Shown: in pieces, positions 1 through 64,000 of the stretch | How positions within the stretch are numbered: position 1 is the first letter of the stretch | How the letters are laid out: each line of letters begins with the position of its first letter | The notes under the pieces: generated by a model | The model's input: only the letters and a program-made list of their open reading frames with translations | Databases searched by the model: none | Told to the model about the DNA's origin: nothing | Virus record (IMG/VR): IMGVR_UViG_3300013383_000028 | Coordinates: 18,873 to 82,872 of that record | DNA from: a virus | Taxonomy: Duplodnaviria; Caudoviricetes | Reading direction: 5' to 3' (one strand) | DNA: 64,000 bases | Program-made: the position numbers and the translations under genes

Positions 1-26
1 GGTGTGGAAGAAAGGTTTGAATTTGA

Positions 27-455
27 ATGACACTGCGCGAAGCAATTAGGCAGTATGCTGGCTTCCCACCGAAAGAAAACTTTGACTTTCCGGTGGAAAG
101 CATTGGACCGTACATCATTGCCTTTGCGTCAAACTATAAGCGGGAAGAAAACCGGCAATCCTTCACGATAAAAATCAGATATGGTGTCAATACGTTCTCT
201 GACTACGCTGGTCGTGTTGGATTCAGTGATGGACTGCCGGGGCGGCTATACAAAGCAAAAATTGACGTAACTGCGCTGTTGGACGCTGACAATATCATTA
301 AGCCAAACAAGGAAGGCTGTTTCGTTGTGGATGATCGTATTACAGACGAACTGAAAATTGAGAAAATTGAAGTCGGCCCCATTTCACTTGTTGCGGTATT
401 CGACGGGAAGGAGATTGACAGCACATGGATAGATACATTAACGCGACCAGATTGA
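27..455 (+). CDS. hypothetical protein
   Basis: 142-aa ORF, start-stop overlaps with next ORFs; no recognised motif. Confidence 0.55.
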   Translation: MTLREAIRQYAGFPPKENFDFPVESIGPYIIAFASNYKREENRQSFTIKIRYGVNTFSDYAGRVGFSDGLPGRLYKAKIDVTALLDADNIIKPNKEGCFVVDDRITDELKIEKIEVGPISLVAVFDGKEIDSTWIDTLTRPD

Positions 456-805
456 TTGCGAGCATTGACGAAGACCTTGAATCAATGCGGAAAGAAGATG
501 GCAAGCTGCCGGACACGGAGGATGTCGATGAATTGCTTCGATTCAGGAGCAAACTGGCATCCGCACCGGAAGCCCCAATTAGGGATTATCGTCCAGAGAA
601 CGCACCGTTTGTGACGGCTAACGGCAATCCCGTTGGACTTCTGAAAAGCATATGGCCCGATATTACTGAAATTGTAATTTCGACCAGCTACTGCGGATGC
701 GAGTTTGTAAACGGTGAACTTGCATCGGTAGAAATTCTGAAAGAACCTTTGGATAAATGGGAGGAACGATATGGTAAAGCTATCGACGATTCAAAAGCAC
801 AATAA
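425..805 (+). CDS. hypothetical protein
   Basis: 126-aa ORF in a tightly overlapping run, GGAG upstream. Confidence 0.55.
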   Translation: MDRYINATRLIASIDEDLESMRKEDGKLPDTEDVDELLRFRSKLASAPEAPIRDYRPENAPFVTANGNPVGLLKSIWPDITEIVISTSYCGCEFVNGELASVEILKEPLDKWEERYGKAIDDSKAQ

Positions 806-1130
806 CCCGCACGCCATCCTTCGGAGTGATAACGAAGGACCCGGAGGTGGCTATCACGATTACACTGTGATGGATGTGGACAGAAAAAGTGTGATTACAC
901 AGATAAAATTTCAGAAAGGCGCTCGAAACGACCCGAATGCGCGTCACGGTGTTTTGGACGCTGACCTTCTGGAAGTTGTGCGCGACAGGCTGACGGCTTT
1001 CAACAAGGGTGAGTTTGCCACGCGGGAGAACGCCTGCGCGATCACGCATATTGAAGAAGCCCTCATGTGGATGGCGAAACGCGCCGATGACCGGGCAGAG
1101 CGCGGCGTGCTGGGGACGTATAACAAATGA
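771..1130 (+). CDS. tad1: Tad1-family anti-Thoeris signal sponge
   Basis: Motifs LSTIQK, EGPGGGYHDY, IKFQKGAR, HGVLDADLLEVVRDRL, RENACAITHIEEALMWM, DRAERGVLGT match clostridial Tad1 as I recall it, over the full length. Confidence 0.9.
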   Translation: MVKLSTIQKHNNPHAILRSDNEGPGGGYHDYTVMDVDRKSVITQIKFQKGARNDPNARHGVLDADLLEVVRDRLTAFNKGEFATRENACAITHIEEALMWMAKRADDRAERGVLGTYNK

Positions 1131-1441
1131 GAGAAGATGAAGCTAAGACCATTTTTGTATGCAACACACTCACCGGCGGCATCTATGAGGTGAAAAAAGG
1201 GTTTGGCATCGACGAGACGAGCATCCGACAGATTCAAAAACGTGCGAAAGCGCGCGGAGAAGAATATATGGCTGTTGTACTTCCGGGCGATGTAAAGCAT
1301 GATGATATCGAGAAATTAGCCAATGCCGTTGCGGATTGGAGACGATTTCAAGATACCAGACTCTCAGAATGCGTGTATGGAACACCAGAAGCGATTGAAA
1401 TCCTGACGGCTGGAATGGAGAAACCGGATGGCGAAACATAA
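1127..1441 (+). CDS. hypothetical protein
   Basis: 104-aa ORF, ATGA overlap with tad1. Confidence 0.6.
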   Translation: MREDEAKTIFVCNTLTGGIYEVKKGFGIDETSIRQIQKRAKARGEEYMAVVLPGDVKHDDIEKLANAVADWRRFQDTRLSECVYGTPEAIEILTAGMEKPDGET

Positions 1442-1832
1442 CCAACAATGGCGCGATGCCAGATGGAAGCAGAAAAAACGTCAGAGGGACGCTGAAAGCA
1501 AGCGACGGGAATTGGAACTGTCAGAATTTGCACGGCAGGCGGACGAAGCGCTTGAGCATATGCGGCAATTATCCGATCGGGCGGAGCCGATGATAGAAAG
1601 ACTTGATTTTTTGAAGGAAATCGGGCCGGGAGTCAACTTCGCGGAGATACTGGAAGGAACCAAGTACAGATTCGTTTCGCAGAAGTACAACGGCGATGGG
1701 ACATACGATGTCACATTCGAGGTGGATGTACTGAGCAACGACAGTAAACACGAAAAAGTTGGCACGCTGACAGCGACTGCGCTCAGCGTGTCGTATATCG
1801 CCGGGATGTTGGAAATTCATGGCCGGTATTGA
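1428..1832 (+). CDS. hypothetical protein
   Basis: 134-aa ORF, SD upstream, overlaps previous gene. Confidence 0.6.
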   Translation: MAKHNQQWRDARWKQKKRQRDAESKRRELELSEFARQADEALEHMRQLSDRAEPMIERLDFLKEIGPGVNFAEILEGTKYRFVSQKYNGDGTYDVTFEVDVLSNDSKHEKVGTLTATALSVSYIAGMLEIHGRY

Positions 1833-1862
1833 ACAATCGAAAATAAACTTATGCAACTTCTC

Positions 1863-1891
1863 TTGCATTTTCGCTGACTATATGGTATAAT
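1863..1891 (+). promoter_or_regulatory. sigmaA-type promoter of packaging/morphogenesis operon
   Basis: TTGCAT-N17-TATAAT. Confidence 0.75.
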
Positions 1892-1918
1892 TAAACAAAA
1901 TAAACAGAGGTGCTTACG

Positions 1919-1978
1919 CACTGTTCCGGTGCTTTCTCCTACGGGAGAGGTATCGGAACAGCGCTTTTTTTCGTTTTT
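1919..1978 (+). terminator. leader terminator/attenuator upstream of packaging genes
   Basis: About 18-bp stem with cUACGg tetraloop followed by a U tract, between promoter and first gene. Confidence 0.7.
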
Positions 1979-1987
1979 GGAGGGAAA

Positions 1988-2935
1988 ATGGGCGAAAACG
2001 TCAGCGAACTGGAACAACAAGAATATTATGCGCAGCTTGCAAAAAAGACGTCAGAAAGCCTTGCGTATTTCTACTGCTGCGTCAAATATGACGTTCCGTT
2101 TGCGCGTGACTGCGTGCCGCGAGATAACGGCCGCGACAAGTGGCTCTCGTACCTCGACAACCTCCATATCAAAAAGCTGGACGTCAGCAAGAGCGGAGAA
2201 CGATACGGTTTTCTTGACGGCCTGACCGATATCACAAAAATCTTCGGCGAGGGGCTGAAAGACGGTGAGTTCACAAAGGCTGTATACGCCGAAAAGAACG
2301 CACAGACGGCAAAGGCCGGAACGGTGAGACAGCGGAAGGACTGGGGAACCGGAAACGAAGATCATCCGTATACGAATGAAGACTATGCGGAGTTCGACAG
2401 GATTTACACAATCCTCGCGTCAGACCTTGGAGGAGAAGACGCACTGAGTGCAAAGCAGCAGCTCATTCTCCGCAACGTGTCCAAATGGACGAAACAAATG
2501 AACGATGCTTCTGATGCTGGAAAATTCGATGCAGCAAGAAAGCTGTCGGCCATCATTCAGGAAAACTTGGCGAGTGATAACCTCAGAAAGCGCGATGCCA
2601 AACCGGTAGAGGAAATCCGGATTGACGGAATTACTGAACGGCTCGAAAAGGCTGGCTTGATGAAGAACGGTAAACCGGTAGACCCCGATACTGCATTTGA
2701 GCTGCTTTTCCACCGAAGACCTAAATACTCTTACACGAAAGACGCGGCAGAGCAGATGCTTCTCGCAATTATCAACACGTCGCGTATGAACGATTCGCTT
2801 CCAGAGTTCTCGACGCTGCCAGATAGCGCGAGAATCAAAGATGATCTCCACGAGTTTGCGGAAGAACCAAATGAAATGGAGAAAATCGCATATGAAGGGT
2901 TCGGCTATGTGAAAATGCCGCCCGCGAAGGGGTGA
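1988..2935 (+). CDS. putative terminase small subunit
   Basis: Position directly upstream of terL; start moved to ATG 1988 after GGAGG. Confidence 0.5.
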   Translation: MGENVSELEQQEYYAQLAKKTSESLAYFYCCVKYDVPFARDCVPRDNGRDKWLSYLDNLHIKKLDVSKSGERYGFLDGLTDITKIFGEGLKDGEFTKAVYAEKNAQTAKAGTVRQRKDWGTGNEDHPYTNEDYAEFDRIYTILASDLGGEDALSAKQQLILRNVSKWTKQMNDASDAGKFDAARKLSAIIQENLASDNLRKRDAKPVEEIRIDGITERLEKAGLMKNGKPVDPDTAFELLFHRRPKYSYTKDAAEQMLLAIINTSRMNDSLPEFSTLPDSARIKDDLHEFAEEPNEMEKIAYEGFGYVKMPPAKG

Positions 2936-2944
2936 TGCTAGGTT

Positions 2945-4816
2945 ATGGCGAGACGTTACGGTAAGGCGTGGGCGCCGGGCCTACAATCATAAGGCGTTGG
3001 ATGGATAAGTAAACGCGAAGTTGAACAACGCGATTACAGCAACTTTGAAAATGATTTTTGGTGTCTTCTGATTTGGGTCGGAAGATTCTTCCCAGATATC
3101 CTTGCGGATGTGCTCCGCGCCGATGACGCGGACTACAAGACACTTGAAATTGTGCAGCGCGTCATGCTGCGTGCAAATGCGCGGTATCAGGACGTGGCAA
3201 TCACGGGAACCCGTGGACTGAGCAAGACCTATTCGGAAATGCTTGGCGAGGAAATCAATGGTGTCGTTTGGCCGGGTACGAGAGTCCTGTATACTGGTCC
3301 GGCACTAAAGCAACTGTCGGATATTGGAAGCAAAACACACGCAGACTTGGCAAAAAGCTATCCGTGCATTACAAAACACTGGCGCATTGCGGCAGAAAGT
3401 AAAGACGATTTCAAAATCACGACGGATTATGGGTCATCCTTCTACATAGGGGCAAAACGTGGCGACAACCTTCACGCTGTTATCGCAGAAGAGTTTGCGC
3501 AGGAAGAACAACCGGCCTTTGACTTCAATGAATATACGACGGTCGCGCTTCCTGCCGTTCGATTGGCGCATAACGTAAACGGTGAGAAGGACGAAAACTT
3601 CGTAGCGTATAAAAACCACTCGATCACCAGCGCAGGGAGAAAGCAGAATCACGCATTCTTGGTTCGCTGTGAAGTGAGAAAAGGGATGCGGAACGGAGAC
3701 AGCAGCTTCCAAATGGATGTCCCGTATCAATGCGTAATCCTTCAACAGATGCGTCCCTACTCATGGGCACAGAAGCTGAAATCGAAGCTTACCCCTGAAC
3801 GCTGGATGCGTGAGATGGAAAGCCGGTACACCGGCGCAGATGAGTATCCGATCATTTCAGATGAGAGCCTTTCCGAGAGTTGCTGCTTGCAGAGCATGGA
3901 ACGGCAGCACTGCTGCAAGTATCCCGGCTGCAGGACAGACCCGAAGGACGTCATATACATTGTCTGCTACGACGTTTCCTATGAGGATGCCAAGAAGAAT
4001 GCAAAATGCGCTGTTGGCGTTTGGAAACTCACTAAACAGGAAGACTTCCTCAAGCGAGACAGATACCTGAAACAGCTCGTGTGGCTGGACGATTGGCCAC
4101 CACCTGATAATGCCATGAAGCAAGCACGCCGGTTGAAAGACGTATGGTATCGATTCTGCTTTGAAGGCGGAAATACTACGTATATCGCAATCGACGGCTG
4201 GCAATACGGCAAGGCCGTCATCGAAGACCTGATGAAAGACCTCGGCGATGGATTGCCGCCACTGTGCATCTTAGACCACACAGAGTACACAGCGCTGGAA
4301 CTTGACGGTGCACTTCCAATCATTTATCCGATCAAGGCCGGCGGCAGTGGTGTCACCGACCCGGATGCAGAGATGATCAGGTACGCGCAGACGCAGTTCG
4401 ATAACCACAATGTGCAGCTTCTCACAATGAACACCCGTGAGGGCGTAGAAGCGTACAAGCGGCTTCATAAGATCAAGGACGATGATCTGGATTATCAGAT
4501 TGCACGGCCATATCAAAAGACCAGAGAACTGTCTGGACAGATACAAAACCTGAAGGCCGTGCCGTCAGGCGCTGGTATCAGCGAGAAACGAATTTCCCGC
4601 GCAATACAGAGAGACAGCTGGTCGGCAATCAAGTACGGACTGCGGCTCTCACAGAAGCTGGAACGTGAGCTTGCGTTGAGCGAGGTCAAGAAAAAAAGCG
4701 ACTGGGACGCAGCTCTTTCAAAATATAAAGGCATGGACACCGTTCGCAACGTCGGTGGAAGACAGAATGCGGGCGGACGAATGGTGACGCAGAGACGCGG
4801 AGGAAGGATATTCTGA
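2945..4816 (+). CDS. terL: terminase large subunit; open frame 3110-4816, 5' extension from ATG 2945 interrupted by in-frame TAA at 2990-2992
   Basis: Walker A-like ITGTRGLSKT, Walker B VIAEE, nuclease CYDVS and IAIDG motifs; sits before portal. Confidence 0.9.
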
Positions 4817-5196
4817 TGGCTGAAGAGAAGGTTTATCGGTTGTATGCTCTGCGGGTTACGCAGGAATCCGTTGAAACGGCCATGATGGCGCGGTTCAGCA
4901 GAATCGCACCGGGATACATCCTGATTTATACGGCCGGTGAACAGCCGAAGAATAGCCTTGAAGTAAAGGGCGATGACGTAAACCGTCTTTCCAAAGCCGA
5001 TGAGGATTGGATCATGTCATGTGCGGCGGCGCTCCTGCGGGAACGGCTGAAAAAAGAAAAACCGCAGACGATGGAAAATCTGAGCCGAATGGTAGACCAA
5101 TTTGCGGCAGCGCTGGAAGCCGAACGAGAGAAACTTGGCGGCACAAATGAGAAGGGAGCAAAAGACCATGGCGATAGAGACGAGCGAACTCAGTAA
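4816..5196 (+). CDS. hypothetical protein
   Basis: 126-aa ORF coupled to terL stop. Confidence 0.65.
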   Translation: MAEEKVYRLYALRVTQESVETAMMARFSRIAPGYILIYTAGEQPKNSLEVKGDDVNRLSKADEDWIMSCAAALLRERLKKEKPQTMENLSRMVDQFAAALEAEREKLGGTNEKGAKDHGDRDERTQ

Positions 5197-6919
5197 GCTT
5201 CAATATGAGTCTTTTCCCGAGATCTTTAGCCGATTTCGCAGACTCGCGGCAGAAAATCAGGGCGTGCCGATGGCATCCATCACGTCTGCATTTTCTGGGA
5301 TAAACTCTGGCCGGTACGGAATGGCGAATCCGTACATTCAGAACCGGCGTGTCAAGCAGATATCCTCCTTGCCAGTCAATTTCACCAAGGATAAAGTCGG
5401 TGAAATGTTGACAAAGCCTTATGAGAGTGAACAGCCGCTCCGGCAGGTGGCGCATATCCTTGAGTATACGGCATACCCGCTTTTCCATATTCGCAAAGTC
5501 TATCAGGAAATGTTGACGTATCACAGCTATGTGATACCGAAACTGGTTGACTCGGCCGATACCAAAAAGGACGAGTTCATGCGGGAATGGAAGCTGCTCG
5601 AGAAACTTCGCGAAGCGTTCAATCCAAAGGAAACCGCGCACCAGATCGTCGGGCAGGTCGGCGTAGAAGGAAAGGTTTTCTACTATCCGAGATACGGTGT
5701 CGACAAGAGCCACAACAAGGTCAACTACGCATTCATGCAGCAACTGCCGAGTGACTGGACGAAGATTACTGGCTACAACAGCGTATCAAAGTACACGGTT
5801 GCATTCAACATGATGTACTTCCTGCAGCCCGGATGCGTACCGGAACAGTTTGGAGATCTGTTTACTCCGTATCTGTATGATTTCAGCAGCGTTGTGCAGA
5901 AGCCGAAAGGCGTCGGATCGACAATGGTCTTCGCGCAGAAGACGCGCGTTGATATGCAGAAATTCCAGCGCATCCAAGCACAGGGCGATATGCCGGGAAA
6001 GCCGGATGTCTATTACCAGAATGGGCGCTGGTACTACTGGGTGTACCTGCCGGCAGATGAAGTCTTCACCTTTGAAGCTGATGATGTGAGCCGCACGGCG
6101 ATTTCGCCGTTTGCAGGACTGTTCCTGAACATGATCCAGCTCGCGCAGATGGAACAGATCCAGTTGGAGTTGATTCAGAACCCGTTGGTGAGCATCTTGC
6201 ACGGCGAGATTCCATACCGAGACGAGAAAACCGCTACTAGTGATGACCAATACAGACTGAGTAACGCCGGAAGATTGTTCTTTGAAGCTGTCTGGTACGA
6301 CATGCTTCAAGCGGCCAACACATCTGGCATAGGCCTTTTCATGGCACCGCTTCAGTCGATGAAACTTGAATCCTTATCCGAAGCACCTTCCGCAATGGAC
6401 ATCGTGAAGCAGGGCTACAGCGATACCATGAGCCAAGCCGGTATGGGCGCAATCATCCCGCTTGGAGACGATCCGAAAGCAGGCACCGCGCAGATCTCGC
6501 TTCAGATCGAGAGCAAGTTCATGCAGACGGTCTATCGGGGATATGAGCGGATGATGAATGCGATCATCAAAAAGCTCAATCTCAAGTATGATTGGAAGTT
6601 CGTCATATTTGGCGATATCTCGGAAGACGAAAAGATGCTCGAACGCTGCATGAAGGGCATGGAGCACGGCATTCTACCGGATACCATCATATACAATGCC
6701 CTGCTTGACCGGTCGATTCTCGATGATATCTGTCTGTCCGACGCGGTATACAACAGCAATATCCTCGACAAGCGTATGCCTCTGATTACCTCGTATAGCG
6801 CGTCTCAGGACAAATCCAATTTGCCGCCGCAGAGTCCCGGACGGCCGAAAGGTGACGGAAGCGCCACAACTGACGGCAGTGAGACCATGATCGATCAATA
6901 CGGAGGGACAAATGACTGA
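5168..6919 (+). CDS. portal protein
   Basis: About 583 aa, synteny after terL, SD GGAG before ATG 5168. Confidence 0.75.
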   Translation: MAIETSELSKLQYESFPEIFSRFRRLAAENQGVPMASITSAFSGINSGRYGMANPYIQNRRVKQISSLPVNFTKDKVGEMLTKPYESEQPLRQVAHILEYTAYPLFHIRKVYQEMLTYHSYVIPKLVDSADTKKDEFMREWKLLEKLREAFNPKETAHQIVGQVGVEGKVFYYPRYGVDKSHNKVNYAFMQQLPSDWTKITGYNSVSKYTVAFNMMYFLQPGCVPEQFGDLFTPYLYDFSSVVQKPKGVGSTMVFAQKTRVDMQKFQRIQAQGDMPGKPDVYYQNGRWYYWVYLPADEVFTFEADDVSRTAISPFAGLFLNMIQLAQMEQIQLELIQNPLVSILHGEIPYRDEKTATSDDQYRLSNAGRLFFEAVWYDMLQAANTSGIGLFMAPLQSMKLESLSEAPSAMDIVKQGYSDTMSQAGMGAIIPLGDDPKAGTAQISLQIESKFMQTVYRGYERMMNAIIKKLNLKYDWKFVIFGDISEDEKMLERCMKGMEHGILPDTIIYNALLDRSILDDICLSDAVYNSNILDKRMPLITSYSASQDKSNLPPQSPGRPKGDGSATTDGSETMIDQYGGTND

Positions 6920-7091
6920 ATTTGTTAAACAAGAAGACCTCCACATTATCAACAGGGCGCTTAATAATAACAGAGATATAAGGATACAACGCACGAAGGA
7001 CGGTTATCGTATTGTAGAAGACGCGGTAAAAGTCCTTGTGAAGCGTGATATTGCAAAAAACTCTCCCATCCAAGTCGAAGGCCTGCGCTGA
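6912..7091 (+). CDS. small hypothetical protein (59 aa)
   Basis: GGAGG SD; MTEFVKQEDLHIINRALNNNRDIRIQRTKDGYRIVED..., hand-translated. Confidence 0.6.
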   Translation: MTEFVKQEDLHIINRALNNNRDIRIQRTKDGYRIVEDAVKVLVKRDIAKNSPIQVEGLR

Positions 7092-7136
7092 TGCGTGGGG
7101 TATTGATTTAGGCGAAGCTGGGAGCATATAGAGACA

Positions 7137-7211
7137 CCCACACCGGAGTAGCGGCGTGGAAGAGCTAGTGGAGCTAACGACACAGAAATGTGCCGTTAGC
7201 TCTTTTTCATT
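7137..7211 (+). promoter_or_regulatory. dual-hairpin + terminator RNA element, copy 1 (before head genes)
   Basis: CCG-GAGTAG-CGG hairpin, GAAGAGCTAGTGGAGCT, terminator stem + U tract; homologous to 23355 and 39741. Confidence 0.75.
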
Positions 7212-7233
7212 TTCACGGAAAGGAGACAACGAA

Positions 7234-7767
7234 ATGGCTCGACTGAAAGAACGGTTTGATTTTGAAAACGGTGCGCTTGCGGCTGTGAGAGATGCCGCAA
7301 AGGACGTGACCGGCACGTATCAGGATGCCGCTCGTGGGCTGGATACGCTGAAAGAATGGGTTCTGATTGAACTCGGAATGCCGAATACTGCTGACAAAAT
7401 TCACAAACTGGCTCATCTTCAAGCTCATCGCTTCGATGCCGTCGGAGACCTACTGCACCAGCGTCATATTCTGCAAATCTACCCTGCAACCGCTGAGTAC
7501 GACGGCCGGCCTGATGATCTGGACGGCGTATTTGAGTCCATCATCGACATGCTGCAAAAGATCGAAGACACGCTCCGCAAATGCGTGGAAGTCTGCGATG
7601 AAAACGGACTTTATCCGCTTGGCCGTGGCTTTGAGAACCTGCAAATGGAGAACAGCGCCAGCTATGAGAAGTTCCTGTATGCGTGGCAGATGTACTCCGA
7701 GCATGAAATGAGCGCGACCAGTTTTGATGGATGGATTGAAGAACTCTTCGAGGGAGAGGGTGACTGA
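7234..7767 (+). CDS. putative ferritin-like four-helix-bundle protein
   Basis: Helical 177-aa protein with E/H patterns (KEW, HKLAHLQAHRF, EVCDENG, ENLQMEN). Confidence 0.4.
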   Translation: MARLKERFDFENGALAAVRDAAKDVTGTYQDAARGLDTLKEWVLIELGMPNTADKIHKLAHLQAHRFDAVGDLLHQRHILQIYPATAEYDGRPDDLDGVFESIIDMLQKIEDTLRKCVEVCDENGLYPLGRGFENLQMENSASYEKFLYAWQMYSEHEMSATSFDGWIEELFEGEGD

Positions 7768-7769
7768 CG

Positions 7770-9182
7770 ATGCCGCTGACCAAAAACCAGAAGTCGATGG
7801 CGACCGGCCAACTCAAGGTGCTGCAAAGGCTGAATCCTTATGAGTTCGGCGTTGAACTGTGGCTGCTTAGAGACGGCGAGAACCGAAACAAGTGGTCGTA
7901 CCAAAACCTCGATAAATACTACAAAACGTTCGTTGGGCAGCCAATTTTGATCGCCTATGTCATGGGAAAGATCGGAGATGGCCACAACAGCCAGCTCAAG
8001 ACCGACCCCAGAACAGGCGAACAGTATTACTCCTACACGGACGGAACGGCGGAACGCATTGTCGGAACGCTGTCAGATGATGAACGTGATTTTTCCCTCC
8101 AACAGAGGGATGGTCGAACTTGGATTGTTGCGAAAGGCAGGCTCTTCGCTTTCTACGCGAAGGAAGCCGTAGACGAAATCGTGCGAACAGGGCGCATGGA
8201 TGTGTCTGTGGAAACGCTTACCTACGAATCCCACATGGAAGGTGACGTTGAAGTAATCACGAACTTCCGTGGGATGGGCGTAACCATCCTTGGGGCGGGC
8301 GTTGCTCCGGCTGTTCCGGGGGCCAACATCGCTCGACTTGCCGCAATGGACGAAGAATTTAAGACTTTGAAGCTCAAGGCGGCATCTTTGCAGAAGGCCC
8401 CGGATACAAACAACGCCCCGGATAACGGGAGCTTATCACACAAAGGAGTGAAAGACTTGAAAACTTATAACAAGAGACAGCTTGCGGAGCTTTCTGCTCG
8501 TTTCGAGGGTTATAAGGTTCTGGCCGCAGGCGAGAAGGACGGCAAGGTCTACGTCTGCACGCTGTCGAAGGACGGTGCTTACCAGTACTACGTCGTCGAG
8601 AATGCGGCCGAAACGATCGTCCCCGAACGTTTCCAGAATCTCACGGTCAACGCTGTCATGCAGATGGGCGAAGAGTCCGTTTCTATGGACTGCATTGAGT
8701 TCATGGAACTCATCGGCAAAGAAAACAGCACGCGGCTGAGTGCTGCAGAAGCCAAGGTGAACTCTCTGGAACAGGAACTTGCTGATACGGATGCAAAGCT
8801 CAAGGCCATGAAGGAGTTCGAAGACAAGCGCCGTCTGAACGCAGCCAAGGACAAGGCCATGGCTACCCTCGCGAAGTTCAATGCGAACCGCGAACAGAAG
8901 GTTGCAGACACCGAGATCTCTGCCATTCTGAGCGACATCGAAGCAGGACTGTACACCAACAGCTATGACAAGGATCAGAACTGGACTGGTGAAGTGGAAG
9001 TCGCAAAGGCCGTCTACGCCGTCTGCGGTGAAGCCGTGGAGAAGATGGACGCTGCCGCTGCGAGCCGCAACAAGCAGGTCTACGCATGGGACAAGTTCAA
9101 CCAGAACAGCGCGGGCGAGGACGATGGCAGCATCTCTGGCCTGTTTGCGAAGTGGGGCGTCGAAGCCGCCACTGAAAAGTGA
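7770..9182 (+). CDS. prohead protease/scaffold fusion
   Basis: N-terminal protease-like region (GDGH, DVSVET, GVTILG, PAVPGA), C-terminal coiled coil; lies before capsid genes. Confidence 0.7.
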   Translation: MPLTKNQKSMATGQLKVLQRLNPYEFGVELWLLRDGENRNKWSYQNLDKYYKTFVGQPILIAYVMGKIGDGHNSQLKTDPRTGEQYYSYTDGTAERIVGTLSDDERDFSLQQRDGRTWIVAKGRLFAFYAKEAVDEIVRTGRMDVSVETLTYESHMEGDVEVITNFRGMGVTILGAGVAPAVPGANIARLAAMDEEFKTLKLKAASLQKAPDTNNAPDNGSLSHKGVKDLKTYNKRQLAELSARFEGYKVLAAGEKDGKVYVCTLSKDGAYQYYVVENAAETIVPERFQNLTVNAVMQMGEESVSMDCIEFMELIGKENSTRLSAAEAKVNSLEQELADTDAKLKAMKEFEDKRRLNAAKDKAMATLAKFNANREQKVADTEISAILSDIEAGLYTNSYDKDQNWTGEVEVAKAVYAVCGEAVEKMDAAAASRNKQVYAWDKFNQNSAGEDDGSISGLFAKWGVEAATEK

Positions 9183-9199
9183 GAGAGGAGTGAAACGAA

Positions 9200-9781
9200 A
9201 TGTTTACTGAAAAAACTGCATTTGAGGCGCGCGTAACCAACAACTTCCGCGATGACCTCATCAACATCACCGGCAGATATCAGGCTTCCAGCGCTGATGC
9301 AGACTGCGATGCCGGCCGTCTGGTCGTTCGCAACGGTCAGCTTCCGTGCGAAGGCTTCACCGGCGTCAAGAACGAAAACGCGTGGTATATGAACGACGCT
9401 ACCTCTGCCACCACCGCTGGCGATGTCGTCTACGCTGCGAACACCTACGAAGTTCAGCTGCTTCAGGGCAAGAACGGCAACATGTATGCCGTCGGCACCG
9501 AGACCCTTGGACTTGGCATTCCGGCCGGCCGCGACGGCACCTTCACCAAGATCGTTTTCGACGGTGATCACGCATACCGATTCGGTATCGGCAACGTCAA
9601 CGCCGCAATCAGCACCAACACGTTCTTTACCATCGACGCAGGCCAGCTGAAGCCCGCCGCTACTGCCCCGACTTCGAACGGCGCTCTGTACTTCAAACTG
9701 CTCGGCACCGGCAAGTTCACCGAAGGCACCAACGCAAGCTTCGAGTACGTCGATGTACAGGCTTACAAGGTCTACGCATAA
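9200..9781 (+). CDS. putative head decoration protein
   Basis: 193-aa beta-rich, highly biased codons, between scaffold and capsid. Confidence 0.55.
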   Translation: MFTEKTAFEARVTNNFRDDLINITGRYQASSADADCDAGRLVVRNGQLPCEGFTGVKNENAWYMNDATSATTAGDVVYAANTYEVQLLQGKNGNMYAVGTETLGLGIPAGRDGTFTKIVFDGDHAYRFGIGNVNAAISTNTFFTIDAGQLKPAATAPTSNGALYFKLLGTGKFTEGTNASFEYVDVQAYKVYA

Positions 9782-9798
9782 GGAAGGAGTGAATCAAC

Positions 9799-11022
9799 AT
9801 GCCGAAAATTAATCTGAACAGCGTTCCTACGTCTGTTTTCATGGTCAACGCGTCCAACGATGAGCGCGCTGATATCGTCTCCAAGGGCAGAGTGCTCTTC
9901 TATGAGCATGCTGCGACCGGCAAGTCTGCCATTATGGCGGCAAACGGTCTGAACGCAAACAGCGTGCAGCATATGCTGACCCCGAAGGGCTATAAGGAAC
10001 TGAACGAAAAGTTCCAGTGCGAGCACCTGATGTACGCTGCAAAGGTCTGCTGCGCACAGACCGGCGAGGCCGCACCCGCGAACTTCGATGAGTTCAAGCG
10101 GAACGGCCAGCGGTTCTACGGCAACCCGGCGTTCTACCGTGTCCTTCAGGGCATCTATCAGGAGATCGTCACCCCGATCATCGCTTCCGTCTACTCTGAA
10201 GCTGTCGATCGCTTTGCCGATGTCGTTGAGGTCGGCTTTGGCGAGACCTACGCCATCTCCGTTGGCTCCAACGATATCCCGGTCTTCCAGGATTCCTCTT
10301 GGGGCGCGTCCAGAAGCGTTCCCAGCAACCGCTTCTACTCCAAGGACTATACGCTCAACCCGCAGCCCAAGACCGCACAGATCGTCGCAAAGTGGTTCCA
10401 GCTGGTCGGCAACAATCAGGACTTCGGCGTCTTCTTTGCCAACATCGTCGCTGGCATGTACGCGAAGACCATGGGCATGTGGAATGCCGCTCTGACCGCG
10501 GCTGCCGCAGACACGACCATGATTCCGGCAAACCTGAACTACACGTTCAGCAACCAGAACTGGCTCTCCGCTGCGAACAAGATTGCTGCCCTCAACAACA
10601 CGGTTACGACCAATCTGTTTGCGACCGGCTCTGCTGTCGCTCTCGGCAAGGTTCTCCCCACGCAGGCGACTGGCACCACCAACGTCAACATGGATGCTGC
10701 GCTGGCAATGCTGCTCGGCGAACGCTACAACAGCACTGGCATGCTGGGTGAGTTCCTTGGTGTGCGTCTGATGCCGCTGCGTGATGCTGTCAGCCCGATC
10801 GGCCTGAACACCGCCCCGACTACCATCCTGTCTGCAAACGACATTTGGATGATGGCCGCGAACAGCAGAAAGCCGATGACCATCGCTTACAACTCCGCGA
10901 CGCCCATCACCCTTGAGATCGATCCCACGCGGGCATCTGACTTCTCTGTGGGAATCAATCTCACCATCGCGCTTGATTCTGTCTCTGTGTTTTCTAGCCG
11001 TATTGCCCATTTTACGATTTAA
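9799..11022 (+). CDS. major capsid protein
   Basis: 407 aa, strongest codon bias, canonical position, followed by GC-rich hairpin. Confidence 0.8.
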   Translation: MPKINLNSVPTSVFMVNASNDERADIVSKGRVLFYEHAATGKSAIMAANGLNANSVQHMLTPKGYKELNEKFQCEHLMYAAKVCCAQTGEAAPANFDEFKRNGQRFYGNPAFYRVLQGIYQEIVTPIIASVYSEAVDRFADVVEVGFGETYAISVGSNDIPVFQDSSWGASRSVPSNRFYSKDYTLNPQPKTAQIVAKWFQLVGNNQDFGVFFANIVAGMYAKTMGMWNAALTAAAADTTMIPANLNYTFSNQNWLSAANKIAALNNTVTTNLFATGSAVALGKVLPTQATGTTNVNMDAALAMLLGERYNSTGMLGEFLGVRLMPLRDAVSPIGLNTAPTTILSANDIWMMAANSRKPMTIAYNSATPITLEIDPTRASDFSVGINLTIALDSVSVFSSRIAHFTI

Positions 11023-11074
11023 GCGTTCCTCCTTTTGCGGGGCGGGTATCACCTCCGCCCGTCCCGCAGCATAT

Positions 11075-11121
11075 GGTTCTACATGGCGCAGTAAGAAACG
11101 GTTCGAGTCCGTTCGGAGCCA
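11075..11121 (+). ncRNA. minimal tRNA-like structure (acceptor stem + T arm)
   Basis: GGTTCT/GGAGCC stem enclosing AACGG-TTCGAGT-CCGTT T arm; no anticodon arm. Confidence 0.45.
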
Positions 11122-11166
11122 ACATCAGTGGAGGAAAAGCCATAAAATCTGAAAGGAGTGTGCGAT

Positions 11167-12081
11167 ATGGCTGAAAGCAAGAATACTGGTAAGAAACCCG
11201 GAAGACCGAAGAAGACCCCTGTGGTTGAGGAAGCCAAGGAAGAAGTGGTTTTCTTCGATGTCCCAGAAGAACAGACTGTAAATACCGCGGAGAAAGCAGA
11301 ACTGGCCGAAGAGAATGTTCTGACTGTCAATGCGGATGATGTGACGGGAATCAGCTATGACGGCAGTGAGACCCCGCTGACCGAACTGGCTCCCGAACTG
11401 AAGGGTGAGGAAGTCGAAGTTCCCACGGAAGCAATCGTTCACGAAGAAGCCAAAACACCGCAGGCAGAGCCGACGTTTACGATGGCTGACGTGCAGAAGA
11501 TGGTAGCAGAGGCTGTTGCAAAGGCAACTGCGGAGATTCAGGCAAAGACCACTACCGTCCCGCAGATTGTGCAGGTCGCGAATGATACCGAAATGGTGCA
11601 GTTCCTGTGGCAGGCGGAAGTTTCCGTCGACAATACCATCGCATTCGGCGAGGGCGGAATCTACGGTCAGATCACCGGCAAGACCGGAAGCTTCTATGTC
11701 CCAAAAAGAGACCTGTCCAGAGTGCTTTCGGAACTCAATCGCTACTTCCTGAAGAAGCGTTGGCTGATCGTAGTCTCTGGCCTGAACGAAGAGGAGCGGG
11801 AAGCGCTCGGCGTCAACTATAAAGAAGGGGAGATTCTGGACAAGAAGGCCTTCGCGAAAATGGTTGAACTCGGCGATCAGATGCTGGAAATCTATCCGAA
11901 CCTCTGCGAAGGTCATAAGAAAATGGTCGCGCAGCGGTATGCGGATGCGTACCATGATGGCAGCCCCTACGTGACGAGAGACATCGTGGTCAAGCTCAAT
12001 GAAATGAGCAAGACAGCCAAGAACCAGAAGGGCGATTTCGTCGCCATTATCGAGGAAATGAACGCGCGAGACGCGCAATAA
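11167..12081 (+). CDS. hypothetical virion-associated protein with acidic low-complexity N terminus
   Basis: SD AAGGAG; about 304 aa. Confidence 0.65.
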   Translation: MAESKNTGKKPGRPKKTPVVEEAKEEVVFFDVPEEQTVNTAEKAELAEENVLTVNADDVTGISYDGSETPLTELAPELKGEEVEVPTEAIVHEEAKTPQAEPTFTMADVQKMVAEAVAKATAEIQAKTTTVPQIVQVANDTEMVQFLWQAEVSVDNTIAFGEGGIYGQITGKTGSFYVPKRDLSRVLSELNRYFLKKRWLIVVSGLNEEEREALGVNYKEGEILDKKAFAKMVELGDQMLEIYPNLCEGHKKMVAQRYADAYHDGSPYVTRDIVVKLNEMSKTAKNQKGDFVAIIEEMNARDAQ

Positions 12082-12122
12082 GCATTGCGCCGCATGTGGG
12101 CGCAGGAAAGAGGTATTGAAAC

Positions 12123-13118
12123 ATGAGTAGTCCTATCTATAGTGAGTTTTCCTTTGTGCCTGCGTCCGCATACGCGGCTGGTAAGAACGTTTTGCCGGAT
12201 ATCCGCACGGCAGTCCAGAATAACTTCTCTGGCCTTGAGTGGAGCGGTTCGGAAGCGGATATTCTCGGCGTTGAAATGCAATCTGCGGCGGCTTTTACTG
12301 TGAAGCTCAACCGAGAGACGCAGCTGGCGGCGGTGCAGGAAGGTTCGGTCTATACCGTTAAATACAATGGCCCGATTGAATATGTCGTATTCAGCGCGGC
12401 CACCACGCTCACCTATTTCCACGTTCGGTGGGCAATGCAGAACAAGACGCATGGTGTCGTAACACTCACGACCGTATCTGGCGCTGCAATCTCGCGCGGC
12501 GGATACGAAGTGCCCACCGTTGATACCGGCAAATATGAACTGGCTATTGGCGGCTATGTCCTTACCGCAGACGGCGTAAGAACGACGTTCTTCTATAACC
12601 TTGAAAGCACTCTGACTGTGAGATTCAGCATTGAAAGTGCTGATGTGACGGTCGGACCTGCGCTGACCTATACGGGCGGTGAACAGGAAAAAACTGTGAC
12701 AAGCGTGAAAGTGGGCACAAAGACCCTTACCGTCAACACCGACTACACTGTGTCTGGCAATACAGGCACAAACGCCGGCGCATACTCTCTGAGAATCGAC
12801 GGTATTGGCAGCTACAAGGGCACAATCATCGCCCCGTGGACAATCGCAAAGGCAGCGGCTGGACTGAGCGTTACGCCGGAAGCCCTTGATATGTCTGCCG
12901 GCGCAAGCGATACCTTCAAGATCGCGACCAGTTCCAACGGAACGATGCACATTGAGAACAGCAATCCGGATGTCGCATCGTTTGGAGAAGTGGACGAAAG
13001 CTCGAACGTCACAGTGGAAGCGCTGGCTGCGGGTGAGACGGTTATCACTGTCGCGCAGGATGAAAACGAAAACTATCTGGCAGGACAGGCACAATGCACT
13101 GTCACTGTCGCGGCTTAA
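12123..13118 (+). CDS. Ig-like domain virion protein
   Basis: T/V/G-rich beta repeats (DYTVSGNTGTNAGAYSLRIDGIGSYKG; SSNPDVAS-type Big_2 motif). Confidence 0.6.
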   Translation: MSSPIYSEFSFVPASAYAAGKNVLPDIRTAVQNNFSGLEWSGSEADILGVEMQSAAAFTVKLNRETQLAAVQEGSVYTVKYNGPIEYVVFSAATTLTYFHVRWAMQNKTHGVVTLTTVSGAAISRGGYEVPTVDTGKYELAIGGYVLTADGVRTTFFYNLESTLTVRFSIESADVTVGPALTYTGGEQEKTVTSVKVGTKTLTVNTDYTVSGNTGTNAGAYSLRIDGIGSYKGTIIAPWTIAKAAAGLSVTPEALDMSAGASDTFKIATSSNGTMHIENSNPDVASFGEVDESSNVTVEALAAGETVITVAQDENENYLAGQAQCTVTVAA

Positions 13119-13141
13119 TATAGAAAGGCGGCGGTCACATC

Positions 13142-13291
13142 ATGGACAGCAAGGAACGAATTGAAGCTCTGTGCGGCATCATTGAATCTCTTTTGCTTCT
13201 CATTGAAGATGAGACTGCCGCCGACTGTATCCGGGAGGAATACCGAAACACGATGGACAATTCTTCCTATGAGAAGGAGGAATGGGACTGA
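13142..13291 (+). CDS. small hypothetical protein (49 aa)
   Basis: MDSKERIEALCGIIESLLLLIEDE..., stop overlaps next start. Confidence 0.5.
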   Translation: MDSKERIEALCGIIESLLLLIEDETAADCIREEYRNTMDNSSYEKEEWD

Positions 13292-14004
13292 TGGGGACCT
13301 CTTGGAGCGATATCATTACAAATCATGCCATGGTCATCATCGGCGATGAGCGAATGACGGATGACCTCAGAACTGATGCGGCGCTTTTCTTTCGCCGTAT
13401 GAGCGCTTGGGTCGGTATGGCAATCCCAATGCTGAAAAGCCCGCCTGAACTGCAAGCGTACCTGACGGACGGGCTTGTAGAGCCACAATACGCCGATTTC
13501 GACTGGGTAAGCGACCAGACCAGCACAACGCAGGAAACGGTCCTGCAAACCGGCAAGATCGGCTATGAGCTGTGCAGCTGTGTGACAGTGCAGTATGCGC
13601 GGAATGGAGACGCAACGTTCTTCCCGTGCTTGGACTTCACGTATGACGCAGAAACCGGAACTGTGACATTCCCTCAGCAGGATAACGCGGGAACCGAGTA
13701 CCGGCTGGACTTCTATACGGACGGCCAGTTCCCACATGATCTGACGCTCCGGCAGAAGCGGCTTCTTGGACTGGCAATCGCGGTGACGTGGGATAACCGG
13801 TTCAACAGAGAATGGCTGAACATTCAGCCGAAGGTCAAGGACAAGAGCTTCAACACACCGAACGAGAACACGACGATGAAGGAATCGACCGCGCGGTATA
13901 AGGAAAACTTGCAGGTTTTCTATTCGGAACTGCGCGGGTACGAACAGGAATGCGCCTACATGAACAGGGTGAATCCCATGCGGCGCGTGTTTTCCATGCT
14001 GTGA
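13291..14004 (+). CDS. putative head-tail adaptor
   Basis: Synteny after capsid block. Confidence 0.45.
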   Translation: MGTSWSDIITNHAMVIIGDERMTDDLRTDAALFFRRMSAWVGMAIPMLKSPPELQAYLTDGLVEPQYADFDWVSDQTSTTQETVLQTGKIGYELCSCVTVQYARNGDATFFPCLDFTYDAETGTVTFPQQDNAGTEYRLDFYTDGQFPHDLTLRQKRLLGLAIAVTWDNRFNREWLNIQPKVKDKSFNTPNENTTMKESTARYKENLQVFYSELRGYEQECAYMNRVNPMRRVFSML

Positions 14005-14032
14005 TGACGAAACGAAAGGACGGTTTGACATC

Positions 14033-15352
14033 ATGCCGATCTCAGACAATATCAAGAACGGCCTGATCGCATCCGGCCGACTGAAAACAGCAATCAGAAA
14101 CGCACCGGCGCAATATGGCGACCGTCAGCGGCAGTACCTTGGAGACCCAAGCACAGAGTTTGTGCATCAGTACGCAAAATACGCGACGGATTTCTTCGCG
14201 GCGCGTGTACAGGGATTGAACCCGGATGCACCATATGAGTGGGAGACCACTTATATCCGCATGGCCGATATCGCGCCGGAGACTGCTTCAACGCTCCGTA
14301 AGCAGGATGACTACAAGAACATCATGTTTGCGGATGAAAGCATCGAATACGTGCCGGAAGGTACGAAAATCGAAGCCATGGGCAGCATCTGGCTGGTCAC
14401 AAACCCGCAGAACATCTCCAATGCGATTGGCGGCGGCGTCATCCAGCGCTGCCGGTCCACATGGAACCATCTGGACTGGTACGGAAACCTGCTGCAGGAA
14501 CCGCTCTGCGTAGAAAAGGCTATCCTGACCGCGAATGACAGCGATATGCAGGAGTATGCCCTTATCACCAAAGGCTACGTCAATATCACCTGCCAGAGAA
14601 ATGAGCACACGAAGAATCTGAACACCAACAGCCGCATGATTCTCGGCTCTTCGGCGTTCCGGATCACGGGCTTCGGCGATTACGCGCAGGAGTTCACCGG
14701 CAATTACGATTCCGTCAGGCTCCTTGAGTTCACGGCCAGATATGAGCCACCAAATGAAGAAATAGATGACATGGAACGCCACGTGGCTGGCGGCAAGACG
14801 TTTTCTTGGGAAATCCGAGTGAACGGACAACCCAAAATAAAAGCCGGTCAGAAAGCTGTGCTGACCGCCACAAGCGTTCGCTGCGGCGAGTATGCGGCAA
14901 GCACGGAACAGAACCCCGTAAACTACATTTGGACTTCGAATGATGAATTGATAGCATCCGTAAGACCAGATGGGCTTGTTACGGCGATTTCTGGCGGAAA
15001 ATGTGCGATCCGCTGCACACTCGCGCAGAATCAGGATATTTTTATGGACTATGAATTGATGGTGGAACCTGTTTCTGAAGAACCAGAAATCGCGTTCCTT
15101 GGAACTATCCCACAAAGACTAAAGATGTATGAAAGCGCAACAATCACAGCCGCGTATTTCGAAAACGGTGAGCAGACAGATAGCGTGGTTCACTATGAGT
15201 TTGAAGGTGCTGACGCTATGGCATACAGCGCAGAAGTAAGTGGAAATGCTGTGACGGTTACGTGCTGGCGCGGTAATACGCTTCCCCTGACTGTTACAGC
15301 CGCGTATGGAGATCTTCGCGTAAGTGCCGATATTGAGCTGGAGGGTATTTGA
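14033..15352 (+). CDS. putative head closure protein with Ig-like domains
   Basis: C-terminal WTSNDELIASVRPDGLVTAISGG Big_2-type motif; synteny. Confidence 0.5.
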   Translation: MPISDNIKNGLIASGRLKTAIRNAPAQYGDRQRQYLGDPSTEFVHQYAKYATDFFAARVQGLNPDAPYEWETTYIRMADIAPETASTLRKQDDYKNIMFADESIEYVPEGTKIEAMGSIWLVTNPQNISNAIGGGVIQRCRSTWNHLDWYGNLLQEPLCVEKAILTANDSDMQEYALITKGYVNITCQRNEHTKNLNTNSRMILGSSAFRITGFGDYAQEFTGNYDSVRLLEFTARYEPPNEEIDDMERHVAGGKTFSWEIRVNGQPKIKAGQKAVLTATSVRCGEYAASTEQNPVNYIWTSNDELIASVRPDGLVTAISGGKCAIRCTLAQNQDIFMDYELMVEPVSEEPEIAFLGTIPQRLKMYESATITAAYFENGEQTDSVVHYEFEGADAMAYSAEVSGNAVTVTCWRGNTLPLTVTAAYGDLRVSADIELEGI

Positions 15353-16995
15353 TGGCGACTTCTATAATGCAAGGTGACAAGTACGCAATCCCGTTTGTGC
15401 TGCAAGCACTGGATGGCACGCTTATCACGCCCGATGTGGTGAATACTGTAATTCTGAACCTTGGCAGCTTTTCACGGCAATATCCCGGAGACGTTACATA
15501 TGAAAACGGGAAGTGGCTCATGCCGCTTGCGCAGAAACAGACCTTTGCGATGCGTGGGTTCGTAGAGCCACAGGCAAGAGTTGAGTTTTCGGACGGAAGC
15601 ATCTTCGGTGGAGCCGGTGATGCCATTGATGTTACAAAAGCTCTGAGCCTCGGCATTGTCGGAACTGACGGAAAAAAAGGCAGCACAATAAGCAAGAACT
15701 CCACCAAAAATTCAGGCGCAACCGGAATGATCTTCATTCGCATCAATGCGGCCGGGGTTGAAGTTACACTCAACGGCGCAGTGCGATACGATACGCCGCA
15801 GGAACTTACAGAGGAACAGAAAGAACAAGCACGGAAGAACATCGGGGCGGATAAAGCTGGAACGGGCGCAGTTCTGTACGATCAGGCACAGGATTTGACC
15901 GCTGAACAGAAATTACAGGCGAGAGAAAACATCGGAGCTGGAACGTCTGACTTCGACGGCTCGTACAACAGTTTGACCGACAAACCGGAACCGTATGAAC
16001 TTCCAACCGCTAGTGAAGAAGCCCTTGGCGGCGTAAAAGCGATTCCGAAGGCCGACGAGATGACTGAACAGGTCGGTATCGACGAGAACGGTACGCTCTG
16101 GTACAAACCGGGAAGCGGAGGCGCTACTGCTACACCAACTGCGGACGAAGTCCTTTTTACGAAAGACCTTATACTTACGGAACAGTTCGGACGCTATACG
16201 CCGGTGAACGGCAAAGTAACTGTGCCGGCAGAAGAAAAGAGCGTACAGGCGGTTATCTTAAACGCATTCTCACAGGACAAAAATCCAACGATCACACAGC
16301 CAACGATAGGCATTACCTTCACTCCCGGAAAAGCCTACGAGGTTGGAACTCCTGTTACGGTCACATACGCCGGTACATTTAACCCCGGAAATTACTCATA
16401 CGGGCCTGATACTGGCATCACAGTAAGCGCGTGGAAGTCCACAAACAACGTTACGGATGAGACACTAGATACTCAAAGCGGAACATTTGCGAACTATGTG
16501 GTTGCGGATGGAGCCAATTACCGGGTAACAGTGAAGGGCACATACACGGACGGCGCAATTCCGCTGACTGCGCTTGGCGCAGAATATGCCGAAGGTCAAA
16601 TCAAAGGCGGCAGCAAGACGGCGACCAGCTCGGCGATTACCGGATATAGAAATTCATTCTACGGCACAACGACCGACAAGGAAGCAACAACGGACAGCGC
16701 CATTATTCGCGGACTTGCGCAGAAGTCCAACCGGGCATATACAAATGGCTCCACATTCACCGTAAATGTACCTGTAGGTGCACTGCGCGTCATTATCGCT
16801 TACCCCGCGACGCTGCGCGATTTAACGAGTGTCAAGGACGTGAACGGAATGAACGCCGATATCACGTCAGCGTTCGTACAGTCAACGGTCGATGTTGAAG
16901 GCGCATCCTCGTATCTTGCAATTCCGTACAAGGTTTATACGCAAGACTTCGCAAACCCAAACGATGTGAATGACACGTACACAGTCACAATCTGA
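15349..16995 (+). CDS. putative fibre/collar structural protein
   Basis: Tandem AVxYD-QxLTxEQK-QARxNIGA fibre repeats, T-rich beta C terminus. Confidence 0.55.
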   Translation: MMATSIMQGDKYAIPFVLQALDGTLITPDVVNTVILNLGSFSRQYPGDVTYENGKWLMPLAQKQTFAMRGFVEPQARVEFSDGSIFGGAGDAIDVTKALSLGIVGTDGKKGSTISKNSTKNSGATGMIFIRINAAGVEVTLNGAVRYDTPQELTEEQKEQARKNIGADKAGTGAVLYDQAQDLTAEQKLQARENIGAGTSDFDGSYNSLTDKPEPYELPTASEEALGGVKAIPKADEMTEQVGIDENGTLWYKPGSGGATATPTADEVLFTKDLILTEQFGRYTPVNGKVTVPAEEKSVQAVILNAFSQDKNPTITQPTIGITFTPGKAYEVGTPVTVTYAGTFNPGNYSYGPDTGITVSAWKSTNNVTDETLDTQSGTFANYVVADGANYRVTVKGTYTDGAIPLTALGAEYAEGQIKGGSKTATSSAITGYRNSFYGTTTDKEATTDSAIIRGLAQKSNRAYTNGSTFTVNVPVGALRVIIAYPATLRDLTSVKDVNGMNADITSAFVQSTVDVEGASSYLAIPYKVYTQDFANPNDVNDTYTVTI

Positions 16996-17013
16996 GCGGA
17001 AGGAGGAGTGTAG

Positions 17014-17472
17014 ATGGCGATTACCAGTATACCGAAAACAAACATGAGCGTATCGTTTGCGATGACGTCAGCGATACCAGCAGAGTACAATGCCTACTTC
17101 AACTCCCTCGAAGAAGCAGAGGCAGCTGCCGCCATGGCTGGGCCTCCGGGTTCCACAAACACTGTATACTACTACTGTCAAGTGCTTCACGTTCTGACAG
17201 ATACAACGGCAGACCTCTACGTAATCCAGCCAAATAAGACTTTGAAGTACATTGGCTCGGATGCATCAGGCGGTTCAGATAAAAGTTTTGTGTTTACGCA
17301 AAGCGTAGCGGCTGCAAAATGGGAAATTCAACACAATTTGGACAAATACCCGTCCGTATCTATCGTGGACAGCGCAGGAACAGAAGTAGTAGGAGACGTG
17401 CAGTATACAGATCAAAACAACATTGTGATACTGTTTACCGCGCCGTTTTCCGGAAAAGCATATCTCAACTAA
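17014..17472 (+). CDS. hypothetical structural protein
   Basis: SD GGAGG; C-terminal W.I.HNL.KYPSV...D motif common in phage fibre modules. Confidence 0.55.
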   Translation: MAITSIPKTNMSVSFAMTSAIPAEYNAYFNSLEEAEAAAAMAGPPGSTNTVYYYCQVLHVLTDTTADLYVIQPNKTLKYIGSDASGGSDKSFVFTQSVAAAKWEIQHNLDKYPSVSIVDSAGTEVVGDVQYTDQNNIVILFTAPFSGKAYLN

Positions 17473-17496
17473 ATTTATGAGAAGGAGAAATTACTC

Positions 17497-19029
17497 ATGA
17501 GCAGAAACGTACTTACGAACCTCGACCTCAACAAAAACGAACTCCAAAATGCAGTAATCCAGCCGCTGGCTACTGCGCCCGCGAACCCTAAACTTGGTCA
17601 GATCTATACGAACTCCCAAGACAAGGTCATCTACAGATATGATGGCACGAAGTGGGGACCCGTAGGTGTTGTCTACGAGCAGGAAGGCGGCACTGGCGCG
17701 GTTATCGTTGGCCTCGATGCGGAAGGCAATGTTACCACCAAAAAGGTCGTTGAACTGACCCTGACGGACTATACGCCGATTGAGGACGGCTATGTTGCAG
17801 CTGGCGATACCATCCAGAAAGCAATTGCAGCCCTCGACACCGCCGTTAAAAATGCGGTCGCCGGTGGCGGTGAAGTCAACCAGAACGCATTTTCTAACAT
17901 CACTATCCCCGTTCAGAGCACGAATGACACGACCGAAGTTGCGGGACAGACTGATAGCGCCACGGTTTCCGCTACCAGCAAGACCGACACGTTTACGGTC
18001 GCGTCCGGTGACAAGTGGGTTCACGTCAATGCCGATGACACGACCAAGATTATCACGCTCGGCCATGCGTTCTCTGGCGCTACCGCCGGTAATTACGGTG
18101 ATGCGACCCACACGGTTTCTATCACGGTTGACAAGGCTGGCCACATCACGGCGGCAGAAGTTGTAGAAATTGTCGGCGCACAGTACATTGCCGGTTTGAC
18201 CTCCGACGTGCAGGAACAGCTCGATTCCAAGATTCCTGCATCCGAAAAGGGCAAGGCAAATGGCGTTGCGACGCTTGGCGAAGACGGCCTCGTTCCCGCC
18301 GCACAGCTGCCCAGCTACGTCGATGACGTTGTGGAAGCGTATATTGTCGGCGAAACTCCTCTTGCGGCTGATTGGCTGTCCACGACCGCCGATGGTGCGG
18401 CACTGACTCCGGAAACTGGAAAGATCTACGTCATCATGACGGAAGGGGCATACCAGAACAAGCAGTACCGTTGGGGCGGCACGACCTATGTTCTCTGCAA
18501 CCCGTCTGACGTGAACTCTGTCAACGGTAAGACCGGCGTTGTTGTTCTGACACAGGATGATATCGGCGAGGGCACGACCTACACGCAGTTCAGCAAGACC
18601 GACAAGTCCAAGCTCGACGATATCGCAGAGGGCGCGACGAACAACACCATTACGCTCAACGGCACGGAGACTGCGAACCCGTCGTTCTTTGCACCGATCG
18701 ATGCCGGTACTGCCGGTCAAGTGCTGATTTCCAACGGCGAGGGTCAAGCTCCCACTTGGCAGGAAGCTCCTGAAAAGCTGCACAAGTACACCATCACCAA
18801 CCCGGCCATCACGGCAAGCGGCGGCGCATTCACGTGGGCAATTGCCGCACAGTCGAATGGCCCAGCGACTCCGATGCTGGTTCAGGTCTATGAAGTTGCT
18901 ACGAACGCTATGGTTCTGGCCGATGTTCAGGTCAACTCTGATAGCAGCATTTCCATCATCATTAACCAGACCGATACGGCGGTCACTTCGCTTACTGCGG
19001 GCACGTATCGTGCGGTAGCTATCGGCTGA
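17497..19029 (+). CDS. putative tail/side fibre protein
   Basis: NGVATLGEDGLVPAAQLPSYVDDV and SVNGKTGVVVL fibre motifs. Confidence 0.6.
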   Translation: MSRNVLTNLDLNKNELQNAVIQPLATAPANPKLGQIYTNSQDKVIYRYDGTKWGPVGVVYEQEGGTGAVIVGLDAEGNVTTKKVVELTLTDYTPIEDGYVAAGDTIQKAIAALDTAVKNAVAGGGEVNQNAFSNITIPVQSTNDTTEVAGQTDSATVSATSKTDTFTVASGDKWVHVNADDTTKIITLGHAFSGATAGNYGDATHTVSITVDKAGHITAAEVVEIVGAQYIAGLTSDVQEQLDSKIPASEKGKANGVATLGEDGLVPAAQLPSYVDDVVEAYIVGETPLAADWLSTTADGAALTPETGKIYVIMTEGAYQNKQYRWGGTTYVLCNPSDVNSVNGKTGVVVLTQDDIGEGTTYTQFSKTDKSKLDDIAEGATNNTITLNGTETANPSFFAPIDAGTAGQVLISNGEGQAPTWQEAPEKLHKYTITNPAITASGGAFTWAIAAQSNGPATPMLVQVYEVATNAMVLADVQVNSDSSISIIINQTDTAVTSLTAGTYRAVAIG

Positions 19030-19081
19030 TGAAGCAATGCCTCCCGCGTGAAATACCGTGGGAGGCTAACTTGGAGGAACT

Positions 19082-20212
19082 ATGAAGAATTTAAGTCGAT
19101 ACGATGAAAATTTATCCGTCCCGCGCAAGCAGGACGTGGATGACAAGCAGGCAAAAATCGATGTAGCCGGAATCCTCAAGGGGACTGGCGATGGTGGCGT
19201 AGAAGCAGCAGTGCCGGGCACGGATTATCTGGCCGAATCTGACATTTATATCTGCACAGTGACCGCATCCGGCACAATCTACACTGCGGACAAAACACCG
19301 ACAGAATTACTTGCGGCTTCGAATGCTGGAAAAATCGTAGTTGCAACACTTAACAACGCCGTATATTTTTTAGCGGGTGGCAACGTTCAGATTGTAAGGT
19401 TTGCACGGATATTAGGTACAAATGTTTATACTATGCAAGTTACGGCCACAGGCACTGCATCTTTACTAACTGTCAAGATACAGGAATCCGCCCTAATCAC
19501 TAACCTTGAGACGAATAAAACCAGCGATATAACTTATCCATCATCAAAGGCGGTATGGGATGCAATCAATCATCCTGATGCCAAGACAGATGAGCAAACG
19601 CAAACAGTTGGTGTCGATGCGGACGGTAAGCTCTGGACTGCACCAAGTACTGAGCCAGATGTTTTTACTGGTGCGGATGCAACAACCACAGGTTCGGCTG
19701 GCATCGTTCCCGCACCGACAGCAGGAGCACAAGCAAGATTTCTAAAGGGCGACGGCACATGGGCTGATTTGCCAAGCGCCAGCACAGGAGCAAGAGGCGT
19801 CACGTATCTTGTAGATTCCTACACGAGGACGGATACGGACAAGGCTGTTACTCCCAAGGCGCTGAACAATGTATACAAGCTCATCCCGGTAAAAGTAAGT
19901 CAGCTCGAAAATGACAGTGGCTATATTACAATTGCAGCTGTTCCTACCAAAACTAGTGAGCTTGAGAACGATAGCGGGTTCATTACATTTGCCCCAGTCA
20001 CCAGCGTTAATGGCGAAACTGGTAATGTAGTTTTGGAGGCGAGTGATGTAGGTGCGGCAACTACAGGCAATATTCAGGCATATATTAACCGCACTAGCGC
20101 GGTCGATGAACCAAACACTAGTTATACATCATATATGGCTAGAGGAGAGGCATTGTACGGTTATGAGGCTACTCCATCTGCGAACGGCTGCATTGCCTGG
20201 CAATACGAGTGA
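19082..20212 (+). CDS. putative tail fibre protein
   Basis: GILKGTGDGGVEAAVPGTDY, AGIVPAP...RFLKGDGTW, VTSVNGETGNVVL motifs. Confidence 0.6.
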   Translation: MKNLSRYDENLSVPRKQDVDDKQAKIDVAGILKGTGDGGVEAAVPGTDYLAESDIYICTVTASGTIYTADKTPTELLAASNAGKIVVATLNNAVYFLAGGNVQIVRFARILGTNVYTMQVTATGTASLLTVKIQESALITNLETNKTSDITYPSSKAVWDAINHPDAKTDEQTQTVGVDADGKLWTAPSTEPDVFTGADATTTGSAGIVPAPTAGAQARFLKGDGTWADLPSASTGARGVTYLVDSYTRTDTDKAVTPKALNNVYKLIPVKVSQLENDSGYITIAAVPTKTSELENDSGFITFAPVTSVNGETGNVVLEASDVGAATTGNIQAYINRTSAVDEPNTSYTSYMARGEALYGYEATPSANGCIAWQYE

Positions 20213-20228
20213 TGAGTGAGGTGATAGC

Positions 20229-20987
20229 ATGGCTGAAACATGGATATTAAATAAAAGTCTTAATCTTACTGGTAATGCCAAATATATAGCTAAGTTTACT
20301 TGCAATGGAAATGCTTATGCCGGCATTTCAACCACTACGGAGGTTGTAAAATATCTTTATTATGCTAGTACTGACGGTGGGCAAAGAGCATACACTAAGT
20401 ATGGTTGGGATAATGAGGTATATCGAACAATTGTATTTGACGAATCACCGTCCGGAACACTTCTGAGCTGGCTGCAACGTAATGGTGTAAAGCAAAGTAC
20501 CCCAGATCCAGTAATTGATGTTAATCATAAAACTTTAATAGACGGTACTGGTTATTCCATCAAGCGAGGGAAGGCGCTTATTGGCAGCACAGGGTACGAC
20601 ATCATCAGTGGGCGAGTGCTTGTCAGCGGCACTGGCTATGATATTGTATTTACGCCGAAAGCGTATGTTGTCACGGTGACACTGAGCAACTATACCTATG
20701 TCATATACAATGACACGCTCTATAGCAACGATACGGTTCTTTACGTTACACCCGGCGATTCTGTGCGATGTGTAGTTAACGCTCCACTGCGCGATGGTAG
20801 GACTGAAGTTGCCGTTAGAGTAAACGGAACGGAGGTCGAGACCTCGAGCTTTCAAGGGCCACCGCCGTATAGTCTCGGCCAATATAGTTATTACTATGAT
20901 TTTACGCCTGAATCTGACGCAACTGTTGTCGGAATAGTGGGAGGAGCAAATAGGCAGCAACATGGAGAAATTGACGTTACAACATAA
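20229..20987 (+). CDS. putative fibre-associated protein
   Basis: SD GAGGTG; Y/T-rich beta protein, AT-rich 5' half. Confidence 0.5.
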   Translation: MAETWILNKSLNLTGNAKYIAKFTCNGNAYAGISTTTEVVKYLYYASTDGGQRAYTKYGWDNEVYRTIVFDESPSGTLLSWLQRNGVKQSTPDPVIDVNHKTLIDGTGYSIKRGKALIGSTGYDIISGRVLVSGTGYDIVFTPKAYVVTVTLSNYTYVIYNDTLYSNDTVLYVTPGDSVRCVVNAPLRDGRTEVAVRVNGTEVETSSFQGPPPYSLGQYSYYYDFTPESDATVVGIVGGANRQQHGEIDVTT

Positions 20988-20999
20988 GGAGGCAAAAAA

Positions 21000-21392
21000 A
21001 TGATCTATTTCAAAGTAAATAACACTGAATACTCGGCAAGTATCGCCGGTAAAATAACCGACCGCGAATGGGATAACCGCGAATCCAAGGCGGTCACGCT
21101 CGAAATTACATATGCAGAGGCCGCGCAACTCTTTGTCGACGGCCTGAGTTGGTCGATTGTGCAGCGCGATACTGTGCCAGTTTACGACGAGAGTGGAAAC
21201 CCAACAGGCGAAACCACTGAGCAGGTGCAGGAATTTGATAACTCTGATTTCTGCGTTGCAGGTTCGATCACGGACAACCGCAACCGCACATGTACCTGCA
21301 AGATGGGTAAAAAGACCGAGGTCGAGATCCTGCGCGAAACCTCCGCAGACGCGGAGCAGGCGGCAAAGATTCTTCTTGGGGAGGCGGAATGA
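21000..21392 (+). CDS. hypothetical protein (fibre chaperone-like position)
   Basis: SD AAGGAGG; 130 aa. Confidence 0.6.
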   Translation: MIYFKVNNTEYSASIAGKITDREWDNRESKAVTLEITYAEAAQLFVDGLSWSIVQRDTVPVYDESGNPTGETTEQVQEFDNSDFCVAGSITDNRNRTCTCKMGKKTEVEILRETSADAEQAAKILLGEAE

Positions 21393-21853
21393 TGGCTACT
21401 TACACGGAAAGAGCGAGGGCGCTGCGCCCGTTTATCGTCAAAGCATCTGCCAGTCTGAGCGACGAAGATGCGCTGAAGGCGAAGGAACTGTACGCCCGTT
21501 GGGCACCAGATATGGTAGTCGAACCCGGTGACCGACTTGTTTTTGCCGTCGATGGCGTGGACAAGCTTTATCGCGTAAATGAGGGACAGGGGCACACTAC
21601 GCAGCTCGGCTGGGAGCCGGACAAGACGCCTGCACTGTTCACCGTCATTGACGAAACCCACGCAGGCACGAAGGAAGATCCGATACCGGCATCTCGTGGC
21701 ATGGAATATACATACGGTCTGTACTACACAGACCCGGAAGACAGCAAACTGTACCTCTGCGAGCGTACTGGCGCAACTGCTGGCAGCAAGATTACACTGC
21801 AGTATTTGCCGCACGAACTGATCGGACAGTATTTTACGGAGGCGGCGGTTTGA
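21389..21853 (+). CDS. hypothetical protein with carbohydrate-binding-like motif
   Basis: LYRVNEGQGHTTQLGWEPDKTPALF pattern of small CBM-like phage proteins. Confidence 0.55.
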   Translation: MMATYTERARALRPFIVKASASLSDEDALKAKELYARWAPDMVVEPGDRLVFAVDGVDKLYRVNEGQGHTTQLGWEPDKTPALFTVIDETHAGTKEDPIPASRGMEYTYGLYYTDPEDSKLYLCERTGATAGSKITLQYLPHELIGQYFTEAAV

Positions 21854-22023
21854 AAGCTTATTGCGAATATGCATACCGGAAAAACGGAGACGCGAGCCTG
21901 CATTGCCGACGCTTGAAAGAAAACGGTGAAAGGCATGACTGGTGTGCGCATCAGTATTTGTGCAGCAGGACAAAAAAGTGGGAAGCTTCAGACGGGGCTT
22001 CACACTGCAATATCAAAACCTAG
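21850..22023 (+). CDS. small Cys/His-rich protein (57 aa)
   Basis: TTG start overlapping upstream TGA; MKAYCEYAY...HC...WCAHQYLC...HC. Confidence 0.45.
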   Translation: MKAYCEYAYRKNGDASLHCRRLKENGERHDWCAHQYLCSRTKKWEASDGASHCNIKT

Positions 22024-22067
22024 CATACAATCAATAAAGCCATACAGCCGAAAGGAGTTGTGAAAGT

Positions 22068-22646
22068 ATGGAGAAGATCGTTGTCACGAAAGAAAAACTC
22101 ATGCAGATGCCGGACTATGTGACGCTGCGTGAGAAAATGGAGTTCGTCAAGGAAGCGGCAGACCTCTGCTTTGACCGTGTGGAGCTGAAAATCGACGGGG
22201 GGCTGGACAGCATGCCGATGCCGCCGCTCTACAAGGAAAACACTGCGATCAAGAGCTGCGTCCTCATGTCGGCATATGCGAAGCTCTATCTCAGCGAGCC
22301 ATATGAGACCGAGAAAAACCAGTGGCTTATGACAGAATCGGACTATGACCGATTCGCCGCAAGCCACATCATGAACCAGATCGAGCGGCTGAAACGCTAT
22401 GACGGCGAGGTACGTGATAAGGCGTTTGACGTGATCGCAGACATGCGAGACCTCGAAAAACGGCTGAACACCGAAGTTTACGGTTTGACGCAGGTCATGA
22501 ATGAACCGGTCACGCGCATCATCATGGCACTGCAGCAGCAGACCACGCCGGAGGCTGTCAGCGGCGCTCTGAACGAACTGAAGGACGCGCAGAAGGCATT
22601 CGCCGACTACATGGATTCTCGGCAGAAGCAGGCGGAGGAAGGCTGA
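22068..22646 (+). CDS. hypothetical protein
   Basis: SD AAGGAG; 192 aa helical. Confidence 0.65.
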   Translation: MEKIVVTKEKLMQMPDYVTLREKMEFVKEAADLCFDRVELKIDGGLDSMPMPPLYKENTAIKSCVLMSAYAKLYLSEPYETEKNQWLMTESDYDRFAASHIMNQIERLKRYDGEVRDKAFDVIADMRDLEKRLNTEVYGLTQVMNEPVTRIIMALQQQTTPEAVSGALNELKDAQKAFADYMDSRQKQAEEG

Positions 22647-22647
22647 A

Positions 22648-23334
22648 ATGGCGGTATCGGTCAACTCGGACACTTATCCGTATGACAGAATCCAGTCTGG
22701 ATTTACGCGGCTGCGCGGCACAGAGGAAATCCCTATCAAGATCTTAAAGTACCTGATGGATTTGCCCCTGCCGGGATACACGCCGATAGACGATAACGAC
22801 CGCGCCCGTGTGCGCCTGATGAAGTATCTGTGGTATGACGGTGCAAGGCCACTGGCAAATCCACTGCCCACGCCGACTGAGAAGCTGTCCATGCTGTTTG
22901 ATGGTGATAACCCCGTCCTCAACACGCAAGAGGAAAAGGCACGGCATCCAAAAGGCTACAGAATCTACCCACAGCGCGTCTGGGGGCAGAGCGATACGGA
23001 AGCTGATACGACGCTGAAACTTTATCTCGGCCGAACCATCGCGAAGGACAACTTCCATACAGTGCTTGGACTTCAGTTCGAGATCCTTGTGAACGTCAAC
23101 ATGGAGAACACAACGCGGACGGACGCATATTCCAGAGCCTATAACATCGAGCAGTGCATCATTGAAGCGCTGCATGGCGTAAACATCACGGGCATCGGTG
23201 TCATCGACTTTGACCGGTATGCGCATGCAGACAACGGGAGCAAGAGTGGTTTTGACTATGGCAACCATGTCCTTCGGCTTCCCCACATGAGCGTAGAGTG
23301 GTGCGATTCCGAAATGGACATGCCCAGTGACTGA
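22648..23334 (+). CDS. putative tail completion/terminator protein
   Basis: Synteny before tail tube block. Confidence 0.4.
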   Translation: MAVSVNSDTYPYDRIQSGFTRLRGTEEIPIKILKYLMDLPLPGYTPIDDNDRARVRLMKYLWYDGARPLANPLPTPTEKLSMLFDGDNPVLNTQEEKARHPKGYRIYPQRVWGQSDTEADTTLKLYLGRTIAKDNFHTVLGLQFEILVNVNMENTTRTDAYSRAYNIEQCIIEALHGVNITGIGVIDFDRYAHADNGSKSGFDYGNHVLRLPHMSVEWCDSEMDMPSD

Positions 23335-23354
23335 CAAACCTAATATTGTCTAAC

Positions 23355-23431
23355 CTGTGCCGAAATGGCGGCACAGAAGAGCTAATGGAGCTGTGAACGC
23401 AGGAGAACTGCGTTTGCGGCTCCTTTTGTGT
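23355..23431 (+). promoter_or_regulatory. dual-hairpin + terminator RNA element, copy 2 (before tail genes)
   Basis: CTGTGCCG-AAATGG-CGGCACAG, AAGAGCTAATGGAGCT, terminator stem + TTTT. Confidence 0.75.
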
Positions 23432-23465
23432 TCAATACAGCAAACAGAAAGGCGAGGAAATAAAA

Positions 23466-24299
23466 ATGCAAGACCTTTCTCCTGAAGTGGCAAGAGCCAT
23501 TCGGCGATTCGAACCGATTGAAACCGAAGGCCTGACACTATATCCAATCCGCGTCAAGGACATCATTGAGTTCACCATCGCGCGACCGGCAATCGAGTTT
23601 ATGCAGCAGAGTCTCCCTGTGGCGATGCTGTCTAAGCCGCTTTTGCAGGCGTACTACCAGATGGAGCTTGACGCGGCGGCAAGCGGACAGCCCGGAAGTG
23701 GAAGCTTCTATAAGAGCATCCTGTTCCTGCTGCTTGCGCTCCGCGCAGGCGATGGCCTTTCAGCCGAGAAACGGATGGAGCTTGTAGACATCGAACCGGA
23801 TGAGAACAATCCGATGCGGCTGAAAAGTGTGCTCATTTTCGTGGGTGGGGAAGTCAAAAAAATCACCCCCATGCGGTTCCAGCGTCTGCGACCGATTTTG
23901 GCGGCTCAGAACGGCATTGAGCTGCTATCTGAGAATGCCAACCCTGAGTTGGTGCAGGCGGAACGCGACCTTGCGGAAATGAACGCGCCGAATCTGCAAT
24001 ATGACGTCTTGGCACTGAAAGCCACGATTGCAACGGTTTCCGGTGCAGACGAATCGGAGATGGAAGAATGGCCGATTCTGAAGCTTCTGCGCAGGCGTGA
24101 CGCAGTTCAGCGGCTCGTCGGGTTCGTCACATGCAGTTTCGCGGAGTCGCAGGGCGGCAAGTGGAAGCATGGAAACCCGTACCCCAGCCCTCTGTATGAC
24201 CGCGAGATCGACTACTGCGGCGGGCTGATCGATATGTCTACGTTCGCTGGCGGAGCCGGTATGCGGGCTGTCCAGAATGCAGGAAACAAAACAACCTAA
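23466..24299 (+). CDS. putative tail assembly chaperone
   Basis: Helical 277 aa next to major tail gene. Confidence 0.4.
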   Translation: MQDLSPEVARAIRRFEPIETEGLTLYPIRVKDIIEFTIARPAIEFMQQSLPVAMLSKPLLQAYYQMELDAAASGQPGSGSFYKSILFLLLALRAGDGLSAEKRMELVDIEPDENNPMRLKSVLIFVGGEVKKITPMRFQRLRPILAAQNGIELLSENANPELVQAERDLAEMNAPNLQYDVLALKATIATVSGADESEMEEWPILKLLRRRDAVQRLVGFVTCSFAESQGGKWKHGNPYPSPLYDREIDYCGGLIDMSTFAGGAGMRAVQNAGNKTT

Positions 24300-24342
24300 C
24301 ACACAAACATCTTTCTGAAACACGCAAAGGAGTGACAAAAGA

Positions 24343-25473
24343 ATGATTCGTTTTACTGATTCCCGTCTTTATGCAAAAGGCATCGGCGAAGCAATCTGCA
24401 CCGATAAGACTACCGGCCAGATTCTGTACTTCTCCAACAAGTTCCAGACCGGTAACGTGACGCCGAGCGTCACCATCGGTGAAATCCGCGCCGGTCTTGG
24501 CAACGCTATCGCGACTACGCTTCCTTCCGACGCTTCCGTCAACGTAGAGTTCACGGCGGCTGACTTCAACCTGTGGGCAAAGGCCGCGCAGATGGGCGCA
24601 ATGCTCCGCCACAACGCGCCAGTTATGGTTTGCCAGACCGTTACCGCTGATGGCACATTGCTTTCCATCGACATCACCGAGGGTACGCCTGTCGCGCAGA
24701 AGGGCTTCTCCAAGATCTTCTGCTATGTACAAGAAGTCGGTGCTGCTTCTCCGATTGCGACCGGCGGCGTATCTTACGACCTGAACCCGACTACCGGTGC
24801 AGTCACTGGATTTACCGCGACGTCCGGCAAGACCTACAAGGTCTTCTACTTCGTCAACAAGGCCACTGCACAGATCGCAACCATCACCACGGCAATGGAC
24901 CCGAAGGTCGTTCACTTCATCGCAACGGTTGCGGTCTTCTCCACTGCTTCCGGCTCCGCACAGAACGAGGGCACTCGCGTTGGTACGCTGTACATCATCA
25001 TCCCGTCTCTGAAGTTCGGCGCGAACGGCGGCGTCACTGGCGACCAGACCAGCAACGATACTACGTCCCTGTCTGGTCAGGCAATCGCGTATGACCCGGA
25101 TGTCATCACTGACGGCTGCGATGAATGCACCGGCGCAGGCAGCGACCTTGCGTACTACATCTACCAGCCGTGCGGCTCTGGTGTTGAGGAAATCGAGGGT
25201 GTCGTTGCCAGCATCGGCGGCATTTCTCTCAAGGCGTCCTCCACCTATCAGATGCAGCCGCGTATCGCCATGAAGAATGGCGAGCTGGTCAAGGGTGACG
25301 CGAATACCTTCACCTACACTGCGACTGGCGCTCCCGAGGGCACGACCGTTGGTGCAAACACTGGCCTTATCACGGCCGGCGCTACTGCCGGTGACTTCAC
25401 GGTTGAGGTCAGCTATACCGCAGGCGAGTCCACGTTCAAGGACACCTGCGAGGTCGAGGTCACTTCGGCCTAA
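24343..25473 (+). CDS. major tail protein with C-terminal Ig-like domain
   Basis: Strong codon bias like the capsid gene, T-rich, two genes before tape measure. Confidence 0.7.
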   Translation: MIRFTDSRLYAKGIGEAICTDKTTGQILYFSNKFQTGNVTPSVTIGEIRAGLGNAIATTLPSDASVNVEFTAADFNLWAKAAQMGAMLRHNAPVMVCQTVTADGTLLSIDITEGTPVAQKGFSKIFCYVQEVGAASPIATGGVSYDLNPTTGAVTGFTATSGKTYKVFYFVNKATAQIATITTAMDPKVVHFIATVAVFSTASGSAQNEGTRVGTLYIIIPSLKFGANGGVTGDQTSNDTTSLSGQAIAYDPDVITDGCDECTGAGSDLAYYIYQPCGSGVEEIEGVVASIGGISLKASSTYQMQPRIAMKNGELVKGDANTFTYTATGAPEGTTVGANTGLITAGATAGDFTVEVSYTAGESTFKDTCEVEVTSA

Positions 25474-25588
25474 ATAACCTGCTACCCGGAGGGGAGAAAT
25501 CCTCTCCGGGAAATGCGCAAACCGATCAATATTCAGTGCAAGCGAGATGTTGGTAGGCTTGCGCATTTTTCGCATTCAGGAGGCAGAT

Positions 25589-26053
25589 ATGTCGATTGAA
25601 GATTTCGTGATTAAATTCAACGCCGCGCTTGACCAGTCCATTCACAGAGCAATGGAAGGTCCTGTGACCGACAGCGTAAAAGCGGCTATTACAGAAGCCG
25701 TTCAGACAGAAGTCTACGACGCCTACGAGCGCGGGGATTATCTTCCGTACATACGCCGCGACGAGGTAGGCAAGACCGGTGGCCTTCAGGACTGGAACGT
25801 TATGGAGTCGAAGTATGACCCGTCGACCATGACGCTGGAAGTCCAGAATATGAGCCGTGACGATGATACTGGACGTTTGATTGCGCCGGTTGTAGAAAGC
25901 GGCAAGGGATATCAGTGGAAAAAGTCGACGATTTACAAAACAAAGCAGCCGCGCCCATTCCACAAAGAGGCTCAGAGCATGGTAATGCGTGAGGGTATGT
26001 TCTCGGATGCCCTTCGGTACCAGCTCAAAAGAGACGGATTCGACCCTAAGTGA
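25589..26053 (+). CDS. putative tail component (HK97 gp10-like)
   Basis: GGAGG SD; C-terminal PRPF motif. Confidence 0.45.
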   Translation: MSIEDFVIKFNAALDQSIHRAMEGPVTDSVKAAITEAVQTEVYDAYERGDYLPYIRRDEVGKTGGLQDWNVMESKYDPSTMTLEVQNMSRDDDTGRLIAPVVESGKGYQWKKSTIYKTKQPRPFHKEAQSMVMREGMFSDALRYQLKRDGFDPK

Positions 26054-26068
26054 TAGGAGGAAGATTGA

Positions 26069-29000
26069 ATGGCAGATTTTGAAAAGGTTCAACTTCAGGT
26101 AGAGGTTATCCGCACGCAGCTTGATTCGCTGGTGAAGGATGTAAACGGCCTGAAGGATCAGAAACTGAAACTCACTGTTGATTCCTCCGGGCTGGAAGCA
26201 ATCAATCGGTTCAACACCTCTGTGCAGGCTATTACGCAGAATGTAGATGGTCTGAGCGGAAAGTTTACAAAGGTTTGGGCTGGCGCAGCAGATGGCGCAC
26301 CGACCAGAACGATTGAAACCGTCAACGAAGGCCTTGGCCGCACAACTGAAATTATTCGGACTCTTGATAAGGAAACTCAGGAGTACACGACGGCTCAGAC
26401 AAAAACAACTACCAACTACGATGCGATGGCAAAAGCGGCACAAAAGGCCGCTGAACAAAATCAAAAAGCAGCAGATCAGGCGAGAGCATACCTACTCACA
26501 GAAGAACAGGCAGCACAGAAAGCTGCATCTGTCTATAACCCCACGCCGATGCAGCAGCAAATCGAGGCACTGACCGGTGTAAGCAACGCCACTAAGAGCG
26601 CAGCAGATAGTGCAAGGGTTTTTGAACAGGCGTGGGCAGACGCTTCCGGAAAGTCCACCGCTTCCGCGCAGCAGCAGGCGCAAGCGGCACAGAATGCGGC
26701 ATCCAAGGTCGATACGCTTCGCAAAGGCTTCGCCGATCTCGGATTACAGATGACTTCCGCAGCGGATAAATACCCTGCGGGCACTTTTGATACTATTCAG
26801 TCGGATGCGCGACAGGCAAGTGCCGCGCTGGAAGAACTGTATAACAGTTGGAAAAGTGGAACCATCAGCGATCAGGAATTTATCGCTGGCGTAAAGGATG
26901 CTTCTGGTTCGTTGAAAAACCTTCGGGCGAACTACGCAGAGACACGCAACGAGACGGATAAGCTCACGAACTCCACCAACGTCCTTGGTGATACGTTCAG
27001 CCATATCGTCGGAAAAATCACCGTCTGGCAGGTCGTGAATGCGGCTGTTGCAAAGGTAAAGCGGTCGTTTACTGAAGCTATCGACACGATGAAGCAGGTC
27101 GACACTGAAATGACGGCCATCCAAAAGGTCACTGGCAACACCGCTGCCGAAATGGAGAAACTGGGCGATTCGGCGTATGAAGCTGCTTCCAAGTATGGCG
27201 TCGCAGTCACGGACTATCTGGAATCTGTCGGTACGTTCGCAAAGGCCGGTTATAAGGATATGTCGGAAGACATGGCAGAGCTTGCAACGAAGACACAGCT
27301 CGTCGGCGATGTGACTTCCGATATTGCGAACCAGTTTATCCTTTCCGCTGATGCGGCGTTCCAGATGAAGGGCAACGTCGATGAACTCAATACCGTCCTC
27401 GACAAGGCAAACGAGATCGAAAACAATTACGCCACATCTATTCAGAAGATGGCCGAAGGCTTCCCGATTGTTGCAAATGTCGCATCGATGGCGAACATGT
27501 CCGTTGATGAACTGATGGCGGCACTTGGCACAATCACGGCTGTCACGCAGGAATCCGGTACAAAGGCAGCAACCGCTCTCCGCGCCCTGATCCTGAACAT
27601 TATCGGAGATACAGAAACAGAAATTGAAGACGGCGTTTCTTGGACGAAGGAAGAAATCAACAGCCTTAACGACGCTCTCTGGATTTACGCCGAGGATGCA
27701 ATGAGGGCTGCGCAGGAATCAGGAAAGCTCGTAGATCCAATGAAAGCGATTGCGAGCCTTTCCCAAGCCTATAAGGACGGTCTTCTGAACCAAGCGGAAC
27801 TGGCTGACCTAGAATCCAAACTTGGCGGCAAGCTCCGAACCAATCAGCTTGATGCGCTTATCAAGAACTACGATATGTACGCCGAGATGCTGAATAAGGT
27901 AGCAAACTCTGCTGGCAGCGCCGACAAAGAAGTTGACATCATGCTGACGAGCTGGGATGCCAAGGCAAAAATTCTCAACAATACATGGACGAAGTTTATT
28001 GCAGACACGGTTGACACCGACTGGGCGAAAGGACTACTTGATACACTTACATGGCTGATTGAAGGATTCGGAAGTCTTGGAACAGCTGTCACTATTTTCG
28101 GCGGCGTTCTTGTCGCATTCAAATGGAACAATATCGTAAGCAGCTTCAAAACTCTTGGAAGCGTTATTGGGGCGCTTCCTATGCTGTTCAGCAGTGCGAA
28201 GGGCGGAGCAGCTGGATTCGATGCCGGCATGAAAGCGCTCAACATCTCGCTCACAAGTACACAGCTTCTTGTAGGCGCAGTTGTTGTGGCAATATCTGGG
28301 CTTGTAATTGCGTATAACAAAATTAAAGCGTCTATCGAAGAATCAAGGCAAGCGGCCATCGACGCAGGAGAAGCTTCTACCACGGAAGCGAAAGAAATCG
28401 TATCTCTATATCAGAACTACGAAGATCTTAGAAAAGCAGTCGAGGACGGAACAGGGTCTAAAACCGAGTTCATTGATGCGTCCGATAAACTGATTGACAA
28501 GCTCGGAATCGAGAAGAGCAGCGTATACGACCTCAAGAAAGAACTCGGCGGGTTAACCGGAGCCTATAAGGAAGCCACGGCAGCAAAAATCGAAAGTGCG
28601 TTGTATGACGCAAAATCCGCAACTGCTGCAGCCAGAAAAAACCTCTTAGAGGGGAGCGGATACAGTGCAGCGCTGTATGGAGGGCCGGAAAAAGCTGCTG
28701 CTGAAGCTCAAAAAGAATATGACAGGCTTGTCTCAAAGCGCAATGAGATGCTTGACAACGGCGTTAGTTCTGGAAAAGCATACGAGAACATTACGTCTCG
28801 AATGTCCAAATTAAAGCCCCTTCTTGATGAGTACAACGCTGCAATCGAAGATCAAACATACCTTGAAGGTGCTCACAAAGCAGCTCTGGACGGAACACTT
28901 GATAGCTACCTGAAATCCGAGGGAACTGTCAACGACTACACAGATGCGCTGAACAATGCGGCAGACACTGAAAAGACAACAGTCGAAACACTCCAAGAGT

Positions 29001-31267
29001 ACGCGAAAACGCTGAAGCAGCAGGAAAGCGACCTGACAACTGCGTCGCAGGCGCTTGCTGAGTACCAGCAGAACGGCCGCGTCTCTGCATCTACAATGAA
29101 GTCACTTATCTCCATGAGTGACCAGTATGTAAATGCGCTGACGGATGAAAACGGCAAACTTGATGTTTCGGAGAAAAAGCTGCGTGACCTCGTAGACACA
29201 ATTTTGGACGATGTTGACGCGACGAACGACCTAATCGGCGTCACGAAGAAGTCCAGTGGAGCTATGGATAGCTTCGTCACTGGCCTTAAAAATGCAGCAA
29301 AGCAGTCCGGCGTAACGGATGATGCAATCGGAGATGTTGTTGCGAGCCTGATTATATTTAATAATACAGGTCTTTCTGTTAATGACAAAATCGCGGCGCT
29401 GCAGGCTCTCATTTTACAATTTGGCGTTTTGCAGTCTGTCGTTGACGGCATTAGCTTGAACAACATCGGCCGGGATGCAGGCATGACCGTAGAAGAAGCT
29501 CAGAAGAAATACGGCATGTCGCTTTCCGAAGCGCAGAGATATATCAACGACCAAACTGCGAAAGCCAAAAACAACGATCAGGCACTGATTGACTACTGGA
29601 ACTCCCTTGCTTCGAACATTCCAGAGACAAACACGTCTTCCGACGGCAGCTCCTCCGACGCAAACCTTGACGCACACAAACAGAAGGTCGAGCTTCTGAA
29701 ATCCGAGCTGACCCTGATGGAAAAACAGGGAGCCAGCGAGGACGCACAGAAGGCCAAGATGAAGCAGATCCAGCAGGCGCTTCATGCGCAGGCACAGTAT
29801 CTGCGCTCCATCGGCGGCAGTCAGGCAGATATCAACGCGCTCTCCGCAGAATGGTGGGAGTGGCAGGAGAAGATCAACGGCACGCTCAAGAGCACAGACG
29901 ACCTTCTGAGTGAGCTTCAGAGCGTTATGTCAGATAAGCTTTCTGACCTTTCTGACCAGCGGCAGAATGAACTCGACGCCATCGATGAGCAGATCGACGC
30001 GCTGAAACAGCAGAAGGAAACCCGCGACGAGCAGCTTGAGCTTGAGGAAAAAATCCTCGCAGTACAGGAAGCGCAGGCCAAGCTTGCCAACGCACAGAAC
30101 GAGCGCACAATCCGGCAGTATAATGCCCGCACCGGCCAATGGGAGTGGGTGGCCGACCAGAAAGAGGTCGACAGTGCACAGGAAGCCTTGGATGATGCGC
30201 AGAAAGACCTTGAGGACTTCAAGGCGGACATGGCCTATGAAGCGGCACTGGCTGAACTGCAGGCAAAGAAAGACGCAATCAACGATCAGTACGACGCGCT
30301 TGAAAAGAACTACAACAACTTCCTGAAGTCCCTCAAGGAAAAAACACGCGGCATTGGCGAAATCCTTCAGGATATCTGGAAAAACGCCACACCGGAACTC
30401 AAGCAGATCATCCTTGAGAACGCAGAGCTTTTCCGCCAGTTCGGTTTCGATGTCGCGGAACTGTCCGACGCGGTGAAGGATACGGCAAAGAAATTGTATG
30501 GTGTATCCGCGAACGGTGACAGGTATGAAATTGGAAGTGATAAGGGACTGGACTTTATCGACAATAAGCCTGCTGGCTCCACCATGACCGGCGGCGATGG
30601 CTCCACATGGACAAAAAATGCTGACGGAACAGTCACAATCGTTGATAAGGACGGCATTTCTTACACTGTATATCCGGACGGAAACTCTGGAAATTCCAAC
30701 AGCGGCTCATCTGGCGGACAAAAGTACAGCGGGACTGTTCGGGCGATCAGAAACGATGGTAACGGTGATGACTACACGATATCCAGCGCAGCAGGTCTGA
30801 ACTTCCTGAACAATGAACCTGCCGGCGCAACGATGCGTGGCGGTGACGGTTCGTACTGGGTCAAGAATGCGGACGGAACAACGTCCATTACTGACAAGTA
30901 CGGTATCGGCTATACGGTCTACGACAGGGGCGGCATCCTTCACGGGATGGGTGGCATCAAGGCCACTATGCAGGATGAAGGAATCACGCCACCGGACGTA
31001 ACGGCGCTGCTCAAGAAGCGGCTGCTGTCACCGGTTGGAGACGCGAATTTCGACCGAAATATGGATGCGTTGAGATGGATGCTGTCTGAGCGCGGGATCG
31101 GCGCTGAATCGGTCTCCAACGCTTCCTACGACAACCACAGTATCGGCACGCAACACAATGGCAACCTGTATCAGTTCGGCAATGTAACGATCGGCGAGCG
31201 GCAAGCATGCGACACAAGCGTCAAGAGGTTCGCAGATCTCGCATTTGGACTTGGAAACTTCAGTTAA
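26069..31267 (+). CDS. tape measure protein
   Basis: 1732-aa helical A-rich protein with TP901-type core (ATKTQLVGD, ALGTITAVTQESG, LGGKLRTNQLDAL). Confidence 0.9.
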   Translation: MADFEKVQLQVEVIRTQLDSLVKDVNGLKDQKLKLTVDSSGLEAINRFNTSVQAITQNVDGLSGKFTKVWAGAADGAPTRTIETVNEGLGRTTEIIRTLDKETQEYTTAQTKTTTNYDAMAKAAQKAAEQNQKAADQARAYLLTEEQAAQKAASVYNPTPMQQQIEALTGVSNATKSAADSARVFEQAWADASGKSTASAQQQAQAAQNAASKVDTLRKGFADLGLQMTSAADKYPAGTFDTIQSDARQASAALEELYNSWKSGTISDQEFIAGVKDASGSLKNLRANYAETRNETDKLTNSTNVLGDTFSHIVGKITVWQVVNAAVAKVKRSFTEAIDTMKQVDTEMTAIQKVTGNTAAEMEKLGDSAYEAASKYGVAVTDYLESVGTFAKAGYKDMSEDMAELATKTQLVGDVTSDIANQFILSADAAFQMKGNVDELNTVLDKANEIENNYATSIQKMAEGFPIVANVASMANMSVDELMAALGTITAVTQESGTKAATALRALILNIIGDTETEIEDGVSWTKEEINSLNDALWIYAEDAMRAAQESGKLVDPMKAIASLSQAYKDGLLNQAELADLESKLGGKLRTNQLDALIKNYDMYAEMLNKVANSAGSADKEVDIMLTSWDAKAKILNNTWTKFIADTVDTDWAKGLLDTLTWLIEGFGSLGTAVTIFGGVLVAFKWNNIVSSFKTLGSVIGALPMLFSSAKGGAAGFDAGMKALNISLTSTQLLVGAVVVAISGLVIAYNKIKASIEESRQAAIDAGEASTTEAKEIVSLYQNYEDLRKAVEDGTGSKTEFIDASDKLIDKLGIEKSSVYDLKKELGGLTGAYKEATAAKIESALYDAKSATAAARKNLLEGSGYSAALYGGPEKAAAEAQKEYDRLVSKRNEMLDNGVSSGKAYENITSRMSKLKPLLDEYNAAIEDQTYLEGAHKAALDGTLDSYLKSEGTVNDYTDALNNAADTEKTTVETLQEYAKTLKQQESDLTTASQALAEYQQNGRVSASTMKSLISMSDQYVNALTDENGKLDVSEKKLRDLVDTILDDVDATNDLIGVTKKSSGAMDSFVTGLKNAAKQSGVTDDAIGDVVASLIIFNNTGLSVNDKIAALQALILQFGVLQSVVDGISLNNIGRDAGMTVEEAQKKYGMSLSEAQRYINDQTAKAKNNDQALIDYWNSLASNIPETNTSSDGSSSDANLDAHKQKVELLKSELTLMEKQGASEDAQKAKMKQIQQALHAQAQYLRSIGGSQADINALSAEWWEWQEKINGTLKSTDDLLSELQSVMSDKLSDLSDQRQNELDAIDEQIDALKQQKETRDEQLELEEKILAVQEAQAKLANAQNERTIRQYNARTGQWEWVADQKEVDSAQEALDDAQKDLEDFKADMAYEAALAELQAKKDAINDQYDALEKNYNNFLKSLKEKTRGIGEILQDIWKNATPELKQIILENAELFRQFGFDVAELSDAVKDTAKKLYGVSANGDRYEIGSDKGLDFIDNKPAGSTMTGGDGSTWTKNADGTVTIVDKDGISYTVYPDGNSGNSNSGSSGGQKYSGTVRAIRNDGNGDDYTISSAAGLNFLNNEPAGATMRGGDGSYWVKNADGTTSITDKYGIGYTVYDRGGILHGMGGIKATMQDEGITPPDVTALLKKRLLSPVGDANFDRNMDALRWMLSERGIGAESVSNASYDNHSIGTQHNGNLYQFGNVTIGERQACDTSVKRFADLAFGLGNFS

Positions 31268-31287
31268 AACGGAACGGAGGAAAGATT

Positions 31288-34200
31288 ATGCTTTATCAGC
31301 CGACAAACGTATACCCTAGTCTGACCGGCGCACTCGGGAACGGCGTTGTGGATGCCAACAACAATCTGACTGTGAGCTGGCAAGTAAACGGTAACTCCGC
31401 ACTTCAAATGTTCTCCATTACCATTTATAAGAACGACACCGATTCTACGCAGGTATACTCGACCGGAATACAATCCAAGGGATGCCCGTTCTACGGAACG
31501 GACTATGCTGGAAATGTCCATTTCTTCAGCTATACGATTTCTGCGGCTGCTCTTGCAACAGCTGGCATCGTGAACGGTGAGAACTATAAGATTAAAATCA
31601 AGCAGTGGTGGGGCATCGGAGAGTTTGTCGACCAAACATCTCCGAGTGCGTTCATCACGCGCGCCACGCCGTCCATTGCGGTCGATGTTGTTCCAACCCC
31701 ACTGAAACAGAGAAGCTATACGTTTTACGCGACCTATACGCAAGCGCAAAGCGATGCATTGAACTGGGTCCGATGGGAACTGGAAAACGAAAACGAAGGA
31801 GACACCGTTGATGATACCGGGAAAATTTACGGCACATCACAGCTACAGTATGCGTATGATGGATTCGCGGATGGGCACGTGTACTATATTCGGTGCACCA
31901 TTCAAACAGAAAATGGAGTTGAAGCGGCAAGCAACTGGGTCGGATTTCTTGTCTCCTATGAAACATCCGAACTTCCTGGAGAATTTCTTGCATGCCAAAG
32001 CATCAGAGGTAACGGCGTAAAGCTTGCTCTCCCAACGGCCAAGGACATACCGGCTGAAATTGAGGGGAACTACGATATTGCAAACAGCATTGCCAGACTG
32101 CAAAACGGCACTATTGCGAAGTGGGCAGCTGTAAATGGCGTAAAGATGTCACTCGAAGCACCATTCAACTTTGTGTGGAAGGGAAAAATGAATGCGATTG
32201 GGCCGTTTGCAGAAGTGATTGGAGACGGTCAGAGCTATTCTGAAATAACTGTCAAGTCAGAATCGAACGACATTGCATTCACCTCGGCAAATAACCTTCC
32301 ATTTTCCAACGTCGAATCCCCGTCTGTTTGCTATGGAGTTGGCAAATATGTCATGGCATGCTCTGCGGGGCTGGCGTATTCCGCAGATGGTATTACATGG
32401 ACGGCCATTTCTGATGACGAGATTGCCCCTAATACAGGCTGGAGTGTGTGCTTCAAAGGCCCAACGCTATACTCCGAAGCAATTTTCTACGCCGTTGCAG
32501 CGGATGGAACGCTGATTTACTCCCACGACGGTGTAAACTGGACATACGCGAAATCGTTTACAAAACAGTGCAGGCGTATATCGTTTGCAAACGATTCATT
32601 CTTCGTGACGTACCTGAATAGTGGGATTGCAAGGTATAAAGATGGAACCGACGAGTGGGAAGACATCAATATGCCGAACGTTGGATATTACTCCGTCGCA
32701 TACGGCAATGGCGTATACATCGCAACAAATGCAGATGAGATTGCATATTCGTATGATGGCACCAATTGGAGTGCAATGAGCGTGCCGAGGGCAACCGTTA
32801 AAAGTGCATGCTATGGGAACGGCGTATTCATCGCAATCAACGACAATGAGGAAAGCAGCACAGGACTGTACTCCTATAACGGGAGAACATGGCATGTGCT
32901 TACGCTTCCCACAACCGCTGTTTGGAACGCTATCACGTATGGCAACGGAATATTCATGCTCGTCGGTGACAATGACGTCCGGACATCGGAAGATGGATTC
33001 TCATGGAGTGCGAATCTTAATTCAAGCGCTGCATTTGCCGCAGCTTGCTTTGGAAACGGGAAGTTCTCTATAATCCCGTCGTCCGCATCTGGCGCACTTA
33101 TTACGAATGAGATCACAAAAACAATCTCCCTACAGTTCGATGACACGACAATATTGTCAACACAGATTCCAGAAAGCGAAGAAATGGCAATCCTTGTGGA
33201 CGATACAACCGCCTACGTATCGGTAGACAAAGGAAATCTAACATGGGATAACGGAAGTGTGCCTGCTGCTGTAAACGGAAGCACCGGCGTACAGGTCTGT
33301 TACGGGAATGGACGGTACGTCGAAGTTTCATCCTACGGTAGCGCACTGTATAGCGATGATGGAGAGACGTGGCTGCAATCGAACTCGTATGGAGATTACC
33401 CGGGAAGTTATTCCAACTCGAACCTCTTGTATGCGAACGGAAAGTTCTACGCGTTCCAGTACTCGAATCCGGGTTATGCAATGCGTTCCACTGACGGTGT
33501 GACGTGGGAACAATTTACCACGAACGTTACAGAAACCGGATTTGAAAGTGTCATTCATGACGGGGCAAAGTTCTGCGCAGTCGGGAATAATAACTACATT
33601 TATACAAGTACGGATGGCCAGACTTGGACGCATAAAGGGACAATAGATGCAGAGAACTGCCTTTGTGTCCGGATGATTTTTGCGAACGGAACATATGTGG
33701 TGCTGCTTGACGATACAACAGGATACGCTTCAAGAATTGCGCGCTCGAAGGATCTCATAAATTGGACGTTTAAGTTCGCAAGCGATTTCTCATGGGAAAA
33801 CCCGTTGATGCGAAACTGGGGGCTACAGATACATGACGGAACTTATGGAAATGGGCGCTTCGTCGTTTCTGGTGGTTCCCTCTATCAAGATGCTTATTAC
33901 CACGCAGTTACCATACAAAGCGAAGACGGCGAGAACTGGACAGCATCTGAACGCACGAACATCGGTACTGATACACGTATCACGTTTTACCGGAGTAAGT
34001 TCCTCATGTACTCCTCTGGCGCACTTAATGAAGCTATTATAAGTAATGATGGCGTTAACTGGGAATACGTCTATTTTCCGTATCGAGGAACATTCACCGT
34101 ATGCGCAGGAGATAAACTCATCGCATTTGAGGGTGACAGCAGCGCTGCGGCCTATTCGGACGGAATCATTGATATCAAGTCAGCGAGCATAGGCGTGAAC

Positions 34201-35058
34201 TTTGACAAGATAACCCGCATCGTACTGAATGGATTCCAAGAATGCGACTATGTGTTTGTGTCTGACGGGAACCTTTCTGCGACGCAGAAGGAAACCATCC
34301 TATACAACTATTCGTACCATCCAAGAGATATCCAAGCGCTATTCTATGCGGATTTCGATTCTGGCACGAACGCAGGCGGATTCGGGAACACCGGCGTGAC
34401 CGATTTCGCAATCTATCGAACTTCACCCGGAAACGATGACAAGCTGATGCATGTCTATGATATTTCCGTCGGAGATGGTGATGTCGTGATCGACGCAAGC
34501 GCTGCGACAGGTATCCCGTATGTGTACTATGCATACGAAATCGGCTCTGGCGCTACCGGCGTGCTGGAAAGCAATCAGATTGCTACATGCATATGGGACT
34601 GGTCGATCCTCTCCTGCACGCAGGATACAGATGGAGCCTATCACCCGCAGCAGATATTTACGTTCGGGAAAAACCTGACGACCGGTGACATCAGCAACAA
34701 TAATACTCCGCAGATCATACAGAACTTCACGCAGTACCCGACCATTCAGATGGCACCGTTCAACTATAAGAGCGGAACCCTGACAAGCCTGATCGGCGCA
34801 ATTGTTGACGGGAAATACTCCGATACGGCAAAGCTTAGAAATGAAATATTGGTGCTTTCTACGACCAGCAATACACTGTTCCTGAAGAGCCGAAAAGGCG
34901 ACATCATGAAGATCAGAATCAGCGGTCCGATTGAGTATTCGATGCTTGACAATTCTTTCACGCAGGCACAAACGGTCAAGGTTCCTTGGGTAGAAGTCGG
35001 CGATGCGGATGATAACAGGATCATCATAACGAAGTATGATACCACATGGCCTTACTGA
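31288..35058 (+). CDS. distal tail/baseplate protein with inserted beta-propeller repeats
   Basis: Follows TMP; many YGNG.F.. and S.DG..W BNR-like repeats. Confidence 0.65.
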   Translation: MLYQPTNVYPSLTGALGNGVVDANNNLTVSWQVNGNSALQMFSITIYKNDTDSTQVYSTGIQSKGCPFYGTDYAGNVHFFSYTISAAALATAGIVNGENYKIKIKQWWGIGEFVDQTSPSAFITRATPSIAVDVVPTPLKQRSYTFYATYTQAQSDALNWVRWELENENEGDTVDDTGKIYGTSQLQYAYDGFADGHVYYIRCTIQTENGVEAASNWVGFLVSYETSELPGEFLACQSIRGNGVKLALPTAKDIPAEIEGNYDIANSIARLQNGTIAKWAAVNGVKMSLEAPFNFVWKGKMNAIGPFAEVIGDGQSYSEITVKSESNDIAFTSANNLPFSNVESPSVCYGVGKYVMACSAGLAYSADGITWTAISDDEIAPNTGWSVCFKGPTLYSEAIFYAVAADGTLIYSHDGVNWTYAKSFTKQCRRISFANDSFFVTYLNSGIARYKDGTDEWEDINMPNVGYYSVAYGNGVYIATNADEIAYSYDGTNWSAMSVPRATVKSACYGNGVFIAINDNEESSTGLYSYNGRTWHVLTLPTTAVWNAITYGNGIFMLVGDNDVRTSEDGFSWSANLNSSAAFAAACFGNGKFSIIPSSASGALITNEITKTISLQFDDTTILSTQIPESEEMAILVDDTTAYVSVDKGNLTWDNGSVPAAVNGSTGVQVCYGNGRYVEVSSYGSALYSDDGETWLQSNSYGDYPGSYSNSNLLYANGKFYAFQYSNPGYAMRSTDGVTWEQFTTNVTETGFESVIHDGAKFCAVGNNNYIYTSTDGQTWTHKGTIDAENCLCVRMIFANGTYVVLLDDTTGYASRIARSKDLINWTFKFASDFSWENPLMRNWGLQIHDGTYGNGRFVVSGGSLYQDAYYHAVTIQSEDGENWTASERTNIGTDTRITFYRSKFLMYSSGALNEAIISNDGVNWEYVYFPYRGTFTVCAGDKLIAFEGDSSAAAYSDGIIDIKSASIGVNFDKITRIVLNGFQECDYVFVSDGNLSATQKETILYNYSYHPRDIQALFYADFDSGTNAGGFGNTGVTDFAIYRTSPGNDDKLMHVYDISVGDGDVVIDASAATGIPYVYYAYEIGSGATGVLESNQIATCIWDWSILSCTQDTDGAYHPQQIFTFGKNLTTGDISNNNTPQIIQNFTQYPTIQMAPFNYKSGTLTSLIGAIVDGKYSDTAKLRNEILVLSTTSNTLFLKSRKGDIMKIRISGPIEYSMLDNSFTQAQTVKVPWVEVGDADDNRIIITKYDTTWPY

Positions 35059-35078
35059 ACGAAACGGGGGTGCTTTGA

Positions 35079-37352
35079 ATGTCATTTTCGATAAGCTTTA
35101 TGGCGCGGACGCAAAGAAACATCAGGGTAACGGCGGCTGACGTAAGCTGGGCTGAAAACAGTTCGTACAGAATGCATTGGCTGCTCACCGCAAACGGAAG
35201 CGATATCAGTGAAGGATGGGTTGGATATTCGGAGTCGAGCGTATACTTGTTCGACTTCGGAAAATCCTACTACGAACCAGGACAATATCAGGTTACGGCA
35301 CGCCTCTATGAGGGCACGACATTTATTGAGCTGCAAAGAGAATCCTTTGAATTTCCGTGCAATGTAAGCATATACGCAAATGACGGAAGTGGGGATTCGC
35401 AGGAAGAAAGCGTCAGCTACGGTACAACTTATACCATCCCAGAATGCCCGTTCTCAGCTCCATCCGGAAAAACATTCGCAGGATATGCCGGTACTGCCAC
35501 TGCAACGACCGCGCAGTGGCAGCCCGGACAGACAACCACAGTGAACGTAGACCGCGACTTTTACTGCGTTTGGGCTGATATACCCGTAGAGACGTACACA
35601 ATCACCTATGACGCGAACGGCGGATATGGTGCGCCTCCGCAGCAGACGGTCGACGGCATTTATATTATAATAAGTGATACCGTCCCAACAAGGAGTGGAT
35701 ACACATTTGCCGGATGGATGGGCGTCGGAGCTACTTCAGGCCAAGAAGTATGGCGGCAGCCCGGTCAGGCTCTGGGAAACATCACAGAGGACTATACGTT
35801 CACTGCCGAATGGTATGTCTACGCAATTACGGCGATTGCAGGAGATTACGTATCAAGCGTTTCCCGTGAGTGGCATGGCCTCCCATATATCGACTATCTG
35901 GGGAATACGTACACCTCTTCTCGGCTGACGTGCCAGCTCGCATCTCCGACTGGGTATACCGTCTCCTTTGATGGCTGGTATGATTCCAACGATTCAAAGG
36001 TTTCAAGCAACCAGACATACACCGTCTCAAATCTGACAAGCGACATCACCCTTACGGCAAAAGCAACTGCAGTAGCATTGCCAACGTACACCGTAACGTA
36101 CCGCCCCGGAACAGATGGGACAGGATCTGTGCAGACGGATACAAAAATCGAAAATGTGACTTTGACGTTGAAAGGCGCTGTGTTTACCCGGAGCGGTTAC
36201 GAGCAGAATGGTTGGGCAACTTCCGATGGCGGAACTAAAGCATACGAACTCGGAGCGCAGTACACAGCAAACGCGGCTATCACACTGTATCCGACGTGGA
36301 AAAGCACTGCAGTAGAGATCGGCAGTCTTGATACGGGAAGCATCGTAAAACTCAATGTGAATGGGTCCCCAGTCGAGTTTATAGTCGTGAATCAGGGAAT
36401 CCCGGAAAACAGTTCACTGTATGACGCCAGCTGCAACGGAACGTGGCTGCTGATGAAGGACATTTACGAGAACCGCGCTTGGAATGGAACGGATGTAAAC
36501 AACTACGCAGCCAGCGATCTGAATACGTACTTGAACAATACGTTCTTTGCTTCGCTTGGTTCCAAGGAAAAAAATGCAGCGATGCAGGTCAAACTTCCAT
36601 ATGGTGACGGGACATCTGTGATTTCTGGTGCAAATGGCGTTGCGGCAAAGACGTTCCTCATATCTGCAATTGAGCTAGGACAAAGTGCTGCAGCTACAGA
36701 GTACAAAGCAAATTTCGCAGATAACACTTGGGCGGAAATCATCGAAGCATGCCAGACCAACAGCGTCCCGGATACATGGGTTGTTGGAGATCAGAAGACG
36801 ATGAGCATCGGTGAATCGTACAAGATCAATATCATAGGCAAGAATCACGACACCTATTCTGACGGCTCCGGCACTGCACCGCTGACTTTGCAGATGCATG
36901 AGGTTTATAATCTCTCAACCAAGATGAGCAACGACGCTTCCAACGCTGGTGGCTGGAAAGATTCTATTGTTCGTACTACCACAATGAATACACTTTTGAA
37001 CGGGATGCCGGATGAAGTCAAGGCAGCCGTGCGCGAGGTATCCAAGCTGACCAGCGCCGGACAGGGGAGCGAGACGATCGTAACGACGGCAGACAAGCTG
37101 TTCATTCCTTCAGAGGTGGAGATCACCGGCTCGGCGGAACACAGTGCACCGGGCGAGGGCACGCAGTACCCGTATTATGAGACGCCTGCGAATCGGATGA
37201 AATATACTCGCAATGATGTAAACACCGAGTGGTGGACACGCTCGCCGGTGTACCAACAAGGCTGGAATTACGTAGGGTTCTATCAGAGCGGAAACGCATA
37301 CGGCGCGCAGGCAAATAAGGCCCTGCGCGTGGCGGCGGCATTCTGTTTCTGA
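35079..37352 (+). CDS. receptor-binding tail protein: InlB B-repeat-like units + DUF6273-like lectin domains
   Basis: YT.TY.ANGG..F.GW repeats; C-terminal WWTRSP...AAAFCF domain. Confidence 0.7.
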   Translation: MSFSISFMARTQRNIRVTAADVSWAENSSYRMHWLLTANGSDISEGWVGYSESSVYLFDFGKSYYEPGQYQVTARLYEGTTFIELQRESFEFPCNVSIYANDGSGDSQEESVSYGTTYTIPECPFSAPSGKTFAGYAGTATATTAQWQPGQTTTVNVDRDFYCVWADIPVETYTITYDANGGYGAPPQQTVDGIYIIISDTVPTRSGYTFAGWMGVGATSGQEVWRQPGQALGNITEDYTFTAEWYVYAITAIAGDYVSSVSREWHGLPYIDYLGNTYTSSRLTCQLASPTGYTVSFDGWYDSNDSKVSSNQTYTVSNLTSDITLTAKATAVALPTYTVTYRPGTDGTGSVQTDTKIENVTLTLKGAVFTRSGYEQNGWATSDGGTKAYELGAQYTANAAITLYPTWKSTAVEIGSLDTGSIVKLNVNGSPVEFIVVNQGIPENSSLYDASCNGTWLLMKDIYENRAWNGTDVNNYAASDLNTYLNNTFFASLGSKEKNAAMQVKLPYGDGTSVISGANGVAAKTFLISAIELGQSAAATEYKANFADNTWAEIIEACQTNSVPDTWVVGDQKTMSIGESYKINIIGKNHDTYSDGSGTAPLTLQMHEVYNLSTKMSNDASNAGGWKDSIVRTTTMNTLLNGMPDEVKAAVREVSKLTSAGQGSETIVTTADKLFIPSEVEITGSAEHSAPGEGTQYPYYETPANRMKYTRNDVNTEWWTRSPVYQQGWNYVGFYQSGNAYGAQANKALRVAAAFCF

Positions 37353-38098
37353 TGGGAAAGGAGATTGAGCAATGGAAGAAAAAGCACTAGACGGTGCGAA
37401 ACTTGCGTATTTTCCAACGGCTGAATCAGGGAGGAATAACGCATACATCGCCTATCTCAACGGAACCGCATCAAAGTGGTGGACGCGAACGCCGACTGCA
37501 TCTGGGACAGAAACCGTATGGCTTCAGAATGAAACTGGTGACGGGGCATTTGCCTCGCCGACCACCGAAAATGGTATTCGGCCGGCTCTCGTCTTGGAAT
37601 CGTCAACGCTTGTAATTGAGCAGGATGACGGCAGCTATTCGATTGCCGGATCTTATACCATCACGTATGTGCCGGGCGCAAACGGGACCGGAAGCGTACA
37701 GACTGATTCGAAGGTTGAGGGATCATCCATCACACTGAAGAGCGCGATATTCACGCGCAGCGGATATGAGCAAACAGGTTGGGCTACATCTGACGGCGGA
37801 AGCAAATCATATGATCTTGGCGCGCAGTATACAGCAAATGCAGATGTCACGCTTTACCCGTTCTGGACAGCTACTGTTTCGTACTATACTGTTACCTATA
37901 GGCCGGGAGCCAATGGAACCGGAGCCGTGCAAACAGACCAAAAGACGTCCGGTGTACCGCTCGCACTGAAAGGCGCGATCTTTACACGAAATGGGTACAC
38001 GCAGGCCGGATGGTCGACTACTGACGGCGGAGCCATCGAGTATCCGCTGAACGGGCAGTATACCGAAAATGCTGATATAACTCTGTACCCATACTGGA
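36085..38098 (+). repeat. three related ~210-bp repeats encoding InlB B-repeat-like units (~36085, ~37655, ~37885)
   Basis: YT.TY.PG..GTG.VQTD.K......LK.A.FTR.GY.Q.GW.T.DGG...Y.L..QYT.NA..TLYP.W repeated. Confidence 0.75.
36705..37386 (+). other. 676-bp cassette bounded by AAAGCA direct repeats, nested in a lectin domain
   Basis: AAAGCA at 36705-36710 and 37381-37386, both at codon start; removal fuses the two ORFs in frame. Confidence 0.55.
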
Positions 38099-39402
38099 AG
38101 AGCAATGCACCTGACTTGGAGCCGCCTCCGGAACAGGCTGCCGCTGTGGAGCATGCGAAGAGGACGGCAGATTATCTAAAACAGCTTCGAACGCCGTTTG
38201 TAAAGCTGTGCCGTTTGCGGTTCCTGCAGCCGGACGGCAGCACGGCATTTGCAATCGACAACAACCCACTCAATCGACGCAGCGGAACCTTTATCCAAGA
38301 GGGAAGCATCTCTGGAAATCTGCAAAACGGCCAGCGCAGAACGGCAAGCATCACTCTCTCGAATGTTGATGCAGAGTACGATTATAACGTGAACAACGTC
38401 TGGTTTGGGCAGCAGATTGCACTTGATGAAGGCCTGATTCTTTCGGATGGATCGGAATACTATATCCCACAGGGCATTTTCTACATTCAAGATCCGCAGG
38501 AAACGCTCAATCCGAATCTCCGAACAATGACATACCCTCTTGTTGACAAATGGGCATACCTCGATGGTACGCTTTTCGGCCGACTTGAAGCCACATACGA
38601 AGTTCCGGTCGGGACGAATATTTTTGAGCCGATAGCATCGCTGCTGTCTCTCGACAAGGGCAATGGGTATAAGGTCGATAGTGTCCCTCCTATTTTTACG
38701 GAGTATTATAACGAGAAAACACAGGTGCTTCCGAGTGGGGAAACAGTGTCTCTGGCGGTTTCTCCGTATACCATGCGCGTCGATAGCGATGACGGAACGT
38801 ATGCAGACGTCGTACTTGGCATGTCGGAAATGGTGAACGCGTGGGTTGGCTACGATAACACAGGCACACTGCGCGTAGAACCTTCCCAAGACGATATCGT
38901 TGACACGAACAAACCTGTTTTGTGGAGATTTTCTTTGGCCGAAGCACAGCTCATAGGCGCAACTTACACAGTCAAAAACACAGAGGTCTTCAATGACTAC
39001 ATCGTTTTGGGCGAACAGACCGATGACAGTCCGCAGGCATCCGGACGCGCACAGAATTTAGACCCAAGCAGCGACACGAACGTGAATATCATCGGCCGGA
39101 AAACCTATCGCGAGACGGCTTCTGGATACTACACGGAAACACAGTGCCGCGACTTGGCAGAGTGGAAACTAAAACGTGCGACAGTTCTACAGAAGGCAGT
39201 ATCAATTTCTTGCATACAGATGATGCATATATTTGAGAACAGCCTTGTGGAGATCGTCAGGACGGACAAACCCGGTTCTCCGGTAGAGCGGCATTTGATT
39301 CAAGGCTATACGCGCCCACTGACGAGCAACGGAACCATGACAATCAACGCTGTATCGGTCGCAGATTTCCCAATCGCGACGATTACAAGCTGGCCGGAAT
39401 GA
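37372..39402 (+). CDS. baseplate hub/Tal-like protein with N-terminal half lectin domain and InlB B-repeat-like units
   Basis: N-term DGAKLAYF...WWTRTP...GIRPAL; two 70-aa repeats; C-term hub-like region. Confidence 0.65.
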   Translation: MEEKALDGAKLAYFPTAESGRNNAYIAYLNGTASKWWTRTPTASGTETVWLQNETGDGAFASPTTENGIRPALVLESSTLVIEQDDGSYSIAGSYTITYVPGANGTGSVQTDSKVEGSSITLKSAIFTRSGYEQTGWATSDGGSKSYDLGAQYTANADVTLYPFWTATVSYYTVTYRPGANGTGAVQTDQKTSGVPLALKGAIFTRNGYTQAGWSTTDGGAIEYPLNGQYTENADITLYPYWKSNAPDLEPPPEQAAAVEHAKRTADYLKQLRTPFVKLCRLRFLQPDGSTAFAIDNNPLNRRSGTFIQEGSISGNLQNGQRRTASITLSNVDAEYDYNVNNVWFGQQIALDEGLILSDGSEYYIPQGIFYIQDPQETLNPNLRTMTYPLVDKWAYLDGTLFGRLEATYEVPVGTNIFEPIASLLSLDKGNGYKVDSVPPIFTEYYNEKTQVLPSGETVSLAVSPYTMRVDSDDGTYADVVLGMSEMVNAWVGYDNTGTLRVEPSQDDIVDTNKPVLWRFSLAEAQLIGATYTVKNTEVFNDYIVLGEQTDDSPQASGRAQNLDPSSDTNVNIIGRKTYRETASGYYTETQCRDLAEWKLKRATVLQKAVSISCIQMMHIFENSLVEIVRTDKPGSPVERHLIQGYTRPLTSNGTMTINAVSVADFPIATITSWPE

Positions 39403-39415
39403 GGAAGGGGGTGCA

Positions 39416-39595
39416 ATGATGGCTGAAAAGAAGGCTGCGCAATACATCCTCAAACTCAAAACGGGAGAAATCTTCGATGTGAAGAAGGAAACGAACCTGT
39501 ACTGGATCTGCGAAGGTACGCAGTTCAAAAAGACAAGCAGGCAGATCGAACGTGTGACACGGCGAAAAGCCAGAAAGGGCGTAAACGATGAGTGA
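39416..39595 (+). CDS. small hypothetical protein (59 aa)
   Basis: Hand-translated MMAEKKAAQYILKLKTGEIFDVKKETNLYWICEG...; purine-rich SD. Confidence 0.55.
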   Translation: MMAEKKAAQYILKLKTGEIFDVKKETNLYWICEGTQFKKTSRQIERVTRRKARKGVNDE

Positions 39596-39740
39596 GATTG
39601 GTCCCGTCCTCAACAACCATGGAGCAAAACCGTGCAGCTCATTCACCGACACAGCATACGGAATCAGCGCCTGTATTCATTTCTTCTGTGGTAAGTGGAT
39701 TCCACCTCCCCATGCAGACTGCGCAACAATTGAATAATCC

Positions 39741-39817
39741 CCGCACCGAAGTGGCGATGTGGAAGAGCTAGTGGAGCTACAAGCGCGAAGTGAAGCCGCG
39801 TTTGCGGTTCCACTTTT
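39741..39817 (+). promoter_or_regulatory. dual-hairpin + terminator RNA element, copy 3 (before lysis genes)
   Basis: CCGCACCG-AAGTGG-CGATGTGG, AAGAGCTAGTGGAGCT, terminator stem + TTTT. Confidence 0.75.
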
Positions 39818-39848
39818 GCACAAAAGAAAATGATAGGAGAAAAACCAA

Positions 39849-40154
39849 ATGGAATACTTTGAGAACATCGTTACAATTTGCGGCGGAATCACGACGATCA
39901 GTGTCATGCTTTTGGCGGCCGTTAAACCGCTTCGGGAATGGGCATTTGGCACAAACGTAATCAGAGAAGGAATCAAGTGCCAACTTCGTTCCGATATGCT
40001 GCATACCTACTACAAGAACAAGGCTGACCACACAATACGGCAGTACGAAGCTGAGAACTTCGAATATTCGTACAAGGCTTACAAAGCGCTCAAAGGCAAT
40101 TCATTCATCGACAAAATCAAGAAGGAAGTAGACGAATGGGAAGTGGTGTCTTAA
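39849..40154 (+). CDS. lysis-module membrane protein (holin-associated)
   Basis: One N-terminal TM segment; ...Y.AY..L.GN... motif typical of Bacillota phage lysis modules. Confidence 0.6.
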   Translation: MEYFENIVTICGGITTISVMLLAAVKPLREWAFGTNVIREGIKCQLRSDMLHTYYKNKADHTIRQYEAENFEYSYKAYKALKGNSFIDKIKKEVDEWEVVS

Positions 40155-40159
40155 AGCAT

Positions 40160-40426
40160 ATGGAATGGAGTAAACGAATCCTCATCTTCTCGTATTTTAT
40201 GCTGGTAGTTTTCATCGTTATTTTCCTTGCATCTGACGATAAAGCCGCCGCTGCGACTGTGCTTTGCGGATGGATCGTAGAGTGTGGAGCAGCTACCGGA
40301 TTCTATTTCTGGAAGGCAAAGAACGAAAATAGAAGCAAGTATGCCCTCAAATTTGTGCGGGAATTGGCGGAAAAACATGGGCTGGACGCGACCGCACGAA
40401 TCATTGAAGCAGTCTTGAAGGACTGA
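40160..40426 (+). CDS. putative holin
   Basis: Two TM segments, basic C terminus (FYFWKAKNEN). Confidence 0.6.
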   Translation: MEWSKRILIFSYFMLVVFIVIFLASDDKAAAATVLCGWIVECGAATGFYFWKAKNENRSKYALKFVRELAEKHGLDATARIIEAVLKD

Positions 40427-40442
40427 GAAAGGATTGGTTAAC

Positions 40443-40664
40443 ATGAAGAACAGCTGGTGGCAGGTCATCGTCGAGAACCTTTTTAAGGTCAAGTCGCTCG
40501 TAACGATCATACTCACAGGCGCATTTGTCGCAATGGCACTTCGCGACAAGGTAGAACCAAAGGACTTCTATTCCATCATCGTGATGGTGCTGACGTTCTA
40601 CTTTGGCTATCAGAGTGCCAAGAGCGAAGACAAGAACAGCACACAGAACGACAGTCAGGAATAA
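40443..40664 (+). CDS. putative holin
   Basis: Two TM segments, ..FYFG.Q motif, directly before endolysin. Confidence 0.6.
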   Translation: MKNSWWQVIVENLFKVKSLVTIILTGAFVAMALRDKVEPKDFYSIIVMVLTFYFGYQSAKSEDKNSTQNDSQE

Positions 40665-40695
40665 GGCTTCAGCCTCGCAAAAGGAGGAATATCAA

Positions 40696-42213
40696 ATGAC
40701 AACCCAAGAAGCAAAGAAAAAACTGCTCGACATTGCGTTAGCTGAAGAAGGCTATCTGGAAAAGGCGACAAACTCAAACCTGGATAGCAAGACAAGTAAC
40801 GCCGGCAGAAACAACTACACGAAGTATGCCCGCGACCATGCGCAGTGGGGGACATATCATGCCCCTAAACAGGGTCTTCCATGGTGTGATATGTTTGTAG
40901 ACTGGTGCTTTATCAAGGCGTTTGGACTTGCACTCGGCATGAAGACAACATGTCAGCCAAAGGGCGGCTATGGGGCTGGTTGTACAGAATCGTATAACTA
41001 CTATAAAGCCGCAGGGAAGGCCGTTCCTGTCGCAGAAGTGCAGGAAGGCGACCAGATCTTCTTTGGCAAGCCCGGAAGCATGACGCACACTGGCATCGTG
41101 TATAAGGTCGATAATGCGCGGATCTATACCATTGAGGGGAACACCAGTTCCGGAAGCAACACTGTGATTGCGAATGGCGGCGGCGTTTTCAAAAAGTGGT
41201 ACTACAGAAATTCTTCCTCCATCGGTGGAATTGGCCGTCCCAAGTGGGACGTGCTTGGCAGCGAAGATTCTAAGCCCACTACGTCAACTTCTTCAACCCC
41301 AACGACAGTGAAGTATTCTGAGTTCCAAGGTGGCATCTTCGCCGAGATCCCGTTTTCCCGTATTGACCGAATTGAGCATATCAAAATGGCAGACGCGAGA
41401 GGGGAAACAACCGGCAGTGTTGCAATTCGCGCTACATGGAATGACAGATTCCCCGATATCGTCATCAATGCAGAACTATTCAACTATGGCAAGTACACAC
41501 CTGCATCCGGCGTGAAGCACAAGGGCACAATGGAGTATCAGGGATGGCAGCCGTTCATCGGCTTCAAGGACTATAAGACACCCATCCAGGAGGCCCGTGG
41601 AGCCGTCACGTCGCCCGATGCGGTCGGCGGCTACCCCGCTATGATACAGAACGGCGTGAAGGAATTTACGGTCCCCAAGGGCCTTGAGGGCAATAAGTAC
41701 CGGACGGCCATGGGCTTAAAGGGCAAGACGCTTGGTATCATCGTCACGGAGAAACAGGTTCCGATGGATGTCGTAGCAAACAAGTTCGTCGCTGAGAAGT
41801 ACGAATTTGCAATCAACCTTGACGGCGGAGCTTCCAGCAGCTACGTCACACCGACAGCCGCTTGGGCACGCCCCAATAAGCTTCGCGGATTCGTGGCGAT
41901 CTGGCTAAAAAGCGGTACAGGTAACTACCTCAGTAAGCGTCAGTATGGCAATCATGCCGTTCAGCCGAAGCCAGTGAAGTCGGAAAGCTGGATTGAAACG
42001 GATAAATCTGCAGCTAACGGCGTAAAGATGAAGGTCACGGCCAGCGAACTGAACCTTCGCGCTGCCGCCTCCACCAGCAGCGAAGTCCGGTTTGTCCTGA
42101 AATACGGTGAAACGGTCACATGGTACGGATATCAGACGAAGAGTTGGTACTATGTCAGAACCGTGTCCGGCAAGGAAGGCTATGTCTACAAAGCCTATGT
42201 GAAGAAGGTATAA
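40696..42213 (+). CDS. endolysin: CHAP + phosphodiester glycosidase (NAGPA-like) + SH3b
   Basis: PWCDMFV/HTGIV/TIEGNT (CHAP); AINLDGGASS (NAGPA-like); LNLRAAAST...GYVY (SH3b). Confidence 0.85.
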   Translation: MTTQEAKKKLLDIALAEEGYLEKATNSNLDSKTSNAGRNNYTKYARDHAQWGTYHAPKQGLPWCDMFVDWCFIKAFGLALGMKTTCQPKGGYGAGCTESYNYYKAAGKAVPVAEVQEGDQIFFGKPGSMTHTGIVYKVDNARIYTIEGNTSSGSNTVIANGGGVFKKWYYRNSSSIGGIGRPKWDVLGSEDSKPTTSTSSTPTTVKYSEFQGGIFAEIPFSRIDRIEHIKMADARGETTGSVAIRATWNDRFPDIVINAELFNYGKYTPASGVKHKGTMEYQGWQPFIGFKDYKTPIQEARGAVTSPDAVGGYPAMIQNGVKEFTVPKGLEGNKYRTAMGLKGKTLGIIVTEKQVPMDVVANKFVAEKYEFAINLDGGASSSYVTPTAAWARPNKLRGFVAIWLKSGTGNYLSKRQYGNHAVQPKPVKSESWIETDKSAANGVKMKVTASELNLRAAASTSSEVRFVLKYGETVTWYGYQTKSWYYVRTVSGKEGYVYKAYVKKV

Positions 42214-42218
42214 AAAGG

Positions 42219-42248
42219 GCCGGGGGATTCAAAATCCTCCGGCTTTTT
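42219..42248 (+). terminator. intrinsic terminator of late operon
   Basis: GCCGGGGGATT-CAAA-ATCCTCCGGC-TTTTT. Confidence 0.8.
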
Positions 42249-42255
42249 GCATATG

Positions 42256-42284
42256 TTGACACGGAATTGCAGGGGTGCTAGAAT
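42256..42284 (+). promoter_or_regulatory. sigmaA promoter of type I toxin 1
   Basis: TTGACA-N17-TAGAAT. Confidence 0.75.
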
Positions 42285-42363
42285 AAAAACGCCCTCAAGT
42301 TGGGCGGGGCGCTGCCACGGAGGCGGCAGGCGGTCAGCACTTCCTGTAAGGGAGGTGATGCGG

Positions 42364-42450
42364 ATGGTTACATGGAATGAGGTTTTCACCTATTCACTCG
42401 TACTCATCGGCTTTGCTGGTCTGATAGTTCAGATTTGCAAAAAGAAATGA
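42364..42450 (+). CDS. type I toxin-like 28-aa hydrophobic peptide (holin-like toxin type)
   Basis: MVTWNEVFTYSLVLIGFAGLIVQICKKK; SD GGAGGTG; own promoter; convergent antisense promoter. Confidence 0.75.
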   Translation: MVTWNEVFTYSLVLIGFAGLIVQICKKK

Positions 42451-42561
42451 CCGCTCCCAAGTTAGCCGCTCGGACGGTCATTTCTTTTGACCATATTCTA
42501 GGCTGACTGCTTGCGGCAGCGCCCTTATTTATTATATTACCATGACGTGTGGAAATGTCAA
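42438..42561 (-). ncRNA. putative RNA antitoxin 1 (including its promoter)
   Basis: TTGACA at 42561-42556 with TAATAT/TATAAT; ends at hairpin 42444-42484 + U tract on minus strand. Confidence 0.6.
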
Positions 42562-42669
42562 GCGAAATAGAACAGGGAAATGAGAAATGCAAAAATCCTG
42601 TTTACTTATCATGCCTGTGTGCTATACTGTTATTAGAATGAGATCTTCGGCGGGAGGTGTGATTTTTGT

Positions 42670-43101
42670 ATGGATAGTATTTTTGATGCAGCAAAGTACA
42701 TATTGGAGCAGCGTGGAACACTATCAACCATGAAACTGCAAAAACTCTGCTATTATGCGCAGGCGTGGTCACTCGTTTGGGATGATAAGCCTCTTTTTGA
42801 AGAGGATTTTGAAGCATGGGCGAACGGCCCTGTGTGCCCGCAGCTTTTTCATTTCAGCCAAGGGCAGTTCTCCGTTTTGCCAGAGCAGATGAAAGGAAAT
42901 TCCGCAAGATTGACGGAGAATCAGAAGGACACGGTGAACCGGGTGCTGGAGCATTACGGAGATAAAAATGCACAGTGGTTGAGCCAGCTAACCCATATGG
43001 AAGATCCGTGGAAACTGGCACGCGCGGAAACACCGGACAGATATCCGAGCAGCAACATTATTACAAAAGAGAGCATGGCAATGTATTATGGCGGCTTGTA
43101 A
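42670..43101 (+). CDS. Panacea (DUF4065/SocA-like) antitoxin
   Basis: MKLQKLCYYAQAW, FEAWANGPV, LSQLTH.EDPW motifs. Confidence 0.85.
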   Translation: MDSIFDAAKYILEQRGTLSTMKLQKLCYYAQAWSLVWDDKPLFEEDFEAWANGPVCPQLFHFSQGQFSVLPEQMKGNSARLTENQKDTVNRVLEHYGDKNAQWLSQLTHMEDPWKLARAETPDRYPSSNIITKESMAMYYGGL

Positions 43102-43594
43102 CAAGCAGAAGTCCGTGAAGCAAGCGCAAAAGCCGCAGCAGAAGGTCATCCGCGAGGGCGGCGTTGCGGCAAGCGGCATACTGTTTGGCTCTGACCCGAA
43201 CAGCATCATGCGAGAACATCCTGTATGGCGACTGGCGTCATGCGATGTTGATGAATCGGTTTCATGGTCTTTTTATCAACAACGTCTGTCCGATGATTTT
43301 TGGAATGTGATCTTTCCCCATCTCAGAGATTTTGAAAAGCGGACATGGAGCGATATTTTTATAAATGCGAAGAAGCATAACCACGCCATAGACGTGCGAA
43401 CGCTGAATAAATGTGCTAGAGATAGGCTGTCCAATCTGCGTGTAGAAGCGGAAGCAATCTATTCTCTGAAAATAAGCGGGAAGGTAAGAATCTATGGCTA
43501 CCTGACCGGCTCTGTGTATAACATACTCTGGTACGACGATGACCACGGGGATAACGAAACCTGTGTGTGCCGCTCAACGAAAAAGCACACATGA
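43088..43594 (+). CDS. putative toxin partner of Panacea antitoxin (RelE-like)
   Basis: Overlapping second gene; IYSLKISGKVRIYG...ILWYDDDH resembles a RelE-type beta sheet. Confidence 0.55.
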   Translation: MAACNKQKSVKQAQKPQQKVIREGGVAASGILFGSDPNSIMREHPVWRLASCDVDESVSWSFYQQRLSDDFWNVIFPHLRDFEKRTWSDIFINAKKHNHAIDVRTLNKCARDRLSNLRVEAEAIYSLKISGKVRIYGYLTGSVYNILWYDDDHGDNETCVCRSTKKHT

Positions 43595-43686
43595 CTTATA
43601 AAAGGACTGGCGCTTTTTGCGCCGGTCTATTTCTATGCGCAAATTCGAGTTTGTCCCGCTGATTTGAAAAATTTCCTGAAATGGGG

Positions 43687-43727
43687 TTGACAAGTGACTA
43701 GTAACACATTATAATGTGATTAGTCAC
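43687..43727 (+). promoter_or_regulatory. module 1 promoter with paired palindromic operators
   Basis: TTGACA-N17-TATAAT; GTGACTAGTAAC (43694) and GTGATTAGTCAC (43716). Confidence 0.85.
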
Positions 43728-43745
43728 ACGAAGGAGGTGAACAGT

Positions 43746-43922
43746 GTGGCGGAAAAAGATAGATCTGAATATTTCCGTGCTCGTCGGCAATCAATGAAAC
43801 AGTATGCTTTTCTAATTGACAAGGAACGTGCTGAGAAGTTTGAACAGAAACTTAAAGAACGCAACATTGGAAAGACAGAATGGTTCAGGCAAAAGATTGA
43901 CGAGGAAATCGGAAATAAGTAA
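43746..43922 (+). CDS. ribbon-helix-helix regulator (module 1)
   Basis: 58 aa; KQYAFLIDKERAEKFEQKLKERNIGKTEWFRQKI RHH pattern; SD AAGGAGGTG. Confidence 0.65.
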   Translation: MAEKDRSEYFRARRQSMKQYAFLIDKERAEKFEQKLKERNIGKTEWFRQKIDEEIGNK

Positions 43923-44033
43923 AGAAAAGCCCCCTCTTTGTGCTTTAGTTTGAAGACCGAACACAAAGAAGGAGCCGACCAGAGGAAGCCCTCAAGGTAA
44001 ATTGATTATACCCTGTTGTGTTTCTTCTGTCAA
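43923..44033 (-). ncRNA. antisense sRNA of module 1 (~75 nt) with consensus promoter
   Basis: TTGACA (44033-28)-N17-TATAAT (44010-05); 14-bp stem GCTCCTTCTTTGTG/CACAAAGAGGGGGC + TTTT. Confidence 0.7.
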
Positions 44034-44069
44034 ACTGATTTTGTGGGCAATGCCCAGAAAGGAAACACA

Positions 44070-44840
44070 ATGAAGGATTTAATCACCATCAACAATAACG
44101 GCCAACCCGTTGCAAGCAGCCGGGATATCGCCGAACACTTCGAAAAAGAGCATCGGAATGTTCTTCGTGACATTGATGACCTCAGAAAAGATGTGCTCAA
44201 TTTTGAGCAGATGTTTTTCTCGGTCGAAATTCCAGATAGCTACGGCAGGCCACAGCGCGCGTACCTCATGAATCGAGACGGATTCTCGCTGCTGGTCATG
44301 GGCTTCACCGGGAAGTCCGCGCTCGAATGGAAACTCAAGTATATCGACGCATTCAACCGCATGGAAGCACAAATTAAAAGTCCACAGCCTATGACCACTG
44401 CCCAGATGTTTGCCATGCAAGCACAAGTCAATCTGGAACAGGAACAGCGGTTGGCGGCTCTGGAAAGTCGTGCGGAACGCAATGAACAGACCATGCAGAA
44501 AACGCTGGACATTTTCTCTGCACCTGCGGTCAGCCCCGACGATTGGACGGCGGCGATGAACCATCAGATCAATACTCTGGTGGAACGCTATGAGGCGAAT
44601 CACCAGAAATACCGCTCTGACCTCTACAAGGAGCTGGAATCTACTGCCGGTGTTGACCTCACGCTGCGGCAAACGCGGTTACGCAACCGCATGAAGAATG
44701 CTGGCGCGACAGTTTCGGAATGCAAGAACGTATCGAAGCTGCAGGTCGTTGCTCGTGACCGCAAGCTGCGTCCGATTTTTGAGAGCATCGTCCGCCGCCG
44801 CGCCGCGCTGTTATTATCAGCCAGCGAACAAACCATGTGA
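44070..44840 (+). CDS. Rha-family antirepressor/regulator (module 1)
   Basis: SSRDIAEHFEKEH..VLRDI, YLMNRDGFSLLVMGFTG..AL.WKLKYI..F. Confidence 0.85.
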   Translation: MKDLITINNNGQPVASSRDIAEHFEKEHRNVLRDIDDLRKDVLNFEQMFFSVEIPDSYGRPQRAYLMNRDGFSLLVMGFTGKSALEWKLKYIDAFNRMEAQIKSPQPMTTAQMFAMQAQVNLEQEQRLAALESRAERNEQTMQKTLDIFSAPAVSPDDWTAAMNHQINTLVERYEANHQKYRSDLYKELESTAGVDLTLRQTRLRNRMKNAGATVSECKNVSKLQVVARDRKLRPIFESIVRRRAALLLSASEQTM

Positions 44841-44854
44841 GGGAGGAATGAGCC

Positions 44855-45061
44855 ATGACAATCAGAGAGATCTATGAGCGCACACAGAATGTTGACGGCT
44901 GGATGATTGGCATCGACGGGTACGCATCGAAAGTTGACCTCGGCAATCCGGCCATTCTCGCCGGAATTGGAAAATTCCATGTGAAGACGATCTATCCGGA
45001 CGTCCACGACGGAAAGGTCGTTGTCGAACTGGACGTTGCTACGACTATCAATTCAGATTGA
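44855..45061 (+). CDS. conserved 68-aa protein, copy 1
   Basis: MTIREIYERTQNVDGW...ELDVATT; paralogues at 46039, 55064, 62326. Confidence 0.85.
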   Translation: MTIREIYERTQNVDGWMIGIDGYASKVDLGNPAILAGIGKFHVKTIYPDVHDGKVVVELDVATTINSD

Positions 45062-45074
45062 GTTCTGCAGACTT

Positions 45075-45102
45075 CCGGGAGGTTAATTCCTCCCGGTTTT
45101 TT
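45075..45102. terminator. terminator at convergence of + and - arms
   Basis: CCGGGAGG-TTAATT-CCTCCCGG-TTTTTT. Confidence 0.75.
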
Positions 45103-45112
45103 CTTTTCTATC

Positions 45113-45403
45113 TCAGAGATTGCTCAAAGTCCCGTCTCCGATGACAACCGCATTTGTCATGCTGCTGCCGAGAACGAAGACAGTGACCTGCGTGCCGACA
45201 GCTGCATTCTCCATGCTGGAGACGTATGGGAGCGCGATTTCTTTGTCGAATGCTCGCTGAATGGTGATCTTTCCGTTTGCGGCCACCCGTGTGACCTGTG
45301 CGCGGAAATACCAAATATTTGATCTGGTCAGTTCTTCGATTTTCGGTTTGAAGTAGTCCCAGAGCCTGTCTGCGAACCGCTTCATTTCCTGATTTTCATC
45401 CAT
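45113..45403 (-). CDS. putative baseplate spike-like OB-fold protein
   Basis: RAQVTRVAANGKITIQ...ALPYV...VGTQVTVFVLG pattern; not next to tail genes. Confidence 0.4.
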   Translation of the reverse strand: MDENQEMKRFADRLWDYFKPKIEELTRSNIWYFRAQVTRVAANGKITIQRAFDKEIALPYVSSMENAAVGTQVTVFVLGSSMTNAVVIGDGTLSNL

Positions 45404-45614
45404 GTGTATTACCCTCTGCTTCCGTTGGCGTACTGCTCAAAAGCACTGCGCCTCTCCGACAATGCGGCAACATTAACGCTGCTGCACCCACACTTTCGGC
45501 TTCGACTGTGAGTTCTTCGTTGTCTTTGTCATCGTACACAACAAGGAATGTGTAGCGGTTCTTGACAACATTCGTATGGAGTTTCCCGCCCATGCAATCA
45601 TTCCTTCCAGACAT
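45396..45614 (-). CDS. hypothetical protein
   Basis: Overlaps both neighbours in an operon-like run. Confidence 0.5.
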   Translation of the reverse strand: MSGRNDCMGGKLHTNVVKNRYTFLVVYDDKDNEELTVEAESVGAAALMLPHCRRGAVLLSSTPTEAEGNTHG

Positions 45615-45942
45615 TCGTGACTGTGAAGGTCATGCGCAGCCGGCAGTTGACATCAGCGAACGTCACCATATCGGCCAGCTTGTACATTTCGGAAATGCGG
45701 TTCCGGATGCTGTCATTGAGGATGTTGACCGGGAGAGGGAAGTCGACGTAGACGAAAGTGTTTCGGTCCCGTACCTCCAGATCATCCGCGTGCCACGGGG
45801 TACGCAGCGCCTTTGCAATCGCGGCTCCGTGCTCCTTAAGTTTGTTGTAGACCTCGACTTTTGCGGGAACCAGCTCGTTTCCGTGGAAAGCCTCATCCTT
45901 GGCCAGCATTGCAGCCACCATATCCTGAATATCCATTGCCAT
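45598..45942 (-). CDS. hypothetical protein
   Basis: GGAGG SD; downstream of GGGAC motif at 45996-46020. Confidence 0.65.
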   Translation of the reverse strand: MAMDIQDMVAAMLAKDEAFHGNELVPAKVEVYNKLKEHGAAIAKALRTPWHADDLEVRDRNTFVYVDFPLPVNILNDSIRNRISEMYKLADMVTFADVNCRLRMTFTVTNVWKE

Positions 45943-46038
45943 TGTATTTGCCTCCTATATTTTTTGATTTGCCCGTGAGGGCTTCTGTTTTTTCTTCTAC
46001 CGAAGAATCAGCTTTGTCCCACACGGGCGAGAAATTTT

Positions 46039-46254
46039 TTAATCGGTTACGATTTTCGTTGCGACTACCATTTCGATGACAGGTTTTCCGTCTTCCACAT
46101 CGACATCGAATGTGCTGACGTGAAAGTTCCCAACGCCGGCCATGATTGCGGGATTATCGAGGGCGATAGCATTAGCCAACCCATCTATGGCAATCATCCA
46201 ACGACCAACGTTCTGAGAGTGCTCATACAATTCCCTGATTGTCATTTGATGCAC
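46039..46254 (-). CDS. conserved 68-aa protein, copy 2 (most diverged)
   Basis: MTIRELYEHSQNVGRW...EMVVATKIVTD. Confidence 0.8.
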   Translation of the reverse strand: MHQMTIRELYEHSQNVGRWMIAIDGLANAIALDNPAIMAGVGNFHVSTFDVDVEDGKPVIEMVVATKIVTD

Positions 46255-46260
46255 CCTCCG

Positions 46261-47037
46261 TCACATTGCCTGCGGCCTGTCCATGATCGCGAGAATGCCG
46301 CGCTCTGTCAGGATTTCGTGAATCAGGAGACGGCCCTTCTGCGACCATTGCGTGAAGACACGGGTTCCTTTGCTCCCGTCGGAGTGGAGGAAGTGGAACG
46401 TCTTGGACTTGGTATACCCATTGCCCATGTGCTTCTTATAGAGAATCCATTGACCATTGACGTTGTGCTGGATTCCAGCTTCTTTTAGAATTTTGTTGAG
46501 CTGACGGGCACTCAGGTCGTAGTCAGCGGCGATCTGTGAGGTGGCCATGGTGGAGGTACTTTCGAGGATGGTATCTACGTACCGCTTGATTGGTTCGAAG
46601 TCCGCGATCATCTGCCGCTGCGCCTCGTTCTCCGCTTCTAATGCCAAACGCTTTTCTGCTTCATCAGCCAACGCACGAAGCGCGGAAGGGTAGTCCTGCG
46701 GAATTGCAAGCTGCTTTGCCCTCAGTGCTTCCTCCATTTTGTTGAAAGCCTCAATGTACTTGAGTTTCCATTCGAGCGCGGACTTCCCGGTGAAGCCCAT
46801 GACCAGCAGCGAGAATCCGTCGCGCGTCATGTAGTACATCGGATACGACTGACCGTTTTGCGGGTGGACATAGGTTGATTTGATGAACATGGGGGTGTCC
46901 CCAATTTTGGGGAGACCCCTCAAAAGTTCCTCAATGTCGCGCATAACGTGATCGTGTCGCTTGTCGAAGTGCTCCGCAATGTCTCTGCTGCTTGCGACGG
47001 GTTGGCCGTTATTGTTGATGGTGATTAAATCCTTCAT
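46261..47037 (-). CDS. Rha + KilAC/ANT antirepressor (module 2)
   Basis: Rha N terminus near-identical to 44070; C-term PQDYPSALRALAD...IAADYDLSARQLNKIL...WSQKGR. Confidence 0.85.
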   Translation of the reverse strand: MKDLITINNNGQPVASSRDIAEHFDKRHDHVMRDIEELLRGLPKIGDTPMFIKSTYVHPQNGQSYPMYYMTRDGFSLLVMGFTGKSALEWKLKYIEAFNKMEEALRAKQLAIPQDYPSALRALADEAEKRLALEAENEAQRQMIADFEPIKRYVDTILESTSTMATSQIAADYDLSARQLNKILKEAGIQHNVNGQWILYKKHMGNGYTKSKTFHFLHSDGSKGTRVFTQWSQKGRLLIHEILTERGILAIMDRPQAM

Positions 47038-47073
47038 TGTGTTTCCTTTCCGGACATTGCCCACAAAATCAGT

Positions 47074-47186
47074 TTGACAGAGGAAACACAACACGGTATA
47101 ATAGATTTACCGTGAGGTTTCCTCCGGGTCGGCTCCTTCTTTGTGACTTGTTTGCTAGACGTTGGCACAAAGAGGGGGCTTTTCCT
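47074..47186 (+). ncRNA. antisense sRNA of module 2 with consensus promoter
   Basis: TTGACA (47074)-N17-TATAAT (47097); same 14-bp stem as module 1, different loop, TTTT. Confidence 0.7.
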
Positions 47187-47367
47187 ATTTCTGTGTCAGC
47201 CGCGAGTGCAGGTCATTAACCATTTCTTCAAGCAAATCTGTTTTTGTCTTCCCAGATAGTTGTGCGCATTCTGAAAATTTCCTGACGGTTGATTCCGTTG
47301 CCCGAAGCGCAATCTGCTTGTTTTTCGGTTCTTCACCTACAATGGGGCGTCCGTATTTAGGCGACAT
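47185..47367 (-). CDS. ribbon-helix-helix regulator (module 2)
   Basis: GRP...KQIALRATESTVRKFSECAQLSGKTKTDLLEEMV RHH pattern. Confidence 0.7.
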   Translation of the reverse strand: MSPKYGRPIVGEEPKNKQIALRATESTVRKFSECAQLSGKTKTDLLEEMVNDLHSRLTQK

Positions 47368-47382
47368 CTTGATACCTCCTTT

Positions 47383-47423
47383 ATGCCTAGGCGTATTATA
47401 ATATATGTCTAGGCATATGTCAA
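47383..47423 (-). promoter_or_regulatory. module 2 promoter with paired palindromic operators
   Basis: TTGACA-N17-TATAAT; ATGCCTAGGCGT (47383) and ATGTCTAGGCAT (47405). Confidence 0.85.
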
Positions 47424-47476
47424 GTAGAACTTTCAATTTTTGTTCTACAGGGGAGTTACGGGTTGTCCCGCCCAGA

Positions 47477-47980
47477 TTAAAGAATTTTTATCGGACGGCA
47501 TTTCTGAATGTGCATCAAGCGGTCTGCTGCTTCTGCTATCCACATCACATCTTCTGATTCCAGAAGACTATTTAGTGCATCACGTGCCGCTGATTTCTTG
47601 AGGGAAATAAATATGTTATCATCTTCGGTTTCAGTTGAAATCCTTGCCAGATTCTCAGCAGCTTTTCCTGAAATGCCGAGTGTAGCAGCTGCAACTTGAA
47701 TGTTTTGCTCAACACTTTCAATATTTGTTACACCTAGCAGCCAGTCCGTAGACACGTTGAAGTATTCTGCGATTTTCGCGATATTCTCCCAACTGGGCTG
47801 TCCAAAACCGTCACAGTATGCAGATACAGATTGTCTTGCCTTCAGGCCGAGATAATCCGCTAATTCTTGCTGCGATACAGTTCTGTTGATTTTCCCTGCG
47901 TCCCCACGCATGAGCCTACGAAGACGACTGGGGAATGGCTTGTAATAGTTGTCTGTGTAATTGAGCTTTTTGCGCGGCAT
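47477..47980 (-). CDS. XRE-family HTH transcriptional regulator (repressor-like)
   Basis: SQQELADYLGL..RQSVSAYCDG..QPSWENIAKIAEYFNVSTDWLLG. Confidence 0.85.
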   Translation of the reverse strand: MPRKKLNYTDNYYKPFPSRLRRLMRGDAGKINRTVSQQELADYLGLKARQSVSAYCDGFGQPSWENIAKIAEYFNVSTDWLLGVTNIESVEQNIQVAAATLGISGKAAENLARISTETEDDNIFISLKKSAARDALNSLLESEDVMWIAEAADRLMHIQKCRPIKIL

Positions 47981-47981
47981 A

Positions 47982-49067
47982 TTATACACCCCTCATTTCC
48001 CGCACGTTCTGTGCCACGATCTTCACGGCCTCGTCGATAATTCTTGCATCTCGTTCGAGGTTCAGGCCATAATTGTGGCTCATGTCGCTCTCACAAGGGA
48101 CGAGTTTGTAATCGAAACTGAACCGAATAGCCGAACGTGCGCGTTCTTCAGAATACCCGGAAGCCAGAAGTACACGGGACGGCGCGTTATCACCGCTGGA
48201 ACACGCTGCACCGGATGAAACCATCAGTCCATCAGCGGCAAGCCGCAGGACGAGCGCGTGGTTTTCAATACCAGGGAAAGACATGTTTGCGATGTACGGA
48301 GACTGCTCTTCCTCGTGGCCTATGTATTTGCAACCATTGAGATGTGCATCCGGGATTTCATTCATGATACCGTCAATCAGCCGGTCATGCAACAGTCCTG
48401 TTGCCCCGGCGAAAGTATTCATGAGATTTGTGCGGAACTCCAACGCAGACGAAAATGCGGCAGCAAGGGGAGCGGACGGCGTCCCAAAATGGAAATGCTC
48501 TGTGATTGCCTCCGGAGTTCGTGCAATCAGGACGCCAACTCCAATCGGAGCGCCAAATTTATGCCCGCTTCCGCATATGAAGTCTATGCTGCTTTCACGG
48601 AAGTTGATTTTTTGCTTTCCCATCGCTGCGGTGCAGTCAGAGAACTTGACGTCATACTCAGTGAAAGCAGCATCTAGGTCGTAAATCGTTCCGGTTTCAT
48701 TATTGGTGAAAATCTGCACACGTCCATTCAAATCGGAGCTTTGCCATCCTCGTAGCATACATTCGGCAATGCTCGATACAGCCGAATGCTCGACACCACT
48801 AACACGGAACACTCGACATATATCGTCCATGGCTGTCAGCGCAATCCTGCACGCTTCTGTCGCAGATGAAACGAAGAAAACCTGATCTGGCTCGCAGTTC
48901 AAGCACTGCGCTACGGTCTCACGGGACGCTTCGATTGCCTTTCTGGCGCTCTGCCCAAATGAATGTACGGAGTTTGGGTTTCCCCATACTGATGTTGAAA
49001 CTGCATTGAATGCGGTTCTTGCGCATTGAAGCAGGGGAGAAGTAGCTGCGTGGTCAAGGTAGATCAT
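47982..49067 (-). CDS. iscS: cysteine desulfurase (IscS/NifS family)
   Basis: IYLDHAATS, GNPNSVH, NNETG, SGHKFGAP (PLP Lys), SSGAACSSG (catalytic Cys). Confidence 0.9.
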   Translation of the reverse strand: MIYLDHAATSPLLQCARTAFNAVSTSVWGNPNSVHSFGQSARKAIEASRETVAQCLNCEPDQVFFVSSATEACRIALTAMDDICRVFRVSGVEHSAVSSIAECMLRGWQSSDLNGRVQIFTNNETGTIYDLDAAFTEYDVKFSDCTAAMGKQKINFRESSIDFICGSGHKFGAPIGVGVLIARTPEAITEHFHFGTPSAPLAAAFSSALEFRTNLMNTFAGATGLLHDRLIDGIMNEIPDAHLNGCKYIGHEEEQSPYIANMSFPGIENHALVLRLAADGLMVSSGAACSSGDNAPSRVLLASGYSEERARSAIRFSFDYKLVPCESDMSHNYGLNLERDARIIDEAVKIVAQNVREMRGV

Positions 49068-49609
49068 ACGGCCACCTCAACAGGCTTCGGCCAACGCGGA
49101 AGCGCGGCGGCACAGATCTTTTCGTAGATTTCCCTTTGCGCGAGCAGCGTATCGCGTTCCTTCTGCATTGCGCGGTATGCGTCTTCTAAGCCAAATGGCT
49201 CGTTGATCGGAATGCAGGCCTTTTCCAGTGCTTGCTCTTGCGAGACTGCTGCACTGCCCGCGGGGGGGGCAGAGATACCCAAGGAGACGAGCAACGCTTC
49301 GTCGACCATCTTAGTTTCTGCATCCGTTAAAGTGCAGTAGTAGTTCTCCAGACGTGCCTTATCGACTGTATAAACACACTCACACAGCGCAGTGGACTGC
49401 TTCCCCATAGTGTTGATGACGATGTGCGTCGGCATGGGCTTTTTCTCTGCGGTCGTAAGGTACACGATCTCAACTGTTTCGGAATATGTATTGTTTCGGT
49501 CGTTGCTGACGATGATGGCCGGACGGTTCTTTCTGATCTCCGAACCGACAGAATTAAGATCTTGACGAATCCAGAAGATATCTCCCCGATGAATCTTGTA
49601 ATCAAGCAT
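49064..49609 (-). CDS. MazF/PemK-family endoribonuclease (orphan)
   Basis: RGDIFW...GSEIRKNRPAIIVSND..N, PTH, ALCE...TVDK.RL. Confidence 0.85.
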   Translation of the reverse strand: MLDYKIHRGDIFWIRQDLNSVGSEIRKNRPAIIVSNDRNNTYSETVEIVYLTTAEKKPMPTHIVINTMGKQSTALCECVYTVDKARLENYYCTLTDAETKMVDEALLVSLGISAPPAGSAAVSQEQALEKACIPINEPFGLEDAYRAMQKERDTLLAQREIYEKICAAALPRWPKPVEVAV

Positions 49610-49669
49610 GAGTGTGCTTCCTTTCTAGTTGTATTTTTATATGTAGAGGGGCGAAACCGCCCCATGATC

Positions 49670-49945
49670 TCACTTGGCGACAGCGTTTTTCAGAACGCTG
49701 CTTGCCGAGAATTTGACTGCGAATCTTGCAGGAACATCGACCGTTCCACCCGTGGCCGGGTTTCTGGCGGTTCGTGCTTTCTGATACTTTGCAGCAAACT
49801 TTCCGAATCCTGCGATGGTGACATTTTCATGCGCAACGAGTGCTTCTTCAATCGCGGCAAAAACTGCATCGACAGCTTCAAGGCTGGCGGTCTTCGGCAT
49901 ATTAGTCTTGCTGGCAACTGCCTGAACGAGTTCTTCTTTGTTCAT
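49670..49945 (-). CDS. hup: HU-family DNA-binding protein
   Basis: MNKEELVQAVA...GFGKF...ARTARNPATG..V.VPAR..VKF.A...LK.AV. Confidence 0.95.
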   Translation of the reverse strand: MNKEELVQAVASKTNMPKTASLEAVDAVFAAIEEALVAHENVTIAGFGKFAAKYQKARTARNPATGGTVDVPARFAVKFSASSVLKNAVAK

Positions 49946-49972
49946 GTGTACTCCTCCTTTCTTAAGAATCAA

Positions 49973-50047
49973 TGGTGGGCCGTGCAGGTGTCGAGCCTGC
50001 AACCTGCCCGTTATGAGCGGGCTGCTCTGCCGTTGAGCTAACGGCCC
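49973..50047 (-). tRNA. tRNA with CAT anticodon, probably Ile2
   Basis: GGGCCGT/ACGGCCC-ACCA, loop CT-CAT-AA, Ile2-like body; T loop CTCGACA atypical. Confidence 0.8.
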
Positions 50048-50406
50048 GTCTATGACCGGCTTCACGTACCGGCCTTGAGGTCTTGCGCGCAGACAACAAC
50101 GGCAAATCAGGTGATTGCGCACCGGCGCTTAACAGTCGGAAGTTTCTAAAGCGTTCCCAAAGATGCTTCCCCAGCTTGGAAGGATTTCAGTTCGCCCCAA
50201 GCGTCGAACAAACATTTTGCAGCGTAGCTCCTATCCCGCTTTCTGGCCCATATAGCTGCATTGTGCCTCGTTCTCCTTGGACGCTGCGGGTACAGCGTCT
50301 TTAGCCGGGGCCGCTACGATTCACGAATCCGCTATTGCGTGCGTGAATGGATAGCCGTATTTTCCCCATGTTAAATATAGTCGCGCGGAGAACCCCAACG
50401 GGCGGC

Positions 50407-50483
50407 TGGCAGGGGTAGCAGGATTTGAACCTGCGCATATGGGAGTCAAAGGCCCATGCCTTAGACCGCTTGGCGATACCCCT
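50407..50483 (-). tRNA. tRNA-Gln(TTG)
   Basis: AGGGGTA/TACCCCT-GCCA, loop CT-TTG-AC, T arm GCAGG-TTCAAAT-CCTGC. Confidence 0.9.
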
Positions 50484-50623
50484 TTGTTGCCGGTCTTTCC
50501 CGGCCGTCAAAGCGCTTACATTCCCGAAGAGCTAATCCTTGGTATCGGCTGTATCAACCCGACGACACCGCTGCCAGATGCGGAGGCTTCATTCCACCGG
50601 GGGAAGTCATCCGATGGCGGGCA

Positions 50624-50690
50624 TGGGCGGCTTGGCAGAATCGAACTGCCTCGGGTCAGTTGCTCGTCGCTGCCCTTTACCAAATGCCGC
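50624..50690 (-). ncRNA. tRNA-like RNA / pseudo-tRNA
   Basis: GCGGC/GCCGC-CCA end and perfect T arm GGCAG-TTCGATT-CTGCC; D arm reduced, no canonical anticodon loop. Confidence 0.45.
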
Positions 50691-50852
50691 GTGTTGCCAC
50701 ACTGACGCAGTGGCCTCGGCTGTCTCTCCAGCTGTTACCGCTTCGTGTCGGCTGCTTGCGGTTAGCCCCCGTGGGTACACAATTCCGTCTGCCTGCTGTG
50801 ACCTATCTATGGCAGACCCGTTCAGGCTTGTACTTCGCCCGGTCACTGGACG

Positions 50853-50928
50853 TGGTGGAACCGACCAGACTTGAACTGGTGGCCTCCTGATTCCAAATCA
50901 GGCGCGCTTCCAACTGCGCTACGGCTCC
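50853..50928 (-). tRNA. tRNA-Pro(TGG)
   Basis: CCTGA-TT-TGG-AA-TCAGG; GGAGCCG/CGGTTCC-ACCA. Confidence 0.9.
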
Positions 50929-51116
50929 ATATTGGCCGTCTTCCCGCTTAGATTTTCACACGCTACCGGCAACTACGGTCCGAAGATCCGCAGCCCCTAT
51001 TCCGTCAGGTCAAACCGGTCTTGACGCATCAAGACAAGCGCAGTTTTCAGCGGGCATTTTCGTTCTCTGTGTGGCTCGACGGTCGCGCACACATCATCCG
51101 GGAGCGACCCGGCATC

Positions 51117-51203
51117 TGGCGGCAGATGGAGGTGTCGAACCCCACGGCTTTCACCGCGCACTGTTTTCAAGACAGGCTCCGAGGCCGCTCGAAATCATCT
51201 GCC
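51117..51203 (-). tRNA. tRNA-Ser(TGA)
   Basis: GGCAGAT/ATCTGCC-GCCA, loop CT-TGA-AA, long variable arm. Confidence 0.85.
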
Positions 51204-51210
51204 GTATTGG

Positions 51211-51284
51211 TTGGAGGTTTTGCACCATGCACGTTCAGGAGTCGAACCTGACCGTTTGGGGACTCGAACCCCGCTGCACCTCCA
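51211..51284 (-). ncRNA. tRNA-sized RNA with two T-arm hairpins
   Basis: TGGAGGT/ACCTCCA stem enclosing GGGG-TTCGAGT-CCCC and CAGG-TTCGACT-CCTG. Confidence 0.5.
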
Positions 51285-51501
51285 AGGATGACCGTCACCC
51301 TATATTGCACGGAATAGGCTTTTCTCACCGCGCTATGAACCTGTAACCTCACCGTTCTTTGTCTGGTTTCTTGTTGACCAGCAACAGCGCCATATCGCTT
51401 CAGATTCTAATGGCTTGCGCGGAATAGTGTCATCACCGTGCTATGAGCCTTCGCACAATCTCGCTCTTTGGGCGGCACGATGCCCCGCCATGATACCCAT
51501 G

Positions 51502-51575
51502 TGGACCGGTATACGAGGGTCGAACTCGCGCTCTCAGTTTGGAGGACTGATGTGCTACCACTACACCAATACCGG
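51502..51575 (-). tRNA. tRNA-Gly(TCC), atypical C33 and C1-G72
   Basis: TCAGT-CC-TCC-AA-ACTGA; CCGGTAT/ATACCGG-TCCA with U73. Confidence 0.8.
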
Positions 51576-51911
51576 ATATTTCGCACCGGCGTTTTTCTGG
51601 ACGCCGGTACTTCTCGTCTTTCCGAGCCGCCAACGAAAAAAGAAAAGATACATGAACTTCGCAGAGTATCAGAACTGCCCTGATGATAGCCTACCATTTG
51701 CCGGTTGCTTCTCTGCATACAGCACCCCATTTTACACGGTTGCGGGTGCGCTCTTGGCCGAAACCCACAGCTGATCTTCCCAGATCAGAGCGCCGGAATC
51801 TCTAAAATGTCCCGGCGAGCGCCTGCGCTTACGTGGGTGACGCTTTTCTTTATCAGAAAGGAGGCCATATGCCGTGCCGCAGGAAATCGCATGAAAAAAC
51901 TGCGGCATTGT

Positions 51912-51975
51912 GGTGAGAACCGGACTTGAACCGGTGCGGTGTGGCCGGGAACCACCCCACGTACCTACTCCCACC
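51912..51975 (-). ncRNA. degenerate tRNA-like RNA
   Basis: GTGGGA/TCTCAC stem, T arm ACCGG-TTCAAGT-CCGGT. Confidence 0.35.
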
Positions 51976-52071
51976 GTGTACCGGGTTGAATGAAACCCGG
52001 ATGGCTCTAGTTTTCTTGGTTTTGACTGCCTACCTTCCCACTATGTGCTGTTCCAGTTTTCTTGGTTTCGC

Positions 52072-53160
52072 TTACGCAATCTCCGGCTGCGGTATTTGCT
52101 TCAACCGGAGCTTTCCGAAAAAACTGTCTCCGCTGACCTCCAAACGTTCAATGTTCCTCTGTGCCTGCCGTTCTTTCTCTTCCTGCACGGTTTTCGTCAT
52201 CCTGCGGCGCTTCCGGCTGGTGAGTTTACCGGAATATATCTGCGTTGTCGATACCGACTCATGTCCCAACTTTGACTGAAGCTCTTCAATGCTCATGCCG
52301 CCATTCAGGTCAAGCCGCGCACCGACGTGCCGCAGATCGTGGGTGCGGATGTTGTCTACACCAGTTACAGATTTCACGTGCCGACAAACAACATTTGAAA
52401 GCCACTGCCGCGTCCCTGCGTGCCACTCCTCGCCCTTGTTGTCTCCCTGAAAGTCTCTGGTTGCTTCTGTCCCAAACAGCGGCTCGTCGCTGCCTGCGGT
52501 CTCAGGGCGTGCGCCACTGTTCAGATAAAGTCGCATGGCTGTCTGCGCAAGAAGGGGGAAGTCTACCGGTCTGTACTTGTCACCTTTTCCGTGCTCGACG
52601 GACAGTTCCGAGTTCTCCCAATCCAGATCATTCGGCGTGAGCGCCAGAAGCTCGCTGTTCCGGATTTCAGTGGTCAGGAGTAAAATTACAATGGCGTAAT
52701 TCCTCGGCCACAGATCCGGACGCCTGTATCCTTTCGGAGGATTGTTCCGCCAGAGCAGCAGGACTTGCTCGTCCGTCAGAAATTGGTCGTAAGGCCTTTT
52801 TTGCTGCTTGCGAGTATCCGGAACAAGAATCGGCGCGACCGGATTCGTTTCGTACCAGCGGGCATCCCCGAGCTGTGGCGATGACGCGAAGCGGTACAAA
52901 GCGGAAAGCACAGTTAAGTATTGCCTGATGGTAGACGGTTTTTTACCGTCTCGGCGCATCTGGTCGCGCCATGCCTGAATATCGATGAAGCTTTCTTCGC
53001 GCCTGTCCCATCGTTGGTTATCCAGCATGAAACCGGAGAACAGTTTGAATATCTGCTCCTCGTTCCTGATTGTTGATTCAGCCCTCCCAATGGCACGAAG
53101 ATTGTTTTCATACGCAACCATCGCAGACTGAAATTTTTCACAGGCATTTGGGAAGCTCAT
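52072..53160 (-). CDS. tyrosine recombinase/integrase
   Basis: EIRNSEL (R), GKGDKYR (K), HDLRH (H-x-x-R), LGHESVSTTQIY (H, Y). Confidence 0.92.
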   Translation of the reverse strand: MSFPNACEKFQSAMVAYENNLRAIGRAESTIRNEEQIFKLFSGFMLDNQRWDRREESFIDIQAWRDQMRRDGKKPSTIRQYLTVLSALYRFASSPQLGDARWYETNPVAPILVPDTRKQQKRPYDQFLTDEQVLLLWRNNPPKGYRRPDLWPRNYAIVILLLTTEIRNSELLALTPNDLDWENSELSVEHGKGDKYRPVDFPLLAQTAMRLYLNSGARPETAGSDEPLFGTEATRDFQGDNKGEEWHAGTRQWLSNVVCRHVKSVTGVDNIRTHDLRHVGARLDLNGGMSIEELQSKLGHESVSTTQIYSGKLTSRKRRRMTKTVQEEKERQAQRNIERLEVSGDSFFGKLRLKQIPQPEIA

Positions 53161-53183
53161 GTGAAATCCCCCTTACATTTTGC

Positions 53184-53219
53184 ATTATAGCAAATGCTCC
53201 AAGTCGAATATGTCGCACC
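53184..53219 (-). promoter_or_regulatory. 24-bp tandem 0A-box-like element + -10, copy 1 (recombinase)
   Basis: GGTGCGACATATTCGACTTGGAGC-N6-TATAAT on minus strand. Confidence 0.7.
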
Positions 53220-53223
53220 AAAA

Positions 53224-53715
53224 TCAGGAAATTCCAAGAAAATTATGATTTATTATATCCAGCTCTTCCATATATTTCGGGTGCACGTATCCTTCGAGTG
53301 CGCGGTCGATATGTTGCACTTCCTCGTCTCTTCCCATGATCCGAAGGAACGCGGCAGCAATGCGCCGATATGCTTTCCGCGCGTCGTTGAGCGGGGCCAG
53401 GAACTGCTCAAATACCGGCGTGTATCCGACAGGATAGTCCAACCCGAACAACTCCTTGTACCCCTGTGCAATCAGCGGCACAAATTCGTTCGCGAACTTT
53501 GATTCGTCCATGAGAAAAGCGTCCTTTTCGCCCTTGACACGCTTGCCGTCCTCGGTGTAGAACTCGCCGTGTTTTGCGGCGTATTCGTATGCCGCTCTCT
53601 CACGCGCCAGTGCGTCATTATACGCCTGTTCCGCCGCTTTCATTGCTGCATAGCGAGCTAAACCTACTACGCGCAATTCGTCCAACTGCTTCTGAATATT
53701 TGCTGTGATTACCAT
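53224..53715 (-). CDS. hypothetical protein
   Basis: AAGGAG SD; 163 aa. Confidence 0.65.
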   Translation of the reverse strand: MVITANIQKQLDELRVVGLARYAAMKAAEQAYNDALARERAAYEYAAKHGEFYTEDGKRVKGEKDAFLMDESKFANEFVPLIAQGYKELFGLDYPVGYTPVFEQFLAPLNDARKAYRRIAAAFLRIMGRDEEVQHIDRALEGYVHPKYMEELDIINHNFLGIS

Positions 53716-54044
53716 ACCTTTCTCCTTTGCGTTTGTCGCCGCGTTGCGATTCCGTGCTATTCCAGCGCAAAGCTGTGCGCTGCGTCACCGTTCCATGACG
53801 TTGCCACACCCGTCATCGCTGCACTACTCCATGGCTACGCACTTCTCAACTACTCCGTTGCACCGCCGAGCATTTCTTTGCCATCCCATTGCCTCTAAAA
53901 CCTATGCTATCCACTTCCGTTGCCAAGCATCGCGGCTCCGCGCGCTGCATTTCCCCGCCTTTGCATTTCTGTTCGCGTCGACACTTTTCTTTGCCATTCC
54001 TTTGCTGGACAATGCCGATCTCCGCATGCGCTAAATGTCATGCT

Positions 54045-54212
54045 TTAATACCCCCAATCCTGAATGATCTTCCCGTCCTTGACGAGCTGCGGGAAGAATT
54101 TCCCGCCGGTTGCTTCGTCACGTTTCCTTGCCGCTTCCCGTGCCTGGTCGACGCTTTTGAATGCGCCGATCAGAGTGGGGAAGTCTGCATAACTGTCGTA
54201 CAGTTCGTACAT
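54045..54212 (-). CDS. small hypothetical protein (55 aa)
   Basis: GGAGG SD; MYELYDSYADFPTLIGAFKSVDQAREAAR... Confidence 0.6.
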   Translation of the reverse strand: MYELYDSYADFPTLIGAFKSVDQAREAARKRDEATGGKFFPQLVKDGKIIQDWGY

Positions 54213-54225
54213 GCGCGTCCTCCTG

Positions 54226-54576
54226 TCAGATGAAGCTTACGGCTCCGCTCGTAATGAGCAGCGTGGCGGCTGTAGCGATGGAAGACACGATGACAACGAT
54301 GGACGCGATACAGCGGCGTTTACGTTCCACTTGCCGCTTGTAGGCCTGCTGCGCGTGCTTGGCACGGACTACGTCTGCGTGGTGGCAGACAAGATGCGAG
54401 AAAACATCTTCCGGTGTGAGTTCCGGAACATACATGAGAGCCTTTGACTTTTCCATTTGAATGATCTCCTTCCTTTTGATACGGGCATTTTTGTCCTTGG
54501 CAAACTTGCGTTTGCTCTTTGATTTTTGATCTACTGGATTTCTGCGCTTTTCCCGCTGATCGCGGGATTTTTTCAT
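54226..54576 (-). CDS. hypothetical membrane-anchored protein (start may be 54456)
   Basis: C-terminal TM helix; SD before 54456. Confidence 0.55.
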   Translation of the reverse strand: MKKSRDQREKRRNPVDQKSKSKRKFAKDKNARIKRKEIIQMEKSKALMYVPELTPEDVFSHLVCHHADVVRAKHAQQAYKRQVERKRRCIASIVVIVSSIATAATLLITSGAVSFI

Positions 54577-54932
54577 GCTGACAACCGGCGCTCGATTTCA
54601 CTTGCGCATTGGAAGACAAACATGACGTTTGTGGGTTTACCTCTTTCCGGATCGATTGAGTTTCCGAAGATCTCATACTTGTGAGTCGTATTGAGACTAT
54701 CGAACGCTACCTCAATGGCGTGGCGCATGCTGCGCTCAACACTGTTGACCGTTTTTCCATATTTCTTTGCGATTTCATAGTACACTCCACCTGGCTTTGT
54801 CGCGATGGTGCCTTCATAGTCTCCGTCGTAAGCACACTTGACAGCTTCCGTTAAATACCGGTATCCGTCGAGGTGTGCCGGAACGCCAAGTTCTTTGAAC
54901 AGATCATAGATTGCGCATTCGGTTTTTGTCAT
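54573..54932 (-). CDS. Spo0A C-terminal effector-domain protein, no receiver domain
   Basis: LGVPAHLDGYRYL..A, Y.EIAKKY..T..SVERSMRHAIEVAF, RGKPTN..F match Spo0A_C. Confidence 0.9.
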   Translation of the reverse strand: MTKTECAIYDLFKELGVPAHLDGYRYLTEAVKCAYDGDYEGTIATKPGGVYYEIAKKYGKTVNSVERSMRHAIEVAFDSLNTTHKYEIFGNSIDPERGKPTNVMFVFQCASEIERRLSA

Positions 54933-55004
54933 TTTGCATTCCTCCTAAAAATTTGATTGATAGTTTTTCTTCTACTGGGTTCCTTGTTTTGTCCCGATAA
55001 TCTC

Positions 55005-55050
55005 AATATAACACCCGCTCCAAGTCGAATATGTCGCACCTTATTCGACA
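55005..55050 (-). promoter_or_regulatory. 24-bp tandem 0A-box-like element + -10, copy 2 (spo0A-C), plus a perfect TGTCGAA box
   Basis: Motif 55017-55040, N6, TATATT; TGTCGAA on minus strand at 55050-55044. Confidence 0.7.
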
Positions 55051-55063
55051 CAGAATTGGACTT

Positions 55064-55270
55064 TTAATCGGTCTGGATCGTTGTCGCGACGTCCAGCTCC
55101 ACGACAACCTTTCCGTCGTGAACGTCCGGATAGATCGTCTTCACACGATAACTGCCGATGCCGTCGAGGATGGCCGGATTGCCAAGATCTACAGCTGACG
55201 CATAGCCGTCAATACCAAGAATCCAGCTATCGACGTTTTGGGTGTGCTCATAGATTTCTTTGATGGTCAT
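55064..55270 (-). CDS. conserved 68-aa protein, copy 3
   Basis: MTIKEIYEHTQNVDSW...ELDVATTIQTD. Confidence 0.85.
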   Translation of the reverse strand: MTIKEIYEHTQNVDSWILGIDGYASAVDLGNPAILDGIGSYRVKTIYPDVHDGKVVVELDVATTIQTD

Positions 55271-55283
55271 AATTTTCTCCTCC

Positions 55284-56057
55284 TTAGTTTTTGTGCATTT
55301 TAGCCGCTACCAACTGCGCGTATCTGCGTTGAACGATTCCTGCGAAGATTTCCCGCAGGCGCTGATCCTGTGCGATAACCGTCAGCTTGTTGACGGCCTG
55401 ACGGTCTGCGTATTTCGCGCCGCCGACCTTCATGCGTTCGCGCTGGTGCTTCACCCGGACTTCGAGGTTGCAGCCAGCGGATTCTTCCAGCGACTTATAG
55501 AGCGAGCCGGTTTCCTTCTGGAAGTTGAGATCGAACTCCATGCACATCTGCCGGATTCTGCTTCTAGTCTCCACCTGCCAATGATCGCGGCTGACGGTAG
55601 GGGAGGCGAGTGCGGAGAATGCCGTGCTCATGGTGTCGCGCATCTGCGTCTGGCCGGTTTCAAGAGCGGCAATGCGGCGCTCCTGATCTACCATAAGCTG
55701 CGCTTGCGCAAGCAACTGCTCGGCAGGGGAAAGTGACGCTTTCAAACGCTTCTGCATTTCCTCAAAAGCCGTAACATAAGCGGCTGTGAATAATACGCCT
55801 TTCTCGCCTGTCATTTTGTTTGCTACCATGTCGCAGCCTTTGCGCGTGAGAAAGTAGCGCGGGCGAGTTTTTCCTTGAGCGTCAACATAGTTGCTCGGAA
55901 CAAAGAAATCCAGCGAACGGAATTTTCCGTTGGCTAAAAAATCGTTGTATGTGCTTATCTTTTCCAGCAAGTCGGCGTGTCTCATTTCAATGGACTGCGC
56001 AACTTCTCTGCTGTCTAAAACCTCGATACCGTTGTTTGTGGTAACTTGCAGTTTCAT
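55284..56057 (-). CDS. Rha-family antirepressor (module 3)
   Basis: LDSREVAQSIEMRHADLL, YFLTRKGCDMVANKMTGEKG..FTAAYV..F; C terminus homologous to module 1. Confidence 0.85.
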   Translation of the reverse strand: MKLQVTTNNGIEVLDSREVAQSIEMRHADLLEKISTYNDFLANGKFRSLDFFVPSNYVDAQGKTRPRYFLTRKGCDMVANKMTGEKGVLFTAAYVTAFEEMQKRLKASLSPAEQLLAQAQLMVDQERRIAALETGQTQMRDTMSTAFSALASPTVSRDHWQVETRSRIRQMCMEFDLNFQKETGSLYKSLEESAGCNLEVRVKHQRERMKVGGAKYADRQAVNKLTVIAQDQRLREIFAGIVQRRYAQLVAAKMHKN

Positions 56058-56105
56058 CGTGTAATCCTTTCCGGAAGATATAAAAATCCCCCTATCAAAT
56101 TTGGA

Positions 56106-56239
56106 TTGACAGGGGAATATAATCACGGTATAATTAAAAAACCGTAAAGTATCCCCCATGTCATGCGGGTATTTTCGGGCAGCTCCCTTCTTTGTGCCGG
56201 TCGCCAAACTAGTCACAGGGAAGGGGGTATTTTATTTAT
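56106..56239 (+). ncRNA. antisense sRNA of module 3 with consensus promoter
   Basis: TTGACA (56106)-N17-TATAAT (56129); 15-bp stem GCTCCCTTCTTTGTG/CACAGGGAAGGGGGT + ATTTTATTT. Confidence 0.65.
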
Positions 56240-56333
56240 CGGATTCAAGATCTTTTTTAATCAGCTTCAAGATGTACTCTTTTAGGGTGATTTCCTCTTG
56301 CGCAAACCTCCTTAAAAAACACTTTTTTCTCAT
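56232..56333 (-). pseudogene. truncated RHH gene remnant (module 3)
   Basis: 33 codons ending AQEEITLKEYILKLIKKDLESDK, like the second RHH helix; at the RHH position of the other modules. Confidence 0.45.
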
Positions 56334-56464
56334 ACTACCATGCCATTCCAGTTTTTCAAGCACCTGCATCAAATTTTGTAAATTCTGACGAGATGCCTGT
56401 ACTTATACTTCTACGCAAAATCTGCGTTTGTCCCGCAGAATCGACCTTAAATTTTCTTGGTTTG

Positions 56465-56493
56465 TTGACATTATGGGAACGTCCCGTTAAAAT
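56465..56493 (+). promoter_or_regulatory. sigmaA promoter of type I toxin 2
   Basis: TTGACA-N17-TAAAAT. Confidence 0.7.
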
Positions 56494-56576
56494 AAAAAAG
56501 CCCACCTTCCGGTGGGCGGGGCGCTGCATGGAGGTGGCAGACGGTCGGCACTTCCCTTAAAAAGGAGGTGTTTCGC

Positions 56577-56663
56577 ATGGCTACATGGACTGAGATTTTC
56601 TCGTTCTCCACCGTACTCATCGCATTTGCGGGTTTGATCGTTCAGATCTGCAAAAAGAAATGA
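56577..56663 (+). CDS. type I toxin-like 28-aa peptide, copy 2
   Basis: MATWTEIFSFSTVLIAFAGLIVQICKKK; paralogue of 42364; SD AGGAGGTG. Confidence 0.75.
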   Translation: MATWTEIFSFSTVLIAFAGLIVQICKKK

Positions 56664-56768
56664 CCGCCATCGGCATAAGGCTAGGTCAAATCCCCTAGGC
56701 ATCCTTGGCTGACCGCTTGTGGCAGCGCCCCTTTTTCTTTATTATACCGAAAAAATGAAAAGTGTCAA
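56650..56768 (-). ncRNA. putative RNA antitoxin 2 (including its promoter)
   Basis: TTGACA (56768-63)-N16-TATAAT (56746-41), convergent on toxin 3' end. Confidence 0.6.
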
Positions 56769-57013
56769 TGAAAACCAGAACCGTCCGAACGTTGGCGGCT
56801 CTGGTTTTCTTGGTTTCAACCATTTTTGTGACCTTGCGGAAATGGTCGCTTGGTACTGACTTGGTGCAAACTTAAGACCAACTTAGAACTGACTTGCGTG
56901 TGTTTTCCGTGTGTTTTCCGTGTGTTTCCCGTGCGATTCTATTATTACAGCGTGGAATGTTGCGGCCAACTTGCAACCTGCTTGCGATCAATTTCGTGAG
57001 GTCACGAAGATGA

Positions 57014-57250
57014 TCAAATACGAACGACAGCAGACTTATACAGTTTCTTCACTCCGCCCACAACGGTCACTTCGCGGTTCTGCGAGACGATTTCCTTCCC
57101 GTAGGTTTCTATCGGTGAAATATCGTTGACGTCGCAGACGGTTTCCAACGCCGCCAGATCACCGGGATTCAATGGCAATCCGGTCGAAGTCGAGAAGAAT
57201 TTGTTTTCTTGGTTTATCCGGTACTCACCGGGCTTGTAGAACATAGGCAT
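57014..57250 (-). CDS. hypothetical protein
   Basis: GGAGG SD; 78 aa. Confidence 0.6.
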   Translation of the reverse strand: MPMFYKPGEYRINQENKFFSTSTGLPLNPGDLAALETVCDVNDISPIETYGKEIVSQNREVTVVGGVKKLYKSAVVRI

Positions 57251-57301
57251 CCCTCCCTGAAAATATAATATCGTGATTCTGCCTTGATTTCAAGCCAAGA
57301 A

Positions 57302-57892
57302 TCAAGCAGGGACACAAACGGCATATCCGTACCGCTTGATGTGCGACAGAGGATAATACACGTTCTCTGCACGAGAAATCCATACCGGATTCTTACGGTT
57401 CCTGATTCTGCCCTTCTCAAGAATTACGCTCCGACCGTTCTTCTGGACTGTGATCTGTGCACCAAGTGGGAGATTTTGAAGGCTGTTTGGGTCTTTCTTG
57501 GCAGCTGCTTTTTTCGCTGCGTTCTCCCGGCAGGCTGCACGCCACTCAATCGCCCATTTGTCATCGCGTGGGGAAAGCAGATTCAGAATGGAGACAGGGC
57601 ACTCACGTTCACACGGCCCCATGGATTCATCCATATCTTTGAACCCAAAGTTATATCCCTCGCGGCTGTCTACGCTCGTTAGGCAGATACCGGCGAAAAC
57701 ATAGGGCTGCTGGCCTGGGCGCGTCCTCTCGCAAGCGCCGTACCACGTCCGTCCCACCATTGCGGATTTCAGAACCCGGCACGTGTCTCCGGTTTCTTCG
57801 TTGTTCCACGTGTAAAGCTCGTCGCACTCTGCTTTGCGGTCGATGCAGCCCTTCCGCTTGTAGAATTTCGCACACTGCCAAGTCCAGCCCAT
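57302..57892 (-). CDS. DUF6927-like protein
   Basis: MGW..., VFAGICL, FGFKDMDESMGP...CP..IL.LLS, W...WR..CR. Confidence 0.65.
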   Translation of the reverse strand: MGWTWQCAKFYKRKGCIDRKAECDELYTWNNEETGDTCRVLKSAMVGRTWYGACERTRPGQQPYVFAGICLTSVDSREGYNFGFKDMDESMGPCERECPVSILNLLSPRDDKWAIEWRAACRENAAKKAAAKKDPNSLQNLPLGAQITVQKNGRSVILEKGRIRNRKNPVWISRAENVYYPLSHIKRYGYAVCVPA

Positions 57893-57983
57893 TTTAAGTA
57901 CCTCCTAGTTTTCTTGGTTTTCCTGTTCTGCTTTTGTATCTACCGGAAGCGGGAACTTCGTCCCGCCTCCGGCAAACTTTTTG

Positions 57984-59180
57984 TCAAATGGAATGATAGA
58001 GCATGCTATCGATATAGTCACCGATACAAATCGCCCACTTGTCGCCCTCACACGTCCGGTGGATTTTCGGTGTTCTGCGGATGACCGCGCCTGTCATCTG
58101 GTTTTTCAGCGTAACGGTCGCTGCGGTCGATTTGACAATTTCCCATACCTGTTTGACGCGATGCCCATCAACATATGCGCCGATTTCAAATGTTTCTCCA
58201 ACCTTGAATGGGTGAGTCGGCTTTTCCGCTTCCTGCGCCTTGACAATCTTAACGATCTCGGCGTATGCGGCAGTCAAGTCGAATCCGTTCGGCGTGCGAT
58301 AGATAAAGTTCTTCGGGCCTGTCCGCAGGACGGTGCAGTCGTTGTAATGCTTGATTTTCACAACATAGCCCGGCTTGATGTTCTCCTTGCTGAACTGCAC
58401 GCCGCCCAACTCGTCGATGCAGGACTGATAGTAGCAGATGCGTGAAATCTCAGATTCCAGGCGGTCTTCTGCGTCTTCAATCCAACGTTCGATTTCCCCG
58501 CGTTCGATTGGCGTACCGTCAAATCTGGTCTGCTGTTCGCCCATGCCGTCACATTCGAGCATGACATGGTAGTGGTCAAGGTTTTTCTGGATGGCCTTGA
58601 TGTTCTTCTGCGCGTCCTTTACACGACGGTCGCAGAATGCCTTGTCCTTGGAATTTTCTTGGTTCGCTGTTCTGCGGGCGATTTCTGCACGCTGCGCGTA
58701 ATACTCAGACTTTTTGAACTCCTCAAAGCCACGATCAAAGGCGGCAAACATGCGCTCGCGCTGCCGGGTGAACGCACGGCCTGCGGATGTGTTGATGTTC
58801 GGTTGTGTGAAGAACGCGATATCTCCGCGCCTGTCTTCAACGGGCTTTTGCAGAGCTTCGGCTCGCTGTGCCGCGGCGTCAGCTTTTATGTCCATGCGTT
58901 CCGCCCTGGCCGCTGCACGGTCTGCCTGCCGCTCCATCTTTTCTTCGAATGTCAGTTCTTCGCCGGTCTTGCCCTGGTACTCCGCACCAAGGTCTTTTGC
59001 TATGCGTTCAACATAGGAAAGGTTCGGCCGCTTTGCACGGCTTACCCAGCAGCTGCCACGGCGGGAGAAAAGAAAGTTGCTTCTGATTTTAGCCTTCGCT
59101 TCGTCCGGCATGGCCTGATACTCTTCCTTCGAAAAGTGAAGTTCGAGTTTGTCAGTCTCGCGGTTGATGATGTAATACAT
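57984..59180 (-). CDS. DUF3560-like protein
   Basis: E.K.ER...RA..RAERM...A, FTQPNI...GRAF.R.RER, ..YY..RA; start ATG 59180. Confidence 0.65.
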   Translation of the reverse strand: MYYIINRETDKLELHFSKEEYQAMPDEAKAKIRSNFLFSRRGSCWVSRAKRPNLSYVERIAKDLGAEYQGKTGEELTFEEKMERQADRAAARAERMDIKADAAAQRAEALQKPVEDRRGDIAFFTQPNINTSAGRAFTRQRERMFAAFDRGFEEFKKSEYYAQRAEIARRTANQENSKDKAFCDRRVKDAQKNIKAIQKNLDHYHVMLECDGMGEQQTRFDGTPIERGEIERWIEDAEDRLESEISRICYYQSCIDELGGVQFSKENIKPGYVVKIKHYNDCTVLRTGPKNFIYRTPNGFDLTAAYAEIVKIVKAQEAEKPTHPFKVGETFEIGAYVDGHRVKQVWEIVKSTAATVTLKNQMTGAVIRRTPKIHRTCEGDKWAICIGDYIDSMLYHSI

Positions 59181-59302
59181 TTTGAATGCCTCCGTATTCT
59201 GTAGTGTTTTTGTTTTCTTGGTTTTGTATCTACCTGAAATCTTGGTTTGTCCCGTAAATTGAAAAATTCCAAGAGAAAAGCAGGGGCATGATTCGTCCCT
59301 GC

Positions 59303-59524
59303 TCACCATCCGAAGTATATCTTTGCTACCGCGTATCTGATCTGCTCAAGGCTTGCCAGGCAGCCAGCGCAGGTTGCGTGATACTTGCAGTACTTGTATA
59401 TTTCGTACTGCCGCTCCTTCGGCAGATCTTCAAACTCGCCGCTGTTGATCATGTGCGTTTTCAGCAGTTCCAGATCGGTCAGATCTTCCATGTCAATCAT
59501 GGGGATGTTGACGTATGTTTTCAC
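59303..59524 (-). CDS. hypothetical protein
   Basis: GTG start, coupled to upstream ORF. Confidence 0.5.
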   Translation of the reverse strand: MKTYVNIPMIDMEDLTDLELLKTHMINSGEFEDLPKERQYEIYKYCKYHATCAGCLASLEQIRYAVAKIYFGW

Positions 59525-59713
59525 TCAGTAGTCCTCCTCGGCATTCAACCAAAACATTTTGAGCGGGTACACCGAACGCTTTTTAACGAGCCGTCTCAGA
59601 TTAGCGACAGCTTCCTCATAGTTCCTTGCTGGTATCTTAATCGAAATCAAGCGTCCATTTTCGTAATTCATGCCGAAAGTGTAGAGCTTCCATCCTGCGT
59701 CGTTTCTTTCCAT
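59525..59713 (-). CDS. hypothetical protein
   Basis: AAGGA SD; downstream of GGGAC motif. Confidence 0.55.
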   Translation of the reverse strand: MERNDAGWKLYTFGMNYENGRLISIKIPARNYEEAVANLRRLVKKRSVYPLKMFWLNAEEDY

Positions 59714-59807
59714 TGTTTATCCTTTCCGCCCGACTCGGGGCTGTCTGTTTTGCCCTTACACTTATTCTTCTACAGCAGGAAGCGGAAATGTCCCGCTTCC
59801 TACGAAA

Positions 59808-60140
59808 TTATTTTCTGCTATTGTGACCGTCTCCACCGTACTTATACCAGTCGGGGAGATACCCGGCATATTTTGCAGACAGGATTTCGTCATCCAGAAC
59901 GGTTTCCTTGGTTCCGTTGTCGGACATTATGAGGGAAACTAGAGCGTCGACGCAGTAGTCTTCGCAGCCTTGAAACGTCCACGTCAGGCAAGCGTAGTCC
60001 GTGACGGTCACGGTGTCGGTATCATAGTCCAGCGCTGTGATAAGCGCCGTATGTGCGTATGTGGTGATCGGCTTATGTGCTGCGCAGAGGATGGAGACGG
60101 CAGAAACGACGGCAAGCAGCAGCGCGATAATCTTTTTCAT
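59808..60140 (-). CDS. exported/membrane hypothetical protein
   Basis: Signal-peptide-like MKKIIALLLAVVSAVSILCAA. Confidence 0.6.
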   Translation of the reverse strand: MKKIIALLLAVVSAVSILCAAHKPITTYAHTALITALDYDTDTVTVTDYACLTWTFQGCEDYCVDALVSLIMSDNGTKETVLDDEILSAKYAGYLPDWYKYGGDGHNSRK

Positions 60141-60185
60141 GGTAGAACCTTTCTCCCCGTATGCCCGATAGGTCAGGCTTGGATG

Positions 60186-60848
60186 TTATGCACTCGGAAT
60201 ATCGTAGACTTTCTGCGATTCGTACCGGATGACTGCGCGCCCCTGATTGTCTTCACCGCCGTACATCGGACCGCAGAAGTTTTTGAGAATCGGCGCGCCT
60301 TGCAGCTCTACACGGCACGATACGCTGTGGAACTCCCCGGCAGTCTCGAACGCTTTTCTTAGATGCTCGACGGTTTCAAATTCCTCAATGGTCATGCGCG
60401 GTCGCGGGTCATCCGAATTTATGCTGATGACCATGTAGATTTTGCCCTTCTGTTGGATTTCTGCGAGGTGGACACGTTCGGATTCCTCGGCTAACTTCTG
60501 CTCCTGCGGGAAGCCGTCAACCAGCCCATAGAACATGTTCCGGTCAAAGCACTGAAAACTACGCGGATGCTCCCATGTGGTTTCCTGCCATCCGGAGAAT
60601 ACGGCCACAGTCTTAACTCCATAGAAACGCATGCCGTATAGCTTGCGACCGCCGCGCTTTTTGAAGTAGACCGTCAGCGCGTCTTTGTACTGCGCATACG
60701 GCTTGATCTCGGCGTATGCTGCGTTGACGTGGAGAAAATACACGCCGCCGAACTCGCTCTCGGTGACAATGGTCATTCTGGGGTTCTTGGAACCAGCTGC
60801 CGCGTTCACGGCATCGGCGATTTTTTGGAAGATTTCAAGCTGTTTCAT
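60186..60848 (-). CDS. hypothetical protein
   Basis: GGAGG SD; 220 aa. Confidence 0.65.
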   Translation of the reverse strand: MKQLEIFQKIADAVNAAAGSKNPRMTIVTESEFGGVYFLHVNAAYAEIKPYAQYKDALTVYFKKRGGRKLYGMRFYGVKTVAVFSGWQETTWEHPRSFQCFDRNMFYGLVDGFPQEQKLAEESERVHLAEIQQKGKIYMVISINSDDPRPRMTIEEFETVEHLRKAFETAGEFHSVSCRVELQGAPILKNFCGPMYGGEDNQGRAVIRYESQKVYDIPSA

Positions 60849-60936
60849 TGTATGTGACCTCCTGTTTTCTTGGTTTCCTCTACACCTTTATTGCTACCGG
60901 CGCAACTGCATTTGTCCCGCTGCGCCGGTACTTTTT

Positions 60937-61203
60937 TCAGTCGATTTCCTGCTCGGAAATCTCCCAACTGTAGATCGTGGCTTGCTCCAAGCAGTTTCGC
61001 CCGCACCGTCCGAGGTGAATGCTCATGGGTTCGTCCCAGGTCATATCCTCGTCCCAGAAATCTTCGTCGAACTCTTTGCGGATAGCGTCTGCTCCGACCT
61101 CGATCTGCGCACGGGCTTTCTCTACCGTTGAGAGAACGCCCAGGACTTCCACGCCCTCGTTGTCGGGCGTGTCCCAATGATGAACCACTACGTAAACGGT
61201 CAT
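60937..61203 (-). CDS. hypothetical acidic protein
   Basis: GGAGG SD before ATG 61203. Confidence 0.6.
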   Translation of the reverse strand: MTVYVVVHHWDTPDNEGVEVLGVLSTVEKARAQIEVGADAIRKEFDEDFWDEDMTWDEPMSIHLGRCGRNCLEQATIYSWEISEQEID

Positions 61204-61217
61204 GATTTTGCCCTCCC

Positions 61218-61376
61218 TCAAATGTAATACCAGACGATGAACTTGTTTTCGCTGCCGTCGGCGGACTGCCACGGCGTTATGCGTGCCTTGCGACGCTGTT
61301 TCTTGCGCGCTGCCACGAATGCGGCGGCTTGCTGTTCTGTGCTGAAAAACTCAAAGGTTTTGCGGTACTGGTTCAT
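61218..61376 (-). CDS. small hypothetical protein (52 aa)
   Basis: Hand-translated MNQYRKTFEFFSTEQQAAAF...FIVWYYI; SD GGAGG. Confidence 0.6.
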   Translation of the reverse strand: MNQYRKTFEFFSTEQQAAAFVAARKKQRRKARITPWQSADGSENKFIVWYYI

Positions 61377-61388
61377 GGTGGTTCCTCC

Positions 61389-61742
61389 CTATGCGATCTG
61401 CTCGGCAGGTTCTGCAAATTCCTGCGAAATTTTGAAAAGCATCATTTTTTTGAGCGCCTGTTTGCTCATGGTTTTCTCGTCGTAGCTGTTCGGCCTGTCC
61501 CAGACGAGGACGCGAAAAACACCGTTGTCGATGTCTGCGATCTCTCGGTATATGCAGACAGTCAGGCTTCCGGTGAAACAGATCTTTAGGGCGTTCAACG
61601 TGCTTGCATCGCCCCGGAAGATCTTCATTCCTGCATCCAGCAGGTGCGCGGCGGTCTCTTCGGAAAATGCAAGGGCGTGCTGTTCGACGTTCTCAAAACA
61701 GCCAAAAATGTTTTTCGCGTCGTAGTTTGCGATAAATTCCAT
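61389..61742 (-). CDS. hypothetical protein
   Basis: AAGGAGG SD. Confidence 0.6.
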   Translation of the reverse strand: MEFIANYDAKNIFGCFENVEQHALAFSEETAAHLLDAGMKIFRGDASTLNALKICFTGSLTVCIYREIADIDNGVFRVLVWDRPNSYDEKTMSKQALKKMMLFKISQEFAEPAEQIA

Positions 61743-61755
61743 GGTTCGTCCCTCC

Positions 61756-62103
61756 TTAGTCTATGATGTCTGAATCCAGCAAGATTTCGGAGTAGGCGAT
61801 CGTCGCACTGTTGCAAAGGTTGACGCGCTCCGACAGCTTCTGAAGCATGTCAATCGGCCCGGTAGCGCGGACAACATATCCGCGGCTAGGTGCGAAATCT
61901 CCGCCCTTGACAACGACCGAAAAGCGGGACATATAGCTTTCTTCTTCGTCGATTTCCTCAATGTCATCCATGCAGGCACCGCATTGCGCACAGAACGGCG
62001 TGATGTCTCTAACTTCTGCCCCGCATTCAGAACAGTGGGGTTCTCCCTGCGCGTTGTATACCCATTCGCCGAACTTCGGCCATGCTGCTTTCTTGCTTTC
62101 CAT
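61756..62103 (-). CDS. zinc-ribbon protein
   Basis: HCSECG...FCAQCGACMD. Confidence 0.7.
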   Translation of the reverse strand: MESKKAAWPKFGEWVYNAQGEPHCSECGAEVRDITPFCAQCGACMDDIEEIDEEESYMSRFSVVVKGGDFAPSRGYVVRATGPIDMLQKLSERVNLCNSATIAYSEILLDSDIID

Positions 62104-62117
62104 TTTACCGTCTCCTC

Positions 62118-62231
62118 TCACAGAATGAACTCGATCAACGAATCCGCACACAGAATGACAATGAACATTGCGGCGATTGCAGCGCCGGTCAGGAACATGT
62201 GGATTCCCGAAGTTTTGTAATAGTTTTTCAT
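62118..62231 (-). CDS. small membrane peptide (37 aa)
   Basis: MKNYYKTSGIHMFLTGAAIAAMFIVILCADSLIEFIL. Confidence 0.5.
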   Translation of the reverse strand: MKNYYKTSGIHMFLTGAAIAAMFIVILCADSLIEFIL

Positions 62232-62325
62232 ATGTAACTTCCCCCGTTCGGTAGTTTATCTTATATTTTTTGTTCTACCGAAGGGCGGGATTTGTCCCGC
62301 CCCTTATCGGAAAAACCGAACTTTT

Positions 62326-62532
62326 TTAATCGGTTTGGATAGTCGTAGCAACGTCCAGTTCCACAACGACCTTCCCATCATCCACATCCGGGTAGATCGT
62401 CTTTACATGATAATTCCCGATACCGGCGAGAATGGCCGGATTTCCAAGATCGACAGCTGACGCATAACCGTCAATACCGAGAATCCAGCTGTCAACGTTC
62501 TGGGTGTGTTCATAAATCTCTCTGACTGTCAT
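62326..62532 (-). CDS. conserved 68-aa protein, copy 4
   Basis: MTVREIYEHTQNVDSW...ELDVATTIQTD. Confidence 0.85.
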   Translation of the reverse strand: MTVREIYEHTQNVDSWILGIDGYASAVDLGNPAILAGIGNYHVKTIYPDVDDGKVVVELDVATTIQTD

Positions 62533-62547
62533 GGTTAAATCCTCCTG

Positions 62548-63294
62548 TTAATTTTCCAGAAGCGCCTTTTTCGGCGCGTGCTTGTTGATGAAGTATTTCT
62601 GACCGCGCGGGGTAACGCGTACAACCTTATCCAGCACTGTCCCAGCCTTTCCAACTCGCGGCGTTTCGCGCACGAAGAACAGACCGAGTTCCATGGCTTT
62701 CTGCGTCGGCATGTTGTAGTCCGTGCCTTTGTTCTTAATCAGATACCCTTCCTGACGCAGCTGTTCATACAGTCGGTTGCCGCCGATTTCATATCCGTTT
62801 TGAGAAAGAAGCTTCGCCATCTCGCGGACAAGGATGTTTGAATCTGCGCCGGTGACAGCTTCTGCGAAGAACACGGCAGGCGCGTCGGCTTCGATTTTCG
62901 CCTGCAACTGTTTCACCTGATTGTTTGCAATCTGCAAAGCCCGCGCCATGACCTTCTCCGGACTGTTCCACGCTTTTTCGAGTTCTACGAAGTACCGGCG
63001 GGCGATTTTGCCCTTTTCGTTGCGCTGCAACATACAGATTTCTTTTGCCATGTCAATGGTGATTGCCGCGTCATCGACGAAACGTTTGACCATTCGATTT
63101 CCTTCGTTTTGAACTCGCTCAATTTTGAGAAGGTTGAAATCGCGCCCCAACTCGAACCCGTATTCGCACATACGAGGGAACCAGTCGGCGTACTTTGTTT
63201 CAACTTCTAGGAATGCGTGCAAGTCACGCGCGGACAATGTGATTCGTTCAGGGTTTTCAGTGTTGATAGGGATGATTTTCGCCAATTCATTCAT
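62548..63294 (-). CDS. AntA/AntB + KilAC antirepressor (module 4)
   Basis: SARDLHAFLEV...YADW..RM..YGF..G.DF, ITIDMAKEICM; APAVFFAEAV...LVREMAKLL, MPTQKAMELGLF, VTPRGQ.YF. Confidence 0.88.
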   Translation of the reverse strand: MNELAKIIPINTENPERITLSARDLHAFLEVETKYADWFPRMCEYGFELGRDFNLLKIERVQNEGNRMVKRFVDDAAITIDMAKEICMLQRNEKGKIARRYFVELEKAWNSPEKVMARALQIANNQVKQLQAKIEADAPAVFFAEAVTGADSNILVREMAKLLSQNGYEIGGNRLYEQLRQEGYLIKNKGTDYNMPTQKAMELGLFFVRETPRVGKAGTVLDKVVRVTPRGQKYFINKHAPKKALLEN

Positions 63295-63340
63295 AAAATT
63301 GCTCCTTTGATCGTGTCGGTGGGGATTCATCCCTATTGCC

Positions 63341-63376
63341 AGCATAGCAAACGCTCCAAGTCGAATATGTCGCACC
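63341..63376 (-). promoter_or_regulatory. 24-bp tandem 0A-box-like element + -10, copy 3 (antirepressor 4)
   Basis: Motif 63353-63376, N6, TATGCT preceded by TG. Confidence 0.7.
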
Positions 63377-63415
63377 TATTTCTGGAAAAGGGTATAAAAA
63401 TCCCCGTGAATGTGG

Positions 63416-63530
63416 TTGACGATTCACGGGAAGTGTAGTAGAATATTTACACTTCGACCGTGAGGTCGTGGGGATTCCTCGTGCTGTCTGTCCGCCAAGA
63501 AAGAGCAGCGCGGGGAATTTTTATTTTTTG
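63416..63530 (+). ncRNA. antisense sRNA of module 4 with promoter
   Basis: TTGACG-N17-TAGAAT; CGACC-GTGA-GGTCG hairpin; 13-bp terminator + U tract overlapping the RHH stop. Confidence 0.65.
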
Positions 63531-63706
63531 TTGTCCAATTCAGCCCGAACAAGAGAAATTCCTTTGTTCACAACGTCAGTCCTAGATATTTGCAACTCTT
63601 TCGCGCAGCTATCGAGCGTTTCGAGTTCCTCTGTGCTCATGCGAAGCTGCAAACTTTTGTCTCGCTTGCTTGGCCCCTTAATTGGACGGCCTTTTGTTGG
63701 CAACAT
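63521..63706 (-). CDS. ribbon-helix-helix (CopG-like) regulator (module 4)
   Basis: GRP...RDKSLQLRMSTEELETLDSCAKELQISRTDVVNKGI. Confidence 0.8.
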   Translation of the reverse strand: MLPTKGRPIKGPSKRDKSLQLRMSTEELETLDSCAKELQISRTDVVNKGISLVRAELDNKK

Positions 63707-63733
63707 TTCATCACTCCTTTTTGCCATGGCTTA

Positions 63734-63762
63734 ATTGTACATTATGCAGTGGCAAAAGTCAA
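63734..63762 (-). promoter_or_regulatory. module 4 promoter
   Basis: TTGACT-N17-TACAAT with imperfect TGCCA/TGGCA palindromes. Confidence 0.7.
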
Positions 63763-63872
63763 CCATAAATTTCTCGATCTCAGGAAAATTTTCTATCTAT
63801 CTTTATATCTACAGGAACAAGTGATTTGTCCCGGAAAATCACATAAAATATGTGCCGATCTGACAAAAGAGT

Positions 63873-63899
63873 AAGCCGTCCCGGATGGGGCGGCTTTTT
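63873..63899 (+). terminator. intrinsic terminator
   Basis: AAGCCGTCCC-GGAT-GGGGCGGCTTTTT. Confidence 0.7.
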
Positions 63900-64000
63900 G
63901 TATATATACGGATATTTATTCATAAAATGTAACACAAGGCGAACAGACCGCGAACATTGTTACACCAGAGATAGAGAATAGAGATAGAGATAAAGAGATT

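Follow-up and report, generated by a model that had tools for sequence, protein, structure and literature searches.

Three gut-2 RNA units overlapping intrinsic terminators in a phage late operon, and a small phage-encoded protein as their candidate antiterminator

The window, i.e. the whole 64,000-nt stretch of gut phage DNA that was analysed, carries a long late operon (1988 to 42213), ahead of which lie a separate promoter and leader terminator (1855-1971). Three near-identical dual-hairpin units were located on the + strand of this operon, at 7138-7214, at 23355-23427 (the U tract of terminator 2 extends to 23431) and at 39741-39817. Copy 1 is located after the portal gene, copy 2 three genes before a 1732-aa open reading frame (ORF) of tape-measure size, and copy 3 precedes holin-like ORFs (39849-40426) and a CHAP/NAGPA/SH3 endolysin gene (40696-42213). 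When 9 kb of the window were compared with GenBank phages by megablast, no match was obtained. The features are as follows:

6912-7091, + strand: tiny ORF of 59 aa before copy 1, assigned with the family HMM; candidate trans-acting gut-2-binding antiterminator
7138-7175, + strand: gut-2 copy 1 (RF02990 match and fold); P1 7138-7159 with loop GAGUAG, linker, P2 7163-7175 with loop AGUGG
7170-7214, + strand: intrinsic terminator 1; stem about 7170-7203, of which 7170-7175 are common with P2, then UUUUUCAUUUUC
23355-23392, + strand: gut-2 copy 2 (RF02990 match); P1 23355-23376 with loop AAAUGG, P2 23380-23392 with loop AAUGG
23387-23431, + strand: intrinsic terminator 2 (-28 kcal/mol); 16-bp stem about 23387-23423, of which 23387-23392 are common with P2, then UUUUGUGUU
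39741-39778, + strand: gut-2 copy 3 (RF02990 match); P1 39741-39762 with loop AAGUGG, P2 39766-39778 with loop AGUGG
39770-39817, + strand: intrinsic terminator 3; stem about 39770-39813, beginning within the P2 loop, then UUUU

Each unit starts with the hairpin P1 (8 bp and a 6-nt loop, with a single internal mismatch in copy 1 and in copy 3), followed by a (G)AAG linker and by P2, which in the window copies is composed of AGCU / ARUGG / AGCU (4 bp, 5-nt loop). In each copy the 5' arm of the terminator is made up of the final GG of the P2 loop and the 3' arm of P2. The 17-nt core GAAGAGCTARTGGAGCT occurs exactly three times in the window, always on the + strand (7159, 23376 and 39762); no further match with up to 3 mismatches was found in the window, and three matches were reached in none of 100 dinucleotide shuffles. 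In folding predictions, RNA truncated after P2 forms P1 and P2, and in the full unit P1 is kept and P2 is lost to the terminator (-33 to -44.5 kcal/mol; z -3.6 to -8.3): the P2 and terminator states are therefore mutually exclusive in the predicted folds. The three dual-hairpin/terminator units that an earlier note had read from these letters were present as described, in agreement with shuffles, folds and U tracts, and its claim that the P2 3' arm doubles as the terminator 5' arm was borne out by the folds of all three copies.

In all three copies the U tract lies 8-25 nt from the next ribosome-binding site (after terminator 1, a ribosome-binding site and the ATG at 7234 follow directly), which leaves no space for a separate promoter of the downstream genes. 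The three gut-2 units are the only strong + strand terminators within the late operon, and the conclusion that the head, tail and lysis blocks can be transcribed by read-through only is supported. The names of these blocks, which come from the same note, hold to different degrees: the lysis block is identified by the holin-like ORFs and the endolysin, and head and tail are reasonable assignments from the portal and the tape-measure-sized ORF, the head and tail genes themselves being without family annotation.

The element had been taken for one not yet described. It corresponds to the Rfam family gut-2 (RF02990), an orphan motif filed as 'sRNA', and the Rfam search that the earlier note had proposed thus led to a family to which no function, and hence no competing one, is assigned. 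With the RF02990 covariance model, copy 2 scored 47.5 bits, above the gathering score of 39.8, and copies 3 and 1 scored 30.5 and 25.8 bits, below it, yet were aligned over their full length (E 1e-4 for copy 3 and 0.0016 for copy 1, in 401-nt searches). The window copies were scored with the Rfam model; our own model R1, built on one subclass, was overfitted and scored them poorly. The 8-bp P1, the AAUUGG-type hexaloop, the GAAG linker and the 4-bp P2 with the same type of loop are common to family and window copies, which differ from the family in their AGCU/AGCU P2 and its 5-nt loop (ARUGG, not 6 nt). The Rfam model describes an sRNA gene without function, and the overlapping terminator and the partner protein lie outside it. 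The gut-2 motif belongs to the motif set of Weinberg et al. 2017 (PMC5737381) and is not among the motifs discussed in the main text of that paper; a literature search for gut-2 or RF02990 returned nothing relevant.

Across the family, 94% of P1 cells are paired, compared with 69% in shuffles, with double changes in 7 of the 8 pairs, and pairing as good was reached in none of 500 shuffles. Of 28 distinct instances examined, 27 have a minimum free energy terminator that includes both loop Gs and the complete 4-nt 3' arm of P2. Triplet covariation links the 5' and 3' arms of P2 with the 3' segment of the terminator (45 distinct, strictly parsed instances; triplets in this order), for example GACU/AGUC/GGCU, GACC/GGUC/GGCC, AGCU/AGCU/AGCU and AGUG/CACU/AGUG. 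The loops follow the pattern AAU-N-GG, with any of the four bases at position 4 and with conserved G5/G6. Two other readings of the loops were dropped: T-box-like pairing of a loop UGG with the CCA end of tRNA, as loop position 4 separates the U from GG, and CsrA-type GGA sites, as most loops do not contain GGA.

The tiny ORF (6912-7091) overlaps the portal stop codon and has a GGAGGG ribosome-binding site 6 nt ahead of its ATG. Its family was found by listing ORFs that end at the motif; when ORFs from five genomes (minimum length 50 or 30 aa) were clustered by all-versus-all BLASTP and by HMM, the only ones common to all were HTH repressors and integrases. Among relatives, differences are mostly at third codon positions. 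The phage record covers 82.9 kb and is 87% complete, which bounds all record-wide searches, and within it this ORF is the sole match of the family HMM (E 3.5e-18). The protein belongs to PHROG phrog_12756, a family without annotated function, and matched no Pfam or NCBIfam family. Family members next to gut-2 are 41-66 aa long; at 50% identity the family comprises 406 representatives, and nearly all of the 150 listed are 42-82 aa. AlphaFold2 predicts a helix (7-18) and a beta-hairpin (22-27/33-38) with pLDDT 76. Foldseek and VIA-align gave no significant fold (best E 0.57; best Z 2.6), the best Foldseek rows, also non-significant, being lambda/Pfl6 Cro, which bind DNA; the PDB profile search gave only spurious WD40 'DGTIKV' matches and the ESM Atlas search only unnamed clusters, at 0.80.

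The RNA and the tiny gene occur together from either starting point. Anchored on the RNA, nearly all viral loci whose upstream sequence is long enough have a tiny ORF with its end 3-47 nt ahead of the motif, and each whole phage genome has exactly one homologue (5/5). Anchored on the protein, an RF02990 match (E <= 0.01) adjoins the gene at 26 of 32 loci in named gut Clostridia genomes, and gut-2 with a terminator lies downstream in 5 of the 7 rank-sampled family representatives with DNA. The genome loci were counted with the Rfam RF02990 model and not with a regular expression: P1 length varies among loci, and a strict gut-2 expression recovered just 7 of the 32. Several protein-anchored loci (L109, L138 and L141) have no detectable gut-2, which counts against the tiny protein as the gut-2 antiterminator. 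Motif and tiny gene stay together in phages whose G+C content spans 30-60%, and cultured carriers include Blautia, Dorea, Sellimonas intestinalis BR72, Eubacterium ramulus and Roseburia. In phage genome G002, which has three gut-2 copies, 5 kb separate the tiny gene from the first of them downstream, an arrangement that speaks for a trans-acting product.

We consider it, on balance, probable from these sequence comparisons that the tiny protein, bound to the twin loops, holds P2 in place and keeps the terminator from forming. Each unit would then be a conditional intrinsic terminator within a single long late operon. By default, the weak 4-bp P2 would be displaced by the 14-17-bp terminator and RNA polymerase would stop. 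The 59-aa protein would be made from the first operon segment (packaging genes, portal and tiny gene) and, once accumulated, would bind both similar AAUNGG-type loops, of P1 and of P2, probably as a dimer. Bound in this way, it would deny the terminator 3' arm its pairing partners, the 3' arm of P2 and the loop GG, and the polymerase would go on to transcribe the head, the tail and, last, the lysis block; a stepwise release of head, tail and lysis expression is plausible. The antiterminator postulated earlier, of phage or host origin, is in this way narrowed to a twin-loop-binding, phage-encoded candidate, which co-occurrence and switch anatomy make the best explanation. Against it count the P1 loop of copy 1, which as GAGUAG deviates from the AAUNGG consensus, and the fold and family searches, in which no match marks the tiny protein as RNA-binding.

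An unlikely alternative is processive antitermination, where the polymerase is modified once at the late promoter or leader terminator (Q-like), or where gut-2 and the tiny protein travel with it like lambda nut/N, and the gut-2 terminators stop only unmodified polymerase, e.g. in a lysogen. In G000 and G002, a strong promoter with a -32 kcal/mol terminator immediately behind it lies ahead of the operon, as in the classical pR'-tR' arrangement, and the tiny protein resembles N in its small size and basic character; if this leader gate is processive, polymerase might pass the gut-2 terminators with no need of the tiny protein. An overlap of RNA site and terminator would be unneeded for such a mechanism, yet the overlap and the three-way covariation are kept in every subfamily, and no Q, N or NusG-like gene was identified, the specific searches being those for ANTAR, CAT and HutP.

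We also doubt a reading of gut-2 as a stable small RNA or 3'-UTR element that forms the 3' terminus of the upstream transcript, with the tiny protein controlling its own mRNA or another target and the terminators acting as constitutive partial attenuators that set gene dosage. Such an element would agree with the Rfam class 'sRNA', with the position of the motif, which adjoins or overlaps the stop codon of the tiny gene in many loci, and with the conserved single-stranded GAAGGNCCAAU exposed in the terminator state. However, copies 2 and 3 in G000 and all three in G002 do not lie beside the tiny gene, and a plain 3' end would give no reason for conserving a P2 in competition with the terminator.

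ANTAR proteins are encoded by many Clostridia, which favours a host factor, either an ANTAR regulator or a different RNA-binding protein, as the binder of the twin loops, the tiny protein being unrelated to RNA. The architecture of the units is that of ANTAR substrates (PMC3369931), but the loops do not have the defining G4 and the motif follows the tiny gene over the whole G+C range given above, and such a factor appears distinctly improbable. DNA binding by the tiny protein in the manner of Cro, with the repeats as its DNA operators, as its weak Foldseek and Pfam resemblance to Cro might suggest, is very improbable: the Cro matches are not significant (E about 0.6), and stems that change freely by compensatory changes around fixed loops are the signature of RNA hairpins, not of operator half-sites.

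Returning to the tiny protein as the antiterminator, a broader proposal, on which we are evenly divided, is that gut-2 and the 41-66 aa phage proteins are the two parts of a self-contained antitermination module, in which the protein gene is in most cases joined directly to the RNA that its product targets and to the terminator. Such a module would be widespread in temperate phages of gut Lachnospiraceae/Oscillospiraceae, and in several copies it would make the late operon a relay in which expression of the first segment must precede the release of head, tail and lysis genes. If this is true, an orphan Rfam family gains a function and a protein partner; a fourth, very small family of RNA-binding antiterminators is placed beside CAT, ANTAR and HutP, the first of these to be phage-encoded; and it is explained how many temperate phages of the dominant human-gut Clostridia keep their structural and lysis genes off. 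As a compact module (~45 nt of RNA and a ~45-aa protein), it might serve as a portable gene-expression switch for Firmicutes.

The proposed principle is that of known antiterminators, where a protein on nascent RNA overlapping a terminator prevents the terminator from forming (reviewed in PMC12591593, 2025, a review of RNA-binding antiterminators in which the words 'phage' and 'bacteriophage' are absent). Lambda N/nut (boxB) and HK022 put are likewise phage transcript hairpins that allow terminator read-through, and N is small and basic; they differ in being processive, with RNA sites that do not overlap the suppressed terminators, put needs no protein, and neither is related to the gut-2 system in sequence or fold. 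The CAT (BglG, SacY, LicT)/RAT and HutP systems have protein-RNA binding at a terminator-overlapping site in common with it, whereas RAT consists of one imperfect hairpin and the sites read by HutP are UAG repeats; neither the CAT domain (PF03123) nor the HutP domain (PF09021) had a match at E <= 10 in the 82.9-kb phage record. For ANTAR, the RNA signature is a pair of hexaloops with A1 and G4 (PMC3369931), whereas gut-2 loops have A1, a variable N4 and conserved G5/G6, and the window P2 loops are pentamers; the earlier note had also remarked that the loop register differs from ANTAR. The candidate binder also differs, being a 41-66 aa protein with a predicted helix and beta-hairpin and not a three-helix ANTAR domain on a signal receiver, and the ANTAR domain PF03861 had no match at E <= 10 in the 87% complete phage record. 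The label 'ANTAR-like' is therefore too broad for the loops and the protein and apt for the dual hairpin overlapping a terminator: as with the substrates of EutV, NasR and AmiR, the two short hairpins resemble each other in their loops, part of P2 also belongs to an intrinsic terminator, a single operon holds several dispersed copies (E. faecalis eut is an example), and the presumed binder is a dimer.

The core GAAGAGCTARTGGAGCT was found three times in the window, always on the + strand; no further core was detected there even with three mismatches allowed, and three matches were reached in 0 of 100 shuffles. The sites matched as the earlier note had written them, and its reading of their sequence was confirmed. 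Each unit consists of a first hairpin (P1; 8 bp, 6-nt loop), an AAG linker and a second hairpin (P2; 4 bp, AGCU/AGCU, loop ARUGG), and in every copy the final Gs of the P2 loop start a long hairpin with a U tract. Linker and P2 are identical among the copies, P1 quality varies, and the terminators reach -20.8 (copy 1), -28.1 (copy 2) and -23.6 kcal/mol (copy 3). Using ViennaRNA, RNA ending after P2 was folded into P1 and P2, and the complete unit into P1 and the terminator, with P2 lost.

All three copies were identified by Rfam cmscan as RF02990 (gut-2), with bit scores of 47.5 (copy 2), 30.5 (copy 3) and 25.8 (copy 1), only copy 2 lying above the gathering score of 39.8. The family is typed as 'sRNA' in Rfam. 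It is absent from the main text of the 2017 motif-set paper (PMC5737381), and no later papers on gut-2 were found in a literature search; the motif is thus known from Rfam, yet an orphan in the literature searched. The earlier proposal of an undescribed system fails for the RNA; its functional reading and the protein partner appear undescribed in the searchable literature.

The window, bases 18873-82872 of an IMG/VR virus record (82.9 kb, 87% complete), is organised as follows:
About 1988-45061, + strand: block beginning with a TerL-sized ORF and the portal gene (+ strand, phrog_2739)
6912-7091, + strand: 59-aa ORF with a GGAGGG ribosome-binding site
7138-7214, + strand: copy 1, then head-region genes without annotation
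23355-23427, + strand: copy 2, then three more genes, a 1732-aa tape-measure-sized ORF and large tail genes
39741-39817, + strand: copy 3, with holin-like ORFs and a CHAP/NAGPA/SH3 endolysin at the end of the block
Minus-strand block: integrase, HTH repressor, Rha/Ant proteins, stand-alone Spo0A_C protein, PemK toxin and four tRNAs

The phage is temperate and its host belongs to the spore-forming Clostridia. The Spo0A C-terminal DNA-binding domain protein (119 aa, 54576-54932, minus strand; PF08769, E 2.8e-25) has no receiver domain, and a PemK/MazF toxin and a class-V aminotransferase (47985-49067) lie in the same early region. Apart from the three linked to gut-2, no strong + strand terminator lies between 1988 and 42213. 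In all three copies, 8-25 nt separate the U tract from the ribosome-binding site that follows it, and this leaves the head, tail and lysis blocks without a promoter of their own and reliant on read-through.

A tiny ORF of 41-66 aa emerged when ORFs ending at the motif were compiled; it stops 3-47 nt upstream of the motif at nearly every locus with sufficient upstream sequence. In its core, a helix leads into ...G(H/N)(R/N)x(E/Q)(V/I)K..KDG(T/S)hxVxEVxK....; differences between the window member (6912-7091) and its relatives fall mostly at third codon positions. A family HMM found exactly one member per genome in five of five whole phage genomes (30-60% G+C). The relative G002, 30-55% identical, carries three gut-2 copies; its tiny gene is the first after the late promoter, 5 kb ahead of the first of these copies, so that one gene would serve several sites in trans. 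An exhaustive profile search returned 406 representatives; of the 150 listed, nearly all had 42-82 aa and carried the domain at the C terminus. Gut-2 and a terminator lay directly downstream in 5 of 7 rank-sampled representatives with DNA (of the others, one contig ends within P1 and one has no gut-2). A protein pattern gave 32 loci in named genomes (among them Blautia, Dorea, Sellimonas, Eubacterium ramulus, Roseburia, Faecalibacterium, Dysosmobacter, Lawsonibacter): an RF02990 match (E <= 0.01) abutted the gene in 26, and three more resemble diverged gut-2 copies.

Neither Pfam nor NCBIfam has a model for the tiny protein, and the PHROGs that it matched are all of unknown function. In the AlphaFold2 prediction (135 sequences; pLDDT 76) it forms a single helix plus a beta-hairpin, with no significant match to a solved structure; the top non-significant rows were Cro proteins. 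Some longer proteins carry the domain too, at their C terminus (P0060, P0088, P0009, P0090): a double CxxC zinc ribbon stands at the N terminus of P0060, and P0088 contains an HTH region; the P0088 gene (locus L114) is also followed by gut-2 and a terminator. In many subfamilies the tiny gene stop codon lies inside or a few nt from the P1 5' arm (e.g. L112 341-388, L106 1342-1389), where a terminating ribosome would unfold P1. Other Rfam motifs occur nearby. A hairpin at 7061-7126 (+ strand) matches RF03075 (DUF3800-VIII; 36.7 bits, cut-off 40.2), overlaps the final 30 nt of the tiny ORF, ends just 5' of copy 1 and is retained in relatives L006, L007, L009 and L036 (36.7-40.1 bits). Orphan motifs of the same 2017 set adjoin tiny-gene/gut-2 modules in gut Clostridia genomes (L115-L118, L121-L125, L108, L128, L112), including RAGATH-35 (RF03056, up to 110 bits) just 5' of the tiny gene, skipping-rope and GP20-b (L128) and HTH-XRE (L112).

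The wider family was sampled as about 54 true loci from two pattern scans of IMG/VR. P1 cells were paired in 94% (69% in shuffles), both sides had changed in 7 of 8 P1 pairs, and this covariation was equalled in 0 of 500 shuffles (slid controls, 18-45%); comparative sequence data thus strongly back P1. The minimum-energy terminator takes in the whole four-base P2 3' arm together with both Gs of the loop in 27 of the 28 distinct instances examined. The P2 5' arm, P2 3' arm and matching terminator 3' segment co-vary across a strictly parsed set of 45 instances (GACU/AGUC/GGCU, GACC/GGUC/GGCC, AGCU/AGCU/AGCU, GGCU/AGCC/GGCU, AGUG/CACU/AGUG). Such competition of two sequences for one partner, maintained while the sequences themselves change, is characteristic of an antiterminator/terminator switch. 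The loops follow AAU-N-GG across the family, most frequently AAUUGG, AAUCGG and AAGUGG in P1 and AAUAGG, AAUCGG and AGUGG in P2.

By default, the weak P2 would be outcompeted by the terminator, and transcription would halt past the packaging/portal/tiny-gene segment. Once accumulated, the tiny protein would bind the two similar loops and keep the loop GG and P2 3' arm from joining the terminator; the leftover 9-12 bp stem would thereby be parted from the U tract and polymerase would proceed. Copies 2 and 3, with identical linker and P2, would be opened by the same protein. Binding, stoichiometry and direction of effect are what we infer; conjecturally, differences in P1 quality and terminator strength may stagger release.

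Against this overlap-specific antitermination stands a processive mechanism, Q-like or N/nut-like. Within 1855-1971 (+ strand), a near-consensus promoter (TTGCAT, 17 nt, TGgTATAAT) runs directly into a hairpin (1917-1964, -32 kcal/mol, U7 tract); downstream come the ribosome-binding site and start codon (ATG 1988) of the packaging/late operon. In G002 the tiny gene is preceded by the same arrangement (24925-25025, L096). Unlike gut-2 in character, this element resembles a separate first gate of the pR'-tR' type; were that gate processive, the role of gut-2 would need rethinking.

Single modules elsewhere precede a DUF2213 (XkdF-like) head gene or GP20 scaffold gene in other phages and, in phage G001, a sigma-70 region-4 late regulator; the gut-2/tiny-gene module is a portable gate, not a head-specific device. 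One tiny gene, at L108, has two gut-2 matches and lies outside a phage structural context, its neighbours being IS66 transposase and SNF2-helicase/AAA genes. Several unrelated loci (L106, L126, L135-L137, L139, L140) have a tRNA gene within about 50-100 nt downstream of the gut-2 terminator.

A 2025 review of RNA-binding antiterminators (PMC12591593) treats CAT, ANTAR and HutP, and the words 'phage' and 'bacteriophage' are absent from it; none of these three domains was found in the phage record (82.9 kb, 87% complete). Gut-2 units share the dual-hairpin architecture of ANTAR substrates but lack the A1/G4 loops that define ANTAR RNAs (PMC3369931). The earlier label of an ANTAR-like switch was therefore right as to kind, a dual-hairpin/terminator switch, and wrong as to family, given these loops and the absence of an ANTAR domain from the phage. 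By analogy, the gut-2 system would work like ANTAR or RAT while standing outside both families.

Follow-up and report, generated by a model that had tools for sequence, protein, structure and literature searches.

The window analysed here, a 64,000-nucleotide stretch of a temperate phage of about 105 kb from gut Clostridia, contains four modules in which a small gene, an Ant-family gene and a 68-residue gene (S) follow one another in the same order (Table 1). An earlier note had placed four such modules at these coordinates, and they are indeed present, far beyond chance, with M1 on the plus strand and M2, M3 and M4 on the minus strand. The start positions that it gave for M1, M2 and M4 (43687, 47423 and 63762) each coincide with the -35 hexamer of a sense promoter, and that given for M3 (56333) with the -10 end of a weak promoter match (56359-56332, 9/12), the single sense match in that module. 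Its listed open reading frames with GTG or TTG starts overrun the true starts. M4 stands at the head of about 6 kb of co-oriented genes, which include DUF3560 and DUF6927 proteins. Other genes of this phage include an integrase gene and a MazF-like one, and there is also a separate type I-like locus.

Table 1. Features of the four modules, in positions of the 64,000-nucleotide window; z, fold z-score.
Feature	Position	Strand	Description
M1 sense promoter	43687-43727	+	TTGACA-17-TATAAT, 12/12; 13-nt inverted repeat 43694-43706 / 43715-43727 around -10; putative operator
M1 small gene	43746-43922	+	58 aa; GTG start after AAGGAGG; phrog_3896, RHH-like by sequence pattern alone
asRNA1	43917-44033	-	promoter 44033-44005 (12/12); predicted start ~43998, end ~43920; 73.6 bits; z -5.0
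M1 leader hairpin	44011-44072	+	pairs ant Shine-Dalgarno and ATG with upstream anti-SD segment; loop holds asRNA -35
Ant1	44070-44840	+	Rha N-terminal domain (PF09669, 4.6e-29; phrog_373); C-terminal domain common to Ant3
S1	44855-45061	+	68-aa ORFan, own GGAGG ribosome site; then intrinsic terminator 45075-45096
S2	46039-46245	-	most divergent S copy, 56-60% identity to others
Ant2	46261-47037	-	Rha and KilAC (ANT) domains
asRNA2	47074-47191	+	promoter 47074-47102 (12/12); predicted start ~47109, end ~47187; 61.7 bits; z -4.0
M2 small repressor	47185-47367	-	putative; 60 aa, GRP motif; phrog_876 'transcriptional repressor', RHH-like
M2 sense promoter	47382-47423	-	12/12; 15-nt inverted repeat 47382-47396 / 47403-47417
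S3	55064-55270	-	then 0A-box-like repeat and Spo0A_C-like gene (54573-54932)
Ant3	55284-56057	-	Rha N-terminal domain; C-terminal domain common to Ant1
M3 attenuator	56077-56169	-	putative; arm A, then 13-bp terminator hairpin 56118-56086 and U run, just 5' of Ant3 ribosome site
asRNA3	56106-56240	+	promoter 56106-56134 (12/12); predicted start ~56141, end ~56236; 71.4 bits; z -3.8
M3 small-gene remnant	56232-56372	-	last-helix-like stretch only, after AGGAGG without start codon
S4	62326-62532	-	91% identity to S3
Ant4	62548-63294	-	AntA and KilAC (ANT) domains
M4 attenuator	63390-63473	-	putative; antiterminator helix (arm A in asRNA target) versus terminator hairpin 63430-63403 and U run
asRNA4	63416-63532	+	promoter 63416-63444 (TTGACG-17-TAGAAT); predicted start ~63451, end ~63528; 82.3 bits; z -4.9
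M4 small repressor	63521-63727	-	putative; 68 aa, GRP motif; phrog_876, RHH-like
M4 sense promoter	63719-63762	-	TTGACT-17-TACAAT, 10/12; 17-nt inverted repeat 63719-63735 / 63741-63757

Strong promoters are concentrated in these modules. All five perfect matches to TTGACA-N17-TATAAT in the 64 kb lie inside them, and seven matches were found with up to one mismatch, as compared to 0.21 expected, a number reached in none of 100 shuffles. The module promoters form convergent sense/antisense pairs, 290-320 bp apart and of near-equal maximal strength. In M1, M2 and M4 an operator-like inverted repeat surrounds the sense -10, and its sequence is different in each module.

The small upstream genes had been proposed to encode four RHH proteins, a reading that fared differently from module to module. 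Matches of M2/M4-type products to natural proteins are to RHH families (ParG, DUF1778, CopG, BrnA, RelB, NikR, aCcr1), all of them sub-threshold, and weakly suggest an RHH repressor in M2 and M4; the small upstream protein of the L010 type scores above Pfam thresholds for RHH_5, RHH_1 and NikA-like. The M1 protein is probably of the same type and has a weak but in-register hhalign match to the M2/M4 family. It matched nothing in PDB or Pfam, its AF2 monomer is all-helical at a pLDDT of 70.6, which does not establish the fold, and one source names a homologue 'antitoxin'. M3 retains a remnant of about 22 codons without a usable start, and relatives are likewise without a called small gene at this position. 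Of the four parallel circuits envisaged previously, all four have their differing Ant-family genes, antisense RNA and extra gene in silico, and three of the four keep an intact small repressor gene.

The antisense RNA of the earlier proposal was predicted in all four modules, each time as a hairpin plus U run behind an antisense promoter. These countertranscripts would be 79-97 nt long, would start from near-perfect antisense sigma-70 promoters, and have fold z-scores of -3.8 to -5.0. For example, asRNA1 is predicted to begin with a 5' stem-loop and to finish, on the small gene's stop codon, in a terminator hairpin and its U run. Indeed, the terminator hairpin ends on that stop codon as a general feature, it covaries, and a hairpin loop carries a conserved YUUGGCGR motif. 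A covariance model (R1) run over the whole 82.9-kb record returned exactly four copies. Across 11 distinct sequences, including those of other phages, 93.4% of hairpin cells are paired (43-53% in slid controls) and 16 of 20 hairpin pairs show compensatory changes, a result matched by none of 500 shuffles, although the alignment was fitted to the model and the pairing counts are inflated accordingly. Hairpin pairs are often G-U in the antisense orientation where the sense-strand equivalents are A-C mismatches. The features, their conservation and their covariation were all computed directly; that the RNAs are transcribed is what we infer. Several other gut phages have the same cassette in front of their Ant-type genes, and R1 matches outside its training set occur upstream of such genes in L096, L099, L006/L010, L009, L013/L014, L109, L112 and L114.

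The predicted RNA appears to cover arm A, the first of the three arms that make up a leader switch: this arm is always within its footprint, and the antisense -35 is always in the loop of a sense terminator or anti-SD hairpin, the terminator in the case of M4. The alternative fold is modelled as an intrinsic terminator in M3, M4 and six leaders of other phages (L016, L048, L102, L009, L010 and L014). In all eight of these terminator-type leaders the 5' arm of the terminator pairs with upstream sequence inside the RNA target when the fold is cut in the terminator loop, and with the target masked the probability of the terminator goes up from 0.05-0.92 to 0.81-0.97 (0.72 to 0.97 in M3; 0.55 to 0.95 in M4). 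The M4-type design recurs, with compensatory changes, in L016, L048 and L102. In M2 the alternative fold is clearly modelled as an SD-sequestering hairpin, and masking lowers the accessibility of the Shine-Dalgarno sequence from 0.49 to 0.10, and similarly from 0.66 to 0.12 in the L096 orthologue. In M1 the Shine-Dalgarno sequence has a mean P(unpaired) of 0.13 with and without masking, which does not demonstrate a switch in this leader. The direction of the change is thus a computed thermodynamic result; because the terminator is already favoured at equilibrium in most leaders, regulation would need to be kinetic.

The four Ant-family genes carry Rha, AntA and ANT domain matches with E values of 1e-21 to 1e-31, and 'antirepressor' is for them a family label (Rha, AntA, KilAC) assigned from sequence. 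Relatives of Ant4 occur in 1146 phage records, and the annotation 'antirepressor' is common among the matches listed. Since DNA binding is the presumed function of N-terminal domains of the Rha, Bro-N and KilA-N types, the 'Ant' proteins may act as transcription factors and not as antirepressors. The M2 leader together with the first 76 nt of Ant2 shares 89% identity with M1, in inverted orientation (repeats I3 and I4). A fifth Rha gene is an ordinary early gene beside a CI/Cro-like pair and has no cassette.

S lies directly downstream of Ant in all four modules and is under purifying selection; changes among its paralogues fall mainly at third codon positions (2, 4 and 29 by codon position for S3 versus S4). 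The 68-residue gene belongs to a tiny ORFan family. The earlier claim that it is a conserved part of the modules holds within this phage; an obligate link to Ant does not extend to other phages, with other genes preceding S in five of 11 loci. As to conservation of the quartet elsewhere, close relatives keep the four slots (M1/M2 and M3/M4 seen on separate contigs) and swap the Ant type, and other IMG/VR phages mostly have one S copy.

As read from sequence, the cassette would combine a strong promoter under the control of its own product, a tiny repressor, with an opposing small RNA and a leader switch that together govern an antirepressor-family gene; a conserved 68-residue protein completes the unit. 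Such a cassette, here in four copies, is apparently undescribed so far for these phages. Its build resembles both the P22 arc-sar-ant unit and plasmid copy-number controls. P22 immI comprises mnt, arc, sar and ant and is known as the 'ant moron' of P22-like phages (PMC2629481). As in immI, a strong promoter precedes a small, putatively self-repressing RHH gene and then a gene named as an antirepressor, the spacer holds a convergent promoter from which a small antisense RNA would arise, and the unit behaves as a portable moron, so that the analogy drawn by the earlier note is apt for the architecture. It does not extend to the action of sar, which is said to cover the ribosome site, details that reportedly go back to Liao et al. 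in 1987 and Schaefer and McClure in 1997. In each module the predicted RNA ends at least 72 nt upstream of the ant start codon, which makes such covering impossible; it would act instead through the leader switch, by way of a terminator or SD-sequestering hairpin. Unlike P22, no Mnt-like second repressor was seen, the cargo is of the Rha/AntA/KilAC families by domain matches, each of four copies per genome is followed by a conserved 68-aa gene, and the host is a Gram-positive gut anaerobe.

By analogy, the leader logic would be of the pT181/pIP501/pMV158 type. In pIP501, CopR acts alongside RNAIII-driven transcriptional attenuation (PMC4981023), and pT181 uses countertranscript-driven attenuation of its replication gene (PMC5703833). 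Both share with the cassettes a small repressor at the sense promoter, an antisense RNA from a convergent leader promoter and, as predicted here, RNA pairing that leads to a Rho-independent terminator just upstream of the regulated gene. The leader loop motif fits the U-turn (YUNR) class of recognition loop, which we take to be that of the pIP501 target. CopR is a helix-turn-helix protein, unlike the RHH-type repressor proposed here; the regulated gene of both plasmids is a replication initiator rather than an Ant-family phage regulator, and the output of M1 and M2 would be translational rather than a terminator. M2 is best matched by copG-rnaII-repB of pMV158/pLS1, in which an RHH repressor gene comes first, an antisense RNA lies in the spacer and the output is translational, although the cargo here is not Rep and the RNA does not overlap translation signals. 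In Bacillus plasmid p576 the self-repressing RHH protein Reg576 allows a burst after DNA entry (PMC6294495). There too strong promoters are closed by a self-regulated RHH protein, with several promoters per element and differing operator layouts, but one repressor serves four promoters without antisense RNA or attenuator, whereas each cassette here would have its own repressor and operator. The trans-acting antirepressors of Salmonella Gifsy/Fels phages supply the functional idea behind carrying several; they are small, under LexA or phage-repressor control, and belong to an unrelated sequence family (PMC3121763). The earlier note suggested that the four circuits could integrate several induction signals or act against repressors of foreign prophages, and either might be the case.

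We consider it reasonably probable that each module is a self-limiting expression cassette that combines a repressor with a countertranscript-driven leader switch. A strong sigma-70 promoter would be shut off by its own small DNA-binding protein (lost in M3), which would bind the module-specific inverted repeat around -10. A convergent promoter of equal strength, located in the spacer ahead of the Ant gene, would produce the countertranscript, with its 5' stem-loop and long terminator stem-loop, and this RNA would pair with the nascent leader, the first contact probably being made through the YUUGGCGR hairpin loop. Pairing would take up arm A and leave the middle arm B to pair with the downstream arm C, which in M3 and M4 would form the intrinsic terminator just 5' of ant and in M2 a hairpin that hides both the start codon of ant and its Shine-Dalgarno sequence; M1 forms this hairpin too, with no demonstrated switch. 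The Ant-family protein, possibly an antirepressor, would then be made only as a burst before repressor and RNA build up, either just after the phage genome has entered a cell or once dilution or titration has overcome the inhibitors. S and downstream genes would share in this burst in M3 and M4. Output per genome would drop with rising copy number, as in the copy control of pIP501, pT181 and pMV158.

The same architecture could instead serve DNA-binding early regulators as cargo, the cassettes being 'establishment' switches that head long early operons for brief expression after entry. Between 63762 and 52072 every gene points the same way, with no strong terminator behind S4, and the fifth Rha gene, next to its CI/Cro-like pair, does without a cassette; the establishment genes of p576 are likewise RHH-controlled and transiently expressed (PMC6294495). 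We nevertheless hold this unlikely in view of the very wide annotation of Ant4 relatives as antirepressors. The KilAC/ANT domain takes its name from phage P1 Ant (Pfam family description), and the strong terminator right after S1 means that this cassette, at least, controls Ant and S only.

Two further explanations concern the promoter pair and the cargo. Convergent promoters of such strength and spacing could work mainly by transcriptional interference, through collision or occlusion, with the short RNAs having no trans-acting or switching role, and effects of convergent transcription are known in pIP501 (PMC4981023). This is improbable, since it leaves unexplained the conserved covarying terminator stem and loop motif, the constant position of the antisense -35 and that of arm A. 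Alternatively, the modules could be toxin-antitoxin-like addiction units in which a toxic Ant/KilA-family protein is countered by the RHH protein and antisense RNA as labile or dosage-dependent antidotes. Antitoxins are typically RHH proteins, the 'antitoxin' name of the M1 homologue fits, type I systems likewise have a cis-antisense RNA that ends at a terminator of its own, and the cassettes act as mobile units with cargo swapped among relatives. Repressor-Bro/Ant pairs have been listed as TAS-like mobile two-gene modules, and toxicity is noted for some Ant-domain proteins (Makarova et al. 2009, PMC2701414). The same source, however, regards Ant proteins as lacking toxin-type domains and as more likely regulators (PMC2701414); with cargo of about 250 residues bearing DNA-binding-type N-terminal domains, and four like modules redundant beside the integrase, the MazF-like gene and the type I-like locus, we regard addiction as very improbable.

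A 24-nt element occurs three times in the window, one copy lying in the Ant4 leader downstream of the attenuator (63352-63376, minus strand), where it is possibly a second, independently regulated promoter.

The gene order that the earlier note had reported four times over was recovered in all four modules (M1-M4), each consisting of a small upstream gene, a spacer of 147-226 nt, an antirepressor (Ant)-family gene and, after a further 9-15 nt, a 68-codon gene (S1-S4). Ant1 and Ant3 carry a Rha domain followed by a common C-terminal domain without a name, Ant2 joins Rha to KilAC, and Ant4 joins AntA to KilAC. All of the Rha, ANT and AntA matches lie above curated Pfam thresholds, with 101, 110 and 76 bits for Phage_pRha (PF09669, cut-off 29.9) in Ant1, Ant2 and Ant3, 88 and 87 bits for ANT/KilAC (PF03374, cut-off 25.3) in Ant2 and Ant4, and 76 bits for AntA (PF08346, cut-off 27) in Ant4.

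Coordinates of the modules and of surrounding features (numbering of the window unless another record or locus is named).
Feature	Position	Strand	Remark
Module M1	43687-45061	+	
Module M2	47423-46039	-	
Module M3	56372-55064	-	
Module M4	63762-62326	-	
M1/M2 inverted repeat, 185 nt	43962-44146 / 46961-47145		
M1/M2 inverted repeat, 105 nt	44261-44365 / 46733-46837		
XRE-family HTH protein with BetR-like region	47477-47989	-	cargo block next to M2
Class-V aminotransferase-like gene	47982-49067	-	cargo block next to M2
MazF/PemK-like gene	49064-49609	-	cargo block next to M2
HU-like DNA-binding protein	49670-50122	-	cargo block next to M2
Four tRNA genes (Met-CAT, Gln-TTG, Pro-TGG, Gly-TCC)	49973-51575	-	
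tRNA-Sec-like Rfam match	51121-51203		sub-threshold (44 bits, cut-off 47)
Tyrosine integrase	52072-53160		
24-nt element	53195-53219	-	upstream of integrase
Spo0A_C-like gene	54573-54932		
24-nt element	55016-55040	-	upstream of Spo0A_C-like gene
Type I toxin-antitoxin-like locus	56465-56768		directly upstream of M3
Promoter TTGACA-17-TAAAAT	56465-56493		in type I-like locus, ahead of 28-codon ORF
Terminator	56517-56500	-	in type I-like locus
Hydrophobic 28-codon ORF with KKK tail	56577-56663	+	behind AGGAGG
Perfect convergent promoter	56768-56741	-	faces 28-codon ORF
24-nt element	63352-63376	-	in Ant4 leader, downstream of attenuator
Fifth Rha-domain gene	G000:C1:6718-7410; L104 2219-2911		outside the window
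Leader stretch past attenuator	L009 ~1400-1550; L010 ~1510-1670		other phages
Ltp-type lipoprotein gene	L101 16235-17005		upstream of M3 cassette
IS605-family element (Y1 transposase and TnpB-like gene)	L102 16483-17995		upstream of M3 cassette

Strong promoters are concentrated in the modules. Perfect TTGACA-N17-TATAAT sequences occur five times in the 64 kb, every one of them inside a module, with two in the sense orientation (M1, M2) and three antisense (M1, M2, M3); allowing up to one mismatch, seven were found against 0.21 expected. Both promoters of M4, sense and antisense, match at 10 of 12 positions. Inverted repeats of 13-17 nt, mutually unrelated in sequence, bracket the sense -10 box in M1, M2 and M4, where they look like autoregulated ribbon-helix-helix (RHH) operators. 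No divergent small gene that might encode a second repressor, comparable to P22 Mnt, was noticed upstream of the sense promoters.

The antisense RNA that had been proposed for each module stands as a prediction, given promoters of 10-12 matches out of 12 that converge with the sense ones, covarying terminator hairpins and four covariance matches. The predicted RNAs (79-97 nt; z-scores -3.8 to -5.0) start about 7 nt past the antisense -10 box, read back toward the small gene and, when folded, give a short 5′ stem-loop, then a long hairpin rich in G+C and after it a U run, the last overlapping the stop codon of the small gene. A covariance model, R1, built from the four module copies and two from other phages, returned exactly four matches over the whole 82,872-bp record. 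Its matches outside the training set were always upstream of Ant-type genes, in loci L096, L099, L006/L010, L009, L013/L014, L109, L112 and L114 of other phages. Pairing in the hairpin amounts to 93.4% over 11 distinct sequences, and compensatory changes affect 16 of 20 pairs, figures that are inflated by an alignment fitted to the model; none of 500 shuffles reached the observed values, and slid controls gave 43-53%. Many of these pairs are G-U in the antisense RNA, where the sense strand would have A-C, an argument for selection on the hairpin of the antisense transcript. In the loop of this hairpin a motif (sense-strand YTTGGCGR) is conserved across otherwise unrelated stems, and is reminiscent of U-turn recognition loops in plasmid antisense systems. 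No Rfam family matched at the four RNAs, the tRNAs being the sole matches in 42000-64000, and R1 gave no match in 151 sampled genomes from the class of the only bacterium found to carry S, an uninformative negative given the strict filters and the few candidates scored.

How such an RNA might act is suggested by the leaders. On the upstream side, the distance from the ant ATG to the predicted start of the antisense RNA is 72 nt in M1 and M2, 84 nt in M3 and 157 nt in M4, and the RNA is read away from the ATG, so that in none of the four modules is the ant ribosome-binding site overlapped. In M3, M4 and six leaders of other phages (L016, L048, L102, L009, L010 and L014) a hairpin with a U run lies just 5′ of the ant ribosome site, with the antisense -35 box in its loop. 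When these leaders were folded up to the terminator loop, the 5′ arm of the terminator paired with upstream sequence inside the antisense RNA footprint in all eight, and masking the footprint raised the equilibrium probability of the terminator in each case, from 0.05-0.92 to 0.81-0.97. Because the terminator-leader stems differ completely between lineages, it is the design and not the sequence that is conserved. M1 and M2 have no U run, and their third leader element is formed by the ant Shine-Dalgarno (SD) sequence and ATG instead of an arm of a terminator. In M2 masking the footprint took SD accessibility from 0.49 down to 0.10, in its L096 orthologue from 0.66 down to 0.12, and in M1 it left the value unchanged at 0.13. 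The antisense RNA would thus pair with the leader and control a terminator (M3, M4) or an SD-hiding hairpin (M2), rather than cover the ribosome site. In two of the other phages, L009 and L010, the leader runs about 150 nt past the attenuator, and the stretch common to both holds a promoter-like TTGGAG...TATACT, a candidate for a further promoter after the attenuator and before ant, like the extra element of the M4 leader.

The small upstream gene, which the earlier note had called RHH in each module, is weakly supported as such in M2 and M4. The M2 and M4 proteins form one GRP-motif family (phrog_876) whose sub-threshold PDB and NCBIfam matches to natural proteins are RHH proteins (ParG, DUF1778, CopG, BrnA, RelB, NikR and aCcr1), and the equivalent gene in L009, L010 and L014 exceeds the Pfam RHH_5 and RHH_1 thresholds, the L010 type exceeding the NikA-like one as well. 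The fold of the M1 protein (phrog_3896) found no confirmation: its alignment to the M2/M4 family is weak and in register, its monomer model is all-helical at low confidence (pLDDT 70.6), and it had no database match. In M3 only a remnant resembling the last helix persists behind an orphan ribosome site, and in relatives too the small gene is absent from this place.

The 68-aa products S1-S4 are 56-91% identical, and because their DNA differences fall mainly at third codon positions (2, 4 and 29 by position for S3 against S4), S is a genuine coding gene that purifying selection maintains, and its copies are not recent duplicates. The S tree is poorly resolved, and every copy groups with orthologues from relatives. 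An exhaustive profile search of 1.84 billion representatives found only 14 family members at E <= 0.001, and S belongs to no family in Pfam, PHROGs or NCBIfam. A features search of the Atlas scored at most 0.89, to clusters without a name. Its AF2 model, confident in two of five runs (best pLDDT 90.8), is helix-strand-strand-helix-strand-strand; Foldseek found nothing in the PDB at E <= 0.001, the best VIA-align Z was 4.4, and in BFVD only uncharacterised small phage proteins matched, with TM up to about 0.8. A role for S as a binding partner of Ant was set aside, since its sequence tracks the genomic slot and not the Ant domain type and since in 5 of 11 other loci it stands apart from Ant and follows other genes, for example a sigma-like or a 131-aa gene. 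In several loci a Spo0A_C-like gene lies after S. Purifying selection has kept S in four copies even as the adjacent Ant gene is exchanged, which makes S an attractive pull-down target.

The window is the final 64 kb of an IMG/VR virus record of the linear class that CheckV rates 87% complete, and close relatives are high-coverage ENA contigs of about 104-106 kb. The integrase, a CI/Cro-like pair outside the window, the Spo0A_C-like gene, the four tRNA genes and the presence of S in one of 185,579 species genomes, 'Firmicutes bacterium CAG:124', identify a temperate element of a spore-forming gut Firmicute. All four slots are retained among close relatives, M1 and M2 as a convergent pair, with M1/M2 and M3/M4 seen on separate contigs; more distant IMG/VR phages mostly have one S copy each (three in one phage). 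Megablast of the module region against GenBank phages gave a single match of 108 bp. Within the retained slots the cargo is swapped while S and much of the leader are kept: for example, L096 has Bro-N+ANT in the M2 slot and Bro-N in the M1 slot, and L102 has AntA+ANT in the M3 slot. Two or three Ant-type genes were also found in each of several other phages, so that multiplicity of Ant is common in the group, and it is four cassettes each with S that are particular to this lineage. A hot spot for insertions lies upstream of M3: here it is taken by a type I toxin-like locus, in L101 by an Ltp lipoprotein gene and in L102 by an IS605-family element.

Gram-positive plasmid replication and P22 immI are textbook cases of control by a self-repressor together with a countertranscript. 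P22 immI is the closest system in content (PMC2629481), and pIP501, pT181 and pMV158 are closest in mechanism. The likeness to immI is a small antisense RNA predicted in the spacer, here from sequence alone, with a promoter convergent with the sense one; the difference is that the ribosome-binding site of ant is not overlapped here. The attenuation logic of pT181 and pIP501 and the translational control of pMV158 match the leader design, here joined to a putative self-repressor (PMC4981023). As in pT181 and pIP501, the leaders of M3, M4 and the six other-phage loci have, by computation, a terminator whose formation excludes an upstream pairing, and this pairing is what the antisense RNA would block; M1 and M2 lack the U run and so any such terminator. 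The regulated genes encode Rha, AntA and KilAC domains and not a replicon initiator that sets copy number. In contrast to type I and II toxin-antitoxin systems with their small toxins, the cargo proteins have about 250 residues, and searches of Pfam, PHROGs and NCBIfam gave them no domain of a toxin family. The earlier note knew of no description of such modules, and our full-text searches gave none of a recurrent cassette before antirepressor-family genes in phages of Clostridia or other Firmicutes. The comparison is best read as known logic in a new setting, with an architecture that is well supported in silico and a mechanism that is plausible.

What the circuits might be for is more speculative. 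It is a long shot that these plasmid-style circuits sense dosage to fire a burst of four different antirepressor-family proteins, each delivered together with S, on entry, form an anti-immunity arsenal that would disarm the repressor of a resident prophage or of the phage itself, act as a multiplicity-of-infection sensor for the lysis-lysogeny decision (because output per genome would fall as copy number rises), and have flanks that enable Ant swaps. For this last step the conserved flanks, the leader on one side and S on the other, would let recombination exchange Ant alleles between phages. A burst of expression on DNA entry has a precedent in Reg576 (PMC6294495), and action across prophages has one in the Gifsy and Fels antirepressors (PMC3121763). 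The main lysogeny switch of the phage is the CI-like/Cro-like locus, with the CI-like gene at about 5938-6260 of G000:C1, and not the four cassettes. A fifth Rha-domain gene comes after that divergent pair; it looks like any other early gene and lacks a small repressor, an antisense RNA and an S gene of its own. If the RNAs are real, they would form a new phage small-RNA family, easy to model and clear in its cis target, and would offer a concrete, testable mechanism for timing or dosing antirepressor expression in temperate gut phages and, in one genome, a natural set of four orthogonal repressor/operator/RNA/attenuator units for the study of prophage cross-talk and as regulatory parts.

Several further features lie within or beside the modules. 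The two M1/M2 inverted repeats (89% identical, 2.4-2.8 kb apart) span the leaders and the Rha-coding 5′ parts, which points to a putative recent exchange between both cassettes and makes the repeats a possible inversion substrate. Concerted evolution, or an invertible M1-M2 segment, was rejected on the evidence of L096, which lacks the repeats and has two Bro-N genes only 29% identical. In the type I-like locus the hydrophobic ORF had no Pfam match. In L102 the insertion falls just after a retained copy of asRNA3, the antisense RNA of M3, and is followed by a complete AntA+ANT cassette. The cargo block next to M2 (47477-50122) is kept in relatives, where, as in L096, a separate XRE gene is not called. 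Two copies of the 24-nt element are identical and the third differs by one mismatch, each being followed by a -10-like box. A LexA (Cheo) box was rejected for this repeat, in which no GAAC-N4-GTTC pattern is seen by eye; should the element act as a promoter, Ant4 and S4 would have another input, independent of RHH4 and asRNA4, the putative repressor and antisense RNA of M4.

Follow-up and report, generated by a model that had tools for sequence, protein, structure and literature searches.

A family of predicted antisense RNA genes in the repressor-antirepressor cassettes of a phage

The phage studied here carries four Rha/Ant cassettes, and in each of them a convergent small-RNA gene is predicted in the gap that separates a small repressor gene from the antirepressor gene (ant). 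The question raised by this arrangement is whether these are genuine RNA genes and, if so, which of the two flanking genes they control. Positions are given in the window, a stretch of 64,000 nt of the 82.9-kb phage record. It is very probable that the four units are genuine genes for cis-antisense RNAs and belong to a single family. The circuit is of the known kind represented by arc-sar-ant of P22 and copG-RNAII-repB of pMV158, with an RNA family that matches no Rfam entry.

The four cassettes and their predicted RNAs

Exactly four such units were present in the whole 82.9-kb record. The layout is of the immI type, with the small repressor gene directly 5' of the antirepressor gene on one strand and with operator-promoters seen in modules 1, 2 and 4 (Table 1). 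Rha, AntA and KilAC domains were found in the antirepressor genes. The original prediction spoke of RHH-ant modules; an RHH fold is supported for the small proteins of the module 2 and module 4 types, whereas that of module 1 is RHH-like by sequence pattern only and the module 3 gene is a remnant. Sequence searches with the small proteins yielded no useful match among solved structures.

Table 1: Features of the four cassettes, in window coordinates.
Feature	Position	Strand	Remarks
Module 1 sense promoter	43687-43715	+	TTGACA-17-TATAAT inside palindromic operator
Module 1 small repressor-like gene	43746-43922	+	58 aa; phrog_3896; RHH-like by sequence pattern only
asRNA1	43921-43998	-	about 78 nt; 5' hairpin; terminator hairpin 43928-43976; U tract over stop codon of repressor-like gene
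Antisense promoter 1	44005-44033	-	TTGACA-17-TATAAT; 12/12 consensus
ant1	44070-44840	+	Rha domain; RBS in predicted hairpin
ant2	46261-47037	-	Rha + KilAC
Antisense promoter 2	47074-47102	+	TTGACA-17-TATAAT; 12/12 consensus
asRNA2	47109-47186	+	about 78 nt; stem same as asRNA1; 20-nt loop different
RHH2 (module 2)	47185-47367	-	60 aa; model matches CopG, Arc, TacA and ParD folds
Module 2 sense promoter	47395-47423	-	12/12; CTAG-centred operator
ant3	55284-56057	-	Rha
Module 3 sense intrinsic terminator	56086-56118	-	loop contains antisense -35 hexamer
Antisense promoter 3	56106-56134	+	TTGACA-17-TATAAT; 12/12 consensus
asRNA3	56141-56236	+	about 96 nt; sense-strand target loop is UUGGCG
Module 3 RHH remnant	56232-56333	-	3' half only; upstream part replaced
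ant4	62548-63294	-	AntA + KilAC; preceded by repeat D3 (63344-63388)
Module 4 sense terminator hairpin	63401-63432	-	followed by five U
Antisense promoter 4	63416-63444	+	TTGACG-17-TAGAAT; 10/12 consensus
asRNA4	63451-63527	+	about 77 nt; sense loop is UUGGCG
RHH4 (module 4)	63521-63706	-	61 aa; phrog_876 transcriptional repressor
Module 4 sense promoter	63734-63762	-	TTGACT-17-TACAAT with TTGCCA/TGGCAA palindrome; direct reading

The antisense promoters had been described as having 17-bp spacing, three of them perfect, and this was confirmed for modules 1-3, with module 4 departing from the consensus at two positions. Only seven perfect promoters exist in the whole record, and antisense promoters 1-3 are three of them. 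The antisense promoters oppose the sense promoter at about 300 bp.

Each cassette has both a promoter and a fold for its RNA, and the predicted lengths (77-96 nt) agree with the family of four antisense RNAs of about 75-100 nt first proposed. All four were predicted to fold into a short 5' hairpin, a terminator hairpin of 14-17 bp and a U tract; in each cassette this tract lies over the stop codon of the repressor gene upstream. The minimum free energies were -34 to -38 kcal/mol on the antisense strand versus -21 to -28 kcal/mol on the sense strand; the z-scores ranged from -3.0 to -5.3. The G.U pairs were said to work on the antisense strand only; the terminator hairpins have 3-5 G.U pairs in the antisense reading versus 0-2 in the sense reading. 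The predicted RNAs start about 72, 72, 84 and 157 nt 5' of the ant start codons in modules 1, 2, 3 and 4, respectively, so that none of the four covers the ant RBS; the claim that they cover the leader, unlike sar, was borne out. When positions 43000-64000 were scanned with Rfam cmscan at E up to 5, no family match, sar included, overlapped the four predicted RNAs, and a literature search of incomplete coverage found no description of this RNA family.

The unit in related phages and its strand bias

Of 92 distinct regions upstream of ant in related phages, 23 have the unit, versus none on the sense strand of the same 92 and none in five shuffle rounds. The position of the RNA is fixed relative to the repressor stop codon, and its spacing from ant is not constant (about 14 to about 160 nt). 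The family is clade-restricted, because only one of 80 loci with more distant Rha genes in Bacillota genomes has the unit (L135, an Oscillospiraceae MAG). A megablast of the region against deposited phages gave no match, and a DNA pattern made from the shared stem found unrelated contigs only.

Stem pairs were counted by script on a base-anchored alignment and the covariance-model route was dropped, because MAFFT alignments were structure-inconsistent; RNAalifold on these, with either whole RNAs or hairpins, returned no pairs. Over 11 basal pairs in 23 hairpins there were 210 Watson-Crick pairs, 42 G.U, 0 A.C and 1 other, that is, 252 of 253 cells paired, a percentage which is partly circular because the hairpins were chosen by folding. 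The contrast between A.C and G.U, the cross-sequence controls and the slid controls are not circular. The stems covary, the basal positions showing 4-6 pair types each and the 5' arms of the 23 hairpins being 30% identical. The antisense hairpin was the stabler one in 24 of 24 members, with 97 G.U pairs in the antisense and 12 in the sense reading. RNAalifold on the anchored alignment gave 15 pairs and -26.7 kcal/mol for the antisense versus 12 pairs and -18.4 kcal/mol for the sense strand.

A second helix lies on the sense transcript. In 14 of 15 lineages, the sense segment to which the first 16 nt of the RNA are complementary pairs with the stretch immediately following the antisense -10 box (Fisher 3e-19), which is the geometry required by a refolding switch. 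With G.U counts of 18 versus 15, this helix around the -10 box favours neither strand and for that reason could be a DNA palindrome instead. Taking into account this helix and one 17-nt loop that was found again exactly inverted, so that the loop cassette occurs in both orientations, the elements as a whole might be palindromes at the DNA level (protein-binding or recombination sites) with incidental promoter-like and terminator-like features. We regard this as highly improbable, given the strong strand bias of the stem with its 42 G.U and no A.C basal pairs, the U tract on one strand only and the conservation of the promoter at 23 distinct loci despite unrelated stem sequences.

Recognition loops

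Since a plain terminator would also give the G.U asymmetry, the case for RNA-RNA recognition is made only by the loop motif and by the terminator apex, a region of 17-20 nt. The YUUG(G/C) U-turn motif was present in 15 of 20 distinct loops (3.0 expected) and UUGGCG in 6 of 20 (0.24 expected), counts that were unmatched in 5000 shuffles each. The loops had first been called variable, which is too loose considering this shared U-turn. A U-turn of the kissing-loop kind, YUNR or UUGGCG, was found in the recognition loop of one partner or the other. CopT carries the 5'-UUGGCG-3' loop hexamer. By comparison with the copy control of IncIalpha and IncFII plasmids (Inc RNA/RepZ mRNA and CopA/CopT), modules 3 and 4 and four other lineages likewise have UUGGCG at the tip of the recognition hairpin; it is the loop motif of the target of ColIb-P9 Inc RNA (Asano et al. 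1998). Unlike in those plasmids, the hexamer here occurs on either RNA, and there is no leader peptide or pseudoknot logic. U-turn recognition loops with the motif on either partner have been published (PMC4485353).

The loops also bear on whether the RNA is needed at all. Perfect or near-perfect promoters face the sense promoter at about 300 bp, and in modules 3 and 4 and relatives the antisense -35 hexamer is inside the sense-terminator loop, so that each unit shields the other. It could be supposed from this that a promoter of consensus strength blocks or collides with sense polymerases by transcriptional interference, and that the short RNA is a by-product, ended fast to protect the repressor gene. 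This seems improbable to us: a by-product needs no conserved U-turn motif, no apical region of 17-20 nt and no conserved 5' hairpin, small loops are usual in plain terminators (as in sar), and interference cannot work in trans, whereas the diversified loops of modules 1 and 2 suggest selection on specificity in trans.

Direct reading agrees with the earlier view that modules 1 and 2 have a common stem and unrelated apical loops. Their loop cross-pairing was weak (-1.3 and -5.5 kcal/mol versus -28 and -33 for the cognate pairs), and it is supported that the two differ in the recognition loop only. Kissing between asRNA1 and asRNA2 was considered and rejected, being marginal (-9.3 kcal/mol, p about 0.05). 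The proposed orthogonality stands for modules 1 and 2. It fails for modules 1 and 3, which have almost identical stems, a 7-nt run and 5 further loop positions in common, and cross-pairing of -17 to -18 kcal/mol.

Target of the RNA and silencing of ant

The P22 immI region has the same order, an auto-repressed promoter and, behind it, the gene of a small RHH repressor and then that of the antirepressor. Its sar is a convergent RNA of about 70 nt with a 5' hairpin and a G.U-bearing terminator hairpin, its 3' end and terminator overlap the arc stop codon, and it also folds better as antisense (-29.5 versus -21 kcal/mol for the sense strand). However, sar starts inside ant and spans the whole intercistronic region and the ant RBS, according to the record annotation, while the RNAs described here start 72-157 nt before ant; the terminator loop of sar has 4 nt in place of a recognition apex of 17-20 nt; and here the host is a Firmicute and a single genome has four cassettes. 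In plasmid pMV158, an intergenic countertranscript comes after the RHH repressor gene and, as here, is located just upstream of, and not over, the translation signals of the next gene, with dual control by protein and RNA (PMC4485353). The module 2 protein model matches the CopG fold. RNAII differs in being 48 nt long with one hairpin and no U-turn loop in either partner (PMC4485353), in contrast to the two hairpins and U-turn motif found here, and the controlled gene is a replication initiator instead of an antirepressor.

In both circuits the RNA acts on the downstream gene. The opposite possibility, that the RNA chiefly regulates the repressor gene, is unlikely in our judgement, though several observations point to it. 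In the manner of convergent type I toxin-antitoxin pairs, the RNA would overlap the repressor mRNA at its 3' untranslated end and would set the stability of that mRNA by duplex cleavage, with an indirect effect on ant through the repressor level. The U tract is always over the repressor stop codon while the distance to ant varies; in modules 3 and 4, as in many relatives, a terminator that follows closely on the target ends the sense transcript; and at L092 the gene following the RNA unit (L092b) is another repressor gene. Against it, the target in modules 1 and 2 is joined to ant without an intervening terminator or second promoter, which makes the bicistronic mRNA the target there, and the module 3 RNA gene is intact in spite of its remnant repressor gene.

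We think it rather probable that the RNA is a constitutive cis-antisense countertranscript which pairs with the read-through from repressor to ant, repressor and RNA together keeping ant silent. It would be made constitutively from its near-consensus promoter, opposing the auto-repressed repressor promoter, and would stop at its own one-directional terminator on the repressor stop codon, its target being the part of the sense transcript that continues past the repressor gene. The first contact would probably be a loop-loop kiss, aided by the U-turn, between the apex of the terminator hairpin and the mirror hairpin in the mRNA, after which the duplex would extend to 75-95 bp. Little antirepressor would then be made from read-through of the repressor promoter, and the two would jointly silence ant in a cell already carrying the phage, like arc and sar in P22. 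As for the route, in the short leaders (modules 1 and 2) a freed cis segment may close the ant RBS, in the long ones (modules 3 and 4) the sense terminator may be favoured, and in either kind RNase III may cut the duplex.

Silencing by termination or refolding, as originally proposed, gave mixed results in modeling. Blocking of the target lowered the accessibility of the Shine-Dalgarno sequence clearly in module 2 (0.53 to 0.02) and also in relatives L015 and L060a, but the RBS of module 1, L003 and L059 showed no change; in all, RBS occlusion was borne out in 3 of 8 short leaders. The long leaders recall attenuation in pT181 and pIP501, where the countertranscript also targets the leader 5' of the RBS through loop-loop contact. 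Modules 3 and 4 likewise have a sense terminator after the target, overlapping the countertranscript promoter, whereas modules 1 and 2 lack it, and an anti-terminator pairing was not convincingly found. Roughly half of the leaders had more complementarity than shuffles. In modules 3 and 4 and relatives the modeled terminators form at equilibrium with the target blocked or free (P 0.64-0.98); blocking raised P in module 4 (0.64 to 0.92) and in module 3 (0.89 to 0.96) and left it unchanged in L005, L053 and L067. An equilibrium attenuation model is unsupported in general. In module 4, the target is separated from ant4 by a sense terminator and by a repeated element that resembles a promoter; this element, repeat D3, is probably the own promoter region of ant4, and the link between RNA and ant is weak in this module.

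It is a tentative extension, which we regard as unlikely, that phages of Clostridia-like hosts carry a large natural set of kissing-loop countertranscripts. Their specificity would be reset by swapping a self-contained UUGGCG-type loop cassette on otherwise unrelated stems, or by flipping it from one RNA partner to the other. The RNA would act at a distance: it would occupy the leader segment to which a cis copy of the RNA's 5' end is normally bound, and the released copy could then close the RBS or terminator. The RNAs constitute a natural series of stem and loop variants, partly orthogonal, like those engineered by synthetic biologists from pT181, and the loop cassette in both orientations allows a direct test of the specificity determinant in kissing-loop control. 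The sar paradigm of P22 would extend to Firmicute phages, acting differently, that is, upstream of the RBS. Antirepressors decide the awakening of a prophage or of a neighbouring prophage, and with four of them, each gated separately, a phage could serve as a cross-induction hub in a gut-type community.

Antirepressor cassettes and their small repressors

The window covers bases 18873-82872 of an 82.9-kb IMG/VR virus record. Its left 43 kb is formed by structural genes, and the right 20 kb chiefly by early-type genes that read leftward, along with a tRNA cluster and four antirepressor genes. The tRNA cluster has four genes and one tRNA-Sec-like match that falls below the gathering score (44 against 47 bits). 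Considering that relatives of the Rha proteins were found only in Bacillota, the closest being uncultured phages, many out of one metagenome, the host is probably a Firmicute, Clostridia-like.

The four antirepressor cassettes (modules 1-4, near 44, 47, 56, and 63 kb) share a common plan: a promoter embedded in an operator, a gene encoding a small basic protein, a spacer without coding sequence, ant, and a 68-aa ORF. In module order, ant encodes Rha, Rha+KilAC, Rha, and AntA+KilAC. The post-ant ORFs are 63-82% identical in DNA, and the copies tested had no match in Pfam or PHROG. In modules 2 and 4 the small protein is a member of phrog_876, "transcriptional repressor". The module 2 protein was modelled with eight homologues from related loci and the module 4 protein (pLDDT 79), and its best structural matches were all ribbon-helix-helix (RHH) proteins, CopG and Arc among them, with target-normalised TM-scores of 0.75-0.88, rmsd of about 1 Å, and weak E-values owing to the very small size of the domain. 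The module 1 protein belongs to another family, phrog_3896, and is RHH-like by sequence pattern only. The module 3 repressor gene is a remnant, whose homology to the intact gene of a related locus (L040) begins mid-gene and whose upstream half is replaced by other sequence. This 5' half was supplanted by one copy of a type I toxin-antitoxin-like unit that occurs twice (77% identity), both times with a 28-aa hydrophobic peptide ending with KKK on the + strand and a convergent RNA from a consensus promoter on the - strand.

As the original prediction stated, each spacer contains an opposite-strand promoter with 17-bp spacing, three of them perfect consensus. The fourth matches at 10/12. In all 82.9 kb of the record there are just seven perfect promoters, including these three. 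Folded from the predicted start, the four RNAs are alike, with a short 5' hairpin, a 14-17-bp hairpin topped by a 17-20-nt apical region, and a U tract for which the A-rich end of the small repressor gene, with its stop codon, is the template. The antisense strand is more stable than the sense strand by 10-13 kcal/mol (z-scores -3.0 to -5.3). The RNAs leave 72-157 nt to the ant start codons, so they cover the leader and not the ant RBS, again as predicted; each point of the original description can thus be seen in the sequence. It is very probable that they are real antisense RNA genes.

Two other elements were noted. The bipartite motif CGGGACAA-N13/14-GTAGA occurs six times (0.02 expected), always on the - strand, three copies lying just upstream of modules 2, 3, and 4 and the other three amid genes that run leftward. 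The motif may serve as a promoter specific to the phage, or as a regulator site. A different, conserved promoter-plus-terminator unit of about 100 nt, beginning ATAGCTAAATAAGAC, lies 0.5-1 kb upstream of Rha genes in L127, L156, and L181 (Amphibacillus, Bacillus, and Paenibacillus) and in viral contigs L009-L011, and may be another antisense RNA family.

Coordinates of features in the window
Feature	Position	Strand
68-71-aa ORF directly 3' of ant	44855-45061	+
68-71-aa ORF directly 3' of ant	46039-46254	-
68-71-aa ORF directly 3' of ant	55064-55270	-
68-71-aa ORF directly 3' of ant	62326-62532	-
Type I-like unit	42180-42570	
Type I-like unit	56440-56790	
Terminator of convergent RNA, 56-kb copy	56517-56500	-
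Bipartite motif	47444-47470	-
Bipartite motif	54971-54996	-
Bipartite motif	56410-56435	-
Bipartite motif	59229-59254	-
Bipartite motif	62274-62299	-
Bipartite motif	63808-63833	-
tRNA cluster	49976-51575	-
45-nt repeat	53187-53231	
45-nt repeat	55008-55052	
45-nt repeat	63344-63388	

Recurrence of the unit and pairing of its hairpin

About 110 related ant loci were fetched, and 92 distinct ant-upstream regions were scanned with a single fixed rule (a promoter followed by a terminal hairpin no shorter than 36 nt and a U tract). The unit was present on the antisense strand in 23 of the 92 regions, on the sense strand in none, and in none of five shuffle rounds. The stems are unrelated in sequence (5' arm identity 30%). 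With all hairpins aligned from the base of the stem, 252 of the 253 cells across the 11 basal pairs were paired, each position with 4-6 pair types, against 46% when an arm was paired with one from another sequence; the 252/253 figure is partly circular, since the hairpins were picked out by folding, and the strand contrast is free of that circularity. The first 11 pairs included 42 G.U and no A.C. Over whole hairpins G.U pairs came to 97 for antisense and 12 for sense, in line with the claim that the G.U pairs work only on the antisense strand, and antisense was the more stable strand in 24/24. RNAalifold on the anchored alignment gave the same picture for strand and pairing.

Loop motif and specificity

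YUUG(G/C) was found in 15 of the 20 distinct loops (3.0 expected) and UUGGCG in six (0.24 expected), counts never reached in 5000 shuffles. Ten loops carry the motif on the antisense RNA, and eight have it on the sense hairpin. Taking into account this conservation on either partner, and that the target of the ColIb-P9 Inc RNA has UUGGCG as its named loop motif, the terminator hairpin appears to be a recognition element as well as a terminator; the loop motif is the best argument for it.

Cognate loop-loop energies were -28 to -33 kcal/mol. Between modules 1 and 2, which have stems in common and unrelated loops, they were -1.3 and -5.5 kcal/mol, and this pair is a clean loop swap. The proposed orthogonality thus stands for modules 1 and 2 and fails for modules 1 and 3 (-17 to -18 kcal/mol), which share a 7-nt run, five further positions, and an almost identical stem; CGCCAA is common to modules 3 and 4 (-11 kcal/mol), so the set is not fully orthogonal. 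The loops are also less variable than first described, most of them carrying the common motif. In the related locus L092, one unit has an antisense loop that is exactly the 17-nt antisense loop of module 3 in reverse complement, on an unrelated stem.

Leaders and the gene probably gated

Two leader classes were distinguished. In short leaders (modules 1 and 2, L003, L015, L059, L060, L061, and L069) the ant Shine-Dalgarno sequence is within or close to a hairpin. The long-leader class (modules 3 and 4, L005, L042, L053, L067, L068, and L074) has a sense-strand intrinsic terminator with the antisense -35 hexamer in its loop. Pairing between the leader segment complementary to RNA nt 1-16 and a segment just past the antisense -10 box was seen in 14 of 15 lineages (Fisher 3e-19). 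This modelled geometry suggests a switch: RNA binding to the first segment would release the second, which would reach into the anti-Shine-Dalgarno sequence or the terminator 5' arm. The helix around the -10 box has no strand bias, so it could instead be a DNA palindrome.

When the target was blocked in the folding model, Shine-Dalgarno accessibility fell in module 2 (0.53 to 0.02), L015, and L060a, and the terminator became more probable in L068 and module 4 (from 0.64 to 0.92), with a slight rise in module 3. The model gave no such drop in module 1, L003, and L059, and no such rise in L005, L053, and L067, so that the proposed termination or refolding was borne out in part; being an equilibrium model, it cannot decide on a kinetic attenuator. 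Complementarity of target to terminator 5' arm exceeded shuffles in about half of the leaders. RNase III cleavage of the long duplex would be an equally simple route to silencing.

The RNA 3' end is fixed at the repressor stop codon while the distance to ant varies, and in L092 a unit after a repressor gene is followed by another repressor cassette. L092:1372-2500 holds three tandem small-repressor cassettes ahead of one ant gene, two with their own countertranscript; the loop of the first unit is an exact inversion of that in module 3. Between the target and ant4 of module 4 lie a terminator and an element of 45 nt that is also repeated before two other genes. The 45-nt copies have TTCGAC/GTCGAA boxes and are 76-89% identical; the module 4 copy, which sits past the sense terminator and ahead of the ant4 RBS, suggests a separate, co-regulated promoter. 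As ant4 probably has its own promoter, the module 4 RNA would be limited to read-through transcripts. What is conserved is thus a cassette of repressor gene plus countertranscript, probably gating whatever is downstream. In modules 1 and 2 that gene is ant, with no other promoter or terminator between. On balance, we favour the RNAs being negative gates on read-through into ant.

By comparison with P22, layout and logic are the same, since sar (15021-15090 of the P22 record) has its promoter inside ant and its terminator overlapping the arc stop codon, and shows two hairpins with the same strand bias. However, sar extends over the RBS, bears a terminator loop of 4 nt instead of the 17-20-nt apical region, and is a different RNA family. 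Plasmid pMV158 is laid out likewise, with an RHH repressor and an RNA ending short of the translation signals, but lacks U-turn loops (PMC4485353). The RNAs described here are therefore a variant of a kind of circuit already known from P22 and pMV158.
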